Both the position numbers and the translations under genes were made by a program. Shown here one piece after another: positions 1 through 64,000 of a DNA stretch of 64,000 nt. The notes beneath the pieces are model-generated. The model had not been told where the DNA came from and ran no database searches. It was given only the letters and a program-made list of their open reading frames with translations. Origin of the DNA: Candidatus Iainarchaeum sp. (GTDB lineage: Archaea; Iainarchaeota; Iainarchaeia; Iainarchaeales; GCA-2688035). The stretch is taken from positions 81,883 through 145,882 of the forward strand of contig JAFCCL010000001.1 in assembly GCA_017610205.1 (NCBI GenBank), given 5' to 3'. Positions within the stretch are counted from its first letter, which is position 1; each line of letters starts with the position of its first letter.

Positions 1-353
1 CCACTGCTTTTTCTTATTTTCTTTGGAGCTTTTTGGCATTTATTGAAGTTTATGTTTTGACAAGAATCCATCCTTATTCCAAGGCATATTTTGTTCCAAC
101 AATTTCAGCGTGCATTGCAATACTTTTGTTTTTTGTTTTAAAGAATACCCTGCCTCCATTTATATTGCTGAACTTTCCGGTTGATTTTATTATATTGTGT
201 CTTTTTGGTATTGGCTTTTTGGTATTTTATGGGGTGCTGTTTATCGTGTTTAAGGGGCTGCAGCCAGATGACCTTGAGATTTTGAAACAGGTTGAAGCTA
301 AGTTTGGTTTTAAGTTTAACTTTATAAGAAATTTTGTGAAAAAATTTATTTAA
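1..353 (+). CDS. C-terminal fragment of a multi-pass membrane protein (gene starts upstream of window); possibly polysaccharide export/flippase-like
   Basis: Open frame runs from window position 3 with no stop. The ORF-track start is a TTG. The protein is hydrophobic with predicted TM helices. There is no recognisable catalytic motif. Confidence 0.3.
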   Translation, partial: TAFSYFLWSFLAFIEVYVLTRIHPYSKAYFVPTISACIAILLFFVLKNTLPPFILLNFPVDFIILCLFGIGFLVFYGVLFIVFKGLQPDDLEILKQVEAKFGFKFNFIRNFVKKFI

Positions 354-387
354 TTCTATTAAATATTTTTTTAAAGAAAAAAATAAA

Positions 388-1542
388 TCATTTTTTTTTA
401 AAAACTATTTTTTCTTTGCTACTTTTTTTTTCTTTAAATCCTAGTTTTTTAAAAAGTTTTTTTGAAGCAGTATTTTTTGGTTTTATTTCTGCAATACACT
501 CCCTAATATTTATTCCTGATAATGCTATAAACGCAATGCCTTTTTTTCTAAAATTTTCATTGATTGCAATTGAAACTATTTTTTTGTCAATTCTTGCAAG
601 TCCAACTGGCGTTTTTCCTGAAAAAATTGCAAATGCCTTAAAATCATTATCTTTCAATTTTGTTTCCCAATATTTTGTGTTTTCTTTGACTTTTATTTTA
701 GCAGGGTTAAATGAGTTTTTTCTGACAGTTTTTTGGTTCATAATGTTCAAAATCCATTTTCTGTCATTAAAATTTACTGGTCTTAGTGTAATTTGCTCAA
801 TATTTCCTCTTTTGTCCCTGTATTTTTCTTCTTGAGTTATACTTATTTTTTTCAGTTTTGGATTGTTGTCAACAAACCCTATAACTTTTTCAACTTCTGC
901 GTTTGTTTCAAGCTTTGAAAAAATTGTTTCCATTAACTTAAGGTCTTTTTTTGTGTCAACACAAAACCTTAGCTCTGGTCTAAATAATTTTTTTCTTGCT
1001 TTTACATATCCCATTTTGAATTTTTTTGGGTTTGCATAAATATAATGAGTTACATGTTCTTTGTCAAACTTGCTTTTTGCTTCTTTAACTGTTTTTTCAA
1101 GTATTTTGAAAGAAAAGACTTCTACATCAAGGCCTCTTGGAAATGTTCTGAGTGCAATATTGCTTACATAATCAAATTTTTCTTTTAAAAATTTTTCAAC
1201 TGTCTGATCAACTGTTTTAGAATCAATTAGGGGACAATCTCCTGTTACTCTTATAACGACATCTAGCTCGTGTTTTTTTGCGCAATCATAATACCTTTTC
1301 AAAACATTATTTTCAGATCCTTTGTATACTTTAATTCCTTTTTTTTTGCAATAGTTTGAAATTTTATTGTCATTTCTTGCAGTGCTTGTAGCGACAATAA
1401 TTGTATCAAGTTTCTTGCATGCTGTAAGTCGTTCAATAATAATCCCAAGCATTGGTTTTCCTGCAATCTTTGTCATACTTTTTCCAGGGAGCCTTGTTGA
1501 TCCCATTCTTGCCTGTACTATACAGCCTATTTTTTTTCTCAT
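388..1542 (-). CDS. Sugar cytidylyltransferase (CMP-nonulosonic acid synthetase / SpsF-PseF-like) fused to a C-terminal GNAT-like N-acetyltransferase domain
   Basis: N-terminal CIVQARMGSTRLPGKSM is the hallmark of the acylneuraminate cytidylyltransferase / SpsF family. The C-terminal ~130 aa has a GNAT-like R-x-x-G-x-A pattern (RKKGIAFIAL). Confidence 0.7.
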   Translation of the reverse strand: MRKKIGCIVQARMGSTRLPGKSMTKIAGKPMLGIIIERLTACKKLDTIIVATSTARNDNKISNYCKKKGIKVYKGSENNVLKRYYDCAKKHELDVVIRVTGDCPLIDSKTVDQTVEKFLKEKFDYVSNIALRTFPRGLDVEVFSFKILEKTVKEAKSKFDKEHVTHYIYANPKKFKMGYVKARKKLFRPELRFCVDTKKDLKLMETIFSKLETNAEVEKVIGFVDNNPKLKKISITQEEKYRDKRGNIEQITLRPVNFNDRKWILNIMNQKTVRKNSFNPAKIKVKENTKYWETKLKDNDFKAFAIFSGKTPVGLARIDKKIVSIAINENFRKKGIAFIALSGINIRECIAEIKPKNTASKKLFKKLGFKEKKSSKEKIVFKKK

Positions 1543-1702
1543 GATTTTTCAAGCCTTAAACGTATTTTTTCTTAATTGGCTGATTTTTCTTAATTGCTTT
1601 TTTTGCCTTGTTGCCAATTTTGAATGAATTCATTTTTGCTTTCACTTACTTTCAGCTTTTTTTTTTTACTTTATTTTCATTTTCTCTCTTTTAAATATTT
1701 TT

Positions 1703-2908
1703 TCATTTCACTTCTTTTAAACCTTCTTTTACTTTTGCAATAACGTAATTTACATCATCTTCAACCATCTTTGGAAAAATTGGCAGGCTTAAAATTCTTT
1801 TAAAAACATATTCTGTGTTTGGAAAGTCCTTTGGATTCAAGTTATATTTTTTTTGGTAAAGACTGTGTCTGTAAATTGGAATATAGTGCACATTTACTCC
1901 AATGTTTTGCCCTCTTAGGAATTTGAATAGCTTGTCCCTGTTTTTTACAAGCACGCAATAAAGATGCCACGCATGTTTTATTCCCTGCATTGTTTTTGGG
2001 GTTTTAATTCCGTCAAGTCCCTCAAATGCTTTGTTATATGTTTTGGCAATTTCTTCACGTCTTTTCAAAAATGTTTCAATTCTTGAAAACTGGCTTAATG
2101 CAAGTGCGCATCCAATATCGCTTATTCTAAAATTTCTGCTAAGTTCTTTAACATCATATGCATAGTCGCCATTTTTTCCAAAACGTTTTTTTGCATCTCT
2201 ATCAATGCCGTGGTTTCTAAGCATTAAAATTTTTTTATAAATTTCTTCGTTGTTAACTGTTATTGCTCCGCCTTCACCTGAAGTAATATGTTTTACCGGG
2301 TGGAATGAAAAGCACCCTGCTTTGCCAAAAGAACCTGCTTTTTTGCCTTGAAATTTTGCTCCAAGTGCGTGTGCTGCATCCTCTATGATTGCCACGTTAT
2401 TGCTTTTTGCAATTTTTTCAATTTCGTTCATTTGACAGCATTGTCCTGCAAAATGAACCGGAATTATTGCCTTTGTTTTTTCCGTTATTTTTTTTTCAAT
2501 TTCACCAGGGTCTATGTTGAAGCTTTCTTTGTCGATATCTGCAAAGTCAACATCTGCCTGGTTTAGCAGGGCGGCGTTTGCAGATGCAACAAAACTAAGA
2601 GGGCTTGTTATTATCCTGGTTCCTTTTTCAACTCCACACGCTTTTGCAGAAAGTTCCAAAGCGGCGGTTCCGCTGTTTACTGCAACCGCATATTTTGTAC
2701 CAATATAATCTGCAAGTTTTTTTTCAAATTTGGCAATGGCTGGTCCGTTTGAAATCCAATCGCTTTTGAGAACTTGGTTTACTGCCAAAATGTCTTTATT
2801 ATTTATCCAATGCAAACCATATGGTAAATAGTTTTCTCTTTTTTTCATACAAATCTTAATCCTGTATTTTTGCTTATTGCAAATATTGTTTTTATTGTTT
2901 TGCTTCAA
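1703..2908 (-). CDS. DegT/DnrJ/EryC1/StrS-family PLP-dependent sugar aminotransferase
   Basis: About 400 aa with a typical DegT signature, including NSGTAALEL and a conserved Lys region. It overlaps the next gene by 17 nt, consistent with an operon. Confidence 0.85.
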   Translation of the reverse strand: MKQNNKNNICNKQKYRIKICMKKRENYLPYGLHWINNKDILAVNQVLKSDWISNGPAIAKFEKKLADYIGTKYAVAVNSGTAALELSAKACGVEKGTRIITSPLSFVASANAALLNQADVDFADIDKESFNIDPGEIEKKITEKTKAIIPVHFAGQCCQMNEIEKIAKSNNVAIIEDAAHALGAKFQGKKAGSFGKAGCFSFHPVKHITSGEGGAITVNNEEIYKKILMLRNHGIDRDAKKRFGKNGDYAYDVKELSRNFRISDIGCALALSQFSRIETFLKRREEIAKTYNKAFEGLDGIKTPKTMQGIKHAWHLYCVLVKNRDKLFKFLRGQNIGVNVHYIPIYRHSLYQKKYNLNPKDFPNTEYVFKRILSLPIFPKMVEDDVNYVIAKVKEGLKEVK

Positions 2909-3815
2909 ACATTCTTTTTAAACCTTCGTCTAAAGAAATTTTTGCTTCAAATCCCAATATCTTTTTTGCCAACTGGCCTGATGGAACCCTTTTAAAAATT
3001 TCTCTGGCGTTTGTTCTGTCACTATTTTCCATATTAACAAACTTCGGATTTAGTTTCTTTCCACTTAACTTAATAACTTTTTCTGCCAACAGTTTCATCG
3101 AAATTGGTTCTGAATTGTTGCATATGTTAAAAACTTTTTCATTAGCTTCCTTTTTTGTTAGTGCTAAAAGCACGCCATTGGAAGCGTCTTCTACATTACA
3201 AAAAGCCCTGATTTGTTCACCATTTCCAAAAACAACCGGGTTTTTATCGTTTAATACATTATCAACAAATATTGGAATCACAAATTTTTTAGCTTGATTT
3301 ATTCCGTATACATTAAAGAATCTAATAATTGAATAATTTAAATCATATCTTTGTTTATAAGCTTTTAGATATTCTTCACTTATTGCCTTAGTCAAACCAT
3401 AAACTGATTTTGGTTTCAGTTCATTTTTTTCTGTAATAGGAAAAACTGTTTGTTCGCCGTAAACTTCGCTTGATGAAGAAAAAACAATTTTTTTAACATT
3501 TTCTTTAACACATGCGTCTAAAACATTAATAGTTCCCTGAGTGTTTATAGTCAAACAGTCCAATCTGTTTAATTCAGTGTTTTTAACGCCAATCATTGCT
3601 GCTAAATGTACTACATAGTCACAGCCTTTAATTGCTTGTGATAGGCATGTTGAATCTAATATGCTTCCATAACAACATTTAATATTTTCTGAAAATTTCT
3701 TGTTTTTGAATTGATTAAAAAGGTCAAAAACGCATACTTCAAATCCTTCTTTAGCTAATCTTTCAGAAACATGGCTTCCAATAAAACCAGCTCCGCCTGT
3801 TACTAAAACTTTCAT
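2892..3815 (-). CDS. NAD-dependent nucleotide-sugar epimerase/dehydratase (extended SDR)
   Basis: N-terminal VLVTGGAGFIGSH Rossmann motif, a catalytic YxxxK region, and about 307 aa. Confidence 0.8.
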   Translation of the reverse strand: MKVLVTGGAGFIGSHVSERLAKEGFEVCVFDLFNQFKNKKFSENIKCCYGSILDSTCLSQAIKGCDYVVHLAAMIGVKNTELNRLDCLTINTQGTINVLDACVKENVKKIVFSSSSEVYGEQTVFPITEKNELKPKSVYGLTKAISEEYLKAYKQRYDLNYSIIRFFNVYGINQAKKFVIPIFVDNVLNDKNPVVFGNGEQIRAFCNVEDASNGVLLALTKKEANEKVFNICNNSEPISMKLLAEKVIKLSGKKLNPKFVNMENSDRTNAREIFKRVPSGQLAKKILGFEAKISLDEGLKRMFEAKQ

Positions 3816-3904
3816 ATTTTGTCACACACTCCTTTTTTTGCCTATTTTAATTTTTTTTATGCATTTTTAGGTAGTTATATTTCTAAATCGGATTTTTTTC
3901 TTAA

Positions 3905-4504
3905 TTATTTAAATTTTGCTTTGGTTTTTTCCGATATAATTTTTGTCAGCCCTTCTTTTATTATAATACCTGATAACACAATAGGTAACATTCCTGTTGT
4001 CAAAATTATTTTAGTGTAAAATAAACCTTTTCCTATTTTCTTTTTTAATTTTATTTTTGCCCTGTTAATTTTAGGGTGTTTGGTTTTGTGATAATATGAC
4101 CCTTCTTTCAAAATTGTTTGAAATTCTTTTTTTGTTTTGACCGGGGTATAACAATAATCCGGGACTTTTGTATAAAATTTTTTTTCTCCAACTGGAAAAT
4201 AAGCAATTGTGACAACTTTTAAAAGTAATCCTTCTAATACTACTGTTGAAATTCCTTTGTATGCAATTGTAACATTCAAATTTGCTTCAAGCATTTGCTT
4301 ATACAGTTTTGTTGTATTATCCAAGTAAACTCTCATGCCTTTTTTTTTGATATATGTTTTAATCTGTTTTTCGTTGCTACTTTTATGCAGCCTTACTGTT
4401 ATTTCTATATTTTTATCATTTAATTCTGAAATATCTTCGAGAGTTTTTGCAATTGGTTCAAAACCAGCGCAAGTTATGATTAAAACTTTGTACATTTTTT
4501 TCAC
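3905..4504 (-). CDS. hypothetical protein (Rossmann-like N-terminus; glycan-cluster associated)
   Basis: 199-aa ORF with good coding potential and a 4-nt overlap with the downstream PHP gene. I recognise no family. Confidence 0.3.
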   Translation of the reverse strand: MKKMYKVLIITCAGFEPIAKTLEDISELNDKNIEITVRLHKSSNEKQIKTYIKKKGMRVYLDNTTKLYKQMLEANLNVTIAYKGISTVVLEGLLLKVVTIAYFPVGEKKFYTKVPDYCYTPVKTKKEFQTILKEGSYYHKTKHPKINRAKIKLKKKIGKGLFYTKIILTTGMLPIVLSGIIIKEGLTKIISEKTKAKFK

Positions 4505-5400
4505 CTTTTATTTTCAAAACTTTTTAAGTTCAATGTTAACTGCGATGATTTTTTAATTTTTTTGAGAACCGAATCTGGAATTGTAACTGAATTAATTGTT
4601 TGCCTATCGCCCCCATGAAAATCGCTTCCTCCTGATTCAAGCAGGTTTTTTTCTTTTGCAATTTTCTGGAAAAATTTTATTATTTTCGTGTTTTCTTTTT
4701 TATCAATTTTTAATCTTGGGCAAATTATATAGTAAGGGTAATATGTTTCAATTCCTTGTCCTCCTTGTTTTTTAAAAAACTCGATTAATTTGATAGCCTT
4801 TTCTTTTGGAAAAATTCCAGGATGTGCAAGAAATGTTGTGCCACCAGCTTTTTTTATTATTGTTATTGCTTCTTTAATTCCTGACTTTGATTCCCTGTCA
4901 ACATAGGCTGGTTTGCCTGCTCCTAAATATTTTTCAAAAGCTTCTCTGATTGAGTGGATTTTGTTAGGGTATTTTTTCATAAGTAGCATGGCTATATGCG
5001 GTCTTCCCAATGTTCCTTTTACTCCTGATTTTAGTTCTTCAAAACTTATGTCGAAGCCAAGTTTTTGCAATTTTTTTACAATTTTTTTCTTTTGCTCAAG
5101 CCTGTCCTGTTTTGCCTTTTTGACAAATTTGTTTAGTTCATTGTTTTTGTAATCAACAAATAATCCAACAACTTCCGCTTCTTTGAATCCGTGTTTTTCT
5201 TCGTCGCAATTTATTTCTATTCCTGGAATAATCTCGATTCCTTTGCCTTTTGCATATTTGACAGCTGGTACAATGCCACTTATTGTATCGTGGTCTGTTA
5301 TAGCTATGGCATTAAGGCCTTTTTTTAATGACAGTTTAACCAATTCTTCTGGTGAAAGCCTTCCGTCTGAAGCTGTTGTGTGCATATGCAAATCTACCAT
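4501..5400 (-). CDS. PHP-domain metal-dependent phosphoesterase (TrpH/YciV-like); candidate 3',5'-bisphosphate nucleotidase (pAp phosphatase)
   Basis: N-terminal VDLHMHTTASDGRLSPEELV matches the PHP motif (DLHxHTxxSDG). The pAp-phosphatase role is inferred from the neighbouring APS kinase and sulfotransferase and from the known PHP-family Cv1693-type enzyme. Confidence 0.75.
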   Translation of the reverse strand: MVDLHMHTTASDGRLSPEELVKLSLKKGLNAIAITDHDTISGIVPAVKYAKGKGIEIIPGIEINCDEEKHGFKEAEVVGLFVDYKNNELNKFVKKAKQDRLEQKKKIVKKLQKLGFDISFEELKSGVKGTLGRPHIAMLLMKKYPNKIHSIREAFEKYLGAGKPAYVDRESKSGIKEAITIIKKAGGTTFLAHPGIFPKEKAIKLIEFFKKQGGQGIETYYPYYIICPRLKIDKKENTKIIKFFQKIAKEKNLLESGGSDFHGGDRQTINSVTIPDSVLKKIKKSSQLTLNLKSFENKR

Positions 5401-6023
5401 GTTTTTTCATCCTCTAGAATTTTAATCAATCTAACTGAAAGAATTTCAAGCCTTTTTTTTGGAATGTAAATTTTTTCAACAGGTTTCATTTTTACAAAAC
5501 TTTTTCCTGTTTTGTCATTGAATTCCTTTTTTTTCCCAAAAGAACTGTCAACAGTATAAGGCTGTCCTATATTTCCACTGAACGGGAAAATTTTTATGTG
5601 CAAATGCTCTTTTTTCTCTTTCCAGTTTGTGCATTTTCCATAAGTTGCTATTGAAATTGCAGAATACTTTGATTTAGCTGTTAGCTTGAATTTCTTGCTT
5701 TCTTCCGCCATTACTTTTGCCATTGCATGGTTTAGTTTTGCAAAGGCAATTCCATAGTTTTTTGCAAGTTTTGAATATTTTAAAAGTTGGGCAAAGTGTG
5801 TTAAATGTGAAAATGGCATGAGTTGTAGGCTGAAATCTTTTTCTAAACCCCCTGTTTTTGGAGACAATGTTGCAAACCACCCGTCTTCAGTTCCTGTTCC
5901 AATTCTGAATACAATTATAGATCCGTAATCAGTTTTTTTTCCTGTTTCAAGAGATGCTTCTTTGCACAAATTGCAACTTTTTTTTTGTTCAATGCTTTCT
6001 CCAACAAGTTTTTCTATTGCCAT
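5394..6023 (-). CDS. HIT/GalT-superfamily-like nucleotide hydrolase/transferase, atypical (HxHxK instead of HxHxH/Q)
   Basis: An N-terminal CNLC pair resembles the GalT zinc site. EHLHIKIFPF resembles the HIT histidine-triad position with the third His replaced by Lys. Confidence 0.35.
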   Translation of the reverse strand: MAIEKLVGESIEQKKSCNLCKEASLETGKKTDYGSIIVFRIGTGTEDGWFATLSPKTGGLEKDFSLQLMPFSHLTHFAQLLKYSKLAKNYGIAFAKLNHAMAKVMAEESKKFKLTAKSKYSAISIATYGKCTNWKEKKEHLHIKIFPFSGNIGQPYTVDSSFGKKKEFNDKTGKSFVKMKPVEKIYIPKKRLEILSVRLIKILEDEKTW

Positions 6024-6024
6024 A

Positions 6025-7107
6025 TTAAATTACCTTTATGAATTCTTTTTCCCGCTGGTCTGTTAAATATGAATCAAAATAGCCTGTTACAATACGGTGA
6101 TATGGATTTCCATTTTTTGGCTTAACTTTTTCAAGAATGCCGCATGCCCTTATTTTTTCTCCTGCATATGCCAGTTGGCTGTAGTCTCTTGAGTAAAACA
6201 CAACTTTTTCAACATTGCAGTCTTTGTCTGAATCAATTAACTTTGAATCTGTTAAGGTATAACATCCTGGTCTTACAACTGAACTGTGGTGGTCTTTTAC
6301 TGTCCCTTCAACTGTTGCCAGTCCGCATGAGGAATATTTTTCTTCTCCCCATTTAAACCAAACTTCTTCTTTTTTTTCTGCTGCAAAAATTACAAAAAGC
6401 AGGTTATCAAAATATCCTTCAGATTTTTTTCTTTCAAGCATATGTTTTAGAAATTTTTTTTCATCAAAAATGTTGAACCTGTTCCTTTTTTTGTAAAATT
6501 CAAGCCATTCTTTTTCGTTTTTCCATCTTAAGGATTTATGCCTGGTTTTTTCAAGATATTTCATAAGTTTCCAGAAGTTTTTTTTCCCGTATACAACGAC
6601 ATTTATGTCTGACATATTGTAAACATATTGTCCCATTAGTGTTGAGTAAGTTATTCCAAGGTCTTTAAGTCTGATTCCGCTTTCAAGCAGGAAATTTACA
6701 AATTTGTAGACTGTTGCAAGATGGTTGTCAAGTGCATTTTCAGGCATTGACATAAGTTCAGCAATTCCGGTTCTTGGAAAATAAATTCTTTCAATATCTT
6801 TGTTCTTTGCTAAAAAGAATAATCTTTCATTGTTGTGGAATTCGCTTTGGAAAATGTGGTTTGGATATGCCTTTTTGAATTTGTCAATATACTGAACAAG
6901 GCTGTTTTTTTCTGCCCACAGGTTTAGCCTGTTCATTTTTTGACCTGAGATAAAACGGTATTGCAGTGAATCACATTCTATTTTGTCTGTTGGAATGTAT
7001 TTTGGCTTTACTAAAATGCCCTGTTCAGGGTGCTGGTTTCCATAAACCTGACAATGAAGTCCGTCTTTTGTTGTTATCATTGATGACTCGTAGAAATGCA
7101 TTTTCAA
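6025..7107 (-). CDS. Pol-beta-superfamily nucleotidyltransferase-like protein, paralog A (motif SDIN, predicted catalytically altered)
   Basis: Clearly homologous over its full length to the adjacent ORF 7104..8204. It shares the N-terminal HFYES...KPKYIP block and the C-terminal VRPG.Y...ACG.LE.VKPK...YR.V.GYFD.YL..REKEFIK block. The central ITYSTLMGQYVYNMSDINVVVYG matches the hG[GS]-x(9-13)-[DE]h[DE]h nucleotidyltransferase motif with the second carboxylate replaced by Asn. Confidence 0.5.
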   Translation of the reverse strand: MKMHFYESSMITTKDGLHCQVYGNQHPEQGILVKPKYIPTDKIECDSLQYRFISGQKMNRLNLWAEKNSLVQYIDKFKKAYPNHIFQSEFHNNERLFFLAKNKDIERIYFPRTGIAELMSMPENALDNHLATVYKFVNFLLESGIRLKDLGITYSTLMGQYVYNMSDINVVVYGKKNFWKLMKYLEKTRHKSLRWKNEKEWLEFYKKRNRFNIFDEKKFLKHMLERKKSEGYFDNLLFVIFAAEKKEEVWFKWGEEKYSSCGLATVEGTVKDHHSSVVRPGCYTLTDSKLIDSDKDCNVEKVVFYSRDYSQLAYAGEKIRACGILEKVKPKNGNPYHRIVTGYFDSYLTDQREKEFIKVI

Positions 7108-8204
7108 ATCTCCGCTTTTATGAATTCTTTTTCCCTTCTCTCACTTAGGTAAGCATCAAAATATCCTATGACTACTCTGTAATATTTTTCCTCATGCTTT
7201 GGTTTGACAAGTTCAAGTAAACCGCAGGCTGTAATTGTTTCTCCTTTCAAAGCCTGTTGTACAAAAGGAATTGAATATGTTACAATTCTTTTTATTGGAA
7301 TTGCATTGTCAATTTTGGGTGTTTTGTGGTTGCCTTCTATTAACTTTGTTTTTTCCACTTCATAAAAGCCAGGTCTTACATGGCTGTTATAATGGTCGCT
7401 TACAATTGCTTTTATTGTTGCAAGTCCTTTTGGCTCATATTCTGCTTCTTCCCATTTGAACCATGTTTCTTCCTGTTCTTCAACAGTGAAAAGAGTAAAA
7501 ACTGTTTCTCCAAATAATCCTTCATATTTTTTTCTTTTCATATGTTTTACATATTCTTTCTCTGTAAAGTGTGAAGATTCAGATGTCTTATGTTCTTTGT
7601 AATATTCTGTCCATTCCTTGTCAGTTTTCCATTTGAGCTTTTCATGCTTTGCTTTTTTCAAAAAATCAAGTATTTTCCACCCATTTTCCTTTCCATAAAT
7701 TATCATGTCAATGTCAGACTTTCCAAAGGTGTAATTTCCAAGCAATGTTGAATGCGTTATTCCCATACTTTCAGATTTTACTCCGCTTTTTTCAAGCAGT
7801 TTAACTAATTCAATTACTAGTTTTAAATATCGGTCCAAATTCTTTTCTGGAACCTGAAGCAATTCCTGCAATCCCTTTCTTCCGTCATGTACTGTTTTTA
7901 TTTTGCTTTTTGGAACTACATAAAACCAGTTTTTGTGCAAAGGGCAATCATAGATATATTCCGGAAACTTTTTTTTGAATTCGTTTACGTATCCTTCAAG
8001 TTTGTTTTTTGGTGCAAACTGGTTAAATCTTACAAGGCATTTTTCAAACAAAAACCGGTATTTTAATCCTTTTCCAGAAATTGAATCTTTTGGAATATAT
8101 TTTGGCTTTACTATTACAAACCCTTCAGGATGTTCGTTTGCATAGGATTTGCATTGAAAGCCGTCAACAGTGTCTATTAGGGTTGATTCATAAAAATGTG
8201 GCAT
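7104..8204 (-). CDS. Pol-beta-superfamily nucleotidyltransferase-like protein, paralog B (intact GKSDIDMIIYG motif)
   Basis: The central ITHSTLLGNYTFGKSDIDMIIYG fits the minimal nucleotidyltransferase fold motif. The ~140-aa N-terminal and ~150-aa beta-rich C-terminal domains are not assignable from memory. It overlaps paralog A by 4 nt. Confidence 0.5.
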   Translation of the reverse strand: MPHFYESTLIDTVDGFQCKSYANEHPEGFVIVKPKYIPKDSISGKGLKYRFLFEKCLVRFNQFAPKNKLEGYVNEFKKKFPEYIYDCPLHKNWFYVVPKSKIKTVHDGRKGLQELLQVPEKNLDRYLKLVIELVKLLEKSGVKSESMGITHSTLLGNYTFGKSDIDMIIYGKENGWKILDFLKKAKHEKLKWKTDKEWTEYYKEHKTSESSHFTEKEYVKHMKRKKYEGLFGETVFTLFTVEEQEETWFKWEEAEYEPKGLATIKAIVSDHYNSHVRPGFYEVEKTKLIEGNHKTPKIDNAIPIKRIVTYSIPFVQQALKGETITACGLLELVKPKHEEKYYRVVIGYFDAYLSERREKEFIKAEI

Positions 8205-8340
8205 TGATTCACCTTAATCCTGATTAAAAAAATGTGGTTCGCAATTGTTTTAAAACACTGTTTTTTTATCTTTGTACTACTTGAAAAATGTTGTTCTATT
8301 AAAAGGATTATGACTATAAAAATTGTAAAGTAGTGATCTA

Positions 8341-8877
8341 ATGAACGTAAAATCTGGTACAATCTGGTTTTCGGGTTTACATGGTTCTGGAAAAACAACT
8401 ATTGCAAAAGCCATTTCTGAAAAACTTAGATTTAATGGCATAAAAGTTGTTGTATTGGATGGTGATGAATTGAGAAAAGGTCTTTCGGCAGACCTTAACT
8501 ATTCTTTGGAAGAACGCAACAAGCACTTAAAAAGGGTTGCAAACATCTGCAAGATTATTTCAGAAAATGATGTTTTGAATATTGCCTGTGTTGCTTCCCC
8601 AACTGAAAAAAGTAGAACTTATGCAAAAGGAATCATTTCTAATTTTTTTGAAGTTTATATTAAATGTCCTCTACAAGTGTGTGAACAAAGAGATGTCAAA
8701 GGACATTATAAACGTGCAAGGGCTGGAGAAGCTGGTTTTGAAAACTTTTTGGGAATAAATCTTACATTTGAAGAGCCAAAATCAGCAGATTTTGTTCTTG
8801 AAACCGACAAAGAGCCTGTTAATAATTCAGTTGAAAAGCTCTTCAATAAGATTTTGGAAAAAAACTGGCTCAAGTAA
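8341..8877 (+). CDS. cysC: Adenylylsulfate (APS) kinase
   Basis: WFSGLHGSGKTTIA P-loop and overall similarity to CysC; about 178 aa. It is divergently transcribed from the nucleotidyltransferase pair. Confidence 0.85.
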   Translation: MNVKSGTIWFSGLHGSGKTTIAKAISEKLRFNGIKVVVLDGDELRKGLSADLNYSLEERNKHLKRVANICKIISENDVLNIACVASPTEKSRTYAKGIISNFFEVYIKCPLQVCEQRDVKGHYKRARAGEAGFENFLGINLTFEEPKSADFVLETDKEPVNNSVEKLFNKILEKNWLK

Positions 8878-8892
8878 TAATATTTATCTTTT

Positions 8893-9858
8893 TCAATTTT
8901 TTTCCCATTTTTCTTCATATTGTTTTCCAAGTTCTAAAATAGCAGAATAGCATTCTTTGCTTGAATTTTTCTTTATAACATCTATTTTTTCTTTCCGTTC
9001 TGTTTTTGGATGTGGAATAAAACGTTCTTTTGCCATTAATAATTTCATTTCCGGTGTTATTTTTCTTTTCAAAAAATTTGAAATCTTTTCAAGTTCTGGT
9101 TCTGGTTTTGTTGACAATAATTCATATGTAAGAAAATGTATTCTTTTGCTATAGTTGTCAGGCAGTTTTTTTAAAGATTTTATACTCATTTTGTTCAAAG
9201 TTTGCATTGATGTGATTATTCGGTCCATTTCTGACATTTTTGCATATTTATCAGTCCATTGGTATGCAAACCATGGTACTGGTCCATTTTTTCCTTTTAT
9301 TGGAATGCTAAATACTTTTGGGTCTTTGCCCCATCTTTTTCCATAACCTCTTTTAAACCAAGAGTATGTTAGATCAACAGGGTTTCTTTTGATTTTAATT
9401 ACTTTTAATTTTGGGTAAATATCAAAAAAGAGTTTTATATTTGACATGGCTTCATGCAAAACAAACGGAAAAATTTTTTCGCTTTTTTTTATTTTTTGCA
9501 CTGCTGAATCACCGTCTTCTTCAAATAATCGTTTCATATAACTATCTGCCTTTGGAGAATTAGTGATGCTGCTTTTGTCAGAAAAACGAAAATTAAGATT
9601 TCGGCCAATTACCCTGTTATAAACAAAGTTATCAATTTGGCTTCCGATAATGGCTTTTGCAGTTTCTTTTTCAATAAATCCAAGCATATTTAGTTGTGAA
9701 ATTTGTTCAGGTATACTAAAATACAGGAATTTTTCGACATTTTCAAATCCTTCGATTAGGTTTGCTAAAAACATTTTTCCTGCTCTGGTGTGCCCGTCAA
9801 GAAAAATAATATTTTCAACAAGTTTTGCTCTTTCACTTAAATGAATTTCTTTTGACAT
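8893..9858 (-). CDS. PAPS-dependent sulfotransferase (glycan/lipid sulfotransferase family)
   Basis: A 5'-PSB-like FLDGHTRAGKMF motif and a strong 3'-PB motif, KRNPVDLTYSWF (RxPxDxxxS). It is convergent with and adjacent to cysC. Confidence 0.55.
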   Translation of the reverse strand: MSKEIHLSERAKLVENIIFLDGHTRAGKMFLANLIEGFENVEKFLYFSIPEQISQLNMLGFIEKETAKAIIGSQIDNFVYNRVIGRNLNFRFSDKSSITNSPKADSYMKRLFEEDGDSAVQKIKKSEKIFPFVLHEAMSNIKLFFDIYPKLKVIKIKRNPVDLTYSWFKRGYGKRWGKDPKVFSIPIKGKNGPVPWFAYQWTDKYAKMSEMDRIITSMQTLNKMSIKSLKKLPDNYSKRIHFLTYELLSTKPEPELEKISNFLKRKITPEMKLLMAKERFIPHPKTERKEKIDVIKKNSSKECYSAILELGKQYEEKWEKN

Positions 9859-9994
9859 TTATACAAACTCCTTTTTTGATAAGAAAATGTTTTTTAGTTA
9901 TCTTATTTTTAAAATTTAATTAACTAATAAATACTTTTTACTGCAAACATATATATATATTGATTTTTGGTGCATTTTCAATTTATAAATTTCT

Positions 9995-11779
9995 CTATTT
10001 TAACAATCTGATAATTCTTTCAGTTGCTTTTCCATCCTGTTTAAATCCAAATTCATATAAAAATTTGGCTACTTTTTTTTCATGGGCTTTTTTGTTATCT
10101 TTTTCTTTCAAAAACTTTTGAATTGATTTCTTAAAGTTGTCTTTTTTTCCGGTAATTCTTTTAATTCCTTCAAAAAGAGTCTGGTCTTTAGTTTTTCTAT
10201 AGATTGCTGTTGGCTTTTTTAAAGCCATTGCTTCAAGACCAATAATTGGTGAAATGGCTATTACTGCATCTGCACAGTTAATAAGCCGATGTAAATCTGT
10301 TTTATTTAAAAGAATTGCCTTTCCTTTGCTGTTTGTTATTATTTTAGCATAATCTTTTTTGTTTTCAAATGCGTGGATTTTAATAACAAGTTTTGTATTT
10401 TTGATTTCTTTTACTGCTTCCATTGCTGCAGAAGCAATTTCAATTGGCAAAACTTTGTTTTTTTCAACTGGTTGGGTTACAAGTACCACCAACTTTTCTT
10501 TTTTGGAAACACCAATGCTTTTTCTAAAAGAATACCCGTTGGTTTTCTTGTTATACAAAACATCAAAGCGCGGAGACCCTGTAATAGAAATTTTTTTGCC
10601 AGGGACCATTTTTTTTTCCAAATTTTTTTTGTAATGAGGTCCCCAAACAGCAATTTTGTCTGCTACAACTGGTGCAAACCCCCTTATGAAATCAGGTTGG
10701 TTTGTGTTTGCGCTGAAAAGTCCGTGTTGTACAACCACGCTTTTTGCATTAATTTTTTTTGCAAGAAGTACACAAATTCTTTCAAATGGAATCCAATCTT
10801 CCCAAACAACAACTGCACACGGCTTTTTTTCCTTAAACTCTTTCAAAAGCATTTCAATAAGGAAAACAAATTCTGGCCAGTCCCTTTCACTAAAGCGTGG
10901 CATGAATTTGAAAAAAACATCTGCGAAGTTAATGTCATTAAAAACCATTTTTTTTCTAAATTTTGATTTTTCAGAAAGTTCTTTGAAAAGTCCTTTGAAA
11001 AAAATTCTTTTTTCTTTTTTTGTTTTTACAAATCTTTTTGCATTCCATGGCATTAAAATTTTTCTTACAACAAAGTTGTCAAGTGAACTAACTGAAAAAC
11101 TATTGTTTTTTTCAACTTCTTTTGAAAAGCGGTCTAGATAGCCATTACTTTTTACAAAAACAATATCTGCTCCGTTTTTTATGATTATTTTTTCTTTCAA
11201 AATTGAAAAAACTTTTTTTTGAAAATCTGCAATTTTTTTCTTGTTAAAATTTAATTTTCTTTTTTTTTCTAATGGTTGTTCTATTTCAATTTCTTTAAAT
11301 CTTGCAGATGTTGCTTTTGCAACTGCCTTTGCGCAGTCACTTGAAAAACTGTCTTTAATGCCAATAAAAGTTTTGGTTTTTTCACACTTTGCGGCATTAA
11401 TGCCTGAGTTTATTGCAAGGAAAGTTTGTCTAAAAAGGTTGTAAATTGCAAAATCTGAAACAAAACCAAGTGAAATTTCTTTCATTGTGCTTGCCTGTTC
11501 GATTTTTTTGTCAAATTTGTACCAATTTCTTGAAAAAAACAATGCCTTTTTATTAATAAAATAAAGTTCTCTATCTGAAACAAGGTCTGTTTCTTCAAAA
11601 ACTTTAATGTTTTTTGCAAAAATTCTTTGCCCTGGCCAAAATTCAAGACAAATGCATTTTATTATTACATTTGGTTTTTTTGCAGCAAATTTGAGAACTC
11701 CATCAAATTCTTTTCTGTTTGAAGCAAACGCAATAATGTTTTCCATTTTTTTTCTGTTTGAAGAAGTGATTTTTTCCAT
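9995..11779 (-). CDS. GT-B-fold polysaccharide biosynthesis protein (CDP-glycerol glycerophosphotransferase TagF / KpsC-like)
   Basis: 594 aa. The C-terminal half has a VVQHGLF...WGPHY...ITGSPRFD...KIHAFEN pattern reminiscent of the TagF/Glyphos_transf and capsule-biosynthesis families. Confidence 0.4.
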   Translation of the reverse strand: MEKITSSNRKKMENIIAFASNRKEFDGVLKFAAKKPNVIIKCICLEFWPGQRIFAKNIKVFEETDLVSDRELYFINKKALFFSRNWYKFDKKIEQASTMKEISLGFVSDFAIYNLFRQTFLAINSGINAAKCEKTKTFIGIKDSFSSDCAKAVAKATSARFKEIEIEQPLEKKRKLNFNKKKIADFQKKVFSILKEKIIIKNGADIVFVKSNGYLDRFSKEVEKNNSFSVSSLDNFVVRKILMPWNAKRFVKTKKEKRIFFKGLFKELSEKSKFRKKMVFNDINFADVFFKFMPRFSERDWPEFVFLIEMLLKEFKEKKPCAVVVWEDWIPFERICVLLAKKINAKSVVVQHGLFSANTNQPDFIRGFAPVVADKIAVWGPHYKKNLEKKMVPGKKISITGSPRFDVLYNKKTNGYSFRKSIGVSKKEKLVVLVTQPVEKNKVLPIEIASAAMEAVKEIKNTKLVIKIHAFENKKDYAKIITNSKGKAILLNKTDLHRLINCADAVIAISPIIGLEAMALKKPTAIYRKTKDQTLFEGIKRITGKKDNFKKSIQKFLKEKDNKKAHEKKVAKFLYEFGFKQDGKATERIIRLLK

Positions 11780-12877
11780 TCAATCACCTAAAATTGAGGC
11801 ATATGCTGCAGCAGTTTGCTTTGCAGCCGCCTTCCAAAGGAATTTTTTTTCAATGTGCTTTCGCAATCCTGACTTGCTTCCGCTTACAAGAATTTTTTCA
11901 ATTTTTTCCCTGATGTCACTAATTCTTCCTGGATTAACGTAAAGGGCGTAGTTTTCAAAATATTCTTTGGTACAGCCTTCCTGTGTAATTATAATGTCTG
12001 CTCCTGCAAGTCCTGCTTCAAGAGCTGCAAGGCCAGGTGTTTCATACCAGCTTGGCAGTGCAAAAACCCTGCATGCAGCGTAGGCAGATGAAAGCAACTC
12101 ATCGTTATGTAGCATGGGTTTTAGAAATACAACATCTTTTCCTGCCACTTCAAGACATTTTTTGTAATATTCACTGCTGTTTGATGTAGGTCCTCCAATA
12201 ATTACAAGTTTTTCGTTTACTCCTTTCATTGCTTTAATCAGTGAAAGCACATTTTTTCTTTCCTCTATTCTTCCTACATACAGTACAAAATTCTTTAATC
12301 CAAATCTTTTTTCAAAAACTTCTGGTTTTGCTTTTGCAAACCTTGCATCAACACCGTTTCTTACAATGTGAATTTTTCTTTCATCTGCGTGAAAAATTTT
12401 TTTCAAAACATTTGCTTCTGCTTTGCTATTTGGTAGCAGAACATCTGCTGTTCTTACAATTTGTTTTGCTTTTGAAATTCCAATTCGTTTTGCAAGCTCT
12501 GCTGCAACAGCTTTTCCCTTTCCTTTCACTCCCTTGTTCCACAATATTGCGCTTTTAAGCGAAGGCCAGTAAATTGTACTTACTGCAATTGGAATTCCTG
12601 CTTTTTCTGCCTGCATTACAAATGGGTAATTGTCTCTGTGAATGTTAAAATTGTGAAACAAATCAAATTCGGAAAAATCAACGGCGTAATCTTGTTCTTC
12701 AAGAATTTTTACTTCAAAGCCAAGATTTTCCAGCTCTTTTTTTGTTTCAAGTAATTGTATTTCTCCTCCGCCAGGGCTTTTGAAAGAGCCTGGTGAAGTG
12801 TTGAACAAAATTTTCTTTGCAGCTTTTGAATTTTTCTTCATTGCTTTTGAATCTTTCGTCCTTTTAGAATCTTTCAT
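11780..12877 (-). CDS. Glycosyltransferase family 4 (GT-B, RfaB-like) with lysine-rich N-terminal extension
   Basis: GT4 C-terminal EX7E-type region and 365 aa. The N-terminus is MKDSKRTKDSKAMKKNSKAAKK. Confidence 0.7.
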   Translation of the reverse strand: MKDSKRTKDSKAMKKNSKAAKKILFNTSPGSFKSPGGGEIQLLETKKELENLGFEVKILEEQDYAVDFSEFDLFHNFNIHRDNYPFVMQAEKAGIPIAVSTIYWPSLKSAILWNKGVKGKGKAVAAELAKRIGISKAKQIVRTADVLLPNSKAEANVLKKIFHADERKIHIVRNGVDARFAKAKPEVFEKRFGLKNFVLYVGRIEERKNVLSLIKAMKGVNEKLVIIGGPTSNSSEYYKKCLEVAGKDVVFLKPMLHNDELLSSAYAACRVFALPSWYETPGLAALEAGLAGADIIITQEGCTKEYFENYALYVNPGRISDIREKIEKILVSGSKSGLRKHIEKKFLWKAAAKQTAAAYASILGD

Positions 12878-14943
12878 TACGTTCGCCCCATTGCCTTTTT
12901 TGCCTTGTGCTTTAGTCCTCTTTTCAATGAATCAATTCTTTTGTCTTTTTCTGATTTAAATATTCTAATTTCAAGCCCTGATTTTAGCACTGCTCCAAAC
13001 TTGGCTTTGTATGCAGGGCTTCCTCCAAGCAAATCAAATTCCTTAATGCCCCTGCTGCAGCAATATTCTATTGCCTTAATGAACAAAACATTTCCAATGC
13101 TCTGTTTTGGATTGTAATTTTTTCCAAATCCTATATTGAGTACACTAAATTTCTTTCCTTGTTCTATTGCCAAAAGAATTCCTGCAAGCTTGTTGTCAAG
13201 TTTTAGGTTTAGGAAACGCAATTTTCCCTCTGCTGCTGCATTAAAGCAGGATTGTTTGTAGATTGCCCGAAACTCTTCCTCTTCCAACACCGTTTTTTCG
13301 CCTTTTCTTTCCATATTTTCAAAATGCAGTCTTAGGAAATCCTTCCATTGCTTTTCAAATTCTTTTGCGTTTGAAACAATCTCCACTTTAATTTTAAATT
13401 CTCTTCCAAGCCTGTTTAAATCGTTTCTTTGATTTTTTCGCAGTTTTTTCTTAAGTCCTGCCCAATATTTTTCCATTGTATTAGGAAGTTCTACTACTGC
13501 GCAGGCATCGCCTTGTTCTAATGCAATTTCAATTCCTTCTTTTTTGCATTTTTCCTGCAGTGCTTTCATAAACAAGGGCTTGTCAACCAAATGTCTGAAG
13601 AAAATACTTTTCCAATCAGGGTTTGCAAAAACAAATTCAATAATTTTTTCAGCAACCTTTTTTTCTTTTCCTTTTTCTGACAAAAAGTCAAGGTGGTATG
13701 AAAAGTCCTGTGCCAACAGCCCAAGTTTTTTGTTTTCAACTGAAAAGAATGCAAGTCCCAATGGTTTTCCCTTGCTTCCTGCAATTGCAACCAATGCATT
13801 GCCTTTCTTTTCCTCTGCCATTATCCAGGGCATTAGCCAGGAGGGTGATAGGAAAAAATTGTCTGACTTTTTGGCAAGCGAATTCCATTCCCTTTCAATG
13901 TCTTTAACTTTTCCGCCTGCTTCAAAACTTTCAGCGCAGCCTGCCTTTGTTCCTGTCGCTTTTGTACTTTTTGCTTTTGCACTGCCTGCCATTGCAGCAT
14001 AGCCTTTGCTTTGGTAAAGCTTTCTTTTTGAAACAATGTCTTTTGTGTCCTTTAAATTAAGCCAGTAGGCTTCAATCAGCCATGGAAAGCGCATGCTGAA
14101 AGCATTTTTTCCAAGCCTTAGGCTTTCCCAAAATGCCGCCTTTGCAAGCCTTCTTTTTGGAAAATGCAAAAGCATATACCTTATTCTGTTTCTGTTCAAT
14201 GCCAAAAACTTCCATTTGCTTGGTTGTGCATTTGTTGCAGCTGATTCATAGTGAATTATTTTGCTTTTTGGAGTAAACATTATTTTAAATCCGGCTTTTC
14301 TTGCCCTTGCACAGTAGTCCGAATCCTCAAAATATATTGGAAAAAAGCCTTTGTCAAGTACTCCAATTGCATCAATTACTCTCCTTTTGACAAAAAATGC
14401 CCCTCCTGAAACCATTTCTGCTTCCCCTTCCTCTTTTTTGAAGCTGTCTCTTGAAATTCCCTTATTATCAACAAAGCCTGGTCCAAAAATCGTGTTTTTG
14501 TGCGCGGCGTTTGGAAACCATGGTCCAAGAATGCCAACATCCTGCCTTTTATCTGCAAGTTCAACCAATGGCTTAAGCCAGTTCTTTGTAACCTTTGTGT
14601 CATTGTTTAGCAGAAGAATAAATTCTCCTTCAGAAACTTTTATTCCTGCATTGTTGCCTCCGCCAAAGCCAAGGTTTTTGCCACTAAGCACGAGCTTTTG
14701 CACCTTTCCATTTTTTTTCATTTTTTTGAGCAGTTCAATGCTTCCGTCAGTGCTTCCATTGTCTGAAACAACAATTTCAAATTTTTTGTATGAGGTGTTT
14801 TTCAGAATTGAATCAATGCAGTCTTTTAGAAAGTGCTTTCCATTCCAATTTAGAATAATAATCGAAACAAGTCCCTCTTTCACTGGCTTCATTTTTGAAA
14901 CAATCCCTTTTTTCTCAGGCTTCATAGGCTCCATTTGCTTCAT
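12877..14943 (-). CDS. Bifunctional fusion: N-terminal GT2 glycosyltransferase + C-terminal FemAB/CelD (BioF2-like, Acetyltransf_6) acyl/aminoacyl-transferase-like domain
   Basis: The N-terminus (SIIILNWNGKHFLKDCIDSIL...VVSDNGSTDGS) is a GT2 signature with a DxD. The C-terminal ~350 aa (EWNSLAKKSDNFFLSPSWLMPW ... LGGSPAYKAKFG) resembles CelD/FemAB-like GNAT-related domains. Confidence 0.55.
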   Translation of the reverse strand: MKQMEPMKPEKKGIVSKMKPVKEGLVSIIILNWNGKHFLKDCIDSILKNTSYKKFEIVVSDNGSTDGSIELLKKMKKNGKVQKLVLSGKNLGFGGGNNAGIKVSEGEFILLLNNDTKVTKNWLKPLVELADKRQDVGILGPWFPNAAHKNTIFGPGFVDNKGISRDSFKKEEGEAEMVSGGAFFVKRRVIDAIGVLDKGFFPIYFEDSDYCARARKAGFKIMFTPKSKIIHYESAATNAQPSKWKFLALNRNRIRYMLLHFPKRRLAKAAFWESLRLGKNAFSMRFPWLIEAYWLNLKDTKDIVSKRKLYQSKGYAAMAGSAKAKSTKATGTKAGCAESFEAGGKVKDIEREWNSLAKKSDNFFLSPSWLMPWIMAEEKKGNALVAIAGSKGKPLGLAFFSVENKKLGLLAQDFSYHLDFLSEKGKEKKVAEKIIEFVFANPDWKSIFFRHLVDKPLFMKALQEKCKKEGIEIALEQGDACAVVELPNTMEKYWAGLKKKLRKNQRNDLNRLGREFKIKVEIVSNAKEFEKQWKDFLRLHFENMERKGEKTVLEEEEFRAIYKQSCFNAAAEGKLRFLNLKLDNKLAGILLAIEQGKKFSVLNIGFGKNYNPKQSIGNVLFIKAIEYCCSRGIKEFDLLGGSPAYKAKFGAVLKSGLEIRIFKSEKDKRIDSLKRGLKHKAKKAMGRT

Positions 14944-15794
14944 TTATGTAGCCTCCTTGAAATCTTTTTCTTTTCAACGCGCATTAACTGTCCTTTGTAA
15001 AATGATTTCATTTTCCTGTTTTTGCTTTTTTTGGCTTCTACAAAAACATTGTGTTCATTCCACGTTGTTTTTCTTTGCTTAAACTTTTTCTTTTTCCAAA
15101 AGTTAGCATACTCTGTCAGGTTTGTAAACCAAACGTCGTCAAGTTCCTTAACTTTTTCAAAAATCTTTTCAAGCACTTTTGGATGCGCTCCAATTCTTCC
15201 TGTGGGGTGCCCGTACAAAAATATCGGAATCTGTTTTTCGTAAAGCAGTTTAATTATTTTGTCAAAATATTCAATTGCCTCTTTTTCATTATAGCCTGAT
15301 TCAAAAAGGCTTCCAAGGCAGATTGGGTGAATTGGAACCTGAAGAACCTTTGACTTTTTTCCGTTACCCTTGGGGTAAAATGGAAATATGTTTTTTCCTT
15401 TTCTGAATTCACTGCTGTATTCATATCCTGTTTTTTCCAGTGCACTTCCAAGTTCTTTGTTCCAAAACCCAAACGGTGCAGCAAAGCCGCTGCATTTAAC
15501 ACCCATTTCCTGCAGCAATTTATCTCCCTTCATTATGTTCTCAAAATTTTTCACACTGTCCTTAAACGTTTCGTGAAGAAAAGCGTGGTTTTGCACATCC
15601 TGTGTTTTTGCAATTCTTTTTATTTCGCGTTCGTGAAATTGGCCCGTTTCCATATTCACAAACCAGGTCATATCGATTTCGTGCTTTTCTGCAGCCTTCA
15701 AAGTTTTTTCAACGTGCTTTGGGTGAAAAAAATCAAGGTCTATTCTGAATGCAAAAATTCCCTTGTGGCCGTTGAATTCTTTTTTCTTTTCCAT
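14940..15794 (-). CDS. Polysaccharide deacetylase-like (CE4-like) protein
   Basis: FRIDLD (a TFDDG-like position) followed by HAFLH (HxxxH) resembles CE4 motifs 1 and 2. This is a weak assignment. Confidence 0.4.
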   Translation of the reverse strand: MEKKKEFNGHKGIFAFRIDLDFFHPKHVEKTLKAAEKHEIDMTWFVNMETGQFHEREIKRIAKTQDVQNHAFLHETFKDSVKNFENIMKGDKLLQEMGVKCSGFAAPFGFWNKELGSALEKTGYEYSSEFRKGKNIFPFYPKGNGKKSKVLQVPIHPICLGSLFESGYNEKEAIEYFDKIIKLLYEKQIPIFLYGHPTGRIGAHPKVLEKIFEKVKELDDVWFTNLTEYANFWKKKKFKQRKTTWNEHNVFVEAKKSKNRKMKSFYKGQLMRVEKKKISRRLHK

Positions 15795-15796
15795 GT

Positions 15797-16894
15797 TTAT
15801 TCCCTCAAAATTATTTCAACAATCTTCTGGCTTGTCTTTCCGTCTCCAAAAGGGCATGGCTCTTTTTCAAGTCTTTTCTTCAATTCAGGGTAATTTTCCA
15901 TTGCCTTTTTGCTTTCTTCAACTATTTTTTCTTTGCAGTAGCCTGTCAGTCTTCCAAACTTTTCTAATATTTCTGGTCGTTCTGTATTGTCTCTTAGAAT
16001 AACAATCCATTTTTTGTAAACGCTTGCCTCTTCCTGAATGCCTCCGCTGTCCGACAGCAAAAACATTGCGTTGCTTGCAAGCTTTAGAAAATCAAAATAG
16101 CCAGCTGGCTCAATAAACTGCAGGTTTGGAATTGCTTTTGCTTTTTTAAGCAAGTTAAATGCCGTAAGGTTCTTCAAAGTTCTTGGATGGGCAGGGAACA
16201 CGACCTTTATGTCAATTTCTGCGATTGCTGAAAGTAATTCTTCCAAATTTTCTTTTTTGTCAACATATTCCTGTCTGTGGGCTGTAAGAACTGCATATTT
16301 TTCCGGCGTTAACCCAAGTGTTTCAAGAATTTTTGAGTCTTTTGCCTTTTCAAGGTTTTTTTGCACTGCTTCAACTATTGTGTTGCCTGTTAGGAAAATC
16401 TTGGCTTCCTCTATTTTATCATCCTGCAAATGTTTTACTGCAATATCTGTTGGGGCAAAAGCATAATCTGCAAGTTTGTCTGCTTCAATCCTGTTTTTTT
16501 CTTCCGGCATTCTTTCATCAAAGCTTCTTAGCCCTGCTTCAACATGGGCAAATTTTGTGCCTATATCTTTTGCTGCAAGGGCTGCTGCAAGAACACTGTT
16601 TGTGTCCCCTTCTGCAATCACAATTTCTGGTTTTTCTTTTAAAAAAAACTCACCCAGCTTTTTTTCCATTAGTGTAACCTGTTTTTCATTGCCTCCGCCG
16701 CTTATTCCTAAATTTATGTCAATTTTTGGCAGTTCAAGTTCTTCCATAAAAATCTGGCAAAGGTTGTAATCATAATGCTGTCCTGTGAAAGCAATTACTG
16801 TTTTTGCTTCATGATGTTCTTTTAAAAGTCTTATGAGCTCTGCGAGTTTTATTATTTCTGGTCTTGTTCCAAGGACAATTGCAATTTTTTTCAA
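15797..16894 (-). CDS. wecB: UDP-N-acetylglucosamine 2-epimerase (non-hydrolysing)
   Basis: N-terminal KIAIVLGTRPEIIKLAELI and full-length WecB/MnaA-like similarity over 365 aa. Confidence 0.85.
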   Translation of the reverse strand: MKKIAIVLGTRPEIIKLAELIRLLKEHHEAKTVIAFTGQHYDYNLCQIFMEELELPKIDINLGISGGGNEKQVTLMEKKLGEFFLKEKPEIVIAEGDTNSVLAAALAAKDIGTKFAHVEAGLRSFDERMPEEKNRIEADKLADYAFAPTDIAVKHLQDDKIEEAKIFLTGNTIVEAVQKNLEKAKDSKILETLGLTPEKYAVLTAHRQEYVDKKENLEELLSAIAEIDIKVVFPAHPRTLKNLTAFNLLKKAKAIPNLQFIEPAGYFDFLKLASNAMFLLSDSGGIQEEASVYKKWIVILRDNTERPEILEKFGRLTGYCKEKIVEESKKAMENYPELKKRLEKEPCPFGDGKTSQKIVEIILRE

Positions 16895-18336
16895 GCAACA
16901 ACCCCCTTTTCAAAAATTTCTTCCAAAATTCGTCCATCAAGTCCTTTTGGTTGTTTTACTTTCATAAGTTTCATTATTGTTGGAGCCAAATCAAATATGC
17001 TTGCCTTGCCTGCATCAAATCCTTTTTTTATTCCGTTGCCTTTTACTATAAAAACTCCGTCTTTGTGGTGTGTCGCAATCCATCTGCTTCCAAGTTCAAA
17101 TATTTCCTTGCCTCCAAGCGGGCTGCAGACTTCGCACCATGGTTTTGCAAGTGTTATTAGGTCAGGTGCTTTGTCTAAATAAGGTCCGTTGTAAATTTCT
17201 TCTTTTGAAAAAATTTTTTCAATTACTGTGTCGCCTGTTCCAGGAAGTCTTACTTCCAAAAGCTTTTCTTTAATCTCTTTTGCAATATGCTTTCGTTCCA
17301 CTTCTGAAAGATTTGGATTTATATAAAAGAGATTGCTTGCGTGGCTGATTACTTTACTTTTTTTCCAGTCAAACAAATATCCTTTGGCTTCGCCTCCGAT
17401 TAAACCATGGCTTGACTTGATTTTCTTAGTTACCTTTGCAGGAACAAGTTTTTTTACAATTTTTTCAAGACCGAGTTTTTTAAGAAGTCCAACTGCTGTT
17501 TCTTTGTTAATTCCCAATTTAAACAATGTGTTTGTCATACCCTCTTTTGTTTTTTGATAACCTTCTTTTTGCAGCCATATATTTGCCAAAAACATTGCCT
17601 TTAGTCTTGCAAAGCCATGGTCTGACATTATAATAAAAGTACAGTCCCTGCCTGCCTTCTGCATTGTTTTTCCAATGCATTCGTCAATTTTTTTGAAAAT
17701 CTTTTTGGAAAAGTCGTCATTCCAGTAAAAATGCATAATGTAATCTGTGAAAACAATTGTAAGATGCAAAAAGTCTGCTTTGTCAAGGTTTGCGTCCAAA
17801 ATGTCAAACCTTGTTTCAATCAATGAAAAAATCTCATCTTTTAGTTCGTCTGTAGGCAAATCAAGCCTGCCTTCAACGTCTGGTTTGTAGTTAAATTTTT
17901 CTTTGAGTTCTTTTTGAAGTTTTTTTGGATATGTGTAATTGTCATAATTTGGCGGTTCAATGCTTCCAATCATAAAACCGTTGATTTTTTTTGGAGGATA
18001 TGTTGTTGGCATGTCAATTACACCAACCTTTTTTCCTGCTGCTCCCAAATAATCCCAAATTTCTTTGCTTTTGTAATTTGTTGAATCAACCGGTGTAATT
18101 TTTCCGCTCTCAAAATCAATATCTGTTCTTGAGAACACCCCAAGCTTGGCTGCATTCTTTCCCGTGCTGTAATATTTCCAGGCAGGGCAGGTAAGTGGTG
18201 GTGTTTGTGTTTCCAAAATGCCCGCGCTTCCTTCTTTAACCATTTTTGCAAGGTTTGGAAGTTCATTTCTTTCAACCCACGGTTTTAGAATTTTCCAGGT
18301 AACCCCATCCAATCCAATTACTACAACTTTTGCCAT
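16891..18336 (-). CDS. Alkaline-phosphatase-superfamily type I phosphodiesterase / nucleotide pyrophosphatase (NPP family)
   Basis: VVIGLDGVTW ... TPPLTCPAWKYYSTG matches the NPP catalytic-Thr region. It is not a sulfatase: the CxPxR motif is absent. Confidence 0.65.
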   Translation of the reverse strand: MAKVVVIGLDGVTWKILKPWVERNELPNLAKMVKEGSAGILETQTPPLTCPAWKYYSTGKNAAKLGVFSRTDIDFESGKITPVDSTNYKSKEIWDYLGAAGKKVGVIDMPTTYPPKKINGFMIGSIEPPNYDNYTYPKKLQKELKEKFNYKPDVEGRLDLPTDELKDEIFSLIETRFDILDANLDKADFLHLTIVFTDYIMHFYWNDDFSKKIFKKIDECIGKTMQKAGRDCTFIIMSDHGFARLKAMFLANIWLQKEGYQKTKEGMTNTLFKLGINKETAVGLLKKLGLEKIVKKLVPAKVTKKIKSSHGLIGGEAKGYLFDWKKSKVISHASNLFYINPNLSEVERKHIAKEIKEKLLEVRLPGTGDTVIEKIFSKEEIYNGPYLDKAPDLITLAKPWCEVCSPLGGKEIFELGSRWIATHHKDGVFIVKGNGIKKGFDAGKASIFDLAPTIMKLMKVKQPKGLDGRILEEIFEKGVVA

Positions 18337-18369
18337 TTTTTCACTTCCAAAACATATATATCCTTTTTT

Positions 18370-19476
18370 TCATTTACTTACGCATTCTGCATAATTTTTT
18401 TCATACTCTTTTGTCTTTTTGCTCCAGTCAAAGCCTGAAGCAAACTCTTTTGCCTTACCTTCCAAAACCTTTTTCTCTGCAGCATTCATTGAAATTGATT
18501 TTGCAATCTGCACCGCTGCTTTTTCAGGTGTTTCAAAATTAATCAAAACACAACTTTCGCTTCTTTTGGAAAAATTTTCAAATACTGGGATTTTGTTAAG
18601 CAATGGAATAACTCCTGCAGCCATTGCTTCAAGAACTGTTATTCCAAAACCCTCATATTTTGATGCGCTTGCAAAAAATCCTGTTATTGACAAAAGGTCT
18701 GCAAGTTTTTCATTGCTTACTTTGCCTGTAAACAAAACGTTTTTTTCAATTCCTAATTCTTTTACTTTTTCTTTTAGCTTTTGAGTTATTTCTTCATTGC
18801 CGCTTCCTGCAATTACAAGCCGTCCGATTCCGTTATTTTTTTTAAACTCTGCAAATGCAGAAACAAGGTTGAATAGTCCTTTGTTTTTTGCAATCCTTCC
18901 AAAGTATAGAATCATTCCTTTTTCAGGAACTCTTTTAATTTTTGAAAATTTTGCAAAATCAATTCCGTTTTCAACAAGCACTAGTTTTTTTCTTGCTTTT
19001 GAAAAAAGTTCTTTGTCCTGTTTGCTTACTGCCACGATTTTGTCAAACCTTTCTGACAAAAACATGTTCCAGAGTTTGAAATAAATTTTTTTAACAGCTA
19101 TCATGTTTTTGGTGTGAAATATTCCGCCATGCGTTGAAAGAACAAGTGGTTTTTTGTGCAAAAACTTTGTTATTGCAAGAAAATCTGCAAAAAACCCAAG
19201 CCCGTGCATGTGAACAATATCAAATTCTTTTAACCTACCTAATCCAAACGGGGCAATTTTGTAAAAGCCAAGGTTTAGAAAACCAATTCTTTCAACTTCT
19301 GCTTCAGGAAAGCTTTCTTTTGCTGCAAGCTTTTTGTTTCCTGCAGTGTATTTGTTAAGGCAAAGCACACTGCATTGGTTTCCATTATCTTTTAACCTGC
19401 GGCATAGTTCAAAAATTACTGTTTCAATTCCTCCAATACATGGTTTGTAATGGTGGTATACATGCAAAATTCTCAT
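18370..19476 (-). CDS. Glycosyltransferase family 4 (GT-B)
   Basis: MRILHVYHHYKPCIGGIETV at the N-terminus with a GT4 C-terminal domain. Confidence 0.7.
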   Translation of the reverse strand: MRILHVYHHYKPCIGGIETVIFELCRRLKDNGNQCSVLCLNKYTAGNKKLAAKESFPEAEVERIGFLNLGFYKIAPFGLGRLKEFDIVHMHGLGFFADFLAITKFLHKKPLVLSTHGGIFHTKNMIAVKKIYFKLWNMFLSERFDKIVAVSKQDKELFSKARKKLVLVENGIDFAKFSKIKRVPEKGMILYFGRIAKNKGLFNLVSAFAEFKKNNGIGRLVIAGSGNEEITQKLKEKVKELGIEKNVLFTGKVSNEKLADLLSITGFFASASKYEGFGITVLEAMAAGVIPLLNKIPVFENFSKRSESCVLINFETPEKAAVQIAKSISMNAAEKKVLEGKAKEFASGFDWSKKTKEYEKNYAECVSK

Positions 19477-20447
19477 TTGCCAGTCACCTGCCTTATTGTT
19501 CCAAGTACAAATCCTGTGCTAAACAATACTGTTCTTGGAATTGCAATAAATGGAAATACAATCCCTACTGCAAGGTCTTTTTTTGCTGCCCAAAAAGCAA
19601 ATGGAATTCCTGTAAGAAAAAGCAATGCAAAAATTGTTGCCGTGTAAATCCACCCAAAGCCAAATAATGGCAGTGAAAGGCTTGCAATGAAAAGGCAGAA
19701 AAGTACAAGTTGGAGTTTAATTGTCTGGCTTGTGTAACTGTCTTTTATCATTTTGCCTTTGTGGCTTTTGTAAACTTTTGTTCTCCAAAATGCTCTGAAG
19801 AATTTTATTTTAAAATACTTGCGAAGGCTTGTTGGGTGGGTATGATAAACGTTTGCTTCCGGTCTGAAAACCATTTTGTATCCTGCTTCGTGAACTCTGA
19901 AGCTAAAATCAGTGTCTTCACCGCTTGCTATTGGAAAAGAGGTGTCAAAACCGCCGAGTTTTTCAAAAACGCTTTTTCTGTAAGCTGCGCTATAACTTCC
20001 TATAAAGTCAATAAATTTTTGTTTTGCCATTCTTGCATAGCTTGATTCAATTTCAAGCTGAATAAGTCTTGCAACAAGTTCTTTTTGTCTGCATTTATAC
20101 GTTCCCTGCACTCCTGCTACTCCCTTATTGGAAAATGGCTTTAGCATTTCTTCAAGCCAGTTTTTTTTAGGTTCGCAGTCTGAATCAGTAAAAATAATTA
20201 TTTCACCCCTTGCTTTTTTGGCTCCGTTGTTTCTTGCAAGTGCAGGTCCTGCATTTTTTTGCTGCAACAGCCTTACTTTTGAAAAGCTTTTGGCAATTTC
20301 GCTTGTTTTGTCAGAGCTTCCGTCGTCAACTACAATTATTTCAAACTCTTTGGAAAATATTTGTGCTTCAAGAGCTTTAACGCATTGCCTTATTGTTTTT
20401 TCCGCATTGAAAGCGGGGACTATCACGCTTGCTATGATTTTTTCCAT
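19473..20447 (-). CDS. GT2 polyprenyl/dolichyl-phosphate sugar synthase-like glycosyltransferase with C-terminal TM helices (DPM1/GtrB-like)
   Basis: VIVPAFNAEKTI ... IIVVDDGSSDKT, with two C-terminal hydrophobic helices. Confidence 0.7.
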   Translation of the reverse strand: MEKIIASVIVPAFNAEKTIRQCVKALEAQIFSKEFEIIVVDDGSSDKTSEIAKSFSKVRLLQQKNAGPALARNNGAKKARGEIIIFTDSDCEPKKNWLEEMLKPFSNKGVAGVQGTYKCRQKELVARLIQLEIESSYARMAKQKFIDFIGSYSAAYRKSVFEKLGGFDTSFPIASGEDTDFSFRVHEAGYKMVFRPEANVYHTHPTSLRKYFKIKFFRAFWRTKVYKSHKGKMIKDSYTSQTIKLQLVLFCLFIASLSLPLFGFGWIYTATIFALLFLTGIPFAFWAAKKDLAVGIVFPFIAIPRTVLFSTGFVLGTIRQVTGK

Positions 20448-20470
20448 AAAAAAACCATCTTTTTGCCTGT

Positions 20471-21406
20471 TTAGGTATCTGCAAACAGGTGATATACTCC
20501 GTGGTGGAATTTGTCTTCCGCAATCATTTCGTCAATAGTTCTTTCAAATCTTCCCTGTTCTGAAAGAACATTTTTTGAAAGGATTTTTTTAGAAAATTTT
20601 AGTATATCCATTGATTCCCAAACCACCAGGCATTTGCGAACGCCGTGTTTTTTCAAAAGCCTGTAAAACTCCTTTGTTTTTTCCACTCCCAAAAAATCAC
20701 AATGTACTTCAATAAACAGCTGAAGATGTCCTGTTTCCTTAAAAGTTTTTTTCATTCCTTTCAGTATCTCAAATTCGTATCCTTCAACATCCATTCTTAC
20801 AATATCTGGAAGCCGTTTGTCTTTGAGAAAAGAATCAAGGGTAGTAACTTCAACAGGAACTGTTTCCCCTGTTTGATCCAAATCAATATTTTTGCAAAAG
20901 GTTGACAGGTTTGATTGCTTTGAAACAAAAATATCCTGCTTTCCGTTCTTGTCTCCAACAGCTTTGTTAAAAACCTCAATGTTTTTGTAATTATTTGCAT
21001 CAATGTTTTTCTTCAGCAACTCAACATTTCCAATAATTGGTTCTATTGCGTAAACTTTTCCTTTTGGGCCAACAGCCTTTGCTTCCATTAGCACATAATA
21101 GCCAATGTTTGCTCCAATGTCGGCAATAACCTGTCCTGATTTCAGCCTTTTCTGGAATTCAACTGTTGCATGAGCTTCTCGTATTCCATTAAGGTATAAT
21201 TCTGATGAAAGCCCTTTGTCGTCTCTTATGTTAAGAAATATTTTGCTTCCCTGCACGTCTTTTAAGACAAAATCCTCTCTATGTCTCATTTTTGCAATTG
21301 CCATTTTTATTCCTGTAACACCTCGGTCAGCTTTTATTAGCATAATTTTTATTCCTCGTTGAATAAAAGTTGCAGGGCTGTCTTCTAAAAGTCTACTCCA
21401 ATTCAA
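20471..21406 (-). CDS. FkbM-family SAM-dependent methyltransferase
   Basis: VIADIGANIGYYV...VYAIEP motif typical of FkbM (Methyltransf_21). Confidence 0.7.
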   Translation of the reverse strand: MNWSRLLEDSPATFIQRGIKIMLIKADRGVTGIKMAIAKMRHREDFVLKDVQGSKIFLNIRDDKGLSSELYLNGIREAHATVEFQKRLKSGQVIADIGANIGYYVLMEAKAVGPKGKVYAIEPIIGNVELLKKNIDANNYKNIEVFNKAVGDKNGKQDIFVSKQSNLSTFCKNIDLDQTGETVPVEVTTLDSFLKDKRLPDIVRMDVEGYEFEILKGMKKTFKETGHLQLFIEVHCDFLGVEKTKEFYRLLKKHGVRKCLVVWESMDILKFSKKILSKNVLSEQGRFERTIDEMIAEDKFHHGVYHLFADT

Positions 21407-22872
21407 TCTTCTCTCCTCCTCTTTGATTTTACAACATACTTTATAAATGTCTTTCCTCCCTTCACTAATCTTGGTATTTCGCTTGGTTGTGTGACTGCCT
21501 GCAGTGCTTTTCCCATCATATAACTTGGTCTGAAATAAAATTCTTTTCTTGCTCTGTCACACCATTCAACCATTTCCTTGTTTGATAGTTCGGGCATTGA
21601 CACCATGCAATTATGCCACCCGTTTTCGTCAATCCACTGCCTAAAATCTTCTGATACAAGATGTCCTTTTTTTCTAAAATGTTCGTATGAAGCTGTTCCT
21701 GGATAAACCATAATTGGAAAAAATTGTGCTGAATCTGGGTTTAGTCTTTTTGCAAGTTCAATTGTTGCCCTGATTGTTTCTTTATTGTCCCCTGGGTTTC
21801 CAACCATAAAACACCCGTGTACAAGAACACCTGCTTTTTTTGCATCTTTTATAAATTGTTCCATTTTTGGAACAATTGTTCCTTTTGAAACATTGTTTAA
21901 AATTTCCTGGCTTCCTGATTCAAATCCAACACACAAAAGCCTGCAGCTAGCTTTTTTCATAAGTTTTAATGTTTCCAATGGCACATCAGCCCTTGCATTG
22001 CAGCTCCACTTTACTTTTATTCCTGCTTTTATTTTTTCTTTGCAAAAATTGTCAACTCTTTTGTGGTCTGCAGTAAAGGTGTCGTCTTCAAGGAAAACCT
22101 CTTTTATTCCTGGAAAGCTTTTCACAATAAATTCAAATTCTTTTATTACATTTGCAATGCTTCTTTTTCTGTAAGGACCTGGGTTAAGGTTCTGCACCCA
22201 GTTGCAAAACTTGCAGTTAAAAGGGCATCCTCTGCCTGTAACAATTGCAACCTCTGGATAAAGATTGGCACTATAAAAATAATCCTTATAATTCAAATGC
22301 TTTTTGTAAACCCTGCTGACAAAAGGCAGTTTGTCAAGGTTTTTTATTTTTTCCCTTAACTTGTTTTTTACAATTTTTGCACCTTGTTTAAATGCAATTC
22401 CTTTAACCTTTGCAAGCTTTGGCTTTTTCTTCTCCAGTTCTTTTGCCAACGCCCTTAAAGTGTAATCGTATTCCTGCATGCACACTGCATCAATTGCTTT
22501 GCTCATCTTCATTGTTTCAACAGGCAAAGCACTTACGTGTGTGCCAACCAATACTCCAAAGCACCTGTGGGCTTTCTTTACCTTTCGCAAAACTTCGACA
22601 TCATTGTGGATGCTTGCAGTGCTTGTATCCAACACCACCATGTCTGGTTTAAATTTTCTTACAATTGCAAGCACTTTCTTTTCGCTTAAAGGAATGGCTG
22701 GTGCGTCAACAAGCTTTACTTCGTGTCCTGCTTTTTCCAAAACGCCTGTGGCATATGCAAGCCACATTGGATAATAGATTGTTCCGCCTTTTGTAACGGC
22801 AGGCGACCTGCTGCTCCTGCTATACTTTGGAAAGAACGGGGGATTTAACATTAAAATTCGCATGAAATTCAC
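21403..22872 (-). CDS. B12-binding domain radical SAM protein (class B radical SAM, probable methyltransferase)
   Basis: An N-terminal cobalamin-binding-like domain and a GRGCPFNCKFC radical SAM cysteine motif. It overlaps the FkbM gene by 4 nt. Confidence 0.8.
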   Translation of the reverse strand: MNFMRILMLNPPFFPKYSRSSRSPAVTKGGTIYYPMWLAYATGVLEKAGHEVKLVDAPAIPLSEKKVLAIVRKFKPDMVVLDTSTASIHNDVEVLRKVKKAHRCFGVLVGTHVSALPVETMKMSKAIDAVCMQEYDYTLRALAKELEKKKPKLAKVKGIAFKQGAKIVKNKLREKIKNLDKLPFVSRVYKKHLNYKDYFYSANLYPEVAIVTGRGCPFNCKFCNWVQNLNPGPYRKRSIANVIKEFEFIVKSFPGIKEVFLEDDTFTADHKRVDNFCKEKIKAGIKVKWSCNARADVPLETLKLMKKASCRLLCVGFESGSQEILNNVSKGTIVPKMEQFIKDAKKAGVLVHGCFMVGNPGDNKETIRATIELAKRLNPDSAQFFPIMVYPGTASYEHFRKKGHLVSEDFRQWIDENGWHNCMVSMPELSNKEMVEWCDRARKEFYFRPSYMMGKALQAVTQPSEIPRLVKGGKTFIKYVVKSKRRRED

Positions 22873-23606
22873 TTTTCTTTTTTGCTTAGTTTCTTGGTTT
22901 CCAAATTTGCATTCAAAAGGTCTTCAAAGTCTCCTGCGTCAAGCCAGTTGCCTTTGAGTTTTGCTGCTGAAAGTTTTCCTTTTTCAAGGAAATGCCTTTG
23001 CACGTCGGTTATTTCTGTTTCGCCTCTTGCACTTGGCTTTATTCCCCTAATTGCTTTGAACACGCTTGGATTCATAAAATATATTCCAATAATTATGTTG
23101 TTGCTTGTGGGCTTTGCAGGCTTTTCAATTACTTGAGTAACTTTTTCTCCTTCAACATCTGCAACCCCGCTTTTTTTTGCCTCTTCTGTTGTTCCTTCGT
23201 ACAAAAGAATCTGCATTTCTGAATCTCCTTTTTCAAATTGTTCTGCAAATGGTTTCAGGCTTTCAAAAACAATGTTGTCTCCATTAATTGAAATAAATTT
23301 ATCGTCTCCGACAAAATCCTCTGCCAAAGAAATTGCGCTTGGAATTCCTCCTGCTTCATCCTGAACCCTGTAAGTGAATTTTACTCCAAAATCCTTTCCT
23401 GAACCCAAATGTGAAAAAATGTCTCCTGCATGGTATGTTCCTGTAATAATCAGAATATCTTTTACTCCTGCACTTTTAAGCATTTCAATCGGGTAATAAA
23501 TCATTGGCTTGTTGTAAACAGGCAAAAGATGTTTATTTGTTGTAAGAGTCAAGGGGCGTAAACGAGATCCTGTCCCTCCAGCAAGAATTACTCCTCTAAG
23601 TGTCAT
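22869..23606 (-). CDS. Sugar-1-phosphate nucleotidyltransferase (glucose-1-phosphate thymidylyltransferase-like, short form)
   Basis: GVILAGGTGSRLRPLTLTTNKHLLPV signature; 245 aa. Confidence 0.8.
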   Translation of the reverse strand: MTLRGVILAGGTGSRLRPLTLTTNKHLLPVYNKPMIYYPIEMLKSAGVKDILIITGTYHAGDIFSHLGSGKDFGVKFTYRVQDEAGGIPSAISLAEDFVGDDKFISINGDNIVFESLKPFAEQFEKGDSEMQILLYEGTTEEAKKSGVADVEGEKVTQVIEKPAKPTSNNIIIGIYFMNPSVFKAIRGIKPSARGETEITDVQRHFLEKGKLSAAKLKGNWLDAGDFEDLLNANLETKKLSKKEK

Positions 23607-24550
23607 TAACTTAACCTCCTTTTTATTTCAAGATATTTTGTATATTTTCTATCTAAATAATATGAGGGGTTTGAATAAAGCCAATCAAAAATTTTGATTG
23701 CTTGAAATCTTCCCCTATATCTTAGAGCAAAGTGATTAGTTAGTTTTGTATTTCTTGTTAATTTAGTCTTTCTTAACTCTAAATATTTCATCAATTGTAA
23801 TTGAATTCCTGTTAAAAGTTCTTTTGTTCCAACTATCTGAAAACATGGTGATTGTGTTTTTTCATCAAACAAAAGACTTCCGTCTCCTTCAAATATCCCT
23901 TGAATAAAATTTTTTATGATTTTTTCATTATAGGTTTCTTTAATTAATTTAGGAAATTTAATTTTAAGACTTTTATTTTTGACTATGCCATACTCTTTAA
24001 GTTTGCTTACAATTTTTTTACTTGTTATCTTTAGATGCATTTGTTCATATTCTTTACCTGTTTTTTCAAGTTTTACCGTTACCTCATAAACAGGCCCATT
24101 GTATTTGAGTAACTTTTTTATTTTTTGAATTATATCTGAATCTTTTTTTGATACTTTTATACCAACGCTTATTGCATTGCCACATTTATTAACAAATCCA
24201 TTGCTTGCAAGCCAACCTAATATCCATGCATTTAAGGGATTTAACTCTTCAAAAAAATTATCGTTCACCGAATACTTTCGCTTATGAATTTTCCATGTTT
24301 TTTCTTTAGCCTTTAAACCATACTTTTTCATTCTATGACTTATAACCCATTGAGAGGTTCCCAATTCGCTGGCTATATCTTGTTGAGATTTATTTTTCTC
24401 AAAATATTCTTGTTCAATAAATTCTTTGCTGATATCATATTTTTTAGGCATGTAATAATCAAAGTTTATCCCTTTAAAGACGCTTTCTAAAGAGTAGGTT
24501 TCCGGTGATTTGTTGTCTCCTTCTTCTACAAATAATTGATTCAATACCAT
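23606..24550 (-). CDS. Free-standing LAGLIDADG-family homing endonuclease-like protein with N-terminal HTH
   Basis: It has two LAGLIDADG-type motifs, NAWILGWLASNGFV (degenerate) and KNFIQGIFEGDGSLLF (canonical GxxxGDGS). An N-terminal helix-turn-helix-like segment precedes them. The gene is markedly more AT-rich than its flanking genes. Confidence 0.6.
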   Translation of the reverse strand: MVLNQLFVEEGDNKSPETYSLESVFKGINFDYYMPKKYDISKEFIEQEYFEKNKSQQDIASELGTSQWVISHRMKKYGLKAKEKTWKIHKRKYSVNDNFFEELNPLNAWILGWLASNGFVNKCGNAISVGIKVSKKDSDIIQKIKKLLKYNGPVYEVTVKLEKTGKEYEQMHLKITSKKIVSKLKEYGIVKNKSLKIKFPKLIKETYNEKIIKNFIQGIFEGDGSLLFDEKTQSPCFQIVGTKELLTGIQLQLMKYLELRKTKLTRNTKLTNHFALRYRGRFQAIKIFDWLYSNPSYYLDRKYTKYLEIKRRLS

Positions 24551-24849
24551 AAAATTGATCGCCTCTTAGTGGTTCTAAAGTATATTGCAAAAAAAGTACC
24601 GAGAATTGAAACGAAAACAAATCCTTGCAAAAATTGAATAGCCCAGTGTGGATAAACATAAGTTGCATTTACTAAGAAATAATTTGAATTAATTAGATCA
24701 AGAATGAAAAAAAAAGAAAGTCCAATTAAACACAATCCAACGACTGCTAAAGTTTTTTTTGGGTCCGTCCATGTATACTCAATTGCTTTTACAAATAACT
24801 GTTTAATAATAATTATTTTTTCGTTTGAGATTATTTTTTCGCCCTTCAT
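24541..24849 (-). CDS. small hypothetical membrane protein (2 predicted TM helices)
   Basis: 102-aa ORF that is AT-rich and adjacent to the HEG. I recognise no family. Confidence 0.3.
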   Translation of the reverse strand: MKGEKIISNEKIIIIKQLFVKAIEYTWTDPKKTLAVVGLCLIGLSFFFILDLINSNYFLVNATYVYPHWAIQFLQGFVFVSILGTFFAIYFRTTKRRSILWY

Positions 24850-24993
24850 TTGTACAAATTCCCCTCTTTTTTTAGAAAAAAATTGGTCTGCAATTTATAG
24901 TATATATTGTATTTATTTCCTCCAAACCTTCATTATAAAGGCTTTGGTACAGTTTTGGAAAACGACCTTAATTAACAAAAAAGAGCCACAATT

Positions 24994-25959
24994 TCAAGTT
25001 TGCTTGATTAAAGGCTTCCACCAGGCTTCGTTTTTTTTGTACCATTCAACTGTTTCTTTCAAACCTTTTTTGAAATCTGTTTCGGCTTTCCAGCTCAATT
25101 CCTTTTCAATTTTTGAACAGTCGAGGCTGTAGCGCAGGTCGTGTCCCAACCTGTCCTTAACTTTTTCAATCATTTCGTCGCCCTTGCCTAATTCTGCAAG
25201 AATCATTTTTGTAAGCTCGATATTCTGCAACTCGTTTCCGCCGCCAATGTTGTAAACTTCTCCAATCTTTCCCTTTTCAAGTACTGTATCAATTCCGCTG
25301 CAGTTGTCTAAAACAAAAAGCCAGTCACGAACATTCTTTCCCTCTCCATACAATGGAACTTTTTTGCCTGTAATGATGTTTGTTACAAAAAGCGGAACAA
25401 TTTTTTCAGGAAACTGGAAAGGACCATAATTATTGCTGCTTCTTGTTACAAGAACAGGCAATCCATAGGTTGTAAAATAGCTCATTGCAAGAAGTTTGCC
25501 TCCTGCCTTTGCTGCACTGTAAGGGTTTCTTGGGTTTAGCTTGTCTGTTTCCTTAAAGCTTCCTTCTGCAATTTGCCCATAGACTTCGTCTGTTGAAATC
25601 TGAATAAATTTTTTAACATCCTGTTTTCTTGCCTGTTCGCACAAAACTTTTACTCCAAAAAAATTTGTCCTTGCAAATGCATCCGAATCCTCAATTGACC
25701 TGTCAACATGGCTTTCTGCAGCAAAATTTATTACTGTTTCACATCCTTCCATTGCTTTTTTCACATCGCTAGGATTGCAAATGTCTCCTTTGAAAAACGT
25801 GTAATTTGTGTTGTTTTCAATGTCCTGAAGGCTTTCCTTTCTGCCTGCGTAAGTAAGCTTGTCAAGGTTTACAATTTGGTCTTCTGGAAATTTTTCAAGG
25901 CGTTGCCTGATATAATTACTTCCAATAAAGCCACAACCTCCTGTTACAAGAATCTTCAT
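24994..25959 (-). CDS. rmlB: dTDP-glucose 4,6-dehydratase
   Basis: MKILVTGGCGFIGSNYIRQ... and full-length RmlB-like similarity. The start is taken at the ATG at 25959; the ORF track extends to a TTG at 25971. Confidence 0.85.
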   Translation of the reverse strand: MKILVTGGCGFIGSNYIRQRLEKFPEDQIVNLDKLTYAGRKESLQDIENNTNYTFFKGDICNPSDVKKAMEGCETVINFAAESHVDRSIEDSDAFARTNFFGVKVLCEQARKQDVKKFIQISTDEVYGQIAEGSFKETDKLNPRNPYSAAKAGGKLLAMSYFTTYGLPVLVTRSSNNYGPFQFPEKIVPLFVTNIITGKKVPLYGEGKNVRDWLFVLDNCSGIDTVLEKGKIGEVYNIGGGNELQNIELTKMILAELGKGDEMIEKVKDRLGHDLRYSLDCSKIEKELSWKAETDFKKGLKETVEWYKKNEAWWKPLIKQT

Positions 25960-25961
25960 AA

Positions 25962-26038
25962 ATTCCACCAATTCCTTTTATCAATAACTCCTGTTAATTT
26001 TTTTGTCAATAAATTCCACTAATTCCTTTTATCAATAA
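25962..26038. repeat. Two copies of a 28-nt direct repeat (AAATTCCAC[CT]AATTCCTTTTATCAATAA) in the rmlB / radical-SAM divergent intergenic region
   Basis: The copies lie at about 25960-25988 and 26010-26038 with one mismatch, separated by a T-rich spacer. Confidence 0.4.
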
Positions 26039-26061
26039 TTGCATGAAATTTATATATATCG

Positions 26062-26123
26062 TTTGGTGCAATCCTCAAAGCCAGGCCGCCTGCAAAGGTT
26101 TTAAAACATCTCTTGAATTATTT
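26062..26123 (+). promoter_or_regulatory. Conserved 62-nt leader/promoter copy 1 (TTTGGTGCAAT...AAAGGTTTTAAAAC BRE/TATA) upstream of B12-radical-SAM paralog 1
   Basis: Near-identical to 27697..27758, with about 4 mismatches. It contains the TATA-like TTTTAAAA preceded by an A-rich BRE-like stretch. Confidence 0.4.
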
Positions 26124-26157
26124 CTCATATACTTATTAACTCAGGATTTGTTTGAAT

Positions 26158-27672
26158 ATGCAAAAAAAGCAAAAAGTTGTACTTTTTTTACCAAAAGCAA
26201 GAAAGCACACATTTCACGGAACTTTGCCTGTTGCCTTGCTTAAACTTGCTTCAATGGTTGACAGAAAAAAGTTTGATTTGGATTTAATTATTGCAAAACC
26301 AAATGTAGATTATGAAAAGCAGGTGGTTGAAGCATCCAAGGGTGCTATGTGTGTTTGTTTAAGTGTTCTGACTGGTAATGATATTACTAATGCATTGACG
26401 ATTACAAAAAAAATCAGAGTTGTTTCAAAGGCTACTGTTGTTTGGGGTGGCTGGCATGCAAGTATTTTTCCAGAGCAAACTCTTGAGAATCAATATGTTG
26501 ACATTGTAATCAGGGGACAGGGGGAAAGAACTTTTCAAAAGCTAATTGAACGTCTTGCTGAAAAGAAAAGCCTAAAAGGATTACTTGGTGTTTCCTACAA
26601 AGAAGGGGGAAAAATTAAGCGCAATGAAGACCGGCCTTTTGAGGACATAAACAATTTTCCGCCAATTTCCTACAATTTAGTTAATTTAGAAGATTATATT
26701 TCAACCTTTAATGGAATGCGTGGCATGGTTAGTTTTACCAGCCAGGGCTGTCCTTTCAACTGCAAATTCTGTGCAGAGCCATTGGTTTACAAACAGCAAT
26801 ATTCTGCGCTTTCAAATGACAGGATTCTTGACGAATGGGAATTTTTTGTTAAGGAACATAATATTAAGTTTGTTGGAATTACTGACGACAATTTTTTTGT
26901 TAATGAAGCAAAAATAATTGACTTTTGTCAAAAGCTTCTTAAAAGAAAGCTTGGAGTAAAATGGGGCAAGGCTTGTGGAAGGGTTAGACAAATGCTTGCG
27001 TTCAAAGACAGCACTTGGCAGCTTATTGCCGATGCAGGTTGTATGGATATTGAAATTGGAGACGAAAGTGGAATTCAGAGCACTCTTGATTTTATTAACA
27101 AACAGTTGTCTGTTGAAGAAATTGTGGAATTTACAAATAAATGCAGAAAGTATGGTTTTGAGGTAATGCACAATTGGCTTTATGGAATTCCTTTGCCTCA
27201 GTTCAAAACAATGAACAAAAAGGAAATTAATGCCTGGATTTGGAAAGAGTGGCTTGCAATGTTTGATGTAATGGATAAATGCCACCACAAATACAAGGAT
27301 TATGATGAAGTTAGAGTTTGTCCATACTATCCCTATCCTGGAAATCCACTCTTTGACCTGTCATGCGAGCTTGGGTTCAAACCGCCAACAAAGCTTGAAA
27401 ACTGGGCTAACCTCAAACCAGCTATATGGCTTGATGACTCCTGGAATGACAAGCGAAGAATGCTTTTGCATTTTATTTTTCCATATGCATCGGATTTTTA
27501 TGCTGAAAGGCACATGAAAAAATTTAGGCTGGTTCAAAGATTTTTCCACGAAACAGCAAAGTTTAGGTGGAAGTACAGATATTTTGGATTTCCATTAGAC
27601 TACAGGTTGTATGAGTTTTACACCAATTTCAGAATGAAAATCACAGGCGTTTCTGCAACTGAGCACGATTAA
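26158..27672 (+). CDS. B12-binding domain radical SAM protein, paralog 1
   Basis: SQGCPFNCKFC radical SAM motif and an N-terminal B12-binding-like domain. It is about 60% identical to the downstream paralog. The start is taken at the ATG at 26158. Confidence 0.8.
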   Translation: MQKKQKVVLFLPKARKHTFHGTLPVALLKLASMVDRKKFDLDLIIAKPNVDYEKQVVEASKGAMCVCLSVLTGNDITNALTITKKIRVVSKATVVWGGWHASIFPEQTLENQYVDIVIRGQGERTFQKLIERLAEKKSLKGLLGVSYKEGGKIKRNEDRPFEDINNFPPISYNLVNLEDYISTFNGMRGMVSFTSQGCPFNCKFCAEPLVYKQQYSALSNDRILDEWEFFVKEHNIKFVGITDDNFFVNEAKIIDFCQKLLKRKLGVKWGKACGRVRQMLAFKDSTWQLIADAGCMDIEIGDESGIQSTLDFINKQLSVEEIVEFTNKCRKYGFEVMHNWLYGIPLPQFKTMNKKEINAWIWKEWLAMFDVMDKCHHKYKDYDEVRVCPYYPYPGNPLFDLSCELGFKPPTKLENWANLKPAIWLDDSWNDKRRMLLHFIFPYASDFYAERHMKKFRLVQRFFHETAKFRWKYRYFGFPLDYRLYEFYTNFRMKITGVSATEHD

Positions 27673-27696
27673 AACAAAGTTGTTTTATCTTAAGAC

Positions 27697-27758
27697 TTTG
27701 GTGCAATTCTCAAAGCCAGGTTGCCTGCAAAGGTTTTAAAACATCTCTTGGATTATTT
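27697..27758 (+). promoter_or_regulatory. Conserved 62-nt leader/promoter copy 2 upstream of B12-radical-SAM paralog 2
   Basis: Duplicate of 26062..26123. Confidence 0.4.
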
Positions 27759-27794
27759 ATGCTATTGAATCACTTTTTTTTGGGTTTGACTAAT

Positions 27795-29312
27795 ATGCCG
27801 GTAAGACAAAAAATAATTCTTTTTTCTCCAAAACCAAGAAGACATACTTACAGCAACAGTATTCCTGTTGCATTGCTCAAAATTGCGTCAATGATTGACC
27901 GTAAAAAATACGAATCGGTAATTGTTTCAGCAACACCAAAATATGACTACGAAACCCAGATTTTGAAGGATTCAAAAGATGCATTGTGCTTTGCTGTTCG
28001 CGTGTTAACAGGACACGACATAATTGAAGCAATAGAGCTAATAAAAAAAATCAAAAAAGTTAACCCAAACCTTCCTATTGTATGGGGTGGATGGCATGGT
28101 GCAATTTTTCCAGATCAAACTCTTGAAAGCAGCTATGCTGATATAATTATAAGGGGTCAGGGTGAGCGCACTTTCAAAGAACTTGTTGAAAGGTTGGTTA
28201 CAAAAAAAGATCTTAAAGGATTACCAGGCATTATTTACAAAGACAAAAGCGGAAAAATAATTCACAACCCTGAAAGGCCTTTTGAAGACATAAATAATTT
28301 TCCGGACATTCCCTACGATCTCATTAACATAGACGATTACGTTGACAACTTTGACGGTTTGCGTGCGGCATTTTATGTCACAAGCCAAGGCTGTCCTTTT
28401 AAATGTAAATTTTGCGCGGAACCACTTGTATTCAAGCAACGATGGTCTTCCCTAAGCAACGAGCGCATTCTCAAAGACTGGGAATACCTTTCAAAAAAAG
28501 GCATTGAATTTATCATAATTGGTGATGACAACTTTTTTGTAAACGAAAAAAAAGTCAAAGACTTTTGTGAAAAATTCATTGCAAAAAAACTTCCGTTAAA
28601 ATGGGGCCGTGTTTCTGGAAGGGTTAGGCAAATGCTTGCTTTTTCTGACGAAACCTGGCAGCTTATCAAAGACACTGGCTGTACAGACATACAGGTTGGC
28701 GCAGAAACAGGCGACCAAAATGTGCTTGACTACATTGGAAAAGAGCTTACTGTTGACGAAATAGTGCAATTTATTGAAAGGGCAAGGAAATTCAAAATAA
28801 AGGCAACTCCTGCCTTCATTCTCGGTCTTCCAACAGAGGAATTCAGAAAAGCTTCATCAAAAGAAATTCAAAAACTTTTAGACAAACAGTGGAATGCATT
28901 TTTTGACGTAATGGACAGGTGCTATAAAGACCACAAGGACTATGACGAAATCCGTTTGTTTGCCTACGATCCTTATCCTGGAAACCCACTTTATGATTTA
29001 TCCTGTGAGCTTGGTTTTGACGCGCCAAAAAAGCTTGAAGAATGGGCAATAATTCGACCTGCTCCTTGGATAAAAGAAAGTCTTCGTGAAAAAATAAGAA
29101 TGCTTCAATATTTTTTGTTTCCCTATGCTCGCGATGGTTACGCAGGCAGACACATAAAAAAATTCAAGCTGTTGCAAAAGCTTTTTCACAAAAGCGCACA
29201 ATGGCGATGGAAGCACAGATTCTTTGCACTGCCAATAGAATACAAAATGTACCGGGCTTATACAAACCTTAGAACCAAAAAAACAGGGCAATCTGCAACA
29301 GACCATGAATAA
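27795..29312 (+). CDS. B12-binding domain radical SAM protein, paralog 2
   Basis: SQGCPFKCKFC motif. Its start is aligned to paralog 1 (MPVRQKIILF). It is preceded by the same 62-nt leader as paralog 1. Confidence 0.8.
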   Translation: MPVRQKIILFSPKPRRHTYSNSIPVALLKIASMIDRKKYESVIVSATPKYDYETQILKDSKDALCFAVRVLTGHDIIEAIELIKKIKKVNPNLPIVWGGWHGAIFPDQTLESSYADIIIRGQGERTFKELVERLVTKKDLKGLPGIIYKDKSGKIIHNPERPFEDINNFPDIPYDLINIDDYVDNFDGLRAAFYVTSQGCPFKCKFCAEPLVFKQRWSSLSNERILKDWEYLSKKGIEFIIIGDDNFFVNEKKVKDFCEKFIAKKLPLKWGRVSGRVRQMLAFSDETWQLIKDTGCTDIQVGAETGDQNVLDYIGKELTVDEIVQFIERARKFKIKATPAFILGLPTEEFRKASSKEIQKLLDKQWNAFFDVMDRCYKDHKDYDEIRLFAYDPYPGNPLYDLSCELGFDAPKKLEEWAIIRPAPWIKESLREKIRMLQYFLFPYARDGYAGRHIKKFKLLQKLFHKSAQWRWKHRFFALPIEYKMYRAYTNLRTKKTGQSATDHE

Positions 29313-29384
29313 AAGAAATTAATAAAACAGAAAAGAACAAAATAGGAGTTTACTGATTTTAAATTAGTACATTTTAAATAGTTT

Positions 29385-30635
29385 TTAAATTGGCACATTC
29401 CAAATTATATTTACGAGTATTGGGTTATAGTTTATTAACAACACTATATCAAACAAAAGCATACTGGAAAGAACAATCCAAACAAATGTCTTTGCCCATT
29501 TTTCCTGCCTGATTGTTTTCATAAAAGAAAGTAAACCTGCAATAAAAAGTATTGCGATAAGTCCAACTGTTCCAAACATCCATCTTGCATCAGGTCCTAC
29601 TACAAAAAAATTTATGTATGCAACTCCTGCAAGGTTTAAAAGAATTGGGAGAATAAGAACAGCTGTTATTAGTTTTTTTCTTTTGTTGTTCCATTTATTT
29701 CCAAGAATTAATTTTACAAACCCTATTAGTGCAACAATTGAAACAATTGCATAAAATCCAAAGAAAACAAATCTATATTCAGGAATTGTTGCAGTTCCAT
29801 ATTCCTGAAGCCACATTCCTGCAAATAAATATGTTAAAAAATAAGCAAGCCATTGAATATCAATTGCCATCATTGGCTTTAAAAAGCTTGGGAAAAAATT
29901 CCCCGATAGCAAAAGGTACCTGTAAAACGTGACTATTCCCAGCAATGGTACAGAACATGCCAAAATTCTTTTCCACAATTTTTCTTTTCCCTTAAATAAA
30001 AATACAAACCACGCAATTCCAAATGTTACTGCAACTGCAAGTCCTGTAAGCATCGTAAGTAAAACTCCAGCCATAAAAAGTCCGGCAATTGCCATATCTT
30101 TTGTCTTTTTTTCTTTAAACACTTTAATACTGTAGTATATTACCACTAGGCATAAGAGCCAGCTTAAAGTTCCATTACTGACTGTTGCGCTTGTAATTAT
30201 ATGTGTTGGAAGTAAAGCAACAAACATTGCACTTCCAAGTCTTACAATTTTTCCAAAATTCAGTTTTTTTGCAATAATATATGTTAGAAGAATGCAAGCA
30301 GTTCCAAACGCAACAGAAAGAAGCCTTAGAACATGCACAATAGTGTCAATGCTCTGGCTTGCGATTGGAATGTAAAAAATTGCTGCAATACTATGGAATA
30401 AAGGTGGTTGCGAAAGGCTTTCATTTGAAATGCTTGCAAGAGTTTCGTGTGTAAGCGGAATCATAGGCAGTCTGGCATTGTCTCCAATGAATTCAATGTA
30501 AAAAATATGAGCTCCTTCTTCAGGTCCAGACCAAACAGGAAAAAGTGCACTTCCTGCAAGTCTTAAACCCAACCCAAACAAAATTATAAGGACAATGACC
30601 TTAAATTCATTTTTTTCTCGCAATTTCAAAAACAT
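29385..30635 (-). CDS. GT-C-fold glycosyltransferase (ArnT/PMT-like, GT83/GT39-like), polyprenyl-phosphate-sugar dependent
   Basis: About 10-12 predicted TM helices. The first extracytoplasmic loop motif, SGPEEGAHIFYIE, resembles the DE.RYAE motif of ArnT/PMT. It is a functional analogue of AglS-type enzymes. Confidence 0.5.
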   Translation of the reverse strand: MFLKLREKNEFKVIVLIILFGLGLRLAGSALFPVWSGPEEGAHIFYIEFIGDNARLPMIPLTHETLASISNESLSQPPLFHSIAAIFYIPIASQSIDTIVHVLRLLSVAFGTACILLTYIIAKKLNFGKIVRLGSAMFVALLPTHIITSATVSNGTLSWLLCLVVIYYSIKVFKEKKTKDMAIAGLFMAGVLLTMLTGLAVAVTFGIAWFVFLFKGKEKLWKRILACSVPLLGIVTFYRYLLLSGNFFPSFLKPMMAIDIQWLAYFLTYLFAGMWLQEYGTATIPEYRFVFFGFYAIVSIVALIGFVKLILGNKWNNKRKKLITAVLILPILLNLAGVAYINFFVVGPDARWMFGTVGLIAILFIAGLLSFMKTIRQEKWAKTFVWIVLSSMLLFDIVLLINYNPILVNIIWNVPI

Positions 30636-30687
30636 TCACCTCCACTCAGAACTGAAGTCTTTTTTGAATGCATAATCTTAATCATAT

Positions 30688-30978
30688 CTACGAGTCCTCT
30701 TCAAATTCAATAAAATTACCGCTTTGAATTTTAGCCCTTGTGCTAATGCTTTCCTCTTCAGAATCGCATTTCAGGCGTTCAACTTCAATATTTTGATTAT
30801 ATATACAATCTTCTTTTTTGCCATAACACAAATACCTAGTATTTTTAACATGCCAGCAGGCAAAATTCTCTTCGAAACTGTAGTCAACAGGTCCTTGAAA
30901 CAAAATCAAAAAATCCACTGCAACTATGATTATTAGTATAACAAAAAAACAAATTAATCTAAAAAACTTAACCGGCAT
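30688..30978 (-). CDS. small secreted/anchored cysteine-containing hypothetical protein
   Basis: An N-terminal hydrophobic helix followed by four Cys and an acidic C-terminus. Confidence 0.25.
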   Translation of the reverse strand: MPVKFFRLICFFVILIIIVAVDFLILFQGPVDYSFEENFACWHVKNTRYLCYGKKEDCIYNQNIEVERLKCDSEEESISTRAKIQSGNFIEFEEDS

Positions 30979-31014
30979 TTAATATCACCACGCTCTTTTT
31001 TTCCAAAAAAACAC

Positions 31015-31935
31015 TTACACGTCCTTTTTGAATTTGGCAAAGCATCTTTTAATGCCTTCATCCAAACTAATTTTTGGCTTCCAATCCAATTCCGAACAAG
31101 CTCTTGAAATATCGCACACAAGTCGTTGCACTTCACAGGCTTTGTTAAGGCGATTTATTTCAATGTTGTTTCCAGTTGCCTTTTTAACTTTTTCAGCAAG
31201 GTTGTTTAGTGAAATAACCTTGCCTGATCCAAGATTAAAAATTTTAAATCTGCTTTTGTTAAAACCAGCTGCAATAACCCCGCTTGCAAGGTCTTCTGCA
31301 TGCAAAAAATCCTTTTCAGAGCTTCCGTTTCCATAAATCACAATCGGCTTGTTCCTTAATGCATTAAAAACAAAGTTTGCTATAACACCTGTTCCCTTGG
31401 AAACTACCTGCCTTTCACCATAGCTTGTTGTTGGCCTTAGAATTGCATAATCAATTCCGTAAACTCTGTTAAAGTATTCAATATATTTTTCAATTGCCAT
31501 TTTTGAAACAGCATATGGTGTCATTGGTTCAAGTCTGGCATTTTCTTTTGCCGGAATGGTTTTTGTGTTTCCGTAAACAACAATAGAACTCAAGTAAACA
31601 ATTTTTTTTACTCCAAGTTCACATGAATCCCTCAAAATATTAATGCTTGGCAAAATATTTGTTTCTGCGTCAAAAACAGGCTTTTCAATGCTTGTTCTTG
31701 GAACAGTTGTGTGAATGCAGTGAAAAACATATTCAATTCCATCCAATGCCTGCCTTACATCCTTTTGATTAATGTAATCTCCTTTAACCTTTTCAATTTT
31801 TGTTTCAATTGCCTTTAAGTTGTTCTTGCCAGTAAACTTGTCAAAGACTCTGACATTGCAGCCTTTTGCAACAAGCTTCTCTGCAACAAAGCTTCCAATA
31901 AGTCCGTTTCCTCCTAAAACAAGGCAATTATTCAT
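31015..31935 (-). CDS. NAD-dependent nucleotide-sugar epimerase/dehydratase
   Basis: NNCLVLGGNGLIGSFVAEKL Rossmann motif and an SDR fold over its full length. Confidence 0.8.
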   Translation of the reverse strand: MNNCLVLGGNGLIGSFVAEKLVAKGCNVRVFDKFTGKNNLKAIETKIEKVKGDYINQKDVRQALDGIEYVFHCIHTTVPRTSIEKPVFDAETNILPSINILRDSCELGVKKIVYLSSIVVYGNTKTIPAKENARLEPMTPYAVSKMAIEKYIEYFNRVYGIDYAILRPTTSYGERQVVSKGTGVIANFVFNALRNKPIVIYGNGSSEKDFLHAEDLASGVIAAGFNKSRFKIFNLGSGKVISLNNLAEKVKKATGNNIEINRLNKACEVQRLVCDISRACSELDWKPKISLDEGIKRCFAKFKKDV

Positions 31936-31976
31936 AAAAGTAATAGGACAGCTAAACCCTTATTAATTTTTCCAAA

Positions 31977-32984
31977 CTAAATCGTTATTTTTTTAGGGAA
32001 CAAAAGAGCCTGCGTTGTTCCAATACTGTATGCAATGTGTGTTATAAAAACAATAAAGATGCAAAATGGTACATGAACTGGTTTGACAGAATGCTCAAGG
32101 CAGTCAATTCCAATAGCGGTTGCATAAAACACAAAGCTGGCAGCATAAAAAATCCACAGTATTGGAAACACGATGGCAACAAATGGCATAAAAACAACGT
32201 AAAATAAGAATGCAATTACCACTGTGTTTGTAATTCTAAAAGAATCAGTTTCCTTCAATACATCTATTTTTCCCCTTCCATAATCTTTAAGTCTTGGAAT
32301 GTATTCTGAAAAACTTCTCTTGTTGTGATGGTGCACTGCAGTTTCTTTGTTGTACAGTATAAGCTTTCCTGTTTTTCTGAGTAGGATGCATGCTTTTACA
32401 TCCTCACCTGTTGGGCAATTTTCGTCAAACTTTCCTATCTGAAGTAAAAGGTTTCGTTTTATTATAATGTTGCTTGTTGGCAGTTCCTTGTATACTAGAA
32501 TTCCTTTATGTTTTTTGAAAGTACTATGCATTCCTGTATCTGTTACGTAAAGATGCATAGTTTTTATTGCAAGTGATTCCCAAAGTCCTATGTTTTTTGG
32601 TTCGAGGTTTGGTCCACCGACAGCGGCAACTTTATCATCCCTCAAAAATGGCAATGCACTTTCAAGCCATTTGGATTGCGGGTATGCATCTGAATCAATA
32701 CACGCTATAAATTCAGCTTTTGTGTTTTCAATTCCAATATTGCGTTTTGCTGAAGCAACTCCTTTTGGAAGGTTTTGCCCGGTAGGAATACATCTTATTT
32801 TCTCCGACTTTTTTTTACCAAACTTTTCAACCAGTGCCTGTTTTTCTATTTTGTTGTCTGGTAATAATATTAATTCAAAATCCTGTCTTGTCTGATTCAA
32901 ACAACCTTCAATACATTCCAAAACAAAACTGTCCAATGTCTTAAATGGTACAATTATTGCAAACAAAGGCTTTTTTTCCATCAT
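31977..32984 (-). CDS. GT2 glycosyltransferase with C-terminal TM helices
   Basis: FAIIVPFKTLDSF ... ILLPDN region of the GT2 fold, with a hydrophobic C-terminus. Confidence 0.7.
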   Translation of the reverse strand: MMEKKPLFAIIVPFKTLDSFVLECIEGCLNQTRQDFELILLPDNKIEKQALVEKFGKKKSEKIRCIPTGQNLPKGVASAKRNIGIENTKAEFIACIDSDAYPQSKWLESALPFLRDDKVAAVGGPNLEPKNIGLWESLAIKTMHLYVTDTGMHSTFKKHKGILVYKELPTSNIIIKRNLLLQIGKFDENCPTGEDVKACILLRKTGKLILYNKETAVHHHNKRSFSEYIPRLKDYGRGKIDVLKETDSFRITNTVVIAFLFYVVFMPFVAIVFPILWIFYAASFVFYATAIGIDCLEHSVKPVHVPFCIFIVFITHIAYSIGTTQALLFPKKITI

Positions 32985-34075
32985 TTCCCAACCTGAAGCT
33001 TGAGTCTAATCCATTGAAGCAGAACTTTCAAAAGTTCTGTTGCGTTGAATGCAACATTTGACGTGAGCTGGCATTCAAACGTGCAAAAACATTTGCTTTC
33101 TCTTATGGATTTTGCAATCTTTCTATTTTCTTTTGTTGAAAGCAGTTTTTTCAAATTAAAGTCAAAGTTTTTGAGATTTCCAAGAAAAAGATCCTGCCTG
33201 ATTTCACAGGCAAATACATTACCATTTGAATAAATGATGCAATTTGTTGTAGCAGCATAACATGGTAACTGAAATTTGTTTTCCTTCAAAGTTTTGAGAA
33301 TCACCTGCTTATATCTTTTGTTTAAACATGTATAAAAGTCCCCAAAGATTTGGTGGCCCTTATATTTCTTTTTTGCAAGATCTGTTGCAATTTCTTTGTT
33401 CACTTTCATATATTGTTCAATTGTTTCCTTTGATTTCCTTGCGTTTTTTGGTTCGCCTCTTAAAAAATTTATCTGAAACTGGTTTATATCAAAGTCTGAA
33501 AGCATTTTTTTGTACACAGACATCGTTTCTTGCGCATTGTCTTCACTAATAGTGTAAATTACTCCAATCTTTAGGTTTTTGAATCTTATTTTAAGTTCTA
33601 AAAGCTTTGCTAAAGTTTTGCACGCATTTGAGAATGCATTTTTTGATCCTCTTATTTGATTATGTATTTTCTCAGTGCCATCAATTGAAACTGAAATATT
33701 GAAAATTATATCAGGGTTTTCTTCAGCCATCTTGGTTGCTTTTGCTACAATTTTTTCAGTAAACGTGCCGTTTGTTGGAATTGAAATTATTTTTACACTG
33801 CTGTTTTTTGCAAACAATGCTGCGATTTTGTCAATGTCTTCTCTGAGAAATGGTTCACCCCCTGTTAGACTTACATGTATCAAACTCGGCATGCTTTTTG
33901 ATATTTTTTCAATTTCTTTGAGTGGAATTTCTTCAGGCTTGTTCAGTGATTTGTGAAAAAAACAGTGGCTGCATTTAAGATTGCATCTGCTTGTGATATA
34001 AAGAATCACATAAACAGGAAGCATGTTTTTCTTGAATAAGACATTTTTTGCCTGTTTCAATATTGAAATTTTCAT
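32981..34075 (-). CDS. Radical SAM / SPASM-domain protein
   Basis: YITSRCNLKCSHCF (CxxxCxxC) plus a C-terminal Cys-rich region (CYAATTNC...CEIR...CFCTFEC) typical of a SPASM/twitch auxiliary cluster. Confidence 0.75.
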   Translation of the reverse strand: MKISILKQAKNVLFKKNMLPVYVILYITSRCNLKCSHCFFHKSLNKPEEIPLKEIEKISKSMPSLIHVSLTGGEPFLREDIDKIAALFAKNSSVKIISIPTNGTFTEKIVAKATKMAEENPDIIFNISVSIDGTEKIHNQIRGSKNAFSNACKTLAKLLELKIRFKNLKIGVIYTISEDNAQETMSVYKKMLSDFDINQFQINFLRGEPKNARKSKETIEQYMKVNKEIATDLAKKKYKGHQIFGDFYTCLNKRYKQVILKTLKENKFQLPCYAATTNCIIYSNGNVFACEIRQDLFLGNLKNFDFNLKKLLSTKENRKIAKSIRESKCFCTFECQLTSNVAFNATELLKVLLQWIRLKLQVGK

Positions 34076-35484
34076 AAAAAACCGCCTCTTTTCAACAGCT
34101 TGTTTTTCCTGTTAATAAATTCTCTTTCCATCTTAAGCGACTGCTTGTTTAAAATAACATCAAAACACATTTTCAACACCTTTAGCGGGTGGAAAATTGC
34201 CTTGTAGAGTAGGAACGTAAAGTAAAGTTCTTTAACATATTTATTCACTTCCAAACTGTTTGGATACCATCCAGGTACTGTTCCTATATTTAGGTCGTCA
34301 ATTCCCTTTATATTTTTGTTAAAATATTTTTTCCTAATTTCTGTATTTGGATATGGAATACATGGAAACACACCAACTTCATCCACTCCAATCCTTGCAA
34401 GCCTTTTCAGATATGCCCTTGTCTTCTGTTTATCATCTTCAGTTTCAACTGGTAATCCAACGACAAAGAACGCGGTTGTTTTTATTCCAACATTCTTACA
34501 ATTTTTTATACAATTTGCAATGTTTTCAAGATCAATATGCTTGTTGTAAACTTCTTTAAGGATTCTTTGACTTCCTGATTCAGGTGCAAACACCAACAAT
34601 TTGCATCCGCTTTCTTTCATTAGCTTAAGTGTTTCAAGGTCAAGGTACTCGGATCTTACTCCGTTTGGTGTTGTCCAAGTTATCCTGAGTTTTTTTTTCT
34701 TAATAAGCCTGAAGATTTTTTTTGCTCTCTCAATATTAAGCGTAAGGTTGTCATCTTCTATTTCAAATTCAGTTGTGCCATATTTTTCAATACAATGTTG
34801 AATTTCTTTAACAAAATTTTCTGGTTTTCTTGCAACCCAATGCCTGCGCCAGAATACAGCGCTTGAGCAATAGGTACAATTGTATGGACATCCCCTTGAA
34901 GAAATTATTGGAGTGAATTTTTTGTTTACTGGCCCGTGGCTCCTTTTGGCTTTCCAGTAATTTTCTAATGGAAAAAGATGCCTTGCTGGAAATGGCAGCA
35001 TATCAAGATTTTCAATGAACTCTTTTTTTTCCCTGCTTACAATCTTTCCATTTTTTATATATGCGATTCCATTAATTGCCTCAATTGAACCACTTTTTTT
35101 TGACAGTTTGTCAATAAGTTTTAACAGAGTTTCCTCTGCTTCTCCAAGTACTGCATAGTCTACTCCCTTCTCAAGGAACCTTTTATAATTTGCTGTTGCC
35201 TCGTTTCCGCCAATTATTATCTTTTTTTTCGGAAATCTCTTTTTAAGTCTTGAAACCAGATCAAGATAAACCTTGTGCTGTGAAGTAAAGTTTGCTGAAA
35301 TGCAGATTAATTCACTTTCTTTAGGAATCATTTCGATTAATTCTTCAATATCAAGGCCTCTAAGGAATAATCTGTGTTTCCAATCGCTTACCTTCTCTAT
35401 CCCAAGCCCAAGAGCGTCAATTACCTTTACCTTAAAACCTTTTTTTAGAAGATAGGCTGCAAGGTATGCAAGGCCCAATGGCAT
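34072..35484 (-). CDS. B12-binding domain radical SAM protein
   Basis: N-terminal LGLAYLAAYLLKKGFKVKVID (B12-binding-like) and SRGCPYNCTYC radical SAM motif. It overlaps the SPASM gene by 4 nt. Confidence 0.8.
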   Translation of the reverse strand: MPLGLAYLAAYLLKKGFKVKVIDALGLGIEKVSDWKHRLFLRGLDIEELIEMIPKESELICISANFTSQHKVYLDLVSRLKKRFPKKKIIIGGNEATANYKRFLEKGVDYAVLGEAEETLLKLIDKLSKKSGSIEAINGIAYIKNGKIVSREKKEFIENLDMLPFPARHLFPLENYWKAKRSHGPVNKKFTPIISSRGCPYNCTYCSSAVFWRRHWVARKPENFVKEIQHCIEKYGTTEFEIEDDNLTLNIERAKKIFRLIKKKKLRITWTTPNGVRSEYLDLETLKLMKESGCKLLVFAPESGSQRILKEVYNKHIDLENIANCIKNCKNVGIKTTAFFVVGLPVETEDDKQKTRAYLKRLARIGVDEVGVFPCIPYPNTEIRKKYFNKNIKGIDDLNIGTVPGWYPNSLEVNKYVKELYFTFLLYKAIFHPLKVLKMCFDVILNKQSLKMEREFINRKNKLLKRGGFL

Positions 35485-35534
35485 AGTTGTAACAAAAATC
35501 TGGCTTCCTGGGATTTCTGCAACTGGTGGATTAA

Positions 35535-36407
35535 TTAAGACGATTGGTTTGCTGTAGCTCGTGCAATCACCACTTTTAACCTTTTTACTCTGTTTCTTAT
35601 AATGATTAAGTCAAGTAGCATTTTTGCTATATCAGTTCCTTTAACTTTGCTGTCCTTGTCATTGTCCCAATTTACTGGACATTCTTTGATTTTAAATCCA
35701 AGAGCTTTTGCTATTGCAAGTAATTCAGCATCAAAAGTCCAACCTTCTATTTTTTGCAGGCTAAAAACCTTTATTGCACAATCTCTTTTGAAAAGCTTGA
35801 AACCACATTGGCTATCGCTTATATCCAACTGTAATATAAATGAAACAAGTCCGGCAAAGCCTGTTCCAAGCATATATCTAATTAACCCCCTTGACTTGAT
35901 GTTTGACTCTGGCAGGTTTCTTGAACCGATAACAATATCATAATCCTTTATATACTGCAAAAAGTTATTCAAGAAAATTAATGGAGTACTTAAATCAACA
36001 TCTGTGAACAATATAATTTCTTTTTTGCTGGCAAGAACTCCTTTTTTCACAGAATACCCTTTGCCTCTGTTTTTTTTGTTCCTTAAAAGTCTTATGCCTG
36101 GTTGTTTTGCTTCCATGGCTGTGTTGTCTGTGCTACCATCATCAACTACAATTATTTCAAAATTATTCAAGTTATTTTTTTTCAGAAATTCTCTGATTTC
36201 ATCAAGCGTTTTGGAAATTTTTTTCTCTTCATTGAATGCAGGTACAACTATAGAAATTCCTGAAATTTGTTCTCTTTTTGCCTTTTGAATTTCAGCCGAG
36301 TTGAGTTTGGACCTTGTTTTATTTTTCATGTTATACTCCAATACAATTATCAATTTAAAATAAACTGCGACATTAAATAAGCAGCTTTCTAAATCTAATG
36401 CTTCCAA
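35535..36407 (-). CDS. GT2 dolichyl-phosphate sugar synthase-like glycosyltransferase (DPM1/AglD/AglJ-like)
   Basis: ISIVVPAFNEEKKISKTL...IIVVDDGSTDNT signature. Confidence 0.7.
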   Translation of the reverse strand: MEALDLESCLFNVAVYFKLIIVLEYNMKNKTRSKLNSAEIQKAKREQISGISIVVPAFNEEKKISKTLDEIREFLKKNNLNNFEIIVVDDGSTDNTAMEAKQPGIRLLRNKKNRGKGYSVKKGVLASKKEIILFTDVDLSTPLIFLNNFLQYIKDYDIVIGSRNLPESNIKSRGLIRYMLGTGFAGLVSFILQLDISDSQCGFKLFKRDCAIKVFSLQKIEGWTFDAELLAIAKALGFKIKECPVNWDNDKDSKVKGTDIAKMLLDLIIIRNRVKRLKVVIARATANQSS

Positions 36408-37263
36408 TAATTCTGTAAAATTTTATTGCAAAGACATATCCAATTCCTGCAATAACAATTGCAAGAAAGTGCAAAGGGCTTTTGTTTTCAAGCATTACAA
36501 TTCCGCGTGGCGATCCGAGTTTTAATTTTTTGCTGCTTCCCGCCCATTTATTAACAACAACCTTAAAGTCCTGCCTTGGATCAACCAAAAATCCTAGCTT
36601 AACATGCAAAAAATCTTTTGCAAGCTTTGAGTGCTTTTTGTAAAGAAGTGGGTCATTTTCGTGGTAATGCAGCCTTTTCAAAACATATCCAATCATTGCC
36701 TTTTTTCCCTTTGGTGCAATCTCTTTGTGGTCATGCTTGTAATCTGCCTTAACGACTTTGTATTCAAAACCCAAATCCATTATGCTGAATGTAAGATCGG
36801 TGTCTTCCCTGTAATAAAAGAACTTTTTGTCATATCCCCCAACTTTGTCAAGCAATTCTTTCCTGAAAGCTGTTGAAGTTCCACCAAAGCTTCCAAAACT
36901 GCTTACCACCCCGACTTTTGGGCCTTCAAATCCCTTTACCAAATCGCGCAGCCATTCCTTGCTTGGAATGCAGTCGTGGTCCATATTAACAACAATTGGG
37001 AATTTTGCAACCTTAATGCCTTCGTTTCTTGCAGTGCAAACGCCCATGTTTCTTCCATAGCTTATAACTTTTACCTTTTTGTTTTCTCCAAACTTTTTGT
37101 GCAGCATTTCAATTGTACCGTCTCTGCTTCCGTCATCCACCACAATTATTTCATACTCGTTTGGATAATCAAGTACCAGCATTGCATCCAAAACCCGCTC
37201 AAGCACAACCTTGTTGTTGTAAGACGCAATTACAATACTTGCTTTTGGAAAATTAAATGCCAT
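36373..37263 (-). CDS. GT2 glycosyltransferase with C-terminal TM helix
   Basis: IVIASYNNKVVLERVLD...EIIVVDDGSRDGT signature. Confidence 0.7.
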   Translation of the reverse strand: MAFNFPKASIVIASYNNKVVLERVLDAMLVLDYPNEYEIIVVDDGSRDGTIEMLHKKFGENKKVKVISYGRNMGVCTARNEGIKVAKFPIVVNMDHDCIPSKEWLRDLVKGFEGPKVGVVSSFGSFGGTSTAFRKELLDKVGGYDKKFFYYREDTDLTFSIMDLGFEYKVVKADYKHDHKEIAPKGKKAMIGYVLKRLHYHENDPLLYKKHSKLAKDFLHVKLGFLVDPRQDFKVVVNKWAGSSKKLKLGSPRGIVMLENKSPLHFLAIVIAGIGYVFAIKFYRIIGSIRFRKLLI

Positions 37264-37267
37264 GGTA

Positions 37268-38386
37268 TCACTTTTTCAATTCCTCTTCATAAATTTTTTC
37301 AAGCCTGTCAACACTTGCTTTAATACTGTAAATTTTTTCAACTCTTTCTCTTGCTTTTTTTCCAAGTCGTTTTCTTAATCCCCTATCTTCTATTAGCTTA
37401 ATGATTCCTTTAGCCATTGCTTTTTCGGTATTTGATTTTACCACCAATGCAGCATCTCCAACAAAAGACCTTACATTTCCTATATCATTTACTACACAAG
37501 CTTTTCCCATTGCAAGGTATTCAAGCAAGGAAATTGATGTTGAAAATTCATAAACATATCCATGTGGCGCAATTTCAGTAGCCGCCCAGACTTTTTTGCA
37601 GTCTTCAGGTTTTATTGGTCCTGCAACAATAACATTTTTTTTCAATCCGAGTTTTTTGACAAATTCTTTAAGCTCAAGCATTTCTGTTCCTCCTCCAAAA
37701 ATAACATATTTATATTTCGGGTGCTTTTTGCCAACAATTTTCATTGCCTTAACAATTGGCTTGAGGCCTTTGACATTTGTTCCCCACAATGTTTTAATTG
37801 AAGTAATCAAATGCTTTCCATATTTTTTTTTAATCTCATCCCCACTTACATTCAATGGGTAATTATCAAGATTTATGGCAGCTGGCATTACTTCTATTCT
37901 TTTTTCTTCAATTCCCCATGGCAAAAGGAATTTTTGCTTCATTTGCTCTGTCCAAACAACCACTCTGTTGTAATTAAGCCTTGGCAGGAAAACCCTTTCA
38001 GTAACATGAATAAATCTTGTATGCAGGTTTGCATTCTTTGAACTTAACAGCTCTATTAGCAAAACATGTGGCACTTTGAGTTTTCTTTTGAGAACATGTC
38101 CAATAAATCCCATCATGCTGTTGCTGTGGCTTTGAATTATATCCGGCTTAAATTCCCTTGCTGCTTTTAGTGCTTTTCTGTATGAAAAAGGTGCTTCAAA
38201 TTTCCAAAAGGCATGATGCCCTGCTTTAGGCAAGTAAACCATTTTTGCTCTCTTTATACTGTAATGGTTTGGAGTGCAAACCATTACCTTGTGACCTCTT
38301 TTAATTAATTCATTTATAAGGTCCCTTGTGTAAATTTCGCTGCCTCCGCTGTCTCCTAAAACACTTGTCAGATAAAATATTTTCAT
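37268..38386 (-). CDS. Glycosyltransferase family 4 (GT-B)
   Basis: MKIFYLTSVLGDSGGSEIYTRDL at the N-terminus with a GT4 C-terminal domain. Confidence 0.7.
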   Translation of the reverse strand: MKIFYLTSVLGDSGGSEIYTRDLINELIKRGHKVMVCTPNHYSIKRAKMVYLPKAGHHAFWKFEAPFSYRKALKAAREFKPDIIQSHSNSMMGFIGHVLKRKLKVPHVLLIELLSSKNANLHTRFIHVTERVFLPRLNYNRVVVWTEQMKQKFLLPWGIEEKRIEVMPAAINLDNYPLNVSGDEIKKKYGKHLITSIKTLWGTNVKGLKPIVKAMKIVGKKHPKYKYVIFGGGTEMLELKEFVKKLGLKKNVIVAGPIKPEDCKKVWAATEIAPHGYVYEFSTSISLLEYLAMGKACVVNDIGNVRSFVGDAALVVKSNTEKAMAKGIIKLIEDRGLRKRLGKKARERVEKIYSIKASVDRLEKIYEEELKK

Positions 38387-38438
38387 TCGTGTTCAGCCCA
38401 AACAAGGTCTTTTTTTCAGCAGATTTTTTCCAATCTTC

Positions 38439-39554
38439 TTAAATAAGGCCTTTTTTCTTTAATTCACCTGTTGCCTGGTCAAATTTGTCTTCAGACTTTA
38501 TGTTATGGCTCCATTCAATTATTTCTTTCATTCCTTTCTCAAAAGAAATACTTGGAGCAAAACCAAGCTTGTTTTTAATTTTTGAAATATCTGCAAAACA
38601 ATGTCTTACATCTCCTTTCCTGAACTTGTTTGTTATTTTTGGCTTGAGGTCTGAACCGTAAAGTTTTGCAATTGTTTCAGCAACCTCTTTGATTGAAATA
38701 GGGGTTCCGCTTCCAACATTTAAAATTTCATAATTTGCAGAATTGCTTTTCATTGCAAGAAGATTTGCAGCTGCAATATCTTTCACTGAAACAAAATCAC
38801 GAGTTTGCAGTCCGTCTTCATAAATAACCGGCCTGTTGCTATTTTTTATCCTGCTCATAAAAATTGCTGCAACACCTGTATAAGGATTGCTTAGGCTTTG
38901 CCTTGGCCCAAACACATTAAAGTAACGCAATGCAACAGCTTTTATCCCATAAGCCTTGCCCATCATTAGCACAAGCTCTTCCTGGTCTTTTTTTGTCAAA
39001 GCATAAACGCTGTTGCAATCCAAATGCTTTGTTTCAGGAGTTGGCATTGGCTTTAATTCCTTTCCACACTCCGGGCAAAATTGTTCAAACTTGCATTCAG
39101 CCATCTGCTTTTCGCCCCTTAAAGAGGGTTCAACCAAACCGCATTTTTCACATTTGTAAAGTCCTTCACCATACTCGCTCATTGAAGCAGCAACCATCAT
39201 CTTTTTTACATCGTGCTCTTCATTTGCAAGAAACTCCAAAATGTTTGCTGTTCCCCTTGTGTTTGCATCAACATAATAGTTTAGTTCATACATGCTTTGG
39301 CCAACACCAACAGCAGCTGCTTCGTGGAACAATATTTCGATTCCTTCCATTGCCTTTTTTACATCGCCCTTGTTCCTGACATCCCCTTTCATGAACTCTG
39401 CCTTTGCATTAAGCCACTCTGGTTTTTCCCCTGTTGGATGCACCTGCTTGTCCAAATTGTCAAGAATTCTTACTTCATAGCCTTTTTCCACAAGACCGTC
39501 AACAATAAACGAGCCAATAAAACCTGCTCCGCCTGTTACCAAAACCTTTACCAT
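38439..39554 (-). CDS. NAD-dependent epimerase/dehydratase with an inserted 4-Cys zinc-ribbon
   Basis: VKVLVTGGAGFIGSFIVDGL Rossmann motif. The insertion CEKCG...(x18)...CPECG lies within the SDR fold. Confidence 0.75.
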   Translation of the reverse strand: MVKVLVTGGAGFIGSFIVDGLVEKGYEVRILDNLDKQVHPTGEKPEWLNAKAEFMKGDVRNKGDVKKAMEGIEILFHEAAAVGVGQSMYELNYYVDANTRGTANILEFLANEEHDVKKMMVAASMSEYGEGLYKCEKCGLVEPSLRGEKQMAECKFEQFCPECGKELKPMPTPETKHLDCNSVYALTKKDQEELVLMMGKAYGIKAVALRYFNVFGPRQSLSNPYTGVAAIFMSRIKNSNRPVIYEDGLQTRDFVSVKDIAAANLLAMKSNSANYEILNVGSGTPISIKEVAETIAKLYGSDLKPKITNKFRKGDVRHCFADISKIKNKLGFAPSISFEKGMKEIIEWSHNIKSEDKFDQATGELKKKGLI

Positions 39555-39562
39555 TTTATCAC

Positions 39563-40612
39563 CTACAAATCCTTAAACATTTTTTTATTTTCTTTAACCC
39601 ACTCATAAAGTTTCTGAACTCCTTGCTTTGCTCCAATTTCGGGTTTCCAGCCTAAAATATTTTCTGCCTTTGAAATATCTGAAACATAAACAGGCTGGTC
39701 CCCAGGACGCCAGTCACTGTATCTGATATCTATTTTTTTTCCAAAAAATTCTTCAAGATATGCCAACAGCTCAAGCAATGACATTGTGTTTTTGGGGCCT
39801 CCGCCTATATTGAATATCTGGCCTTTTGCCTTTTCAATTTTTTGTGTAGCAATAGCGTATGCTTTTACAAGGTCGTCAATATGCAGCACATCCCTTACCT
39901 GCTTTCCGTTGCCGTAAATTGTAAGCTTTTTCCGAAGTGCTGACGCAATAGTAAACCATGCAACCCACCCCTGGTCTTCTATTCCAAACTGCCTTTGGCC
40001 ATAAATGCAGCTTTGCCTAAACACAACTGTGTTCATGCCATAAATTCTTGCATAATCCCTAGTATACTGGTCAGCACACCCTTTGCTGCAACCATAAGGG
40101 CTATGAAAATCCAAATTTGTTGATTCGGAAATTCCTTTTGGAAAATCTTCATATTCATACCTGTTATTTCTTTCAATAACCTTTACTTCTTCCATTCCGC
40201 CATAAACCTTGTTTGTGCTGCTGTAAAAAAATGCAGCTTTGTCAGCATTTTTTCTTAGGGCTTCAAGGACATTAAATGTTCCAAGTGCATTCTCTTCAAA
40301 GTCCTTTCTTGGTTCTGTTACACTTGTTGTAACCGCCACCTGTGCCGCAAAATGGTAAACAGCATCACTGCCTTTTACAGTTTCCTCAAGCTGCTTTTGA
40401 TCTGTTACAATATCTGCTTTAATAACTTTTATGTTTTCGTGTCTTTGTTTAAGCCATTCAACATTTTCTTTATAGCCAGGTCTTGAAAAATTATCAAATA
40501 TAATTACTTTTTTGCAGCTTTTTGCAAATTTATCCGCAAGGTTGCAGCCGATAAATCCTGCGCCTCCGGTAATAACTATTTTTTCCATCAATTCACCAAT
40601 TATTTTATTCAA
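39563..40612 (-). CDS. NAD-dependent nucleotide-sugar epimerase/dehydratase
   Basis: KIVITGGAGFIGCNLADKF Rossmann motif and extended SDR architecture. Confidence 0.8.
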   Translation of the reverse strand: MNKIIGELMEKIVITGGAGFIGCNLADKFAKSCKKVIIFDNFSRPGYKENVEWLKQRHENIKVIKADIVTDQKQLEETVKGSDAVYHFAAQVAVTTSVTEPRKDFEENALGTFNVLEALRKNADKAAFFYSSTNKVYGGMEEVKVIERNNRYEYEDFPKGISESTNLDFHSPYGCSKGCADQYTRDYARIYGMNTVVFRQSCIYGQRQFGIEDQGWVAWFTIASALRKKLTIYGNGKQVRDVLHIDDLVKAYAIATQKIEKAKGQIFNIGGGPKNTMSLLELLAYLEEFFGKKIDIRYSDWRPGDQPVYVSDISKAENILGWKPEIGAKQGVQKLYEWVKENKKMFKDL

Positions 40613-40672
40613 TTACTATCAATCTATTGGAAAATTCATCTTAAATACCATTTTGGTGCAATATTCAAATTC

Positions 40673-41386
40673 CTATTGCATTTTTTTAATGAACTTTTTG
40701 CCAACTGCCTTAACCTGTTTTGGCATTCCAAACCTGATGTTTGCCTTGCTTACTGTTGTAAAAAAATTCTTAAGAAGCAAAACATGCCTGTTTGCAATCC
40801 TTTCCCTAACACTGTTTTTTTCAACCTTTTCAGCAAACGTAATTGAGTCAACAAAACCAATGTTTCTAAAATGCCTTGATTTGAAAACACTGTCTTCCAC
40901 AACCCTTTTTGGCCCGTCTACAAGCATTGTGTCATGAAAAGCCATTATTCCCTGCTCCCTGACTTTTGGAAACCATAATTCAAAATCCTGCTTTGCATGC
41001 TTGTAAGAATGGTCCCCGTCAATGAAAATAAGTGCAATTTCTTTTCCAAATTCTTTTGCGGCATCTTCAGAGGTTTTAACAACAGGCTTTACTAAATCAA
41101 ATGCCTTTGCTGCCTTAAGGTTTTGCTTAAATTCCTTAAAGCTGTTTCCCTGCGGCATCTCCGGCGAGCTTGTATGGGGGTCAATTGCAACAATCTTTTT
41201 TCTCTGTCCATCCTTGCTTCCTTTTGCAAGCCATATGGTTGAACGGCCTTTCCAGCTTCCAATTTCTACAATTTCTCCATTTCCACTGCATTCCCTGGCA
41301 AGCCTGTACAAAAGAATTCCCTCTGGCTTTGAAAGAAAACCAGGTGCCTTCATTGCCCATTTTTCAGCTTCCTTTAATGACATCAT
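40673..41386 (-). CDS. Class I SAM-dependent methyltransferase (TylF/MycF-like O-methyltransferase fold)
   Basis: GEIVEIGSWKGRSTIWLA motif I-like region and about 237 aa. Confidence 0.55.
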   Translation of the reverse strand: MMSLKEAEKWAMKAPGFLSKPEGILLYRLARECSGNGEIVEIGSWKGRSTIWLAKGSKDGQRKKIVAIDPHTSSPEMPQGNSFKEFKQNLKAAKAFDLVKPVVKTSEDAAKEFGKEIALIFIDGDHSYKHAKQDFELWFPKVREQGIMAFHDTMLVDGPKRVVEDSVFKSRHFRNIGFVDSITFAEKVEKNSVRERIANRHVLLLKNFFTTVSKANIRFGMPKQVKAVGKKFIKKMQ

Positions 41387-41462
41387 ATCACTTTCATTAA
41401 TTTTTTCATTAATTTAAAACAATTTTTCCTTCCTTTTTTTCCAATCAGTTTTGCTTTCTTAT

Positions 41463-42389
41463 TTAGAACAATTTTGCCTTCCTTTTCTTTCTTTGTTTCA
41501 AAACTTCCTGCCAGTTTGCAATATTTTCCGCATATGTTCCAAGCAAGTGCATTGTCATTCCCTGTTCAAAACTGTTTAAAAAAATAAGTCCCAATCCAGG
41601 TACGTGTTTTGCCATATCACCCAGGCTTAAATTGTAAAGCATTACTCTAATCCTATTTCTTTCAAGCAATTTGTACCTTGCAATTGCCTTGATGCTTTTT
41701 GTTGTGTCCTGCCCGCCAATATGGTAAACTCTGCTTGCATTTGTTTCAACTACCTTAAACCCGGCATTTCTTGCCCTGTAGCACCAGTCCTGTTCCTCTC
41801 CATAAATGGGTGACCAAAGCCTTGCGTCAAGGTTTCCAACCCTCTTCAATGCTTTTTTCGAGTACATCATTGCCGCTCCGCACACAGCAAGCCTTTCCCT
41901 TACAACTTCCTGCCCTTTAAGTCCTTTCCCATAATTTTTTTTGCCAACAATAAGGCTTCCAACAGCACCAACCATTCCCTTTAGGTCTTCAGCTGCTTCA
42001 ACAGCCTTTGAAAGCCATTTTTTTTCAACAAGGGTATCATTATCCAAATGGTAAATATACTTTCCCCTGCTTTCCTTAAACCCCTGGTTTACTCCGTTGC
42101 TATAGCCAACATTTTTTTTGTTCAAAACAAGCTTTTTTACAATTCTCCTGCGCTTCATTTCCTTTAACATCTTCACGCTTCCATCAGTACTTCCGTTGTC
42201 TACAACAATAATTTCATAATTTGGATAGCTTGTGTTTTTTTGAACAGACTTAATACAATCAGCAGTAAGCTTTTTTCCATTCATGTTCAAAAGCATTACG
42301 CTTACAAGCGTATTTGCAACCCTGCTTGAGTTTTTTGAACCCTTGCTTGTTTTTTTTGTACTTTTGCTTGATTTTTTTGCAGCACTCAT
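41463..42389 (-). CDS. GT2 glycosyltransferase with lysine/serine-rich N-terminal extension
   Basis: VSVMLLNMNGKKL...EIIVVDNGSTDGS signature. Confidence 0.7.
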   Translation of the reverse strand: MSAAKKSSKSTKKTSKGSKNSSRVANTLVSVMLLNMNGKKLTADCIKSVQKNTSYPNYEIIVVDNGSTDGSVKMLKEMKRRRIVKKLVLNKKNVGYSNGVNQGFKESRGKYIYHLDNDTLVEKKWLSKAVEAAEDLKGMVGAVGSLIVGKKNYGKGLKGQEVVRERLAVCGAAMMYSKKALKRVGNLDARLWSPIYGEEQDWCYRARNAGFKVVETNASRVYHIGGQDTTKSIKAIARYKLLERNRIRVMLYNLSLGDMAKHVPGLGLIFLNSFEQGMTMHLLGTYAENIANWQEVLKQRKKRKAKLF

Positions 42390-42886
42390 GTTTCTTCCTC
42401 CAAAAAGAGGGAAATTCTTTTTATCAAGTTTTCCTTGTCTGACGAAAGCTCTGGCTTGAATGAAAAAGCCTGCAAAATTTGTTTCTCCAATTCCCTCGTG
42501 TCAAAAACTGTTTTTGCTTTGTTCTTTTTTTCAAGGGCTTTTGCAAGGTCAAGCTGGTGGTCGTTTGTGTGCTCTCCAAACTTTTTCAAACGAGGCACTA
42601 TAATCAACGGCTTTTTGTTCAAAAATGCATTTATTATTGTGCCTGCTCCGCCATGGCTTAGCACTATGTCAGCCCACTGCATTTTTTCATCAAATTCTTT
42701 TCCTTTAACAAATTTTTTAAAAGCAAAATTCTTTGGCTTGTAATTTGAATTGCCTGTTTGTCCAAAAATTTTCCACTCGCTGTGCTTTGCTGCAACAATG
42801 TCAAGTTCTTTAAGTAAACGGTCAAAGGGCTGTGAATGTGTTCCGACGCTTGCAAATATTTTTTTCACACCATTTCCAATCGCCAT
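42386..42886 (-). CDS. Alg13-like glycosyltransferase subunit (GT28 C-terminal domain; UDP-GlcNAc binding)
   Basis: IFASVGTHSQPFDRLL resembles the Alg13/MurG C-terminal domain motif VTVGTTxFD. The protein is 166 aa. Confidence 0.65.
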   Translation of the reverse strand: MAIGNGVKKIFASVGTHSQPFDRLLKELDIVAAKHSEWKIFGQTGNSNYKPKNFAFKKFVKGKEFDEKMQWADIVLSHGGAGTIINAFLNKKPLIIVPRLKKFGEHTNDHQLDLAKALEKKNKAKTVFDTRELEKQILQAFSFKPELSSDKENLIKRISLFLEEET

Positions 42887-43347
42887 TAAAACACACCTCC
42901 TTCATATTCTGCTTTTGGAAAAAACTTTTTGTTCTCAGGCCATTGAACAAGAAACAGGTCGGCCTTTCCGTACATTAATTTTCCGCTGAGGCTTGGCTTT
43001 TTTATTCTGCAAAAGGACTCAATAAACACAATTTTTTTTCCGAAAAATTTTGCAATAAGGCATGTTGGAATTGCGGTGTCTGCCCCTGTGCTTATAACTA
43101 CTGTTGGTTTTTTCCAAAGGAAAAGCCACAGTGACTGTACAAAGTTTATTGCCAGATTGATTGGATTTCTTTTAGGGCATGAAACAAAAAATACTTTTTC
43201 TTTTTTTGCCAGGTCAATTGCATTAAGCCTTTTGTCCGAAACAAAATAATGCGGTTTGCCCTGCCATGCTTTTTTAAGCTGAAGCAGCTCTGTCAAATGC
43301 CCTCCTGCACTGCAGGCAAGGCAGATTTTTTCCTGCATTAAAAACAC
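42886..43347 (-). CDS. Alg14-like glycosyltransferase subunit (membrane-anchoring/acceptor-binding partner of Alg13)
   Basis: CLACSAGGHLTELLQL resembles the Alg14 GSGGHTxEM motif. It is 153 aa and directly adjacent to the Alg13-like gene. Confidence 0.65.
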   Translation of the reverse strand: MFLMQEKICLACSAGGHLTELLQLKKAWQGKPHYFVSDKRLNAIDLAKKEKVFFVSCPKRNPINLAINFVQSLWLFLWKKPTVVISTGADTAIPTCLIAKFFGKKIVFIESFCRIKKPSLSGKLMYGKADLFLVQWPENKKFFPKAEYEGGVF

Positions 43348-44385
43348 CTAAAAAAGCCTGAAGTATGAAATTGAAAATACTATTATGCTTAGTATTGCTT
43401 GTGCAAGCAAAATTATTTCAACAACCTTTTTTTCAGTAAAGCGCCCTATTCCCATAATAATATGTGTTACGCTTGCAGTATATTTTGGAGCCTTTAAAAT
43501 TCCTGATTTTGTTGGAATTCCAAAACTTTGCCTTTGCATTCTGTATCTTGCCTTAAGCACTAGCTCAATAAAGTAAATTCCTAAAAGCAATATTCCTATT
43601 TTTTCCATGTTTCCCAAAATTGCTGTTGTTGCAATACTTGCCCCAATCATCAAAGTAAGCGAGTCGCCTCCAAACACTTTTGCCGGGAACCAATTAAATC
43701 GAAGGAATGCTATTAGTGCACCAAGCATTGCAATTGAAACAATCGCTGCCTCCATTTGTCCCTGAGTTAAGGCAACTGCGAGCATTGTGGTAGAAATTAT
43801 TGCACCAAGTCCTGCTTCAAGCCCGTTTAAACCAGCAAGCATGTTTGTTGCATTGCTTGCTCCGGTAACTCCTATTGGGACAAAAATAAGGCTGTAAATT
43901 AACCCAAAGCTTACCACTCCAATAAAAGGTATTACAATTTCTGCTGGTGCAAAGCCAAAAAACGGAATTGATATTGGAGGATTGCTTATTTCTATTGCCA
44001 TAAGTGGCAATGCTGCAAAGACAGGTATGAGAGCATGCTGCCATTGTCTTATGCCCTTTCTCCATCCTATAAGGTCGTCAATTACTCCCAAAAATCCAAC
44101 CATTACAATTGTGCTAAATCCTGCAAGCAAAAAGGTCAGGTTTATTTCAATCCATTCAAGGTATGAAAACATAAAAATGCTTACAATAATTCCCGCACTA
44201 AAGCCAAGCCAGACACATATTCCGCCCATTTCCGAAATTTTGGGCTTGTTAAACTTGTTCATGTCAATGCCGGTAATATGCCTTGCCTTCATTCTTGCAA
44301 TTAAAAACGGCAAAAATTTGTTTGTTACAATAAATGCTACAAAAAAACACAAAAGCAGTGTTGCAATAACAGCAGGCATAGGCAT
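43348..44385 (-). CDS. aglH: UDP-GlcNAc:dolichyl-phosphate GlcNAc-1-phosphate transferase (GPT/Alg7/MraY-WecA superfamily)
   Basis: Multi-TM protein with NATNMLAGLNGLEAG (NxxNxxDGxDGL-type motif). Confidence 0.8.
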   Translation of the reverse strand: MPMPAVIATLLLCFFVAFIVTNKFLPFLIARMKARHITGIDMNKFNKPKISEMGGICVWLGFSAGIIVSIFMFSYLEWIEINLTFLLAGFSTIVMVGFLGVIDDLIGWRKGIRQWQHALIPVFAALPLMAIEISNPPISIPFFGFAPAEIVIPFIGVVSFGLIYSLIFVPIGVTGASNATNMLAGLNGLEAGLGAIISTTMLAVALTQGQMEAAIVSIAMLGALIAFLRFNWFPAKVFGGDSLTLMIGASIATTAILGNMEKIGILLLGIYFIELVLKARYRMQRQSFGIPTKSGILKAPKYTASVTHIIMGIGRFTEKKVVEIILLAQAILSIIVFSISYFRLF

Positions 44386-44471
44386 AATTAATCAGCTTTA
44401 AGGATTTAAAAAGAAACCATTCTATTTTTGTAACAACCCAAAGCACATTTTTTCAGCAAAAAAGCCATTGC

Positions 44472-46634
44472 CTAATTTGCATAAAGTGCTTCTTTGTTTA
44501 CCTTGAATATTCTCATTCCGGCTGCATTAAAAACTTCGCCAAAGTATTTCATTGTCTCATCTTCGTGGAACCAAAGCTTTGAAAGCATGCTTTCGTTTAC
44601 AGCAGGATTTGTAATATAAAGCTCTGAATTGTCCTCTGCTCTATAAACATACAATGGAACAACTCCCTCATACATCTGGTTTGAAACACTTGTCCATTTT
44701 GCAGGAATAGTTCCCATTTGATCTGCAGGAATATTATTTGTTCCACATGCAAACCCTGCTTCGCTTTGACTGCAAGGCATTGCAGCATGCGGTGCAACAA
44801 GGAATTGTATTATGCGAGGGTCGCTGCTGTCCATTGTATCATACCCATAATTTCCAAAAGACCCGATTTTGAGGAATGTATCACTGTCAAGTACGATATA
44901 ATCAAAATCATAGTCTCTTGCAATTTTTAACGCATTTTCAAGGCTGCTTTCAATAACAAAAAGTGAAAAGTCGCGGTTTCCCTCAAAACTCATATTCCTG
45001 TTATCAGCAGAAACCGCCCTTTCTCCAATAAAACTAATCCAATGCCCTTCATCCCACCAGTTGAAAAATTTTGCATCCTCAGGAGTGTTTGCAGGGTCCT
45101 GCATCCAGTGCAGTGTTGCCTTCCAGTCAGGATAACCGCCTTCAATGTGCGGAACCTTGTCTGGCACAAAAATTGTAGCAGAAGCAATTCCAACCAAAAG
45201 CATAAAGCCAAGGCAAAGCACAACAAGCTTTTGCTCAAGGTCTGTTCTTCCTTTAAGGTAATAAAACATTTCTGCAGCAATCACACCAGCAGCTGCCGCT
45301 ATTGGCAGGCCAAAAGTGTAAGTGAATTTGAGCTTGTACCACGCCATAAAAAAAGTAATCATTATCCAAAAGAAAATCAAGACACTAAGATGGTCTTTTT
45401 TGTTCCTGTAAAACATTATTGGAATCAAAATCATTGCAAGCCATGGGAAAATAATTAATGCATTATATTTTATTCCAAAAAACTGGTGGCCGGTGTTTTC
45501 CTCCCCAACAGTCATTCCAAGAACCGAGTTTTCCTCAAACAATTTCGGGGTTGTCATAAAAGTAAGAGCCAGTGAAATTACTGCAATATAAAGCAAAACA
45601 ACTGCAATAATATTAATTGTTTTATTTCCTGATTTTCTTTTGCCAACCTCCCTGTTTGCATAAGCAAGATACACTATAAATGCTCCGATTGCAAGAACAA
45701 CTGCGACTGCTGCCGAAAAACCCATTGCTTCAGGCATTCCAAAAGCCGCTGCCGCCTTTGAAACAGAATTTGTTGCATAACTCAAAGCACTAGTATGCCA
45801 GTTTGCGCCATAATTTAATGCAGCAATTACCCAAAAAATAACAAAAGAAATTGCAAAAAGCTTAACAAAATCAACAAGCTTTTTGAAACCCATTTTTGTA
45901 TAAATCCCAATCACACCAAAGAAAACATAAAGCCCTAATACCAGAGGGATAAGCAAGTACATATCCCAGGTTATTGCCATTAATCCAAAGAAAATTCCAG
46001 AAAGCACTGCATTAATTATTCCCTTTTTATTAAACACAGGATTCTTAACTGCTCTTGCAAAGAAAACCAATCCAATCACAAGCCACAAAAACCCAAGGCT
46101 GTCTTCTTCAAAAAAACCTGCAAGCGTTCTGTAAACATAGCTTGGAATAACAGCCGCAATCAAGGCCATTACATAGCCTGCTTTTTTGTTGTAAAGTTCC
46201 TTTCCAAAGAAAAACATTGCAGCAACAGTTAATGCCCCAAAAAGAGCCGGCAAAATTTTAACAAACAATATCCAGGTGTCCTTATCATAAGGCGCTCCCA
46301 AAGTTGCAACCTTATAAATGCCTGCAGTAAACTGCCAAAAGAACTGGTTTCTTGGAGGAGCAACTCCTCCTTCAACAAAATAATATGCAGTTGGATCAAC
46401 AGCAGGAACAACCCCTGTTTGCAAAAGCTCTCCAGTCATCCTTGCATGGTAATAGGAATCAAAACCAAACATATACTCATACTTTAAAAGATGCCCTCTT
46501 ACGCCAAAAGCAAGAGCAAAAATCAAAAAAAGCAGAAAAAGCTGTTTTCTGTCAACATTCTTTATTTTGCCAACAATGTCAGATGCATTAACAAGCTCAG
46601 GCATTCTAGGTTCCCTCAATAAAAAAAAGAGCAA
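44472..46634 (-). CDS. aglB: Oligosaccharyltransferase AglB (STT3 homolog)
   Basis: 720 aa, with a multi-TM N-terminal domain containing FGFDSYYHAR (STT3 DxxY...R-type loop motif) and a periplasmic domain with FFNWWDEGHW (WWDYG variant). Confidence 0.85.
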   Translation of the reverse strand: MLFFLLREPRMPELVNASDIVGKIKNVDRKQLFLLFLIFALAFGVRGHLLKYEYMFGFDSYYHARMTGELLQTGVVPAVDPTAYYFVEGGVAPPRNQFFWQFTAGIYKVATLGAPYDKDTWILFVKILPALFGALTVAAMFFFGKELYNKKAGYVMALIAAVIPSYVYRTLAGFFEEDSLGFLWLVIGLVFFARAVKNPVFNKKGIINAVLSGIFFGLMAITWDMYLLIPLVLGLYVFFGVIGIYTKMGFKKLVDFVKLFAISFVIFWVIAALNYGANWHTSALSYATNSVSKAAAAFGMPEAMGFSAAVAVVLAIGAFIVYLAYANREVGKRKSGNKTINIIAVVLLYIAVISLALTFMTTPKLFEENSVLGMTVGEENTGHQFFGIKYNALIIFPWLAMILIPIMFYRNKKDHLSVLIFFWIMITFFMAWYKLKFTYTFGLPIAAAAGVIAAEMFYYLKGRTDLEQKLVVLCLGFMLLVGIASATIFVPDKVPHIEGGYPDWKATLHWMQDPANTPEDAKFFNWWDEGHWISFIGERAVSADNRNMSFEGNRDFSLFVIESSLENALKIARDYDFDYIVLDSDTFLKIGSFGNYGYDTMDSSDPRIIQFLVAPHAAMPCSQSEAGFACGTNNIPADQMGTIPAKWTSVSNQMYEGVVPLYVYRAEDNSELYITNPAVNESMLSKLWFHEDETMKYFGEVFNAAGMRIFKVNKEALYAN

Positions 46635-46684
46635 TAACTTTAAATAAGAAACTAAAAACTAGCATTTGCTTTAAACAGTATTAA

Positions 46685-47452
46685 TTATTTCTTCTTTGCG
46701 TCTTTGCCGGCATCTTTTCCTTTCTCTTCCTTTCCAGCTTCCTTCTTGCCGTCTTCTTTTCCTGTATCCTTTCCTTCTTCTTTCTTGCCAGCGTCCTTAC
46801 CTTTGCCTTCGCCTTCCTTGCCTTTTGCGTCCTTGTCTTCGCTTTCTTTACCCTTGGCTTCTTCTGCTGCCTTCTTCTCTTCCTTAATCATATCCCTTGT
46901 TTTCTTAGGTCTTGTTCCAATGCTTTTGACATCTGTGCCAACACTAATGCTTACTCCAAGGCCCAGTTTTGAATTAGCCCTTCTCAAAGCAGTTTTTGCA
47001 ACTTCAATGTGTTCCTTGTCAACCAAAACAGAAATAATCTTTTGACCAGGCCTTACTCTAACAGCCCTGCCAATATTTTTTCCAAAAGCGTGGCTCATTC
47101 CCTGCGAAACACGGTCTGCTCCAGCACCCTGTGCAAGCTTGTTTTCCCTCAAAACCTGAAATGGATAAACCCTAATTTTCATAAAATAGCCATCCTTGCC
47201 AACATTTTTGTTCAAAACCCTGTTAATTGCCATTCTAATACTTTCAATTGCATTGTCCCTAATCTGACCATGGGCTTCTACTTTAAGGTCAAGAATGTGC
47301 GAAAATTCTTTTACTCCATTTCCCATATTAAACTGCCTGGTTCTAATTCCAGGAATTGCACCAACAAAACTCTTCCTATGATTCTTAACCGCGTAACGCG
47401 TAAACGCCCTGTCTTCCTTGCTGTTATAGCAGTGCCCTGGCCTCAAACCCAT
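46685..47452 (-). CDS. rpl10e: Ribosomal protein L10e (uL16) with ~75-aa K/E/G-rich C-terminal extension
   Basis: MGLRPGHCYNSKEDRAFTRYAV...GIRTRQFNMGN matches L10e. The C-terminal tail reads KKAAEEAKGKESEDKDAKGKEGEGKGKDAGKKEEGKDTGKEDGKKEAGKEEKGKDAGKDAKKK. Confidence 0.85.
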   Translation of the reverse strand: MGLRPGHCYNSKEDRAFTRYAVKNHRKSFVGAIPGIRTRQFNMGNGVKEFSHILDLKVEAHGQIRDNAIESIRMAINRVLNKNVGKDGYFMKIRVYPFQVLRENKLAQGAGADRVSQGMSHAFGKNIGRAVRVRPGQKIISVLVDKEHIEVAKTALRRANSKLGLGVSISVGTDVKSIGTRPKKTRDMIKEEKKAAEEAKGKESEDKDAKGKEGEGKGKDAGKKEEGKDTGKEDGKKEAGKEEKGKDAGKDAKKK

Positions 47453-47653
47453 TCAAATCACTTTTAAAAAAAAATAACAAAATCCAAAAAAATAGGATTT
47501 CAACACAAATAATAGCCCAAGAAAAGCTTTAAAAAGCTTGAGTGAACACCCTCAAGCAAAATCTTACCCAAACATAAAAGATTTATCCAACTATAGAATA
47601 ATTTTGCCCCCAATAAAACATTTATTAAACAATTAAAAGAATAATACAATTAT

Positions 47654-48817
47654 ATGCAATACATTTTCATTACCGGCAGAAACCCAGAACTTGCCCTTGC
47701 AGAAGCACTTTCATTGCTTGAAAAACAAAACATTAACGCAATTCCCTCAACCCCCAAAACAAACGCATTCCTTCTTGACACCAGTAAAGGAATTGACACA
47801 AAACAAATTCTTCCAATGCTTGGAGGAACAATTGCAATAGGAAAAATTTTGTGCACAGGAAACCTTTCCAAAATAAAAAATTTCATTGAAACAGAAGAAG
47901 TATACTTTGGGCAAAAAAACAAATTCCTATATTCCTGCCTTAACTTTGCCAGCGAAGACAGCCTTAACACAATACTTGGCGCACTCAAGCAAAAATTCAG
48001 AAAAGAAAAAACCAAGGCAAGATTCAAGTCCGCAAGAGGCACAATCTTAATGCAGTCAGGCAAAGTTGTAGCAGGCACTCCCTCAAAAATTTCAGCAGCA
48101 GACACAACCTATTTTCTCTTCAAAAACAACAACTATTCATTCGGCTTTGTTCAGGCATTCTCGGATTCAAAAGAAACCGAAGCAAGGGACATGGGCAAGC
48201 CAGTAAGACGGGAACAATTTGCAATCTCCCCACGGCTTGCAAAAATCCTTGTAAATCTTTCCCAAACAAACCAAGGGAAAACACTGCTTGACCCATTCTG
48301 TGGAATTGGAGTAATCCTGCAAGAGGCAATACTGCAAGGAATTAACGTTGTTGGAGTTGACTTAAATTTAACAGCCACAACCGGTGCCAAAAAAAACATT
48401 GAGTGGATTAAGAAAAAATATCATGCAAAAGCAACGTCTGAAATTTTTACAGGAGATTCGCGCAAAACATCTCTGCAAAACATTGCCGGAATTGCAACAG
48501 AACCATCTCTTGGAAAACTTCTTAAAAAAATTCCCTCAAAAAAACAGGCAATACAAATGCAGTTTCGCTTTGAAAACCTAATGATTGAAGTTCTAAACAA
48601 TACAAAAAATTCGCTTGTTTCAAACGCAAAAATTGCTTTTACCGCCCCATACATTAACACCGGCAAAAGCAGGTTTGGCTGCAGCATTCAAAAAATCTGC
48701 AACAGCACAGGCCTTCAAATCCACGCACTTAAAACCCAAAAGTCAAAGTTTCCTGTTTGCGACTTTCGGCCAAATCAAATAGTCGGAAGGGAAATCTTTG
48801 TGCTGGAAAAAAAGTAA
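47654..48817 (+). CDS. Putative tRNA/rRNA guanine-N2 methyltransferase (Trm11/Trm-G10-like, THUMP-associated class I MTase)
   Basis: LLDPFCGIGVILQEA (DPFCGxG) SAM-binding motif and about 387 aa. Confidence 0.5.
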   Translation: MQYIFITGRNPELALAEALSLLEKQNINAIPSTPKTNAFLLDTSKGIDTKQILPMLGGTIAIGKILCTGNLSKIKNFIETEEVYFGQKNKFLYSCLNFASEDSLNTILGALKQKFRKEKTKARFKSARGTILMQSGKVVAGTPSKISAADTTYFLFKNNNYSFGFVQAFSDSKETEARDMGKPVRREQFAISPRLAKILVNLSQTNQGKTLLDPFCGIGVILQEAILQGINVVGVDLNLTATTGAKKNIEWIKKKYHAKATSEIFTGDSRKTSLQNIAGIATEPSLGKLLKKIPSKKQAIQMQFRFENLMIEVLNNTKNSLVSNAKIAFTAPYINTGKSRFGCSIQKICNSTGLQIHALKTQKSKFPVCDFRPNQIVGREIFVLEKK

Positions 48818-48831
48818 AAGAAATTGAAAAC

Positions 48832-48950
48832 GATTAGCAGCTTTAAGACCGCTCCAAGCAAAAACTCAGTGCAAAACCTTTTCCCCGCAGGTCTTAACTT
48901 CCGGGTTCGAGATGGGACCGGGTGTTTCCCCTGTAGCATGGCCGCTAATC
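48832..48950 (-). rRNA. rrf: 5S ribosomal RNA (unlinked to other rRNA genes in this window)
   Basis: The minus strand reads GAUUAGCGGCCAUGCUACAGGGGAAACACCCGGUCCCAUCUCGAACCCGGAAGUUAAGACCUGCGGGG...GCUGCUAAUCG. The loop-C region is universally conserved. The 5' and 3' ends form a 10-bp helix I (GAUUAGCGGC/GCUGCUAAUC). An oligo-T run follows. Confidence 0.75.
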
Positions 48951-48969
48951 AATTAGTATTGGGTTTGCT

Positions 48970-48985
48970 AAGCTTTAAATAGCTT
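48970..48985 (-). promoter_or_regulatory. Archaeal BRE/TATA promoter of the 5S rRNA gene (AAGCTATTTAAAGCTT)
   Basis: TATTTAAA lies about 23 nt upstream of the predicted 5S 5' end on the minus strand. The identical 15-mer AGCTATTTAAAGCTT recurs upstream of the rpl21e operon. Confidence 0.45.
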
Positions 48986-48995
48986 GCTTTTTGCT

Positions 48996-49382
48996 TTAAA
49001 ACTCTCTGTAGCGGGCATTTCCAGCGTGGCCAAAAACATCCAGCAAAAGGCTTTTGTTTGAGCCAAAATGTGATCTTTTAACATTTACTTTTTCTTTTCC
49101 GAGATTGGCTTCAATCCTATTTAAGGCAGATAATCCTTTCTCAGAGCCAGCTATCTTGTTTGACAAGTGTGCAAAAGGCACAAGCACTACATTTTCACTT
49201 CCGACTTCTTTGCACATTTTGATAATTTCTTCAGCAAGACCTTTTGCAACAAGAATTGGCTCGTCTTTTTTTTCAACGGTTACAAATGCAACAATGCAAT
49301 CATTGCATTCCTGCTTTTGGTCTTTCAAAGCCTCTGGTTTTATTTTAGCTGGCCTGTTGGAGAATGAATCAAACTCGGTCAT
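48996..49382 (-). CDS. Free-standing archaeal ThrRS N-terminal editing-domain homolog (tRNA-Thr_ED; D-aminoacyl-tRNA-deacylase-like fold)
   Basis: CIVAFVTVEKKDEP...VVLVPFAHLSNKIAGSEKGLSALNRIEANLG...VKRSHFGSNKSLLLDVFGHAGN aligns block by block with the Pyrococcus ThrRS editing domain (VLVAFISVEK...VYPFAHLSSELAKP...APFGYYK...CKGHP). The start is taken at an internal ATG (49382) after the TBP stop; the ORF-track N-terminal extension overlaps TBP. Confidence 0.55.
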   Translation of the reverse strand: MTEFDSFSNRPAKIKPEALKDQKQECNDCIVAFVTVEKKDEPILVAKGLAEEIIKMCKEVGSENVVLVPFAHLSNKIAGSEKGLSALNRIEANLGKEKVNVKRSHFGSNKSLLLDVFGHAGNARYREF

Positions 49383-49419
49383 ATAGTGCTTGCAGTGAAA
49401 GAGAAGGGTTCTCACAAAA

Positions 49420-50025
49420 TCACTTATTTTTTTTCTTTCCTGGCTTTTTTGCTGCAGATTTTTTTTTTGCTGGCTTTTTTGCAACCTTTTTCTTCTTGCC
49501 AATAACTAATTCCTCTGCAACCTTTAGGCCCTTTCTCAAAAGGCTTTCCCTTTTTGCACCTGCACAAATCATTTTGCCGTTTTTGAACAGCAAGAGCGTG
49601 AGCTTTGGGTCGGCAATTCTTAGGATTGCTCCTGGAAACTGTTCTGGCTCATACTCTACGTTGTCCAAATCCATTGCTGTTTGAAACAAGTCAAGGTTTT
49701 GGTTCAGGTTTGCTGTTGCAACCAAATTCACAACATTGTACTTTACAGTTTTTTGAATCTTTACCTGTTTTTGAATTCCGTGAATTAGCTTGCTTGCCTT
49801 TCTAATAGCCTGTGCAATCTGCTTTTCGCTGCTTGCACCGCTGCAAATAACCTTTCCGTTTTTGAACAAAAGCATTGAAACTTTTGGCTCCTTCAGTTTC
49901 AAAATTGCTCCAGGAAACTGCTCTGGCTCATACTCAATATTTGGAATGCTCACAGCTAAATTATATAAGTCAAGTGTGGCATTCAAATTGGATGAGGCAA
50001 CCAAATTCACAATAGTATACTTCAT
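49420..50025 (-). CDS. tbp: TATA-box binding protein with basic lysine-rich C-terminal tail
   Basis: Two imperfect direct repeats, KYTIVNLVASSNL... and KYNVVNLVATANL..., with EYEPEQFPGAIL present twice. The C-terminus is GKKKKVAKKPAKKKSAAKKPGKKKNK. Confidence 0.9.
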   Translation of the reverse strand: MKYTIVNLVASSNLNATLDLYNLAVSIPNIEYEPEQFPGAILKLKEPKVSMLLFKNGKVICSGASSEKQIAQAIRKASKLIHGIQKQVKIQKTVKYNVVNLVATANLNQNLDLFQTAMDLDNVEYEPEQFPGAILRIADPKLTLLLFKNGKMICAGAKRESLLRKGLKVAEELVIGKKKKVAKKPAKKKSAAKKPGKKKNK

Positions 50026-50098
50026 AAGGCATCAACTCCAGTGGTTCCAACCCAAAAAAAGGCCTTTATAAACCATTAATAAAAGGGTTTCGGAAGGT

Positions 50099-50767
50099 TT
50101 AAAAAGGCAAGCAAAAGCCACGAGGCGGTTTTGTCTTTGCTATTTTTTTGCTTGCGACTACAATTATTCCTTCGCTTAGTCTGCGTGGCATTGGAATGTT
50201 TTTGCTGATTTCCCTGCCGTTGTAACCCAAAATTGTTTCTACTTTGAATCCTGCCTGTTCAACTTCTTTGGCGATTGTTTTTGGGTTGAAGAAGCGAATG
50301 TGGGCCTTGTCTCCGCTGAGGAATATGTCGTTGCCGAACAAAAGGCGAATTCTGTTTGAATAGTTTATTACATTTGGTGTTGTGAGAAACAGAATGCCTC
50401 CTTTGTTTAGTGCATTGGAGCAGTTTTTGAGAAATGTTTGGGTGTCAAAAACGTGTTCAATTATTTCTGTTGCAAAAATTGAATTGTATTTTTTTCCGGT
50501 TTTAATTTTCTTTTTTCCAAAATCGCATTGGAAAAAACTTAGTTTTGGATTGTTTTTTTTTGCTCTTGCAATCGCTGCCTTGCTTATGTCGCATCCGTCA
50601 ACTTTGTCAAAATGTTTTGCCAGCCACTTTGTTTTTTGACCATAGTAACATCCAAGGTCTAAAACAGGGCTTTTAAGGAATTTTAGTGCAATCTTGTTTA
50701 CTTTTTTTGAATTGACCTGCACAAAGCCCTTTTCTGCATAGTCTTCGTAGAATTCTTCAAGACTCAT
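50099..50767 (-). CDS. Class I SAM-dependent methyltransferase
   Basis: VLDLGCYYGQKTKWLA (motif I) and about 222 aa. Confidence 0.7.
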   Translation of the reverse strand: MSLEEFYEDYAEKGFVQVNSKKVNKIALKFLKSPVLDLGCYYGQKTKWLAKHFDKVDGCDISKAAIARAKKNNPKLSFFQCDFGKKKIKTGKKYNSIFATEIIEHVFDTQTFLKNCSNALNKGGILFLTTPNVINYSNRIRLLFGNDIFLSGDKAHIRFFNPKTIAKEVEQAGFKVETILGYNGREISKNIPMPRRLSEGIIVVASKKIAKTKPPRGFCLPF

Positions 50768-50904
50768 AAAACGTACACCACTTTATTCATTTTAAATTAC
50801 ATCTTTCATACTTTTTAATGTTCTGGTGAATGTTTAAATTGAATTTGTTTTGTTTAACTTGAATTAATTTTTGTTTCAAAAAAGCTTTTTTGGGCTTTAA
50901 TGTC

Positions 50905-50919
50905 AGCTATTTAAAGCTT
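50905..50919 (+). promoter_or_regulatory. Archaeal BRE/TATA promoter of the rpl21e-rpoF-DUF655-ksgA operon (AGCTATTTAAAGCTT)
   Basis: Same 15-mer as the 5S promoter, about 70 nt upstream of the rpl21e ATG. Confidence 0.45.
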
Positions 50920-50989
50920 TCTTTGCTTATATTTTTAATTCAGTGTCTTAATTTAAGTAGTTACATTTCTGAAAAAATGGTGATTTAAA

Positions 50990-51289
50990 ATGGTAAACAA
51001 AAAAGCAAAGGGAAAAAGGGCCAAAACAAGGTCAAAGCTCAAAAACAAGGCGGGTAAAGCCTCTGTTAATGAAATTCTAAGACCTTTTGGGAAAGGAGCA
51101 AAGGTTCAGATAAACATAAGGCCTGACATGCACAGCGGAATGCCGCCTGCAATCTACCAAGGTAGTTTTGGTATTGTAAAAGGAATGCAGGGCACTGCAT
51201 ACAATGTTTCGGTTAAAAAAGGCAACCTTAAAAATACTCTTATAGTTCGTGGAATTCACCTAAAAGAACAGGAGGGGAAATTCAAATGA
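50990..51289 (+). CDS. rpl21e: Ribosomal protein L21e
   Basis: 99 aa, basic, with an L21e-like KGKRAKTRSK...GIHLKEQ sequence. It is the first gene of the conserved archaeal L21e-RpoF-DUF655-KsgA cluster. Confidence 0.8.
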   Translation: MVNKKAKGKRAKTRSKLKNKAGKASVNEILRPFGKGAKVQINIRPDMHSGMPPAIYQGSFGIVKGMQGTAYNVSVKKGNLKNTLIVRGIHLKEQEGKFK

Positions 51290-51621
51290 TTGGAGAAAAA
51301 TTCATTAACCAAAAGCCGGTTAGCCTGGCTGAAGTAAAGCAATTGCTTGCTGACAGAAAAAAAGAAAAAGACTTAACTTACGAACAGGATATTACTCTAA
51401 AGTTTGCAAAAAAGTTTTCAAAGCTTAGTTTGGCAAACGCAAAAAAGTTGCAGGCAGAGCTTGAAAAAATTGAAGAGCTTGATTCGGAAACAGTAACAAA
51501 GATCATTGACATTTTGCCGGAGAAAAAGGAAAAATTGCAGCTTCTTTTTATTAAGGAAACTGTGTTAAACGAGGTTGACTTGCAAAAAATCCTTTCCCTA
51601 TGCAAAAAGTACAGGAAATAA
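51286..51621 (+). CDS. rpoF: DNA-directed RNA polymerase subunit F (Rpo4/Rpb4-like)
   Basis: 111 aa. Its position in the conserved cluster and a 4-nt overlap with rpl21e support the call, and it is Rpb4/RpoF-like in length and charge pattern. Confidence 0.65.
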   Translation: MIGEKFINQKPVSLAEVKQLLADRKKEKDLTYEQDITLKFAKKFSKLSLANAKKLQAELEKIEELDSETVTKIIDILPEKKEKLQLLFIKETVLNEVDLQKILSLCKKYRK

Positions 51622-51651
51622 CTGATTTTTTTTTAAAAGCGGTGATATCCT

Positions 51652-52221
51652 ATGCCAAACGAAGAAGAAGCACTTGTATTAGATTACATGTCAAAAGGAA
51701 AGCCAAACAGCTTTAAGCCAGAGCCAATTGCCCAAATTTTGGGAAAGCAATTTTTTTCATTGCTTGAAGTGGTTCCAAAAGAAGACCTTAAGATAATGGA
51801 AACTGTTTATGTAGGCAAGGACGAAAGGGCAAAAATTGATTTTATTAAGCGAAGAATAAACTTTAACATGCTTACAAGTACGGCAATTGCAGAACTTCAA
51901 AAGGCTGTTGAAAAAATTGTAACCGATGACAAAAAAAGGTTTCTTGACTTTTTCAACAACGCACGTTCCATTACTCTTAGAAGGCACCAGCTTGAGCTTT
52001 TGCCAGGAATGGGAAAAAAGCACATGCTTGACATTCTAAAAGAACGTGAAAAAAAGCCATTTGAGTCATTTGAAGACCTGATTGCAAGAGTAAAGCTTTT
52101 GCCAGATCCTTCAAAAACAATTGTAAAAAGAATAATGCTTGAACTGGAGGACGAAACACTCAACCATTATATTTTTGCCAGACCACCTGTAAAAGAAAAA
52201 ACTTTTGGCAAAAGATTCTAA
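51652..52221 (+). CDS. DUF655-family archaeal RNA-binding protein (HhH-containing), conserved partner of rpoF/ksgA
   Basis: LLPGMGKKHMLDILKER is an HhH-like motif. Its conserved position between rpoF and ksgA supports the call. Confidence 0.6.
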   Translation: MPNEEEALVLDYMSKGKPNSFKPEPIAQILGKQFFSLLEVVPKEDLKIMETVYVGKDERAKIDFIKRRINFNMLTSTAIAELQKAVEKIVTDDKKRFLDFFNNARSITLRRHQLELLPGMGKKHMLDILKEREKKPFESFEDLIARVKLLPDPSKTIVKRIMLELEDETLNHYIFARPPVKEKTFGKRF

Positions 52222-52226
52222 ATTTT

Positions 52227-53045
52227 ATGAGCCTTTTTAACGAACTGCAAAACCTAATGGTAAAATACCGATTTAGGGCAAACAGAAAACTTTCACAAAA
52301 TTTTGCAATAAACGAACAACTTATTGAAAAAATTGTTGAACTTGCAGACTTAAAAGAAAGCGACACAGTTCTTGAAATTGGAGCAGGAACCGGTTTTCTT
52401 ACAAGAGTTCTTTTGAAAAAAAGCAAAGTTGTAGCTGTTGAAAAAGATAACGGGCTTTGCGCATTGCTTGAAGAAGAGCTTTCCAAAAAAAACCTCGCCC
52501 TTGTATGCGGTGATTTCTTAAAAGCAAAGCTTCCAAAATACAACAAAGTTGTATCGCTTCCGCCCTACTCGCAAAGTTCAGCCATAATCTACAAGCTTTT
52601 GGAAAATCCATTTGAATTAGGAGTTCTTGTTTTTCAAAAAGAGTTTGCAGAAAAGCTTGTTGCCTGGCCTGGTTTTGATGAATACTGTGCTTTAACTGTT
52701 TTAACCCAATGCTATTTTGATCCAAAAATTGTGCAAACAGTGTCATCAGGCTTATTTTTTCCAAAACCAAAAAGCGAAAGCGTAATTATTGTGCTCAAGC
52801 AATGTTCAGAACCTCCAAAAATCAAAGACAAAAAAAAGTTTGTTCTTTTTGTAAAAACTCTTTTCAGGTTCAGAAACAAAAATCTTGCAAATGCCTTAAA
52901 CAAAAGCAGGCAATTTTTACTACCCTCGTTTGGAATTAGTGCGGAAAAGTTCAACAAAAGAGTCGCCTCTATTGAACTGTCGGAAGAAAAGGTTGACCTG
53001 CTTCCAGTTGAATACTTTGTCGAAATATTTAATGAACTGGCTTAA
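52227..53045 (+). CDS. ksgA: 16S rRNA (adenine1518/1519-N6)-dimethyltransferase KsgA/Dim1
   Basis: LEIGAGTGFLTRVLL motif I and KsgA-like length and arrangement. Confidence 0.85.
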   Translation: MSLFNELQNLMVKYRFRANRKLSQNFAINEQLIEKIVELADLKESDTVLEIGAGTGFLTRVLLKKSKVVAVEKDNGLCALLEEELSKKNLALVCGDFLKAKLPKYNKVVSLPPYSQSSAIIYKLLENPFELGVLVFQKEFAEKLVAWPGFDEYCALTVLTQCYFDPKIVQTVSSGLFFPKPKSESVIIVLKQCSEPPKIKDKKKFVLFVKTLFRFRNKNLANALNKSRQFLLPSFGISAEKFNKRVASIELSEEKVDLLPVEYFVEIFNELA

Positions 53046-53051
53046 AAAGTT

Positions 53052-54584
53052 TCACGGCATTATTTCAATTATGTTGCGTTCCAATGCAACAATTTCGTTC
53101 TTTTTTGCATAGTCCAAAGCAAGCTTGAGCTTTCTCTTGTTTTTGCTAAAAATTCTAAACAACGGCTGCTTTTTTTTAAGAATGTTGCCTTCTTCAACAT
53201 AAAGATACAGTCCTGCTTCCTTGTCGGCAGGAGCTCCGGCAATTCTTGCAACCGTATTGCATTTTCTTACATTAATCTTGTCAATTGTTCCGGATCCTGT
53301 TGAAAGCACATCCTTTCCAAGCTTTAACTTTGGCATTTTACTGCTTTTAAGGTAATGTCTGCCCTGTGCTTTTATTATTTGCTGCATTTTTTTCAAAGCC
53401 CTTCCGCTTTCAAGAATTTCCTTTGCAATCGTATAACCCTTTCCTTTTTTTGCCTTGCCGCACAATTCCAAAAGAATTCCAGCAAGCTCACAGCTTTTTT
53501 GTGCAAGATCATCAAAAAACTCACCTTCCAAAATCTGCATTACATACTTTGCTTCAAGTGCTGGCCCAAAAACCTTTCCGCATGGATGCGTTCCGTCAGT
53601 CAAAACAGCCTGAACTTTTATTCCAAGGTGCTTTCCAACAGCAATAAATTTTCTTGCCATATCCTCTGCTTTTTCCTTTGTATGAATTTTTACATCTGGT
53701 CCAACAGGCAAATCAATTACAACAAACCTGCTTCCAACACTTGCTTTTTTTGCCATTACTGAAGCAATAACCTGCCCAGGTGGGTCAAGAGAAAAAGGGT
53801 GCTCTATTTTGATTATTTCGTCGTCAACAGGAGCAAGGTCTAATGCGCCACCCCATGCAATCACTCCTCCAATATTTTCAGTAATGCTTTTTATCTTGTT
53901 CATTGAAAGCGAAACATCTGCAAGCACTTCCATTACGTCGGCTGTTCCTGCAGCGCTGGTAATGCTTCTGCTGCTTGTTTTTGGAATAAAACATCCTGCC
54001 GAGGCAACAATTGGAACAACAATCATTGTAGTCCTGCCATTTGTTCCGCCAATGCAGTGCTTGTCAACAACCGGCTTTTTTGAAATTTTTATTTCCTTTC
54101 CATTTTCCGCCAATGCCTTTGTCATTGCAACCGTTTCATCCAAAGTGTATCCATGAACAAATACCGCGCTTACAAAAGCGCTTGTTTCAATTTCACTCAA
54201 AGCATTTTTGCCCATGTCGCTTATAATTTCTCTAATTTCTTTTTCTCGCAATTCCTCTCCGTTAAGCTTTTTTTTAATGTAAACAAGCGAAACAAGTTTT
54301 GGAACAGGGGTAACTCTTATCCTGCTTTTTCCATCAAGCGAAAGCTTTTCCTTAACGCTTTTGAATACTCCAAGTTGGTTTGGCTTTACCATTGAATCAG
54401 TAACATCCACAACTGTTACAATTTTTCTGCTGCTTCCAACTGCCTTTAATTCAACCCTGTCAAGTGGAAAAAGCCCAAGCTCGCCTGCATCAATTCTGTT
54501 CATTATGCAAATCATGCGCTGGGCTTCAATGTCAAAAGACTTCACAGACATTATCTGACTATATGCACTCTTGCTTTTTTTCAT
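53052..54584 (-). CDS. deoA: AMP phosphorylase (archaeal DeoA-like thymidine phosphorylase family with N-terminal extension)
   Basis: 510 aa, with the DKHCIGGTNGRTT phosphate-binding motif of the thymidine-phosphorylase family and the extended N-terminus typical of archaeal AMPpase. Confidence 0.8.
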   Translation of the reverse strand: MKKSKSAYSQIMSVKSFDIEAQRMICIMNRIDAGELGLFPLDRVELKAVGSSRKIVTVVDVTDSMVKPNQLGVFKSVKEKLSLDGKSRIRVTPVPKLVSLVYIKKKLNGEELREKEIREIISDMGKNALSEIETSAFVSAVFVHGYTLDETVAMTKALAENGKEIKISKKPVVDKHCIGGTNGRTTMIVVPIVASAGCFIPKTSSRSITSAAGTADVMEVLADVSLSMNKIKSITENIGGVIAWGGALDLAPVDDEIIKIEHPFSLDPPGQVIASVMAKKASVGSRFVVIDLPVGPDVKIHTKEKAEDMARKFIAVGKHLGIKVQAVLTDGTHPCGKVFGPALEAKYVMQILEGEFFDDLAQKSCELAGILLELCGKAKKGKGYTIAKEILESGRALKKMQQIIKAQGRHYLKSSKMPKLKLGKDVLSTGSGTIDKINVRKCNTVARIAGAPADKEAGLYLYVEEGNILKKKQPLFRIFSKNKRKLKLALDYAKKNEIVALERNIIEIMP

Positions 54585-54673
54585 GCTAACTAGTAAAGTG
54601 AAAAGAGGTATTTAATTCTATCCTGCCTTTGTGGCTTACAGCTTGCTTGTCAGTTCTTCCGTTACACTGGTTT

Positions 54674-55378
54674 TTATAATTTGCTTGTCAGTTCTTTTGC
54701 TGCCTTTGTTTTGTCTTCTGCATTGTAAATGCCTCTTCCAACAATAGCATGCCATCTTTTGCCTGCTGCCTTTCCGCTTTCACTGATTTCTCCACCTTGT
54801 GCTACAAGACCTGGGCTGTACAAAACAGGTTCAATTCCCTTGCTTTCAAAAAGTTCCTTGTAAGAAGCAATCTTCTCCGGTTTGTTTCCTGGAACAACAA
54901 AGTCTGTTACCCCTTCTTCAATTGCAATCTCGTACATTCTTTTTGGAGAAGAGTTGTCAATAAAACCACCGTTTTCTTTCAAGTAGGTTGGGTGGGTCAT
55001 CTCTCCCCCAACGATTACTCCAAGACCTTTGGCTTTTGCTGCTTCAATCCATGCCTTTTCTGTTTGAGGGCCGGCTTGTGGAAAAAATATCACTGCGTCA
55101 ATTCCTGCTTCACTGCAAACGCTTGCAAACTTTTCCCCCATTGGCGGAATGTCTGTTCCTGCCTTTTGATGGTCGTAAATAATTGGCTTGTCGCTGTACT
55201 CTCTTATTGTGCTTACAACCTTTCCCAAACCAAATCCAAGGCCCAAAGAAAAGCCAACTTTGTAGGCACCAATCTTTTTCACACCAGCAGTTGCTTTTAC
55301 AAGTTCATCAAGTTCTTGCAATGTTGCAACATCACAGGCAGGAATAATGCTTTTGTTTATTGGAATTATTTTGTTCAT
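54674..55378 (-). CDS. pyrF: Orotidine 5'-phosphate decarboxylase
   Basis: DHQKAGTDIP (DxKxxDIxx) and C-terminal VGRGIYNAEDK (GRxIxxAxDP-like). It is adjacent to pyrE. Confidence 0.75.
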   Translation of the reverse strand: MNKIIPINKSIIPACDVATLQELDELVKATAGVKKIGAYKVGFSLGLGFGLGKVVSTIREYSDKPIIYDHQKAGTDIPPMGEKFASVCSEAGIDAVIFFPQAGPQTEKAWIEAAKAKGLGVIVGGEMTHPTYLKENGGFIDNSSPKRMYEIAIEEGVTDFVVPGNKPEKIASYKELFESKGIEPVLYSPGLVAQGGEISESGKAAGKRWHAIVGRGIYNAEDKTKAAKELTSKL

Positions 55379-55379
55379 T

Positions 55380-56015
55380 TTAGTTTACCTCCTTGTCAGC
55401 CATCTTTTTACTCCATTCTTCTGAATTTGAAAGATAGTCTTTAATTGAATCAAATTGTTTCTGAGAAATTTTTCCTGTTTCAACCAGGTATTGTAGCAAT
55501 TCAGAAACCTTCAAAACAGCGTGCAACTCATAGCCCTTTTCCTTCAATTCTTCTGGACCGCCTTGCTCTCTGTCAATTAGCACAACAATGTCCTTTACTT
55601 TCAATCCTGCTTCTTCTAAGGGCTTTACTGCCTCAAACTTGCTTGTTCCTCTGGTAATCAAATCGTCTATTACCAGAACTGTTTCCCCATCCTTGAAAAC
55701 TCCTTCAATTGAGTTCTTTGTGCCGTGTGCCTTTATGTCCTTTCTGGGGTAAATCATTGACCATCCTGATTCTAAAGAAACGGCTGTGGCAATTGGCATT
55801 GCAGCATAGGGGATTCCTGCAATCCTGTCAAATTCCAAGCCTTTTCCAATTTCAACCAGTTTACTGGAAACCATTTTTAATGCATCTGGATACGAGGCCA
55901 ACAGCCTTAAATCAATGTAGATTGGACTAAGCAACCCGCTCTTTAGCGTAAACTTTCCAAACTTCACTGCTCCAATCTCAAACAGCTTTTCGCACAATTC
56001 CTGTTTTGAAGTCAT
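55380..56015 (-). CDS. pyrE: Orotate phosphoribosyltransferase
   Basis: PRTase motif VLVIDDLITRGTS; 211 aa. Confidence 0.85.
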   Translation of the reverse strand: MTSKQELCEKLFEIGAVKFGKFTLKSGLLSPIYIDLRLLASYPDALKMVSSKLVEIGKGLEFDRIAGIPYAAMPIATAVSLESGWSMIYPRKDIKAHGTKNSIEGVFKDGETVLVIDDLITRGTSKFEAVKPLEEAGLKVKDIVVLIDREQGGPEELKEKGYELHAVLKVSELLQYLVETGKISQKQFDSIKDYLSNSEEWSKKMADKEVN

Positions 56016-56140
56016 TTCAATTTTTCCTCCTGTCTTTTTTTAATATTACCCATACGTTTCACCTATAAATCTTAATCTTCTTTTCATTTTTAACACCTTT
56101 TCTGCAATTATAAGCAAATTAGAAACTCTTTTTTTAACTA

Positions 56141-56359
56141 CTAACTAATGTTTGTGCGGTTTCCATCAGTTTCGCCTTTTCCAATGTTATTTCTTCGTTT
56201 GGCCTCATTTTGCATTAACTTTTTTGCCAAAGGGTTTGTTTCCCTTTTAGCTTCATTAGCAACTCTTTCGGTTTCCCTTCTAAACAGCCTGTTTAACATT
56301 CTTCCAAATCTTCCACCAGGGCTAGGAGTTCTGCCAATTTTTTTTGGGAGCCTTCTCAT
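56141..56359 (-). CDS. small basic hypothetical protein
   Basis: 72-aa Arg/Lys-rich ORF between pyrE and pyrC. Whether it is truly coding is uncertain. Confidence 0.2.
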   Translation of the reverse strand: MRRLPKKIGRTPSPGGRFGRMLNRLFRRETERVANEAKRETNPLAKKLMQNEAKRRNNIGKGETDGNRTNIS

Positions 56360-56387
56360 AATTTATCACCATCCATTAATTATAATG

Positions 56388-57677
56388 TCAAGAAATGTTT
56401 CCATTGCTAAAAACAACTTTCCCCTTAACAATTGTATAAACAGCCTTTCCCTTTAACTTCATTCCTGCAAAGGGTGTGTTTCTTCCCTTTGATTCAAATT
56501 TTTCAGGGTCAACTTTTTCTTCTTTGTTCAAGTCAATTATTGTAATATCTGCGTTCGCTCCCTTTGAAAGCGTGCCCTTGTCAAGACCAAGAACCTTTGC
56601 TGGGTTGATTGACATTTTTGCAATTGCATCCTCCAAAGAAAGAATCTTTTCGTTCACAAGCTTTGTTAAAACCAATGGCAGTGTTGTCTCAAGTCCAACC
56701 ATTCCATTTTCGCACAAGTCAAACTCTCTAAACTTTTCAACAAGAGTGTGTGGTGCGTGGTCTGAGGCAATAACCTCAATTGTTCCATCCTTCAACCCTT
56801 CCTTTACTGCTTCAACATGTTCTTTGCTTCTCAAAGGAGGGTTAACCTTTGCGTTCACATTATAGCCTCTAACATCCTTGTCTGAGAGGGCAAAATAGTG
56901 CGGGCATGTTTCGGCTGAAACCTTTTGCTCAGCTTTCTTTGCTGTTCTAACAAGCTCAACGCTTCCCTTTGTGGAAACATGGCAGAAGTGAATTGGCCAT
57001 TGCACCATCTTGCTCAAAATTATTTCCCTTGCAACCATTACTTCTTCGGCTGCAGCTGGCTTTCCAGCCAAACCAAGTTCTGTACTAACAAGACCCTCGT
57101 GCATTACTCCGCCTGCAGCCAATCTGATGTCCTCTGAGTGCGACAAAACAGGCATATTCCACATCCTGCAATACTCTAAAGCTTTTCTCATAAGGTTTGC
57201 ATCCTGGACATCAGAGCCATCATCGCTTACTGCAACAGCGCCTGTTTTCTTTAGCTCTCCAATTTCTGCCAATTCCTTTCCCTTCCTGCCCTTTGTAATT
57301 GCTCCAACAGGCAGAACGTTTACAATTGCCTCCTTTGCTGCCTTGCTTTTCACAAACTCAATAACTGTCTGGTTGTCTGCATCAGGGGTTGTGTTCGGCA
57401 TTCCAACAATTGTTGCAAAACCTCCTTTTGCAGCAGCCTTTGAAGCAGTCCTAATTGTTTCCTTGTCTTCTCTGCCTGGTTCCCTTAAATGAACATGCAT
57501 GTCAATTAAGCCTGGAACAACAATTAATCCCTCTGCGCTAATTGTTTCATCAGCCTTTGCATCAATTCCTTTTCCAACCTCTTTTATTTTGCCGTTTTCA
57601 ACCAAAATGTCAAGTTTCTTGTCTATCTTGTTTGCCGGGTCAATTACTCTTCCTCCTTTTATTAGCAGGCTTGTCAT
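56388..57677 (-). CDS. pyrC: Dihydroorotase
   Basis: LIDMHVHLREPG metal-binding motif and amidohydrolase fold length (429 aa). Confidence 0.85.
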   Translation of the reverse strand: MTSLLIKGGRVIDPANKIDKKLDILVENGKIKEVGKGIDAKADETISAEGLIVVPGLIDMHVHLREPGREDKETIRTASKAAAKGGFATIVGMPNTTPDADNQTVIEFVKSKAAKEAIVNVLPVGAITKGRKGKELAEIGELKKTGAVAVSDDGSDVQDANLMRKALEYCRMWNMPVLSHSEDIRLAAGGVMHEGLVSTELGLAGKPAAAEEVMVAREIILSKMVQWPIHFCHVSTKGSVELVRTAKKAEQKVSAETCPHYFALSDKDVRGYNVNAKVNPPLRSKEHVEAVKEGLKDGTIEVIASDHAPHTLVEKFREFDLCENGMVGLETTLPLVLTKLVNEKILSLEDAIAKMSINPAKVLGLDKGTLSKGANADITIIDLNKEEKVDPEKFESKGRNTPFAGMKLKGKAVYTIVKGKVVFSNGNIS

Positions 57678-58693
57678 CTTCTATCGCCTCCCAATAGCAG
57701 GTAAAGCAATGCAAGCCTTAGGGCAAAACCGTTTTCGACCTGGGCTTCTACAGCACTTCTATCAGATTCCATTATCTCAGTTTTTAAATCAACCTCTCTG
57801 TTGATTGGACCAGGGTGCATGACAATTGCGTCAAATTTGGCAAGTGCAAGCCTTTCCTGATTAACACAATAACTTTTGCTGTATTCCCTTACTGAGGGAA
57901 TGTCTCCGCCTGCAGCCCTCTCTAATTGAATTCTCAAAGCATAAATTATGTCAACTCCCTTAACTGCTTCGTCCAGGTGGTTAAAGACCTTGCATTTGAA
58001 TACTTTTTCCATTCCGTACGGCATCAGGGTTGGTGGTCCAACAATGTGTGGCTTTACTCCAAACTTGTTTAAGGCTCTAATCAGCGAGCCTGCTACTCTG
58101 CTGTGTTTTATGTCTCCAACAAGAGCTACTTTTAATCCCTCAATTTGCCCTCTTTTATCAAGCATTGTATAAAGGTCAAGCATTGCCTGTGTTGGGTGCT
58201 CGTGCCACCCGTCTCCTGCATTGATAACAGGTGCATTAATCTGCCCTGCAATCATTTCGGGAGAACCAGCTTTTGCGTGCCTTAGAATAATTATATCCGC
58301 GTGCATTGCATTCAATGTTCTAACAACGTCGTTTAGTGTTTCGCCCTTTTTGTCAATAGTGCTTCCTGAACCAGAAACATTTATTGTGTCAATGCTTAGG
58401 TTTTTTCCAGCCAGTTCAAAGGAAACCCTTGTTCTGGTGCTTGCTTCAAAGAAAAAGTTTATTTGGCTCATTCCCTTCAAGAGATTAATTTTTTTGTCTG
58501 GCTTGATAATAAATTCTTTAAAAAGTTTTGTGCAGTCAAAAACAAGTTCCATATCTTCCTTGCTTAATTCATCAATGCTGATAATGTTTTTGCCTGGAAG
58601 TTTTCTGTTACCAATTACCTTAATTAATCTGTCTTCAAAGTCTTCCTGCCACTTTCCAATTTCTTCCCAGAGCTTTTGTCTTCTTGGATGCAA
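57674..58693 (-). CDS. pyrB: Aspartate carbamoyltransferase catalytic subunit
   Basis: FFEASTRTRVSFE (STRTR) and HEHPTQAM (HPTQ) motifs. It overlaps pyrC by 4 nt. Confidence 0.9.
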   Translation of the reverse strand: MHPRRQKLWEEIGKWQEDFEDRLIKVIGNRKLPGKNIISIDELSKEDMELVFDCTKLFKEFIIKPDKKINLLKGMSQINFFFEASTRTRVSFELAGKNLSIDTINVSGSGSTIDKKGETLNDVVRTLNAMHADIIILRHAKAGSPEMIAGQINAPVINAGDGWHEHPTQAMLDLYTMLDKRGQIEGLKVALVGDIKHSRVAGSLIRALNKFGVKPHIVGPPTLMPYGMEKVFKCKVFNHLDEAVKGVDIIYALRIQLERAAGGDIPSVREYSKSYCVNQERLALAKFDAIVMHPGPINREVDLKTEIMESDRSAVEAQVENGFALRLALLYLLLGGDRR

Positions 58694-58820
58694 CTATCTC
58701 CCACCTAAAATTACTTCCTCAATTACCCTTTTAAAACAATGCAGGGTTTTAGTCAAAACATCTTTTTTTATTAATTTTCAACTTTATTCTTCTTTTTGTC
58801 AACTACAAAATTTCTCCTAT

Positions 58821-59450
58821 TTACTTAATGTTTATACTTAAATCCAATATAAAAGCAGTAATCTTTTTTTCCTTTGTGTCAATTAAGAATTCCCATGCAT
58901 CATTAAGATCCAAACCCAATTCCTTTGCGCCATTTGTTTCTTTTTCAACATATTGCTTTACTTCTTCAATTGCATTTCCTTCAATGCCAAACTTTTCAGC
59001 AATCCTTTTAGCCAAAGAAAATGACTTTGCTCTTAAATCTCCAATTTTTGTCAAATCTGTTAGCGCAACATGCTTTTCTCCATTAATTTCAGCAATCCTT
59101 ATTGTTGATGGTACATGAAAGCCATTCTTTTTAAGTTTTTGAAATGTTTTGAATTCCTTTTCTGCAATGGTGCTTTGGGTTTCGCCCTTTGAGAATTGCC
59201 GAAGATTATACTTTTTCACAACAAGCCTTCTTACCCTAGGCCCCTCGAAAACAATTAAATCAAAGGCCTTGCCATGTCTGCCTCTTGCTGGAGTGGTATA
59301 TCGTTTTAGAATCTTTCTTCCATCTGGAACAGCGGTTGTACTCATTGATTTAACTCTCTTCACATTTCTGTCCACAGCCAAAGCACTTGCAGCAAAATCC
59401 CTTTTTCCGCCCTTTAAAACAGTTGATTTCTTTGCCTTCATTGCCTCCAC
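58821..59450 (-). CDS. hypothetical protein embedded in pyr cluster (possibly atypical kinase-like)
   Basis: 209-aa ORF overlapping pyrK by 13 nt. I can make no confident family assignment. Confidence 0.3.
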   Translation of the reverse strand: MEAMKAKKSTVLKGGKRDFAASALAVDRNVKRVKSMSTTAVPDGRKILKRYTTPARGRHGKAFDLIVFEGPRVRRLVVKKYNLRQFSKGETQSTIAEKEFKTFQKLKKNGFHVPSTIRIAEINGEKHVALTDLTKIGDLRAKSFSLAKRIAEKFGIEGNAIEEVKQYVEKETNGAKELGLDLNDAWEFLIDTKEKKITAFILDLSINIK

Positions 59451-60247
59451 TCCGCAAACTCCTTCAAAGAAACTTCCTTTCCTGATTTTAATAATGCCTT
59501 TTCTCCAAACTCGGGCATTTCACGCAATTGCTCGCTTTTGAAGACAGGTCCGTCCTTGCAAACAAGCCACTTGCCCAAAGCACAGGCTCCACAAACTCCA
59601 AACCCGCATCGCATATATCTCTCCAAATTCAGCTGGCATTCAATTCCTTTCCTTTCACAAATTTCAAAAGCCTTCTTCATCATTGGCTCTGGTCCGCAGC
59701 CAAATACAATGTCAAACTTTTGTTTGGCAAGCAGTTTTTCCAGCATGCTTGTGGCATAACCCTTTTCTCCAAGAGAACCATCATCAGTTGTTATGTATAA
59801 GTTCTTAGTGGTTTTGCCTAGTCTTTCCTTAAACAGGCATTCCTTGCCTGTTTTTGCGCCAAGGATTACACTCAAGTCAATGCCTTTTTTCTTAAACTGC
59901 TCTGCCAGAAGAAGAACTGGTGCAGCCCCGCATCCTCCTGCAATAATGCAGACTTTCTTCACTTCCTCTGTACTGAATCCGTTTCCGTATGGACCGCGAA
60001 TTCCAATCTTGCCTCCTTCTTTCAAATCACACATTGCTTTTGTAAATTTTCCCTTGCATTGCACTGTTACAGCGCACTCTTTTCCTTTGGCAGTAAGGGT
60101 AAATGGCTTTTCGTCAATGTCAGGAAGCCAGAGCATTGCAAATTGGCCTGGCTTTGCATTCATTTTGTGTTCAAGGTAGTATGTTTTGATGTTTGGGGTT
60201 TCCTGGACAATTCTCTTAATGGAAACCATTTTTGGCAGCTTGGTCAT
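59438..60247 (-). CDS. pyrK: Dihydroorotate dehydrogenase electron transfer subunit
   Basis: FAD/NAD-binding domain followed by the C-terminal CGFGVCGACA 2Fe-2S cysteine cluster. Confidence 0.85.
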   Translation of the reverse strand: MTKLPKMVSIKRIVQETPNIKTYYLEHKMNAKPGQFAMLWLPDIDEKPFTLTAKGKECAVTVQCKGKFTKAMCDLKEGGKIGIRGPYGNGFSTEEVKKVCIIAGGCGAAPVLLLAEQFKKKGIDLSVILGAKTGKECLFKERLGKTTKNLYITTDDGSLGEKGYATSMLEKLLAKQKFDIVFGCGPEPMMKKAFEICERKGIECQLNLERYMRCGFGVCGACALGKWLVCKDGPVFKSEQLREMPEFGEKALLKSGKEVSLKEFAEWRQ

Positions 60248-60879
60248 TCTTTTGCCTCCAGTTTTTCAATCAATTCAGGTAATTCTCCAATGTCTTGAAT
60301 AATAAAATCTGGTTTTGCCTTTTCTAGTTTCTTTTTGGAGTCATAGCCACATAAGACCGCAACACTTCTAATGCCTTCTTGTTGTGCTGTTTCCACATCG
60401 TGAACCATATCTCCAACATATAGCGTGCTTTCTTTTTCTATTTTGTGCCTTAAAACAATGGCTTCAATTTTTTTCCGCTTGTCTTCGTGGCTTGTATCCA
60501 CACAGTCAATTAATTCCTTCATTCCATAGTTTTCTATTTCTTTTTCCAGCAATGTTTGATTATGTGCGCTGAAAATTAGAATCTTTTTGTTGTGTTGTTT
60601 CAACCACTCCATTGCTTTTTTTGCAAACGGAAATGCTTTTACTAGGGGGTAGTATTTTGGAAACAGTCTTTCCCATTTATCATATTCTTCTTGAACTACT
60701 ATTTTTATGCCAAGTTTTTTGTAGAATCGCATCCAGGGCATTTCGTACAGTTCCCTGAACTTTTCTTCTGAAAGTCTTGGGTGGCCCCTTTCTTCAAGCA
60801 CATCATTTGAAGTAGCAAAGGTTGCTTCCCAGTCATTGCTTACTACTCCTGACCAGTCAAGTATTACAGCCTTAATCAT
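60244..60879 (-). CDS. HAD-superfamily hydrolase (non-canonical motif I: DxS instead of DxD)
   Basis: N-terminal AVILDWSGVV and C-terminal YVGDMVHDVETAQ (motif IV GDxxxD). Confidence 0.55.
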   Translation of the reverse strand: MIKAVILDWSGVVSNDWEATFATSNDVLEERGHPRLSEEKFRELYEMPWMRFYKKLGIKIVVQEEYDKWERLFPKYYPLVKAFPFAKKAMEWLKQHNKKILIFSAHNQTLLEKEIENYGMKELIDCVDTSHEDKRKKIEAIVLRHKIEKESTLYVGDMVHDVETAQQEGIRSVAVLCGYDSKKKLEKAKPDFIIQDIGELPELIEKLEAKE

Positions 60880-61550
60880 TATCTCATCGTTCCAAGTTTT
60901 CTGTCAACAATTTCTTCAATTACCTCAAAACCAGTCTGTGTTAATTCAGGCAGTTGGTTTGAAAGCTCTTGAATGCATTTTTCTCCTGTTTCAATGGCTG
61001 CACAAAGCCTTGCCCTGTTGAAGAGAACTTCTTTTTCTCCCTTTTCAGTGATTTCTGCCAGGTTGTTCCTTGCTTTTTTTGCTTCTTTTTTGTAATAATT
61101 GTCAATGCCATTTTTCTCGCTTTTAAAAATTGAATTGCCTGCTTCCATTATTTTTGCAATTGACTCATACATTTTTTGGGCGTTTTTAACGCTAAGCCTG
61201 CCGTATTTGTTTTCAATGAGAATTTTTTGAATAACCCAAGCACTGTTTGCAATGGCAATGCATTCCCTTTCAGCATTAAGTTTTTTTCCCATTCTGGTTG
61301 AAAACTTTTCCAAAACAAGCCTTTGCAGCAAAAGCCTCAGTATCTTTTTGCCCATTGGCCTGGTATATAATTCGTATTTTTCAACTAGTCCTCCAGCCAT
61401 TTCTTTCATTCCAAGCTTATTAATCTGTTTTCTGTAAGCGGTTTTTCTTTCATATCTCATAATCGCTTTTTTCTGTTTTTCCTTCAAATGCTTGGCAGTT
61501 TTAGTGCCCAGTGCCTTACTCCTTCTGTTAATCCATTTAGCCATGCGCAC
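60879..61550 (-). CDS. hypothetical protein
   Basis: 223-aa basic/helical ORF with good coding density. I recognise no family. Confidence 0.3.
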   Translation of the reverse strand: MRMAKWINRRSKALGTKTAKHLKEKQKKAIMRYERKTAYRKQINKLGMKEMAGGLVEKYELYTRPMGKKILRLLLQRLVLEKFSTRMGKKLNAERECIAIANSAWVIQKILIENKYGRLSVKNAQKMYESIAKIMEAGNSIFKSEKNGIDNYYKKEAKKARNNLAEITEKGEKEVLFNRARLCAAIETGEKCIQELSNQLPELTQTGFEVIEEIVDRKLGTMR

Positions 61551-62451
61551 AGCCCCTAATTTCTTCCAAGGACTTTACTTCATTTTCCTTTATCCATTCT
61601 TTCATTTCCCTGCAGACCTTTTCAAAAACTCCAATTCCCTGATAGTAAACTCCTGAACCAATTCCTACAGCTGTTGCCCCTGCCTGAATGTATTCAATTG
61701 CGTCTCTTCCGGAGGAAATTCCTCCCATTCCAAGAATTGGAATCTTCACTGCTTTGAAAATTTGGTAAACGCACTTTATTCCAACAGGCTTTATTGCCGG
61801 GCCTGATATGCCTCCAAACTTGTTGCACAAAATTGGCTTTCTTGCGTCAATATCTATTGCCATTCCTGCAACTGTATTAATTGCACAAATTGCGTTTGCT
61901 TCTGCTTTCTCACAGGCGCTTGCAATTGCTGCAATGTTTGGAGCCTGCGGAGTAAGCTTTGCAATTAGTGGAATTTTTCCAATTTCTTTTTTTACAGAGG
62001 ACACTACTTCTGCACTTGCTGTTTCATTTACTCCAAAAATCTGTCCGTGTTCCTGAGTATTGGGGCAACTGATGTTTACTTCAATTGCATCTGGCTTTTT
62101 TTCTGCAACAAATTTTGAAACCTCAACAAATTCTTCAACAGAGGCGCCGTAAATAGAGGCAATTAGTGGAAATTTTCTTTCCTCCAATTCGTTCCATTCC
62201 TCCTCCATATTTTTGTAGCCAGGGGACGGCAGGCCAACAGCATTTAGCAAACCATGCTCCAACTCCAAAACGCTTGGATTTGCATGCCCTGCTCTTTCCT
62301 CCGGGCCAATGCTTTTCATTGTTATTGCACCAGCGCCTCCTTCTTCAAAAACGCGTTTCATTAAGGCAGCGCTTGTTCCAAGCACGCCTGAAGCCAGAAC
62401 AGTTGGATTTTTCAATTTCAAACCAGCAAAATCGATTTCAAGAGACAACAA
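61537..62451 (-). CDS. pyrD: Dihydroorotate dehydrogenase (type 1B) catalytic subunit
   Basis: IEVNISCPNT active-site region and a TIM-barrel length of 304 aa. It pairs with pyrK. Confidence 0.85.
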   Translation of the reverse strand: MLSLEIDFAGLKLKNPTVLASGVLGTSAALMKRVFEEGGAGAITMKSIGPEERAGHANPSVLELEHGLLNAVGLPSPGYKNMEEEWNELEERKFPLIASIYGASVEEFVEVSKFVAEKKPDAIEVNISCPNTQEHGQIFGVNETASAEVVSSVKKEIGKIPLIAKLTPQAPNIAAIASACEKAEANAICAINTVAGMAIDIDARKPILCNKFGGISGPAIKPVGIKCVYQIFKAVKIPILGMGGISSGRDAIEYIQAGATAVGIGSGVYYQGIGVFEKVCREMKEWIKENEVKSLEEIRGCAHG

Positions 62452-62511
62452 AAACCCGCTAATATTAGATTTGGTTGTTTTTTTAAATTTAGTGCCCTTT
62501 CCTTTTTTTGA

Positions 62512-63168
62512 ATGAAAAAGATTGCTCCCTCAATTCTATCCTCTGACATCTGTGACCTTGCCAAGCTTTTGCCTTCTTTGGAGAAGGAAGCAGAGTGGCT
62601 TCACCTTGATGTAATGGATGGGCATTTTGTGCAAAACATTACCTTTGGATTTCCTATAATAAAGTCTTTGAGACCAAAGACAAAAATGTTTTTTGACACC
62701 CATTCTATGATTTCAAAGCCAGAGCGCTATTTTGAAAGGTTTGCAGAAGCCGGTTCAAACGCAATTACCTTTCACTTGGAAACCGTTGAAAAGCCCTTGA
62801 ATGCCATAAAGCAAATTCGTGCGCTTGGCTGCAAGGCAGGAATTGCTTTGAATAATCAAACAAGTGCAAAAAAGGCAATTCCTTTCTTGCACGAGGTGGA
62901 TTTGGTGCTTGTAATGGGAATTGAAGCGGGCTTTGGTGGCCAAAAGCTTATCCCAAAAGACCTTGAGAAGGTTAGGTTATTTAGGAAGGAAATTGATTCC
63001 CGGAAACTTTCAACACTAATTTCCTTTGATGGCGGAGTAAACAGGCAAACTCTCCCGGATGTAATTGAGGCAGGGGCTGACATTTTTGCAATGGGAAGCG
63101 CAATCTTTGGAAAGGAAAATCCTGCTGAGGAATTAAAGCTGTTGAAGAAAGAATTTGGATTTTGCTAA
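62512..63168 (+). CDS. rpe: Ribulose-phosphate 3-epimerase
   Basis: HLDVMDGHFVQNITFG and the C-terminal DGG region typical of Rpe; 218 aa. Confidence 0.85.
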   Translation: MKKIAPSILSSDICDLAKLLPSLEKEAEWLHLDVMDGHFVQNITFGFPIIKSLRPKTKMFFDTHSMISKPERYFERFAEAGSNAITFHLETVEKPLNAIKQIRALGCKAGIALNNQTSAKKAIPFLHEVDLVLVMGIEAGFGGQKLIPKDLEKVRLFRKEIDSRKLSTLISFDGGVNRQTLPDVIEAGADIFAMGSAIFGKENPAEELKLLKKEFGFC

Positions 63169-64000
63169 CGCTTTTTCTTCAGCATGTCAATAAGTCCTAG
63201 GAATGGTTCCTGTCTTGTTCCAAGTTCTAGTTTGTGGTACATTTCCAGTGCAAAGTTTTCCGGGTCAAAGACTCCTATTTCGGAAATTATTGCGTGAATG
63301 TAGAATGCGTCAACAATGTCAAAACCCGGGTTTTTTATTTTGACTTTTTTTGGCGGGTTTTTCCAAACCTCCTCAATGTCCCTTTCCTCTATTTCTTCTT
63401 CAAATCCAAAGTATGTTGCTGGGTCAAAGCAATGTGAAGAAGTGCAGACAAAGAACGGGTTGTGGTGCTTTTTTGCAGCGTGTGCAATGTGGGTTGTACC
63501 AATTTTGTTTACAATTTCGCCGTTGCTTAAAACTGCGTCACATCCAATAAATATTTTGTCAACTGGATGCATATATTTGTCTGCTGCAGAGTCAACAATT
63601 AGTGTAACCGGAATGCCTGCCTTTGCCAAATTTGCTGCAGTGATTCTTCCCTGAAACCTGGGTCTTGTTTCAGTGCAGTAAACCATCTTAATCTTCTTTT
63701 TTGCTTTTTTTAAAATTTCTTCAACTGTGTGGGAATGGCAGTGGGTCATTATTGTGTCGCCTTTTTCAATTAGCCTGCTTCCGTACAATGCTATTTTTTC
63801 CATTGCCTTTTTTCGATTTGCTTCATATTGCTTAATAGTTTGAATTGTGTTTTCTTTTACTTCCTGCAAATTCCTTGAATGAAGCGAAGCGGCTTTGAGA
63901 ATTATTCTTATGGCAGTTCTTGTCTCAGGTTCTGTTGGCCTGGTTTTTAAAAGCGCAAGGCAGTGTCTTTGAACTTCTCGCCTGAAGGCAGGCAGTGTTT
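63165..64000 (-). CDS. eIF-2B alpha/beta/delta-family protein; probable ribose-1,5-bisphosphate isomerase (partial, N-terminus beyond window end)
   Basis: C-terminal two-thirds of the e2b2 fold (CHSHTVEE...GCDAVLSNGEIVNKIGT). The reading frame continues without a stop to the window edge (TRPTEPETRTAIRIILKAASLHSRN...). The ORF-track start is a TTG. The function is inferred from the AMP phosphorylase nearby. Confidence 0.65.
   Translation of the reverse strand, partial: TLPAFRREVQRHCLALLKTRPTEPETRTAIRIILKAASLHSRNLQEVKENTIQTIKQYEANRKKAMEKIALYGSRLIEKGDTIMTHCHSHTVEEILKKAKKKIKMVYCTETRPRFQGRITAANLAKAGIPVTLIVDSAADKYMHPVDKIFIGCDAVLSNGEIVNKIGTTHIAHAAKKHHNPFFVCTSSHCFDPATYFGFEEEIEERDIEEVWKNPPKKVKIKNPGFDIVDAFYIHAIISEIGVFDPENFALEMYHKLELGTRQEPFLGLIDMLKKKR

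Follow-up and report, generated by a model that had tools for sequence, protein, structure and literature searches.

Among curated families, HpnJ comes closest to one of the radical SAM enzymes considered here. HpnJ is proposed to act on a lipid-attached glucosamine that the GT2 glycosyltransferase HpnI has put in place, a function known from a knockout only. DesII, to which another of these enzymes shows similarity of fold, acts on TDP-sugars. Our search of the literature for an N-glycan structure from any DPANN archaeon found none. We analyzed a window of 64,000 nucleotides of an Iainarchaeota-like DPANN archaeon, Candidatus Iainarchaeum sp., in which a sequence-only reading had noted dense radical SAM and methyltransferase genes. 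The explanation that we consider best overall, and probable rather than secure, is that the region forms the variable tailoring section of an island for AglB-dependent N-glycan (lipid-linked oligosaccharide) biosynthesis, that each of its three radical SAM modules is tied to a glycosyltransferase, and that these enzymes carry out radical tailoring of glycan sugars. The link of the radical SAM genes to glycans is well supported; their reaction chemistry and the stage at which they act are what we infer.

The identity of the island rests on AglB with its WWDEG motif, AglH, Alg13/14 and many glycosyltransferases, in an array that is tightly packed and co-directional (gaps of -35 to +86 nt). The AglB/STT3 oligosaccharyltransferase (44472..46634, minus strand; PF02516 STT3 and PF22627 AglB_core-like, with WWDEG at residue 526) anchors it as an N-glycosylation locus. 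On the same strand, the AglH-like GlcNAc-1-P transferase (43348-44385, PF00953), the Alg14-like protein (42886-43347, PF08660) and the Alg13-like protein (42386-42886, PF04101) are spaced by 0 and -1 nt and are the lipid-linked chitobiose-core genes. Also on the minus strand are a class I SAM methyltransferase of the Methyltransf_24 type (40673..41386; CmcI/rhamnosyl O-methyltransferase-like, PF13578 96.1 bits and PF04989 27.7 bits, with no match in a search of NCBIfam profiles) and, by Pfam, two SDR epimerase/dehydratases (39563-40612 and 38439-39554), a GT4 (37268-38386) and two GT2 enzymes (36373-37263 and 35535-36407). The framework block 35535..40612 is syntenic in related loci, at 78-90% identity in L001/L006 and 53-57% in L002. 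Two class I methyltransferases had been assigned to the cluster, and that holds for the one at 40673; the other (50099-50767) sits past AglB amid housekeeping genes, outside the island.

Four ORFs combine a PF02310 B12-binding domain with PF04055 Radical_SAM, at 21403-22872(-), 26152-27672(+), 27759-29312(+) and 34072-35484(-), and a fifth, 32981-34075(-), combines Radical_SAM with Fer4_12. Pfam domains and TIGR01444 bear out the four B12-domain enzymes and the FkbM methyltransferase claimed from the letters, and the five radical SAM genes all lie within 21.4-35.6 kb. The CxxxCxxC motif is intact in all five genes, which, apart from one spurious antisense ORF, are the only ORFs of at least 150 aa with that motif in the window; all are full length and all their products are predicted to be soluble. 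No cobalamin uptake or salvage genes were found in the window.

Module 1 runs in the order RmlB/RmlA, B12a, FkbM methyltransferase, membrane-anchored GT2 and GT4, all on the minus strand. The dTDP-glucose 4,6-dehydratase RmlB (24994..25971) exceeds the TIGR01181 cut-off (448.6 versus 365.1 bits), the RmlA-like sugar-1-phosphate nucleotidyltransferase (22869..23606; PF00483, 188.9 bits) falls below that of rmlA_long (240.7 versus 320 bits), and the RmlB-RmlA-B12a order is kept in Iainarchaeota loci. B12a (21403..22863; PF02310 and PF04055) most likely starts at ATG 22863 and not at 22872 as first given, judging by homologues that align from that Met. It matches TIGR03471 HpnJ over its full length with 419.8 bits, below the 577.6 cut-off, and is 34% identical to an annotated HpnJ. 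The 113 residues invariant in the B12a family are all kept in a Fibrobacterota homologue, 73 (65%) are kept in HpnJ and 38-50 (34-44%) in the other B12-domain enzymes here, making B12a a sister of HpnJ. The start of the FkbM-family methyltransferase (20471..21406; TIGR01444, 109.8 bits, above the 37.7 cut-off) overlaps the B12a stop codon (TTGA at 21403-21406), and B12a-FkbM fusions occur in close relatives (P0001, P0002). A GT2 (19473-20447; C-terminal TM helices at 241-315) and a GT4 (18370-19476), both assigned by Pfam, are constant partners of B12a.

The B12a module was found in >588 genome loci of Archaea and Bacteria. Among 75 assessable loci, the GT2 lies directly downstream of the B12a homologue in 46 and no more than two ORFs away in another 14, so that at least 60 carry the pair, in Iainarchaeota, Hydrothermarchaeota, Fibrobacterota, Desulfobacterales, Chloroflexota and anammox bacteria. 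In archaea the pair often stands straight after AglH-Alg14-Alg13 (the trio adjoins it in L016, L024, L032, L034, L037, L046 and L069), and in bacteria the priming enzyme Bac_transf comes after the GT2 or is joined to it in one protein. B12a belongs to the conserved core of Iainarchaeota glycosylation loci.

In module 2, which adjoins a GT-C enzyme, the minus-strand order is B12d, twitch-like radical SAM enzyme, membrane-anchored GT2 and SDR. Both junctions of the triad are ATGA-coupled, at 34072-34075 and 32981-32984; the former and the TTGA of module 1 are the 4-nt overlaps reported earlier, confirmed here from the letters. B12d (34072..35544; PF02310 and PF04055) is longer than first given. 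In-frame coding, including a conserved N-terminal strand, KPIVLINPPVAEIPGSQIFVTT, runs upstream of ATG 35484 to a non-canonical start, ATC 35544 or ACG 35562; no ATG, GTG or TTG is available for the extended form, and the TTG start of the orthologue is ACG here. Relatives align from the first residues of this extension, which differs from the orthologue by 12 synonymous changes and 1 non-synonymous change. The best NCBIfam match of B12d is the Sden_1168 P-methyltransferase (198 bits, cut-off 575).

The second triad member (32981..34075; PF04055, PF13353) had been labelled a SPASM enzyme with maturase-like architecture. It is a radical SAM enzyme with an abbreviated SPASM/twitch-type C-terminal domain, but scores 18.9 bits for SPASM against a cut-off of 21.5 and has, instead of seven auxiliary cysteines, four that are invariant (C272, C290, C329, C331) and one present in 26 of 30 sequences (C335). 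It is predicted to carry one auxiliary Fe-S cluster and resembles twitch-like enzymes, with their single auxiliary cluster, more than it does peptide maturases. Fusions of its family to GT2 occur in P0158, P0200, P0219 and P0229. The GT2 of the triad (31977..32984; PF13641, PF00535) has C-terminal TM helices at 248-323. Next come an SDR-type sugar epimerase/reductase (31015..31935; PF01370, LegB- and GalE-like below cut-offs) and a polytopic GT-C-like (PMT_2-like) membrane glycosyltransferase (29385..30635; weak PF13231 match, ~10 TM segments). The triad recurs in L085, where B12d and the GT2 have orthologues of 80 and 77% identity, and in L086, L087 and L004, in taxa including Woesearchaeota and Patescibacteria. 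PMT/PMT_2 genes adjoin radical SAM modules in L001, L004 and L085, in the latter two as neighbors of the triad.

Module 3 consists of B12b (26158-27672) and B12c (27795-29312), both with PF02310 and PF04055, 55% identical paralogues on the strand opposite to the rest of the array. Database gene calls (P0256 and P0246) cover the pair and start it at 26158 and 27795, rather than at the ORF starts 26152 and 27759 given above. Tandem copies are also found in L014, and the B12c family includes a GT4-B12-radical SAM fusion (P0278).

None of the radical SAM enzymes reached the cut-off of any curated NCBIfam family, including the lipid, cofactor and tRNA families whose membership would have spoken against a role in sugar chemistry; no methylase family could be assigned to any of them, and no close solved or characterized relative was found for any of them. 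Reaction types are guesses for these reasons, with C-methylated sugars, as predicted from the letters, a reasonable expectation. Potentially, each coupled GT2 attaches a sugar to a dolichyl-(pyro)phosphate-linked intermediate on the cytoplasmic side of the membrane, and the soluble radical SAM enzymes would then functionalize unactivated C-H bonds of that sugar, so that tailoring probably takes place at the lipid-linked stage. For the B12-domain enzymes, cobalamin-dependent C-methylation appears most likely, with an HpnJ-type skeletal rearrangement, possibly a ring contraction, as an alternative for B12a. The twitch-like enzyme would most likely oxidize an alcohol to a ketone or epimerize, and the adjacent SDR may reset stereochemistry. 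The FkbM and Methyltransf_24 enzymes would then O-methylate, and AglB or the GT-C enzyme would deliver the product outside the cell.

The same chemistry might instead act before any glycosyltransferase, on the soluble RmlA/RmlB product dTDP-4-keto-6-deoxyglucose or other NDP-sugars. The presence of RmlA and an above-cut-off RmlB immediately upstream of B12a, as part of a gene string common to Iainarchaeota, would suit this, as would the solubility of the radical SAM proteins, the NDP-heptose pathway genes bordering the triad in L086, L087 and a Lawsonia plasmid, and DesII among the fold matches of the twitch-like enzyme. We nevertheless regard it as unlikely: the universal partner across domains is a membrane GT2 and not an NDP-sugar enzyme, RmlA/B are missing beside bacterial B12a homologues, the GT2 and GT4 fusions argue that the radical SAM enzyme acts on the glycosyltransferase product or in complex with the transferase, and the HpnI/HpnJ and calditol precedents act once the sugar is attached.

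It is less probable still that the enzymes modify glycolipid head groups of the membrane, or the lipid carrier, and not protein N-glycans, whether by an HpnIJK/calditol-like conversion of hexosamine to a cyclitol head group on scavenged archaeal lipids or by dolichol methylation. B12a is nearest to HpnJ, several weak NCBIfam matches are to lipid-modifying B12-radical SAM enzymes (among them a ladderane-type enzyme and HpnR), and the co-directional array contains a polysaccharide deacetylase (14940..15794, minus strand; PF01522; 85% identical orthologue in L001) that may correspond to the HpnK step. Locus L004 combines GT2, B12-radical SAM, deacetylase and LPG_synthase_TM, mirroring hpnI-hpnJ-hpnK-LPG_synthase in Mycetohabitans, and L001 and L002 have LPG_synthase_TM genes too. 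The window, however, has neither an LPG_synthase_TM gene nor lipid biosynthesis genes, the partner GT2 does not resemble HpnI (25 bits, where the cut-off is 310), and the genes sit within the AglB/AglH/Alg13-14 array here, and their bacterial counterparts have Bac_transf, Wzy_C and GT9 as neighbors, all of them glycan-polymer contexts. Despite the hopanoid name, the HpnJ placement does not refute a role in sugar chemistry because the proposed HpnJ reaction is on a glucosamine head group.

Maturation of a ribosomal peptide by the triad, as a glycocin- or sactipeptide-like RiPP cluster merely inside the island, is very improbable. SunS-type GT2 enzymes glycosylate peptides, the closest folds of the twitch-like enzyme (AF2 pLDDT 90.3; Foldseek top match anSME, E 2.9e-13, TM 0.62) include the protein- or peptide-acting anSME, SkfB, SuiB and CteB, and weak NCBIfam matches are to RiPP maturases and the B12-radical SAM ApyD. 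Against this, only 4-5 auxiliary cysteines are conserved, the GT2 carries TM helices at its C-terminus and is accompanied by glycan-type genes in every related locus, and the scanned window ORFs gave no Pfam match to a protease, ABC exporter or peptide-recognition domain. No peptide substrate was found near the twitch-like enzyme, in agreement with the sequence-only reading; none of the related loci contains a homologue of the sole candidate near the triad, a 96-aa ORF (30688-30978). A chance grouping, or decay of the genes into non-functional passengers of a hypervariable island, is barely credible, since the loss of a canonical B12d start codon and the absence of four of the five genes from the nearest relative are set against full-length ORFs with intact cluster motifs, purifying selection on the B12d N-terminal region, the same gene order in L085 with orthologues at 70-80% identity, and five radical SAM genes within 15 kb with zero elsewhere in the 64 kb.

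Every radical SAM family here is linked by fusion to a glycosyltransferase or a sugar-type methyltransferase, and the glycosyltransferase neighbors of these genes are kept across phyla, supporting the earlier assignment to glycan biosynthesis and not to cofactor, tRNA or peptide pathways. Four of the five radical SAM genes are missing from the closest relative (L001/L006, 83% identity), where class I methyltransferases and LPG_synthase_TM are present instead, so these genes are dispensable accessories. Such machinery had been called atypical for archaeal agl clusters, which is accurate against characterized model archaea only: its density here is high, yet not unique among DPANN/CPR organisms, with four radical SAM genes in each of L004 and L014 and six in the Patescibacteria locus L087. 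PDB profile matches of the partner GT2s span only the generic nucleotide-binding half. The fold nearest to the predicted structure of B12a (AF2 pLDDT 86.3) is that of AprD4 (TM 0.71-0.78), which acts on the sugar paromamine; AprD4 is not known to use cobalamin, so the B12-like domain of B12a is not proof of methyl transfer. Five radical enzymes wired to sugar transferases in a DPANN glycosylation island point to unusual sugar chemistry, and the B12a module among them is found again in hundreds of genomes of bacteria and archaea.

ORF listing together with Pfam and NCBIfam scans confirmed the inventory of radical SAM (rSAM) and methyltransferase genes that had been noted from the sequence alone. 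Four genes, B12a (21403–22872, − strand), B12b (26152–27672, +), B12c (27759–29312, +) and B12d (34072–35484, −), each encode an N-terminal B12-binding domain (PF02310) and a Radical_SAM domain (PF04055), both above cut-off, and the CxxxCxxC motifs of the four proteins are CPFNCKFC, CPFNCKFC, CPFKCKFC and CPYNCTYC. A fifth rSAM gene, which we term twitch-like (32981–34075, −), has Radical_SAM and Fer4_12 matches. In a motif scan of the 64-kb window these five were the only genuine CxxxCxxC ORFs of at least 150 residues, and all lie inside 15 kb. The methyltransferase at 20471–21406 (−) belongs to the FkbM family (TIGR01444, 109.8 bits against a cut-off of 37.7; PF05050, 83.9 bits), and that at 40673–41386 (−) is a CmcI-like Methyltransf_24 protein. 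The two gene overlaps claimed previously can be read in the sequence as TTGA at 21403–21406 (B12a/FkbM) and ATGA at 34072–34075 (B12d/twitch-like rSAM). A third overlap, ATGA at 32981–32984, joins the twitch-like rSAM gene to the following membrane GT2 (31977–32984, −), so that B12d, the twitch-like rSAM and this GT2 form a single coupled triad.

The start of B12a is most likely ATG 22863 and not 22872, since homologue alignments begin from that Met, and public gene calls that match the window exactly place the starts of B12b and B12c at 26158 and 27795, respectively. The annotated B12d is too short: its B12 domain opens with a conserved strand, KPIVLINPPVAEIPGSQIFVTT, whose codons lie in frame upstream of ATG 35484, and library homologues align with the extended protein from residue 1–2. 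Compared with an 80% identical orthologue on another Iainarchaeota contig (L085), the upstream stretch has 12 synonymous differences and one non-synonymous difference, and this N-terminal region (35485–35562, −) is, judged by its substitutions, under purifying selection. The TTG start of that orthologue is ACG in the window, and no ATG, GTG or TTG start was found for the conserved N-terminus within 35485–35562. Because of this, B12d must, as far as the sequence can tell, initiate at a non-canonical codon, ATC 35544 or ACG 35562, and the predicted start overlaps the stop of the upstream GT2 by ~10 nt. Rfam gave no match between 18 and 48 kb of the window.

The region from ~0.4 to 46.6 kb is one glycosylation island, with intergenic gaps of −35 to +86 nt. 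Archaeal markers in the window include TBP, L10e and an AglB/STT3 protein with a WWDEG motif, and the island has the features of an AglB-dependent N-glycosylation locus: PF02516 and PF22627 domains, WWDEG at residue 526, an AglH-like PF00953 protein and Alg13/Alg14-like genes. Its first part runs through AglB, the AglH-like GPT, Alg14, Alg13, a GT2, the Methyltransf_24 gene, two SDRs, a GT4 and GT2s, and its later part through the rSAM modules, RmlB/RmlA, more glycosyltransferases, a phosphodiesterase, a UDP-GlcNAc 2-epimerase and a deacetylase. The left end carries nonulosonic-acid-like genes, an APS kinase and a sulfotransferase, which suggests that acidic and sulfated sugars belong to this glycan too. 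This end (388–9858) is lower in GC (29–33%) and holds a CMP-sugar-type cytidylyltransferase fused to GNAT, a DegT aminotransferase and an SDR, a set that looks like nonulosonic-acid genes. The window flanks contain no cobalamin-related genes, and pyrimidine biosynthesis genes form the right end.

The closest relatives of the window are MAGs of Candidatus Iainarchaeum (Diapherotrites, DPANN). The two nearest loci, L005 (DAOWAC010000051.1) and L006 (JAFCCG010000001.1), share 83% identity on B12a and the same archaeal glycosylation gene order and were deposited as Chloroflexota/Chloroflexi MAGs, and a further locus, L008, is labelled Thaumarchaeota; all three are probably DPANN contigs that were binned or labelled wrongly. 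A 314-residue ORF (23606–24550, −) with weak LAGLIDADG_3 and HTH_50 matches fills the space between rmlB and rmlA and shares one nucleotide (23606) with rmlA. Homologues with 61% identity are found at this position in L020 and L034, and L008 has only a 36-residue C-terminal remnant; the ORF looks like a free-standing homing-endonuclease-type gene gained or lost at this junction. Within the glycosyltransferase array, the gene at 16891–18336 (−) belongs to the type I phosphodiesterase/nucleotide pyrophosphatase family, and its homologues adjoin B12-rSAM genes in four related loci (L004, L014, L050 and L051).

The first of the rSAM modules consists of B12a, the FkbM methyltransferase and a membrane GT2 (19473–20447, −). 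B12a scored 419.8 bits on the HpnJ model TIGR03471 (residues 4–483 against model positions 1–470 of 472), short of the equivalog cut-off of 577.6, and the next family, BchE, scored 168 bits. An annotated HpnJ from Mycetohabitans is 34% identical to B12a over 98% of its length, and is encoded in an operon (L090) of hpnI-hpnJ-hpnK followed by an LPG_synthase-domain gene. Relatives of B12a were found in more than 588 loci in a scan of species-level genomes, with identities of 53–83% in Iainarchaeota and 50–56% in bacteria, the latter comprising Fibrobacterota/Chitinispirillales, Desulfobacterales, Thermodesulfovibrionales, Chloroflexota, WOR-3 and anammox bacteria. Of 113 positions identical in 20 archaeal members, all are kept in a Fibrobacterota protein, 111 in a Desulfobacterales protein and 98 in a Lawsonia protein, against 73 in HpnJ and 38–50 in B12b, B12c and B12d. 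By this measure the B12a family is a single group under tight constraint and the sister of HpnJ, presumably with one function throughout.

Four cysteines of B12a (C307, C311, C351 and C435) are invariant across the family, bacterial members included, and true HpnJ has Leu or Thr in their place; these cysteines could be ligands of an extra Fe-S cluster or hydrogen-atom donors. In the AF2 model (pLDDT 86.3) the nearest fold is AprD4 (TM 0.71–0.78), followed by TsrM, MgmA, CysS, OxsB and TokK. The only low-confidence part of the model (pLDDT 35–45) is a strictly conserved loop at residues 14–30 (SR.SRSPAVTKGGT.YYP.W), which may be a mobile lid over a substrate or cofactor site.

Of 75 assessable loci, 46 have a GT2 directly downstream of the B12a homologue and another 14 have one no more than two ORFs away, counts that are lower bounds because ORF calling was crude. 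In Desulfobacterales the partner GT2 is followed by Bac_transf, to which it is fused in one Chloroflexota locus, and in several archaeal loci the B12a-GT2 pair comes directly after AglH-Alg14-Alg13. B12a and FkbM are fused into a single protein of 792 or 823 residues in the closest relatives of the window. To see whether the partner GT2s of both this module and the triad are polyprenyl-phosphate transferases of the GtrB/ArnC/DPMS type, single-sequence and profile searches of the PDB were made; these matched only the generic N-terminal half of the GT2s, with chondroitin synthase first and DPMS, ArnC and GtrB far lower. We rejected an HpnI-like assignment for the GT2 beside B12a, which scored 25 bits against a cut-off of 310. 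A cluster comparable to that of the window is present on the 27-kb plasmid 1 of the pig pathogen Lawsonia intracellularis (L089; NC_008012.1, 7085–26518). There, a B12a-family rSAM (47% identity) overlaps a class I methyltransferase different from FkbM, accompanied by a second rSAM, four more methyltransferases, GT2s, SIS/GHMP-kinase/HAD heptose-type genes and DUF2142.

In the triad, the earlier SPASM label of the gene at 32981–34075 holds for the overall fold and not for the motif of seven cysteines. Modelled with AF2 (pLDDT 90.3), the protein has an anSME-type fold, anSME being its best Foldseek match (E 2.9e-13, TM 0.62), followed by SkfB, SuiB, CteB and DesII. The Pfam SPASM model PF13186 scored 18.9 bits against a gathering score of 21.5 (profile positions 1–64 of 67), and many homologues at 30–48% identity carry a precomputed PF13186 match. 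Among 30 homologues, the auxiliary cysteines C272, C290, C329 and C331 never vary, whereas C335 occurs in 26 and C279 in five; the seven-Cys motif for the two auxiliary clusters of SPASM proper is absent. With four invariant and one near-invariant auxiliary Cys, the protein fits a single predicted auxiliary cluster. Four independent homologues of ~617 residues are GT2-rSAM fusions covering the whole rSAM. The triad recurs on the Iainarchaeota contig L085 (orthologues 75–80%, in the same order), in a Woesearchaeota locus beside SIS/GHMP-kinase/HAD/NTP-transferase heptose-type genes (L086), in a Patescibacteria locus that packs six rSAM and four methyltransferase genes into 17 kb (L087) and in another AglB-linked locus (L004). 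Five relatives of B12d (P0372, P0373, P0377, P0393 and P0445) have 1,800–2,300 residues and two to four separate B12-rSAM-like stretches.

The third module is the tandem pair B12b/B12c, 55% identical paralogues on the opposite strand to the other modules. Their family is smaller than that of B12a (537 matches at E ≤ 1e-20, mainly DPANN with scattered bacteria) and is also tandemly duplicated in L014. One member, P0278, combines methyltransferase, GT4 and B12-rSAM domains in 772 residues, in a cluster that also holds a GT2-FkbM fusion and a Methyltransf_24 gene.

The suggestion of the sequence-only reading that this density of rSAM genes is atypical stands in part. With five rSAM genes in 15 kb the window stands at the upper end of what was observed, since most Iainarchaeota loci around B12a have that rSAM alone and ~10 carry two to four, but the theme itself recurs in DPANN and CPR genomes. 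In the nearest relative of the window, the places of B12b/B12c and the triad are taken by class I methyltransferases and an LPG_synthase_TM gene. B12a is the core, and the other four rSAM genes are swappable cassettes.

The sequence-only reading had also predicted C-methylated or otherwise radical-modified sugars, to be checked by classification of the rSAM genes. In NCBIfam, none of the four B12-rSAM proteins reached the cut-off of a curated methylase family, those considered including PhpK, Sden_1168, HpnR, KedN5, MJ_0865 and TsrM-type proteins. The best methylase scores were 198 bits for B12d (cut-off 575), 135 for B12c (750) and 119.6 for B12b (481), and PDB sequence searches with four of the rSAM proteins returned distant core matches only. 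A role of B12d as a phosphonate P-methyltransferase, raised by its best NCBIfam matches (Sden_1168 and PhpK), was set aside because the scores are far below cut-off and the window has no PEP mutase or other phosphonate gene.

The link between these rSAM enzymes and glycans is well supported by their fusions, by glycosyltransferase synteny across domains, by their place in the AglB array and by fold neighbours that act on carbohydrates. Both partner GT2s have C-terminal TM helices. From these helices and the HpnI/HpnJ and calditol precedents, in which the sugar is modified after glycosyl transfer to lipid, we infer that the rSAM enzymes would likewise act after that transfer. PMT-like GT-C genes adjoin rSAM modules in the window and in L001, L004 and L085, and suggest polyprenyl-phosphate-linked donors. 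Action on NDP-sugars, to which the presence of a TDP-sugar enzyme among the fold matches of the twitch-like rSAM could point, is rather unlikely. Modification of a lipid head group or of the carrier would also be in keeping with lipid-directed precedents, and we consider it quite improbable for genes placed as these are in an AglB array. RiPP maturation by the triad, which an anSME-type fold might bring to mind, is very improbable: as had been claimed, no peptide substrate is evident near the SPASM-like enzyme, the window having no conserved precursor peptide or other conserved small ORF and, by Pfam in the ORFs scanned, no peptidase and no exporter, and its 96-residue ORF is without conservation in related loci. 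Gene decay or chance clustering is extremely improbable.

For action on lipid-linked glycans, the reaction types are proposals, because none of the rSAM proteins reaches the cut-off of a curated family. C-methylation would be the most likely reaction of B12b, B12c and B12d, with cobalamin binding and methyl transfer predicted, whereas for B12a methylation and an HpnJ-type rearrangement appear roughly comparable. Oxidation or epimerisation would be favoured for the twitch-like rSAM with its adjacent SDR (31015–31935, −). A more specific idea, which we hold tentatively and think doubtful, is that the B12a family is a glycan-level counterpart of HpnJ and Cds, contracting or rearranging a hexose(amine) just added by the GT2 to a polyprenyl-linked oligosaccharide into a carbocyclic (cyclopentitol-type) unit, which the coupled methyltransferase would then O-methylate. 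If so, archaeal N-glycans and bacterial surface glycans would contain carbasugars from one conserved two-gene module.

Sugar tailoring by rSAM enzymes is documented in antibiotic and hopanoid pathways and not in protein N-glycosylation or general surface-glycan assembly; what is new here is its proposed placement in lipid-linked N-glycan or surface-glycan assembly. Literature searches for rSAM enzymes in archaeal, DPANN or O-antigen glycosylation, or for a B12a-GT2 module, returned nothing relevant, only the gentamicin enzymes surfacing, and no N-glycan structure was found for any DPANN archaeon. The locus offers three concrete enzyme-glycosyltransferase modules open to testing. The B12a-GT2 pair is kept almost residue-for-residue between Archaea and Bacteria, and establishing its function would add a new step to the known assembly of lipid-linked glycans. 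For genome-reduced symbionts that lack cobalamin synthesis, the cell surface would require a supply of the cofactor, which could tie DPANN/CPR cells metabolically to their hosts. For experiments, Lawsonia intracellularis, whose plasmid 1 bears the homologous cluster, offers an entry point in a sequenced, named pathogen strain.

In gene content, the characterised Agl clusters of Haloferax, Methanococcus and Sulfolobus resemble the window in having AglB, an AglH-type priming enzyme, GT2/GT4 proteins, SDRs and SAM O-methyltransferases; we know of no rSAM enzyme assigned to any archaeal Agl pathway. The twitch-like rSAM shares with anSME an rSAM core and a C-terminal Cys-rich domain with a CX17C (GX4C) hairpin, but SPASM maturases have seven auxiliary cysteines, and the twitch-like rSAM differs from them further in its lack of a peptide partner and in the GT2 fusions of its relatives. 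BtrN, a SPASM/twitch rSAM dehydrogenase, was not among its top 50 fold matches. AprD4, the best structural match of B12a, is an rSAM 1,2-diol dehydratase on paromamine and, to our knowledge, a B12-fold enzyme that does not use cobalamin. It and DesII, the TDP-sugar enzyme matched by the twitch-like rSAM, both act on carbohydrates, but identities are 14–20%, both belong to antibiotic deoxysugar pathways and neither is coupled to a GT2.

The gentamicin enzymes GenK and GenD1, class B cobalamin rSAM methylases on sugars, have the same arrangement of N-terminal B12-binding domain and rSAM core as the B12-rSAM proteins described here, and GenK is reported to add a methyl group to an unactivated carbon of a sugar. 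Relatives of these enzymes with solved structures (TsrM, TokK, CysS and MgmA) are among the fold neighbours of our B12-rSAM proteins (TM 0.6–0.7), although in sequence the resemblance does not extend past the common core (E 1e-7 to 1e-13). In addition, the class B sugar methylases serve antibiotic biosynthesis, whereas the proteins described here sit with protein or cell-surface glycan assembly.

Apart from HpnJ, Cds and PtmC, reviews list no rSAM enzyme with a proposed sugar-to-cyclitol reaction, and all three await biochemical characterisation; the ring contraction of lipid-bound glucosamine to a cyclitol by HpnJ is known from knockouts only. Cds (Saci_1489 of Sulfolobus acidocaldarius) is comparable by description only, as an archaeal rSAM proposed to rearrange a lipid-bound hexose after glycosylation, and its homologues are reported mainly from acidophiles, whereas the carriers of the B12a family are anaerobic bacteria and DPANN archaea of groundwater and sediment. 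In one DPANN AglB-linked locus (L004, 3823–8720) a B12-rSAM, a polysaccharide deacetylase, a GT2 and LPG_synthase_TM lie side by side, mirroring, with a non-homologous deacetylase, the hpnI-hpnJ-hpnK-LPG_synthase set of Mycetohabitans (L090, 4686–9334). HpnJ itself has the B12-binding and rSAM domains of B12a, aligns with it over its full length, is encoded beside a membrane GT2, sometimes also beside a deacetylase and an LPG_synthase_TM protein, and has as its proposed substrate a sugar already on lipid. However, B12a occurs without hopanoid genes (shc/hpn/hpnI/hpnK), in an archaeal host and an AglB island; its partner GT2 is not HpnI, it has four family cysteines that HpnJ lacks, and an FkbM methyltransferase is coupled or fused to it.

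Follow-up and report, generated by a model that had tools for sequence, protein, structure and literature searches.

Gene organisation of the locus

The window is the whole 64,000-nt stretch of DNA that was analysed, not the endonuclease gene alone, and all features described here are encoded on its minus strand. The gene for dTDP-glucose 4,6-dehydratase, rmlB (24994..25971), was identified by a TIGR01181 score above cutoff (448.6 bits). Downstream of it lies an rmlA-like gene (22869..23606) for a sugar-1-phosphate nucleotidylyltransferase of 245 aa. This is an NTP_transferase (PF00483, 188.9 bits) that scores under the rmlA equivalog cutoffs (TIGR01208, 240.7 bits), and it is called rmlA below. 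Both genes are complete, and the ORF of a putative free-standing HTH-LAGLIDADG homing-endonuclease gene (314 aa; 23606..24550) is located between them with its own start and stop. The glycan cluster of the window, which lies near AglB, is an archaeal cell-surface glycan cluster.

The endonuclease gene and rmlA meet in a compact junction (23604..23620). The TAA stop codon of the first (23608-23606) and the ATG start codon of the second (23606-23604) share one base, with the two ORFs in different frames, and a Shine-Dalgarno-like AGGAGG (23620-23615) is encoded within the last endonuclease codons (K-R-R-L). Nearly all other rmlA loci occupied by a related gene likewise have an ATGA or TAATG overlap and an internal GGAGG.

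At its other end, the start of the endonuclease gene is overlapped by 10 nt by an orphan ORF of 102 aa with two predicted TM helices (24541..24849). An AT-rich, non-coding spacer of 144 nt (24850..24993; 28.5% GC) separates this ORF from the rmlB stop and is specific to the window; in the closest relatives, rmlB instead abuts or overlaps the endonuclease start. No homologue of the orphan ORF was found among 5.8 billion proteins, searches of Pfam and NCBIfam gave nothing significant and PHROG gave no match, and it is missing at all related loci, the closest (L117-L121) included. For these reasons it was rejected as a conserved partner of the element. The original prediction had included a 2-TM mini-ORF in the mobile islet. 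Such an ORF does exist, but it is window-specific and probably lies outside the conserved unit of the element, and it may not be a real gene.

The islet itself (23606-24993, 1.39 kb) is more AT-rich than its neighbours, as had been noted before. Its GC content is 28.0%, compared to 36% for the window, 37.8% for rmlA and 38.7% for rmlB, and it falls in the lowest 0.6% among segments of the same size. However, three further stretches of the glycan cluster, near 300, 3200 and 8800, are equally AT-rich, so that low GC by itself is not diagnostic within the window. The family-wide GC3 contrast was therefore used instead.

The ORF encodes an HTH domain and two LAGLIDADG domains

As predicted originally, the 314-aa ORF encodes an N-terminal HTH and two LAGLIDADG-type motifs. 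Pfam LAGLIDADG_3 (PF14528) matched aa 106-186 with 26.7 bits (cutoff 22.5), whereas the match of HTH_50 to aa 40-79 was slightly below cutoff (24.1 bits, cutoff 27). The AlphaFold model of the protein (pLDDT 91, pTM 0.80) starts with a low-confidence extension (residues 1-33), which otherwise only the closest archaeal relatives have. This is followed by a three-helix HTH DNA-binding domain at aa 42-76 (24323..24427; helices 42-51, 56-63 and 67-76). LAGLIDADG domain 1 (aa 105-204; 23939..24238) contains motif 1, ILGWLASNGF (aa 110-119), and Lys193 (codon 23974-23972), and domain 2 (aa 209-313; 23612..23926) contains motif 2, IFEGDGSL (aa 219-226), with the catalytic Asp223 (codon 23884-23882). 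In the model, both domains show the alpha-beta-beta-alpha-beta-beta-alpha topology expected for the monomeric two-motif class.

The best PDB matches of the model in Foldseek were bI3 maturase, I-AniI and I-HjeMI, followed by I-OnuI and I-DmoI. E-values against monomeric double-motif LAGLIDADG enzymes ranged from 8e-10 to 5e-6, and the probability was 1.00 for bI3, I-AniI, I-HjeMI, I-OnuI, I-SceI and I-DmoI. In addition, a profile search matched I-HjeMI with E = 8e-9. By its predicted fold, the window ORF is thus a LAGLIDADG homing endonuclease of the monomeric, two-motif type. Enzymes of this class cut a target of ~20 bp site-specifically and leave 4-nt 3' overhangs. I-AniI, I-HjeMI, bI3 maturase, I-DmoI and I-Tsp061I share the two-domain fold of the window protein at just 12-22% identity, but they are encoded in group I or archaeal introns and have no N-terminal HTH.

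The protein also matched the phage family phrog_4645, annotated as 'endonuclease' (E=1.7e-39). Because this match is full-length (aa 42-309 aligned to positions 41-303 of a 308-position profile), the combination of an HTH with a double LAGLIDADG region is common to both. The HTH stretch also resembles the N-termini of the phage HNH endonuclease families phrog_8446 and phrog_7545 in the PHROG search, and a profile search revealed a weak similarity to sigma-70 region 4.

The gene had been proposed not to be an intein, and this agrees with our results. The ORF is separate from rmlA and in a different frame, and no Hint or intein splicing-domain Pfam match was found in it. Likewise, no Rfam intron was matched at E<=1 in 22800-25300 or at the gathering score across the window. 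Judged from the DNA, the endonuclease gene is free-standing, without intein or intron. LAGLIDADG_3 is nevertheless the Pfam family typical of intein endonuclease domains, and the TliVMA and PI-Sce/Pko inteins were among the weaker structural and sequence matches, which would suit a degenerate endonuclease left over from an intein or intron that has since decayed. With an ORF that has its own start and stop, no splicing domain or intron in the searches above, and all 25 relatives examined equally free-standing between genes, we consider such an origin extremely unlikely.

The first active site of the window copy has lost its acidic residue

In the family consensus, an acidic residue ends both LAGLIDADG helices. 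The window copy retains this residue in the second site only (Asp223 in motif 2) and has Asn117 at the equivalent place of motif 1, in which respect it also differs from I-AniI-type enzymes. The change Asp117->Asn results from a single GAT->AAT substitution (codon 24202-24200), seen on one assembled contig. Asp117 is present in 70 of the 71 family members, with Asn in the window copy only. Lys193 is found in all 71 and Asp223 in 70/71, while G222, G224 and S225 are invariant. Across the 52 conserved columns of the family, the catalytic Asp is the only position at which the window copy departs.

Motif 1 had been described as degenerate. This is correct for the catalytic Asp, but the motif is not broadly degenerate, since Asn117 is its sole difference from the consensus LGWLxSDGF. 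Motif 2 is canonical, as stated before. Because of Asp117Asn in the first active site, the window copy is probably impaired, being cleavage-deficient or at most a nickase, and the earlier suggestion that it may nick or be inactive is a reasonable one. An intact ORF that carries this substitution would fit a homing cycle whose degenerative phase is at an early stage.

The single substitution could also be read in a different way. WhiA is a bacterial transcription factor derived from LAGLIDADG proteins, in which the LAGLIDADG fold is combined with an HTH resembling sigma-70 region 4. Its HTH is C-terminal, its catalytic residues have been lost and it is universal in Gram-positive bacteria. In a similar way, at least the Asp117Asn copy could be a domesticated DNA-binding regulator of the rmlA/glycan operon that is co-inherited with rmlA. 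The sigma-70 region 4-like similarity of the HTH is in line with this, and so is a protein altered at its catalytic Asp alone, in which cleavage would be lost and binding probably kept. Moreover, a constant and translationally coupled position together with an HTH would suit a regulator and a homing endonuclease equally. The rmlA-linked family, however, is unlike WhiA in having an N-terminal HTH, conserved catalytic residues and a patchy distribution. Instead of family-wide catalytic loss and uniform vertical conservation, Asp117, Lys193 and Asp223 are each present in at least 70 of the 71 members and the family occurs sporadically. Overall, the regulator is an unlikely explanation, and homing is the reading we prefer; further observations bearing on both are given with the distribution of the gene.

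The family is linked to the 5' end of rmlA

The gene belongs to an uncharacterised endonuclease family of about 85 protein clusters. All 25 distinct members examined are located directly upstream of an rmlA-like gene with a gap of 0-45 nt, and the stop and start codons of the two genes usually overlap. The genes on the upstream side vary and include rmlB, rmlC, rmlD, an aminotransferase and others. The element had been thought to split rmlA and rmlB. These are indeed the flanking genes in the window, but the constant neighbour of the family is rmlA, at its 5' end, and the element therefore does not split the two genes as such. We found no literature on an endonuclease linked to rmlA.

Named hosts, obtained in part from a genome scan with an alignment of 16 closer sequences, are DPANN archaea, a CPR bacterium, Omnitrophota and other bacterial MAGs. 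More distant relatives (22-33% identity) are frequent on IMG/VR viral contigs, sometimes in several copies. These viral relatives are not found beside rmlA, while the rmlA-specific clade (at least 42% identity) occurs mainly in cellular MAGs. That the nearest wider relatives are phage endonucleases argues against a regulator.

The closest relatives of the window organism carry the same gene at the same place, with 57-73% identity, and the order rmlB-gene-rmlA is found in all closest relatives of this Iainarchaeia-like clade. These comparisons indicate a long-standing, recurrent resident of the clade rather than a one-off invasion. At the 68-73% aa identity between the window copy and its closest relatives, saturation of synonymous sites would be expected. 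Within the clade, the similarity of the endonuclease follows that of rmlA, a pattern that is also compatible with long vertical co-inheritance. Conserved synteny in all closest relatives, together with the strictly conserved position and the translational coupling to rmlA, is what would be expected of a regulator. One member of this group, L117, has a shorter rmlA call than L118 and L119. A lesion at its rmlA start was rejected, as the DNA is identical and only the gene calling differs.

Presence and absence of the gene at rmlA loci

The original prediction of a mobile homing element that invaded a nucleotide-sugar operon was examined at empty sites in related genomes. None of the 80 closest rmlA loci sampled contained the endonuclease gene, and no weak endonuclease similarity was detected within 400 nt upstream of rmlA (63/80 loci had an upstream flank of >900 nt). 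The nearest neighbours of occupied rmlA alleles, with 80-87% identity, are unoccupied. In one filled/empty pair, L007 and L056, the two loci are collinear with 74-78% nucleotide identity and differ by exactly the 858-nt ORF. In addition, L025 contains an in-frame, internally deleted relic that is without both motifs. Presence/absence polymorphism was thus observed at a fixed site, the 5' end of rmlA, where 25/25 members are inserted and 0/80 sampled alleles are occupied, with a precise pair (L007/L056) and a relic (L025).

The composition of the gene is foreign in every host. The GC3 of the endonuclease is 0.21-0.38 at every locus, whereas values between 0.28 and 0.60 are found for the adjacent rmlA. 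The two genes also differ in their relationships. The Nealsonbacteria endonuclease is 50-56% identical to archaeal copies, while its rmlA shares only 39-46% identity with theirs, compared to 67% with a bacterial rmlA. Overall, the similarities of endonuclease and rmlA are incongruent (correlation r=0.29). The patchy distribution, the foreign GC3, the relic and this incongruence all argue against a regulator that is co-inherited with rmlA.

These data also bear on the possibility that the endonuclease is a passenger of a larger transferred glycan island, in which the endonuclease-rmlA pair moves as a unit and low GC reflects mosaic transfer. The correlation of endonuclease and rmlA identities is weakly positive (Mantel p=0.006), and the cluster of the window does contain other equally AT-rich stretches. 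Glycosylation clusters are known transfer hot spots, and those of Haloferax hold a free-standing LAGLIDADG gene (PMC5867893). Nevertheless, L007 and L056 are collinear on both flanks with only the 858-nt ORF differing, the endonuclease GC3 is far under that of the adjacent rmlA within one cassette, and an old rmlA stub of host type is left at L019, where a new 5' end appears to have arrived with the element. We regard co-transfer within an island as quite improbable. The fold, the lack of an intein or intron in the searches above and the empty sites support the part of the original prediction that concerned a mobile homing element on a compositionally foreign islet in this operon, whereas a one-off invasion is not supported.

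Predicted homing site in rmlA

Old rmlA 5' stubs are present upstream of the element at L122/L135, L019 and L125, and the rmlA of L001 carries a 66-nt insertion scar. As L122 and L135 are probably one event, this amounts to about four independent breakpoints. In 4/4 lineages the break lies at rmlA codons 20-24 (window numbering). Three lineages break at codon 24, at or <=1 nt from ACNAAY|AARCAY. The break in L125 follows codon 20, four codons off the other three. Stubs of this kind, together with the relic at L025, argue against a regulator. At L019, the old stub is of the host's own type and differs from the 5' end of the functional rmlA, which suggests that the element brought the new 5' end with it.

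The 66-nt insert of L001 was also considered as a bulge-helix-bulge or mini-intron. It folds well (z=-3.2), but no splice restoring the K-H codons was found. In the window, segment 24551-24993 contained no residual rmlA stub or rmlA-like motif; the orphan ORF shares only 'MKG'.

The leftover fragments and the scar suggest where in rmlA the endonuclease cuts. Based on these fossils and a consensus 29-mer, codons 20-29 of the window rmlA (23520..23549; T-L-T-T-N-K-H-L-L-P) would represent the resident version of the predicted homing site. Codons 21-22 depart from the consensus of unoccupied alleles, T-K-V/I-T-N-K-H-L-L-P, and the window site is presumably cleavage-resistant. Searched with up to 3 mismatches, the window contains no match to the consensus 29-mer.

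The unoccupied alleles were retrieved by peptide patterns from the window rmlA, in most cases YNKPMIYY, at a distance of 8 codons from the proposed site. Since this set is pattern-retrieved and phylogenetically non-independent, Fisher-type contrasts overstate significance. With this confounding by phylogeny and retrieval mode, occupied and unoccupied alleles differ at codons 21-23, just 5' of the predicted cut, Thr23 is found in 10/23 occupied compared to 77/78 unoccupied alleles, and the degenerate consensus 29-mer is present at 52/80 unoccupied loci and at 0 occupied ones. At codons 20-23, the variants of occupied alleles include LTT, RVS, LIT and C20.

A model of intronless homing

In our view, the window ORF is likely to be a resident copy of a family that colonises the 5' position of rmlA by intronless homing. 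In a cell with both occupied and unoccupied rmlA alleles, the enzyme would recognise a stretch of about 20-30 bp at codons ~20-29 of the unoccupied allele, in the conserved 5' part of its coding sequence, and cut near the N24|K25 codon boundary. Repair off the occupied allele would then copy the endonuclease gene along with the donor's first ~24 rmlA codons, which bear substitutions that would make the site resistant. Homologous upstream flanks would give a clean insertion of the ORF alone, whereas with non-homologous flanks the old rmlA 5' stub would stay upstream of the element. The endonuclease would be embedded in the host operon with its last codons serving as the rmlA ribosome-binding site, and rmlA expression would be preserved because the end of the gene supplies this site and its stop overlaps the rmlA start.

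A more far-reaching version would be an active cross-domain homing system. Here, one lineage would repeatedly invade the rmlA of unrelated ultra-small archaea (DPANN) and bacteria (CPR, Omnitrophota and others), cutting a ~25-bp site that encodes the universally conserved T-K-V-T-N-K-H-L-L-P and bringing resistant first 24 codons without any intron or intein, and would thereby drive interdomain gene conversion of glycan clusters. We put this forward only tentatively.

Relation to known homing systems

To our knowledge, nearly all documented cases of intronless homing via free-standing endonucleases are from phages. The element described here is probably a mobile element of this already known kind, from an uncharacterised family. 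SegF/SegG and MobE of T4-like phages are free-standing homing endonucleases for which intronless homing is described (Belle et al. 2002, cited in PMC5867893; PMC2790892; PMC2988022). Like these, the rmlA-linked gene is located between host genes outside any intron or intein and is patchy among otherwise collinear genomes. It would likewise cut within an adjacent conserved gene, tens of bp away from where it is inserted, and spread through co-conversion of the gene and its flanks with a resistant site. In contrast to SegF/SegG and MobE, which are GIY-YIG or HNH enzymes of co-infecting phages, the rmlA-linked family is LAGLIDADG, it resides in the cellular chromosomes of hosts among DPANN archaea, CPR and other bacteria, it is translationally coupled into an operon, and its cleavage is predicted only.

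A second comparison is provided by the alternative N-glycosylation clusters of Haloferax, where gene conversion of the island was proposed to be driven by a free-standing LAGLIDADG_2 gene (Shalev et al. 2018, PMC5867893). Both are archaeal, chromosomal, free-standing LAGLIDADG genes in low-GC surface-glycosylation clusters. However, the Haloferax gene is PF03161 and that of the window PF14528, and no target gene, fixed junction or cross-domain distribution was reported for the former (PMC5867893).

The rmlA-linked family would thus provide, from comparative genomics, a cellular example of intronless homing with a fixed target gene, rmlA, and a host range of archaea and bacteria with common groundwater and sediment habitats. 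Since the fossil scars narrow the predicted cut site down to a few nucleotides, the hypothesis lends itself to a direct test. An active family would offer a new LAGLIDADG scaffold that has a modular HTH and whose natural target is predicted, and could serve to trace DNA exchange between DPANN, CPR and their neighbours. In that case it could also promote recombination in surface-glycan clusters, which has been suggested before for Haloferax. With respect to annotation, names can now be given to about 85 clusters of 'hypothetical protein', and the Asp117Asn copy should be flagged as probably inactive.

A free-standing LAGLIDADG gene between rmlB and rmlA

On the minus strand of the window, genes are ordered as rmlB (24994-25971; TIGR01181, 448.6 bits, above the cutoff), a spacer of 144 nt, a 102-aa ORF (24541-24849) that encodes two hydrophobic helices, the 314-aa endonuclease ORF (23606-24550) and an rmlA-like gene (22869-23606), which encodes a 245-aa PF00483 nucleotidyltransferase scoring below the rmlA equivalog cutoffs. 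The endonuclease stop codon (TAA) and the rmlA ATG share one base, and an AGGAGG sequence is located 8 nt 5′ of this ATG, within the last endonuclease codons.

The original prediction described a free-standing HTH and LAGLIDADG gene that is not an intein, and Pfam, AlphaFold and Foldseek agree with this. LAGLIDADG_3 matched the protein with 26.7 bits (cutoff 22.5), HTH_50 slightly under its cutoff. In the AlphaFold model, obtained with a 78-sequence alignment (pLDDT 91, pTM 0.80), a three-helix HTH (aa 42-76) precedes two domains of alpha-beta-beta-alpha-beta-beta-alpha topology. When searching the PDB with Foldseek, the top matches were bI3 maturase, I-AniI, I-HjeMI, the I-OnuI group, I-SceI, I-DmoI and I-Tsp061I, each with a probability of 1.00, and a profile search of PDB sequences returned I-HjeMI (8e-9) and I-AniI (2e-7). 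Among phage protein families, phrog_4645 ('endonuclease') matched over the full length (E=1.7e-39). The HTH region by itself also resembles the N-terminal parts of HNH endonuclease families from phages, which suggests a modular DNA-binding domain associated with nucleases. No intein splicing domain was found in the protein with Pfam, and an Rfam intron search gave no match.

Windowed GC values bear out the proposed AT-rich islet: 23606-24993 has 28% GC vs 36% for the window, in the bottom 0.6% among windows of the same size. The glycan cluster is compositionally mosaic, and three further stretches match the islet in AT-richness (~300-1700, ~3050-4600 and ~8750-10400; 27.5-28% GC); their glycan genes are a cytidylyltransferase-GNAT fusion, an epimerase beside an unassigned 199-aa ORF, and an APS kinase plus a sulfotransferase. 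The predicted two-helix mini-ORF is present and shares 10 nt with the start of the endonuclease gene, but no homologue was found among 5.8 billion proteins, and both this ORF and the 144-nt spacer are absent from the compared relatives. The ORF is either an orphan confined to this lineage or an open frame arisen by chance in AT-rich DNA.

Archaeal markers in the window include ribosomal protein L10e, TBP (49420-50025) and the oligosaccharyltransferase AglB/STT3 (44472-46634), both on the minus strand. Together with a minus-strand 5S rRNA gene (48832-48949), TBP and AglB/STT3 mark the window as archaeal and place the sugar cluster, and with it the endonuclease locus, in an N-glycosylation neighbourhood. 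Three paralogous B12-binding radical-SAM genes surround the rmlB/rmlA pair (21403-22872, minus; 26152-27672 and 27759-29312, plus), the two plus-strand genes being close tandem paralogues. Similar genes lie alongside the endonuclease locus in two relatives (L117 and L120).

The family occupies a fixed position upstream of rmlA

Database searches returned 91 relatives, about 85 of which form one family (42-73% identity, 270-330 aa), without exception unnamed or annotated as 'hypothetical'. DNA context was obtained for 25 distinct members (the window and loci L001, L003, L007, L009-L013, L015-L023, L117, L120-L122, L125, L128 and L135). In all 25, an rmlA-like gene lies directly downstream, with a gap of 0-45 nt. 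The junction is stereotyped, with a stop/start overlap (ATGA or TAATG) and a GGAGG encoded by a conserved C-terminal K-R-R-L. The upstream gene differs by locus (rmlB, rmlC, rmlD, a DegT aminotransferase, a beta-propeller protein or hypotheticals).

Named hosts are archaeal (Ca. Iainarchaeum/Diapherotrites, GW2011_AR10, Woesearchaeota, Pacearchaeota) and bacterial (Nealsonbacteria of the CPR, Omnitrophota, and MAGs labelled Planctomycetia and Gammaproteobacteria). This cross-domain host range, together with a directly testable predicted target, raises the interest of the family; a literature search found no report of an endonuclease family targeted to rmlA. More distant relatives (21-33% identity) come from Bacillaceae, Methanobacterium and many IMG/VR viral contigs, and no rmlA was found near them; some viral contigs (L144, L146, L160) hold two copies of such distant relatives. 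Family members adjoining rmlA are also present on contigs catalogued as viral, namely L131-L134 (IMG/VR UViGs, 42-494 kb), with the same member as L122-L124 (longest contig 505 kb), and L135 (258 kb). These contigs may be misclassified cellular DNA or very large phages.

Evidence for mobility

The search for empty sites covered the 80 rmlA loci closest to that of the window (44-71% identity; 63 with more than 900 nt of upstream flank). None contained the endonuclease gene, or even weak similarity to it within 400 nt upstream of rmlA, and in several rmlB and rmlA directly adjoin. Occupied rmlA alleles have unoccupied nearest neighbours (L007/L056, 87%; L012/L039, 85%; L022/L107, 80%). L007 and L056 are collinear over UDP-glucose dehydrogenase, rmlC and rmlA (74-78% nucleotide identity), and differ by exactly the 858-nt endonuclease ORF, which in L007 separates the stop codon of rmlC from the ATG of rmlA.

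The endonuclease keeps its own composition irrespective of the host (GC3 of 0.21-0.38 over all loci vs 0.28-0.60 for the adjoining rmlA). Endonuclease and rmlA identities are weakly correlated (r=0.29), with clear conflicts. For instance, the Nealsonbacteria endonuclease is closest to archaeal copies (50-56%), whereas its rmlA is closest to a bacterial rmlA (67%, against 39-46% to the archaeal genes). Likewise, the AR10 endonuclease groups with Iainarchaeia copies (59-64%), while the AR10 rmlA groups elsewhere. One locus (L025, 2911-3264) carries a 117-aa relic, in which an in-frame internal deletion joins the HTH to the C-terminal end and both motifs are gone; the rmlA behind it has ATT in place of the expected ATG.

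The presumed catalytic set comprises the Asp ending each LAGLIDADG helix and a Lys in the inter-domain loop. Among 71 full-length members, Asp117 is retained in 70, Lys193 in 71 and Asp223 in 70, which argues for selection on nuclease activity. A domesticated regulator, the main rival, is disfavoured for the family by this conservation and by the patchy occurrence, but is possible for the window copy, which carries Asn at position 117. This first catalytic residue is Asn in no other member, and it is the sole deviation of the window copy across 52 columns conserved at ≥90%. The first motif had been called degenerate, as might be the case in a nicking or inactive enzyme; the change affects a presumed catalytic residue, and the copy, embedded in the operon, is otherwise intact. 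In LAGLIDADG enzymes the active sites are adjacent, often with a common metal ion, and mutants span nickases to dead enzymes (PMC3017599). By analogy, the window copy probably binds DNA without making double-strand breaks.

The fold, fixed rmlA address, patchy distribution, clean filled/empty pair, foreign composition, relic and conserved active site are best explained by a free-standing LAGLIDADG homing endonuclease family spreading by intronless homing into the rmlA 5′ end, in line with the mobile element originally proposed for this nucleotide-sugar operon. Precedents are the Seg/Mob endonucleases and intronless homing of phage T4, and the free-standing LAGLIDADG_2 gene known from glycosylation clusters of Haloferax (PMC5867893). 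The model would further involve a cut in rmlA, resistance substitutions and repair routes.

Scars in rmlA and the predicted homing site

Scars in the 5′ part of rmlA were found in four lineages. In L122-124 and the related L135, the endonuclease is directly preceded by the remnant of an rmlA start and followed by a complete rmlA; the stubs read MKGVILAGGTGSRLFPITKVTN (L122) and MKGIILAGGTGSRLMPLTKVTN (L135) up to the break. In L019, the stub MKGVVLAGGLGTRLYPLTYAT(K) and the endonuclease form an in-frame fusion. The stub is of host type, its protein being identical to the Nealsonbacteria N-terminus, and differs from the 5′ end of the functional rmlA (...PLTLITNKH). In L125-127 (L125 2919-3000; L126/L127 3958-4660), the stub ends with ...YPLN and runs into a palindrome whose 12-bp stem is perfect (TACTTTGTATAT..ATATACAAAGTA). 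The member at these loci (P0075, 381 aa) has ~100 additional N-terminal residues resembling further HTH repeats, and the downstream rmlA of L126/L127 is called as two ORFs (109 and 135 aa), possibly due to a frameshift.

In L001, rmlA is broken directly behind ...QVTN by a structured insert of 66 nt and has lost its K-H codons. The insert folds into two hairpins (z=-3.2) and includes stop codons, and the endonuclease (P0072) lacks a stop codon and runs in frame into rmlA, whose start is CTG (6886-7060; identical in L002). A pseudogene, a repair scar and a tiny mobile insert are all possible readings of this interruption.

Three of the four breaks coincide with the codon that corresponds to N24 of the window, at most 1 nt from the ACNAAY/AARCAY boundary; the fourth (L125) follows codon 20, four codons upstream. 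Unoccupied alleles are near-uniform here (Thr23 in 77/78; usual segment T-K-V/I-T-N-K-H-L-L-P), whereas occupied alleles vary at codons 20-23 (Thr23 in 10/23, Lys21 in 6/23). A degenerate consensus 29-mer occurs in 52 of the 80 loci without the endonuclease and in none that carries it, and is absent from the window with up to 3 mismatches allowed. The p-values for these comparisons are indicative only, as the unoccupied set was retrieved by a peptide pattern lying only 8 codons away and the sequences share phylogenetic history. The scars and alleles together suggest a homing site centred on rmlA codons ~20-29, with putative resistance substitutions in its less constrained left half.

Other selfish or nuclease-like genes

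In the same sugar cluster as the L007 endonuclease, the UDP-glucose dehydrogenase gene contains an intein (PF14890; 8581-10858), a second selfish element within one operon. The Nealsonbacteria locus L003 (also L004-L006) has two nuclease-like ORFs (2458-2700 and 6708-7088), an 80-aa GIY-YIG ORF upstream and a 126-aa PDDEXK_3 nuclease-like ORF between rmlA and rmlC, which may be more free-standing nuclease genes in the same cluster.

Follow-up and report, generated by a model that had tools for sequence, protein, structure and literature searches.

Repeated candidate promoter block upstream of two class B radical SAM paralogs divergent from rmlB in a Candidatus Iainarchaeum surface-glycan cluster

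The gene pair, its neighbourhood and its enzyme class

The window (the whole 64,000-nucleotide stretch of the Candidatus Iainarchaeum sp. contig analysed here) contains a surface-glycan gene cluster in which two radical SAM genes, here called gene 1 and gene 2, lie in tandem and are transcribed divergently from rmlB (Table 1). In addition to AglB/STT3, which belongs to the same cluster as the pair, the window encodes a TATA-binding protein (TBP), a tRNA-Thr editing domain and DUF655, which together indicate an archaeal host. Both open reading frames are intact (504 and 505 aa) and encode proteins with a B12-binding domain (PF02310, 41.8 and 41.7 bits for gene 1 and gene 2, against a Pfam gathering score of 32.1) and a Radical_SAM domain (PF04055, 44 and 72 bits against 29.5), so that the cobalamin-binding domain expected in the first-pass annotation is found by profile search in both. 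The motif GCPF[NK]CKFC is present in each, as had been read from the translations, and its cysteines C200, C204 and C207 are invariant across 45 homologues. Gene 1 departs from the consensus at five of 70 highly conserved columns. The two proteins are clearly homologous over their full length, with 55% identity and 76% positives by BLASTP, a lower figure than the roughly 60% identity first estimated.

The dTDP-glucose 4,6-dehydratase identity proposed for the divergent gene is confirmed by a TIGR01181 score above the cut-off, and the protein is also matched by the Pfam GDP_Man_Dehyd/Epimerase families. Its true start is probably the ATG at 25959 rather than the TTG at 25971 chosen by the ORF finder. 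In agreement with the first reading, which noted no rmlC or rmlD in the window, neither RmlC nor RmlD was found at a curated cut-off among the scanned ORFs. The downstream part of the rmlB-side transcription unit encodes an RmlA-like nucleotidyltransferase and an HpnJ-like B12 radical SAM protein, and the same gene set adjoins genes of the gene-2 type in three related loci (L003, L010 and L016). More broadly, the gene clade is syntenic with SDR and nucleotidyltransferase genes in L003, L004, L009, L010, L015 and L016, which ties it to a sugar pathway.

Table 1. Features of the locus, with positions in the window.
Feature	Position	Strand	Evidence or remark
rmlB-side transcription unit, downstream part	21403..23606	-	
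HpnJ-like B12 radical SAM gene	21403..22872	-	TIGR03471 419.8 bits, under cut-off of 577.6
RmlA-like nucleotidyltransferase gene	22869..23606	-	TIGR01208 240.7 bits, under cut-off
rmlB, dTDP-glucose 4,6-dehydratase	24994..25971	-	TIGR01181 448.6 bits, cut-off 365.1; match from residue 6
TATA-like box of rmlB promoter, ATATATATAAATTT (minus-strand reading)	26046..26059	-	3 nt from motif; 15/16 against L003
Promoter block copy 1 (candidate)	26062..26123	+	58/62 against copy 2; sub-elements kept at orthologous loci
Copy 1, 17-nt motif	26063..26079	+	
Copy 1, spacer	26080..26093	+	
Copy 1, BRE-like AAAGG	26094..26098	+	
Copy 1, TATA TTTTAAAA	26099..26106	+	
Copy 1, ATTATTT element	26117..26123	+	
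Gene 1, class B radical SAM with B12-binding domain	26158..27672	+	Pfam; rare divergent paralog lineage
Promoter block copy 2 (candidate)	27697..27758	+	
Copy 2, 17-nt motif	27698..27714	+	
Copy 2, TATA	27734..27741	+	
Copy 2, ATTATTT element	27752..27758	+	
Gene 2, class B radical SAM	27795..29312	+	Pfam; resident orthologue of slot divergent from rmlB
SDR dehydratase/epimerase gene	39563..40612	-	TATA-like box by third motif copy
Third motif copy, TTGGTGCAATATTCAAA	40653..40669	+	3 nt from TATA-like box of SDR gene
TBP gene	49420..50025		

An AF2 model of gene 2 (pLDDT 92.8) was searched with Foldseek and matched AprD4 (top), TsrM, MgmA, TokK, OxsB and CysS, all with a probability of 1.0, at query-normalised TM-scores of 0.58-0.70 and 15-18% sequence identity to the solved structures. 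With the pair these enzymes have in common a Rossmann-type B12-binding domain at the N-terminus, a CxxxCxxC-bearing radical SAM barrel and a C-terminal domain made of helices, and the beta/alpha N-terminal domain of the gene 2 model superposes on those of TsrM, TokK and OxsB. They act in antibiotic, cofactor and MCR-modification pathways, whereas the pair studied here lies in an archaeal N-glycan cluster. None of the curated NCBIfam families (BchE, HpnJ, HpnR, PhpK, KedN5, MgmA, AprD4, TsrM-type and others) reached its cut-off. The profiles that scored best, those of HpnJ, BchE, ApyD and PhpK, gave 100-135 bits against cut-offs of 481-750 (ApyD 135 against 750; HpnJ 126 against 577.6), which places the pair outside these families. 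For the GenK/Fom3-type enzymes with which the pair was first compared, the profile libraries and the PDB search returned no match, and the related PhpK scored 74-100 bits against a cut-off of 600. Literature searches on radical SAM enzymes, most of them also on glycans, N-glycosylation or polysaccharides, yielded nothing specific to this clade. The two proteins form part of a class B radical SAM clade, so far uncharacterised, that synteny ties to rmlA and rmlB.

Cobalamin use by the pair is putative, because AprD4, its closest structural neighbour, shares this fold and is not known to use cobalamin. No simple sequence motif is known to serve as a test for cobalamin binding; in solved class B enzymes the cofactor is bound base-off and no histidine acts as its ligand (PMC13331322). 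The pair might accordingly be AprD4-like or other radical SAM enzymes (dehydratases, epimerases or ring-rearranging enzymes) with a Rossmann domain empty of cobalamin, rather than cobalamin-dependent methyltransferases, a minority reading to which we give some weight. AprD4 is a radical SAM enzyme that dehydrates a diol on an aminoglycoside sugar, and no cobalamin appears in the title of its entry. The distance of all curated methylase families from their cut-offs would suit such enzymes, as would the usual inability of DPANN-type archaea to make cobalamin. Against this stand the Pfam B12-binding scores, the near parity of TsrM, MgmA, TokK, OxsB and CysS with AprD4 in the Foldseek search (E-values of about 1e-20 to 1e-16), and TokK as the best PDB match at the sequence level (phmmer E-values down to 1e-13). 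By inference from the neighbourhood, the enzymes would modify a 6-deoxyhexose made by RmlA and RmlB, or a glycan built from it, for an N-glycan or surface glycan. The GenK/Fom3-type C-methylation of dTDP-4-keto-6-deoxyglucose first suggested is a hypothetical chemistry for the pair, and for the known C-methylations of this intermediate the catalysts are TylC3-type methyltransferases that use SAM in the ordinary way.

The block repeated upstream of each gene

The near-identity of the 62 nt preceding each gene, reported in the first-pass annotation, holds on exact alignment, with 58 of 62 positions identical and no gaps. The edges of this block are sharp, and at weaker similarity the repeat can be followed over 82 nt (84%; 26049-26130 against 27684-27765). 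Aligned by codon, the two genes average 39.5/62 per 62-nt window and reach 49/62 at best, which leaves the block as by far the most alike stretch of the repeated unit. Its 28-nt core occurs only twice in the window and in none of 100 shuffles. A 20-mer of the block gave only three chance matches, in unrelated bacteria, in a collection of other organisms' genome contigs, and a 23-nt block pattern gave zero matches in a collection of other metagenome contigs. An assembly chimera was considered as the source of the repeat and judged unlikely, because the longest exact run common to the two blocks is 28 nt and the 24-nt junction between gene 1 and copy 2 is unique.

Each block holds a 17-nt motif, TTGGTrCAATnCTCrAA, followed by a spacer (GCCAGGccGCCTGCA, 14-15 nt, 13/15 identical between the copies), a BRE/TATA-like segment and an ATTATTT element. 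The BRE/TATA-like reading of AAAGGTTTTAAAAC is plausible, since the core CAAAGGyTTTAAA, 9 nt and ATTATTT are kept in this order before orthologues in four other genomes and a TBP gene lies in the window. The upstream regions of orthologues thus retain both the TATA box and the purine-rich BRE, in a host with TBP. Transcription is predicted to start near 26128-26130 and 27764, about 25 nt past TATA, and the block ends about 6 nt short of these positions. The four differences between the copies fall at the N position of the motif, in the spacer (CC/TT) and at the base immediately 5' of ATTATTT, which also varies in orthologous promoters. To the left of copy 2 lies a decayed, minus-facing TATA-like sequence, CTTAAGATAAAA, which faces the 3' end of gene 1 in antisense direction. 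The arrangement resembles archaeal bidirectional BRE/TATA promoters with an activator or repressor site, in which opposed TATA boxes surround a common conserved site and a BRE-like purine run, TATA and an AT-rich proximal element stand at the expected spacing; it differs in that the whole module is duplicated inside a gene pair.

Age and origin of the arrangement

Gene 1 and gene 2 were sisters in 0/200 bootstraps. Gene 1 grouped with P0024 in all 200 replicates, and a gene-2 clade was recovered in 153/200, so that the two genes are not mutual closest relatives as in-paralogs would be. Among 5.8 billion proteins, P0024 (70%, partial) is the only closer relative of gene 1 than gene 2, and the sole orthologue of gene 1 (L006/L007) is found in an unrelated context without the motif. 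Gene 2, which is 55% identical to gene 1, is 63-89% identical to its orthologues elsewhere, including P0121 in L015 (88.7% aa), P0002 (81%) and P0003 (73%). Synonymous divergence between gene 1 and gene 2 is saturated (dS = 1.94), and likewise that between gene 2 and its L015 orthologue. The absence of a sister relationship and the saturated dS indicate that the genes are old out-paralogs.

The promoter copies, by comparison with related loci, are young, since the spacer that they share differs even in the closest relative: the upstream region in L015 retains the motif and core promoter around an unrelated spacer that is 58 nt longer. The corresponding stretch in L003 also differs, and the right flank of copy 2 shows only weak similarity (GACTAAT) to the L015 5'UTR. 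Both L015 and L003 have one gene in the slot, directly divergent from SDR/rmlB genes. A second tandem paralog pair occurs in L016/L017, in reversed order (gene-2 type first), with a partner from another lineage and without an internal promoter. In the comparison of single-copy and duplicated states across genomes, suggested at the outset, L015 and L003 are single and L016 has a tandem of different order. The original proposal, in which one event duplicated gene and promoter together, does not hold, given old out-paralogs, young promoter copies with only 4/62 differences, and single-copy L015 and L003. Recombination that placed gene 1, or homogenisation of the promoters, is more likely than a joint duplication of gene and promoter.

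We favour, with a probability of roughly 0.6, recombination at the promoter of the resident rmlB/gene 2 pair that put gene 1 behind a copy of the block and under shared control with rmlB. The block would be a copy of the promoter region between rmlB and the resident gene 2, comprising in order the motif, the non-conserved spacer, the radical-SAM-facing BRE/TATA and ATTATTT just 5' of the transcription start. Gene 1, an old divergent paralog, lies between the resident promoter and gene 2, which would have regained a promoter through the young second block copy. Such an arrangement most likely arose at the promoter when a circular intermediate integrated by a single crossover, or when crossing-over was unequal; in either case gene 1 would have been inserted with a direct repeat of the block at each end. 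Each paralog would then be transcribed on its own, yet both would share the control that acts on rmlB and on one or more further sugar-nucleotide genes. The locus resembles the products of Campbell-type integration or unequal crossing-over in that direct repeats of the recombination target enclose the insert, here gene 1, and that relatives show a single-copy empty site. Unlike Campbell-type products, the locus has no integrase, att site or mobile-element genes beside the insert, and the mechanism is read from anatomy alone.

The tandem pair in L016 makes it possible that an older tandem state was followed by later rearrangement or gene conversion. Under this rather unlikely alternative, an old tandem pair had its upstream regions homogenised again and again by short-tract gene conversion, and gene 1 was lost through the repeats in genomes like L015 and L003. 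The L016/L017 pair sits in the same slot, so that tandem arrangements could be of long standing. Conversion and deletion can both act on 62-nt direct repeats, and sharp block edges suit a conversion tract. However, L016 has the reversed order, a partner of a different lineage and no internal promoter, independent losses would be needed in L015 and L003, and the only orthologue of gene 1 has neither the context nor the motif of this locus.

An ancient in-place tandem duplication of gene plus promoter, with all block positions held by purifying selection, corresponds to the first-pass view and is improbable. The motif and the BRE/TATA/ATTATTT core are indeed selected across genomes, and the four block differences fall at positions variable elsewhere. 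Yet the spacer is nearly identical between the copies while replaced in L015 and different in L003, lineages that are single-copy and parted from gene 2 later than gene 1 did, and dS is saturated at either time depth.

The 17-nt motif and a candidate regulon

The block is a candidate for untranscribed promoter DNA, judged by the predicted transcription start. The word "leader" used for it at first is a misnomer, because the block stops upstream of that start and lacks RNA structure: shuffled sequences are predicted to fold more stably than either copy (z = +1.43 and +1.05), and Rfam found nothing in the block either at gathering scores over the whole window or at E <= 1 over positions 25900-27900. 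Although the block is conserved before two cofactor-dependent enzymes and could form a small CAGG-N3-CCTG hairpin with the CC/TT difference in its loop, a transcribed cis-regulatory RNA (a leader or riboswitch sensing, for example, SAM or cobalamin) is scarcely credible given these fold and Rfam results, the lack of conservation of the hairpin region in orthologues, the fit of the conserved parts to promoter elements at promoter spacing, and the use of the 17-nt motif by rmlB in the opposite orientation.

The motif occurs 12 times at two mismatches or fewer, always in intergenic sequence, in 152 kb comprising the window and related archaeal loci, where shuffled sequence predicts 0.3 occurrences. 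Control loci totalling 597 kb contain it only twice, both times in weak and GC-rich form. A TATA-like box follows 3 nt after the motif in 10 of the 12 cases, and this order precedes rmlB-like genes in L003, L010, L015 and L016. Such recurrence, usually 3 nt from the TATA of rmlB-like or glycan genes, makes the motif look like a regulon element of these genes, probably one to which a putative regulator binds. In literature on radical SAM enzymes and glycans, searched for other questions, we met no description of the motif or its regulator. A more speculative and doubtful extension is that the motif is the operator of an undescribed regulator of a surface-glycan regulon in a DPANN-type clade, within which radical SAM paralogs are swapped as promoter-proximal cassettes by promoter-module recombination. 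If so, strains would vary in the radically modified 6-deoxyhexose on the cell surface, and this variation could bear on host attachment or virus evasion.

The locus does not overturn current understanding. Very little is known of promoter architecture, regulons and glycan chemistry in DPANN-type archaea, and a compact conserved cis-element that joins rmlB, other SDR genes and radical SAM genes could be used as bait for its regulator. The clear mismatch between promoter age and gene age would show a paralog being wired into an existing regulon. The small class B radical SAM clade beside dTDP-sugar genes in an AglB cluster is a candidate for new radical sugar chemistry.

Radical SAM pair and glycan cluster

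Both genes encode B12-binding and Radical_SAM domains above the Pfam gathering scores, and both contain the CPF[NK]CKFC signature noted in the first-pass annotation (GCPF[N/K]CKFC). Their homology also stood, with the proposed ~60% identity corrected to 55% over the full length (BLASTP). In structure comparison, the AlphaFold model of gene 2 (pLDDT 92.8) resembles AprD4, TsrM, MgmA, TokK, OxsB, and CysS (TM-scores 0.58-0.70); PDB sequence matches are remote (top TokK, 1.6e-13), and neither attained an NCBIfam family cut-off in profile searches. Gene 1 departs from five and gene 2 from one of 70 highly conserved columns, all cluster cysteines are kept in both, and both are probably active enzymes. 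They are linked to dTDP-sugars by a neighborhood kept in six independent loci and by a common promoter motif. Methylation, dehydration, and rearrangement are candidate reactions, with or without cobalamin. AprD4 exemplifies a B12-type radical SAM fold that works without cobalamin, and the C-methylations described for dTDP-4-keto-6-deoxyhexoses are non-radical reactions.

Sequence evidence identifies an archaeal host: encoded in the window are a TATA-binding protein, DUF655, ribosomal protein L10e, and the ThrRS editing domain specific to archaea. The named homologues belong to MAGs of the Diapherotrites and Woesearchaeota types. A single large glycan cluster spans ~1..46600, which includes Alg7-like GT4 and Alg13/14-like genes, numerous GT2 and GT4 glycosyltransferases, an RmlA-like gene, bona fide RmlB (TIGR01181, 448.6 bits vs 365.1), and several further SDR enzymes. 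RmlC and RmlD, previously reported as absent, reached no cut-off among the scanned window ORFs. At the left end of the window, genes for a cytidylyltransferase-GNAT fusion, an SDR, and a PseC-like aminotransferase that exceeds the TIGR03588 cut-off suggest a nonulosonic-acid-type pathway, and an APS kinase adjoining a sulfotransferase suggests sulfation of the glycan. Beyond the pair, two B12-domain genes and one SPASM radical SAM gene are present; one of these two B12-domain genes is HpnJ-like (420 bits, under cut-off) and is kept adjoining an RmlA-like gene in comparison loci L003, L010, and L016. A free-standing LAGLIDADG/HTH ORF between the RmlA-like gene and rmlB, accompanied by a membrane ORF, looks like a homing-endonuclease insertion within the rmlB-side operon because both ORFs are missing at the equivalent position of L015 and L003.

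Coordinates of features in the window
Feature	Position	Strand	Remark
Gene 1	26158..27672	+	Intact ORF, 504 aa
Gene 2	27795..29312	+	Intact ORF, 505 aa
Block copy 1	26062..26123		
Block copy 2	27697..27758		
TATA box, block copy 1	26099-26106		
rmlB TATA box	26046-26059	-	
Copy 2 motif and CTTAAGATAAAA	27684-27714	-	
SDR gene	39563..40612		Motif at 40653
B12-domain radical SAM genes (n=4)	21403, 26158, 27795, 34072		Glycan cluster
Further B12-domain genes	21403-22872, 34072-35484	-	
SPASM gene	32981-34075	-	
PseC-like/cytidylyltransferase-GNAT/SDR; APS kinase-sulfotransferase	388-3815 (-) and 8341-9858		Glycan cluster, left end of window
AglB/STT3	44472..46634		Glycan cluster
LAGLIDADG/HTH ORF	23606-24550	-	314 aa
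Membrane ORF	24541..24849		102 aa
51-nt tandem repeat	25958-26051		25958-26000 vs 26009-26051, 84%
26-nt tandem repeat	29357-29408		TTTTAAATTAGTACATTTTAAATAGT / TTTTAAATTGGCACATTCCAAATTAT, 77%
Membrane-protein gene	29385..30635	-	

The repeated block as predicted promoter DNA

The 62-nt blocks upstream of the two genes align without gaps at 58/62 positions, and their flanks on both sides are not alignable between copies. A 28-nt block core has two sites in the window vs none in 100 shuffles. Since 62-nt windows of the gene 1/gene 2 codon alignment average 39.5/62 and reach 49/62 at best, the block stands apart from the remaining repeated unit; the original sequence observation was confirmed as correct and non-random. 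The copies differ only at the N of the motif, two spacer bases, and the base preceding ATTATTT, which varies among orthologous promoters too.

The term "leader" had to be abandoned, as the block is predicted to be upstream promoter DNA: treated as RNA it folds more poorly than shuffled sequence (z = +1.4 and +1.05), Rfam gave no match to it, and its parts match promoter elements. Its 3' half, CAAAGG-TTTTAAAA-N9-(A/G)ATTATTT, recurs with unchanged spacing before the orthologues of L015, L003, L009, and L016, including the CAAAGG-TTTTAAAA core that had been read as a BRE/TATA-like element. Because synonymous sites of these loci are saturated when compared with the window, this conservation reflects selection. 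Given the position of its TATA box, gene 1 transcription should start at ~26129, immediately beyond the block end, with a predicted, non-conserved 5'UTR of ~28 nt; the gene 2 block has the same geometry.

At its 5' end, the block reads TTGGTGCAAT(C/T)CTCAAA. Searching the window and non-redundant related loci (152 kb) with TTGGTrCAATnCTCrAA (≤2 mismatches) yielded 12 matches of this 17-nt motif vs ~0.3 from shuffles, all 12 intergenic. Read on the opposite strand (TTyGArnATTGyACCAA), the motif is followed by a TATA-like box exactly 3 nt past it in 10/12 matches. These pairs precede rmlB-like genes (window, L003, L010, L015, and L016), a window SDR gene, a SPASM radical SAM gene (L004), a GT2 gene (L016), and a radical SAM gene (L010). 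Control loci around distant homologues in other phyla (597 kb) contained only two matches, each with two mismatches, GC-rich surroundings, and no TATA box. The motif appears to be clade-specific and to have gone unnoticed before.

Because the motif-3 nt-TATA arrangement recurs before rmlB-like genes, the copy 1 motif is predicted to serve rmlB as its upstream promoter element. The TATA box of this promoter is on the minus strand and faces away from gene 1; rmlB is transcribed divergently from the pair, as described earlier. The "62-nt leader" is accordingly named here the predicted core of a bidirectional promoter. In copy 2, the minus-facing TATA box survives only in decayed form, CTTAAGATAAAA, 3 nt past the motif; it is similar to the TATA boxes in L015 and at window 40653 (TTTAAGA). 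Aimed antisense into the gene 1 3' end, it may be a remnant or else a promoter of low activity. In L010, a ~45-nt block (AAAAAGAGnCCTTTTTyGAGCATTGyACCAAGnnTATTTTAACC; 1655-1712 and 3405-3462) is common to the regions upstream of a radical SAM and an rmlB-like gene, and promoter-module sharing may be recurrent in the clade, with L010 as second genome.

Two small repeats lie nearby. The 51-nt repeat, a second local duplication within the rmlB/gene 1 intergenic region, covers the rmlB ribosome-binding region and first ~8 codons, and in its upstream copy, which is decayed, ATG has become ATT. The repeat favors the ATG at 25959 over the TTG at 25971 as the true start of rmlB. The 26-nt repeat starts in the convergent gap past gene 2 and enters the 3' end of a membrane-protein gene by ~24 nt.

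Ages of genes and promoters, and origin of the arrangement

The proposal that the duplication carried its promoter was not borne out because genes and promoters differ in age. Gene 1 is ~53-57% identical to each gene-2-clade member, and in the protein database only P0024 (70%, partial) is closer to it. Neighbor-joining with 200 bootstraps grouped gene 1 with P0024 in 200/200, recovered the gene-2 clade in 153/200, and never placed gene 1 and gene 2 as sisters; their dS of 1.94 is saturated. In L015, the closest relative found, the radical SAM protein shares 88.7% identity with gene 2 (78.6% nucleotide identity, dS saturated), and the motif (17/18 over TTTGGTGCAATnCTCAAA) and core promoter (26/31) are kept. 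The L015 spacer between them is unrelated, 58 nt longer, and carries a second motif copy. Because the spacer changes completely between orthologues yet is 13/15 identical between block copies, the promoter copy appears to be younger than the L015 split, or the copies were homogenized after it.

The comparison of other genomes recovered single-copy states, and no locus compared outside the window has the gene-1-first order with a duplicated promoter. In L015, rmlB is directly divergent from the gene-2 orthologue without gene 1 between, and L003 is single-copy and syntenic (orthologue 73%). The sole gene-1 orthologue (L006/L007) has unrelated surroundings that lack the motif; L002, from the same sample as L007, holds an 81% gene-2 orthologue in another context again. 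Marine contigs L016 (TARA) and L017 share a strongly syntenic AglB cluster, and their tandem pair differs, with the gene-2 type first and a separate lineage (P0010) 14 nt on, without an internal promoter; the L016 pair (8466-11521) is operon-like. Because the single-copy, window, and L016/L017 states differ, the slot seems to take up paralogs repeatedly.

The window layout is flank-block-(UTR1-gene 1-24 nt)-block-UTR2-gene 2, with a period of 1635 nt. The copy 1 left flank is orthologous to the L003 rmlB TATA region (15/16), and the copy 2 right flank is weakly similar to the L015 5'UTR. This flank-block-gene 1-block-gene 2 layout is the product expected from one crossover at the promoter, which is our favored origin (probability about 0.6). 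The main rival, short-tract gene conversion acting on an older tandem pair, we consider less likely. Purifying selection alone is very unlikely as the cause of the 13/15 identity, since the spacer is wholly replaced in the L015 orthologue and the paralogs are much older. We regard the block as a duplicated bidirectional promoter module and the locus as a tidy, moderately interesting case, not a new kind of system.
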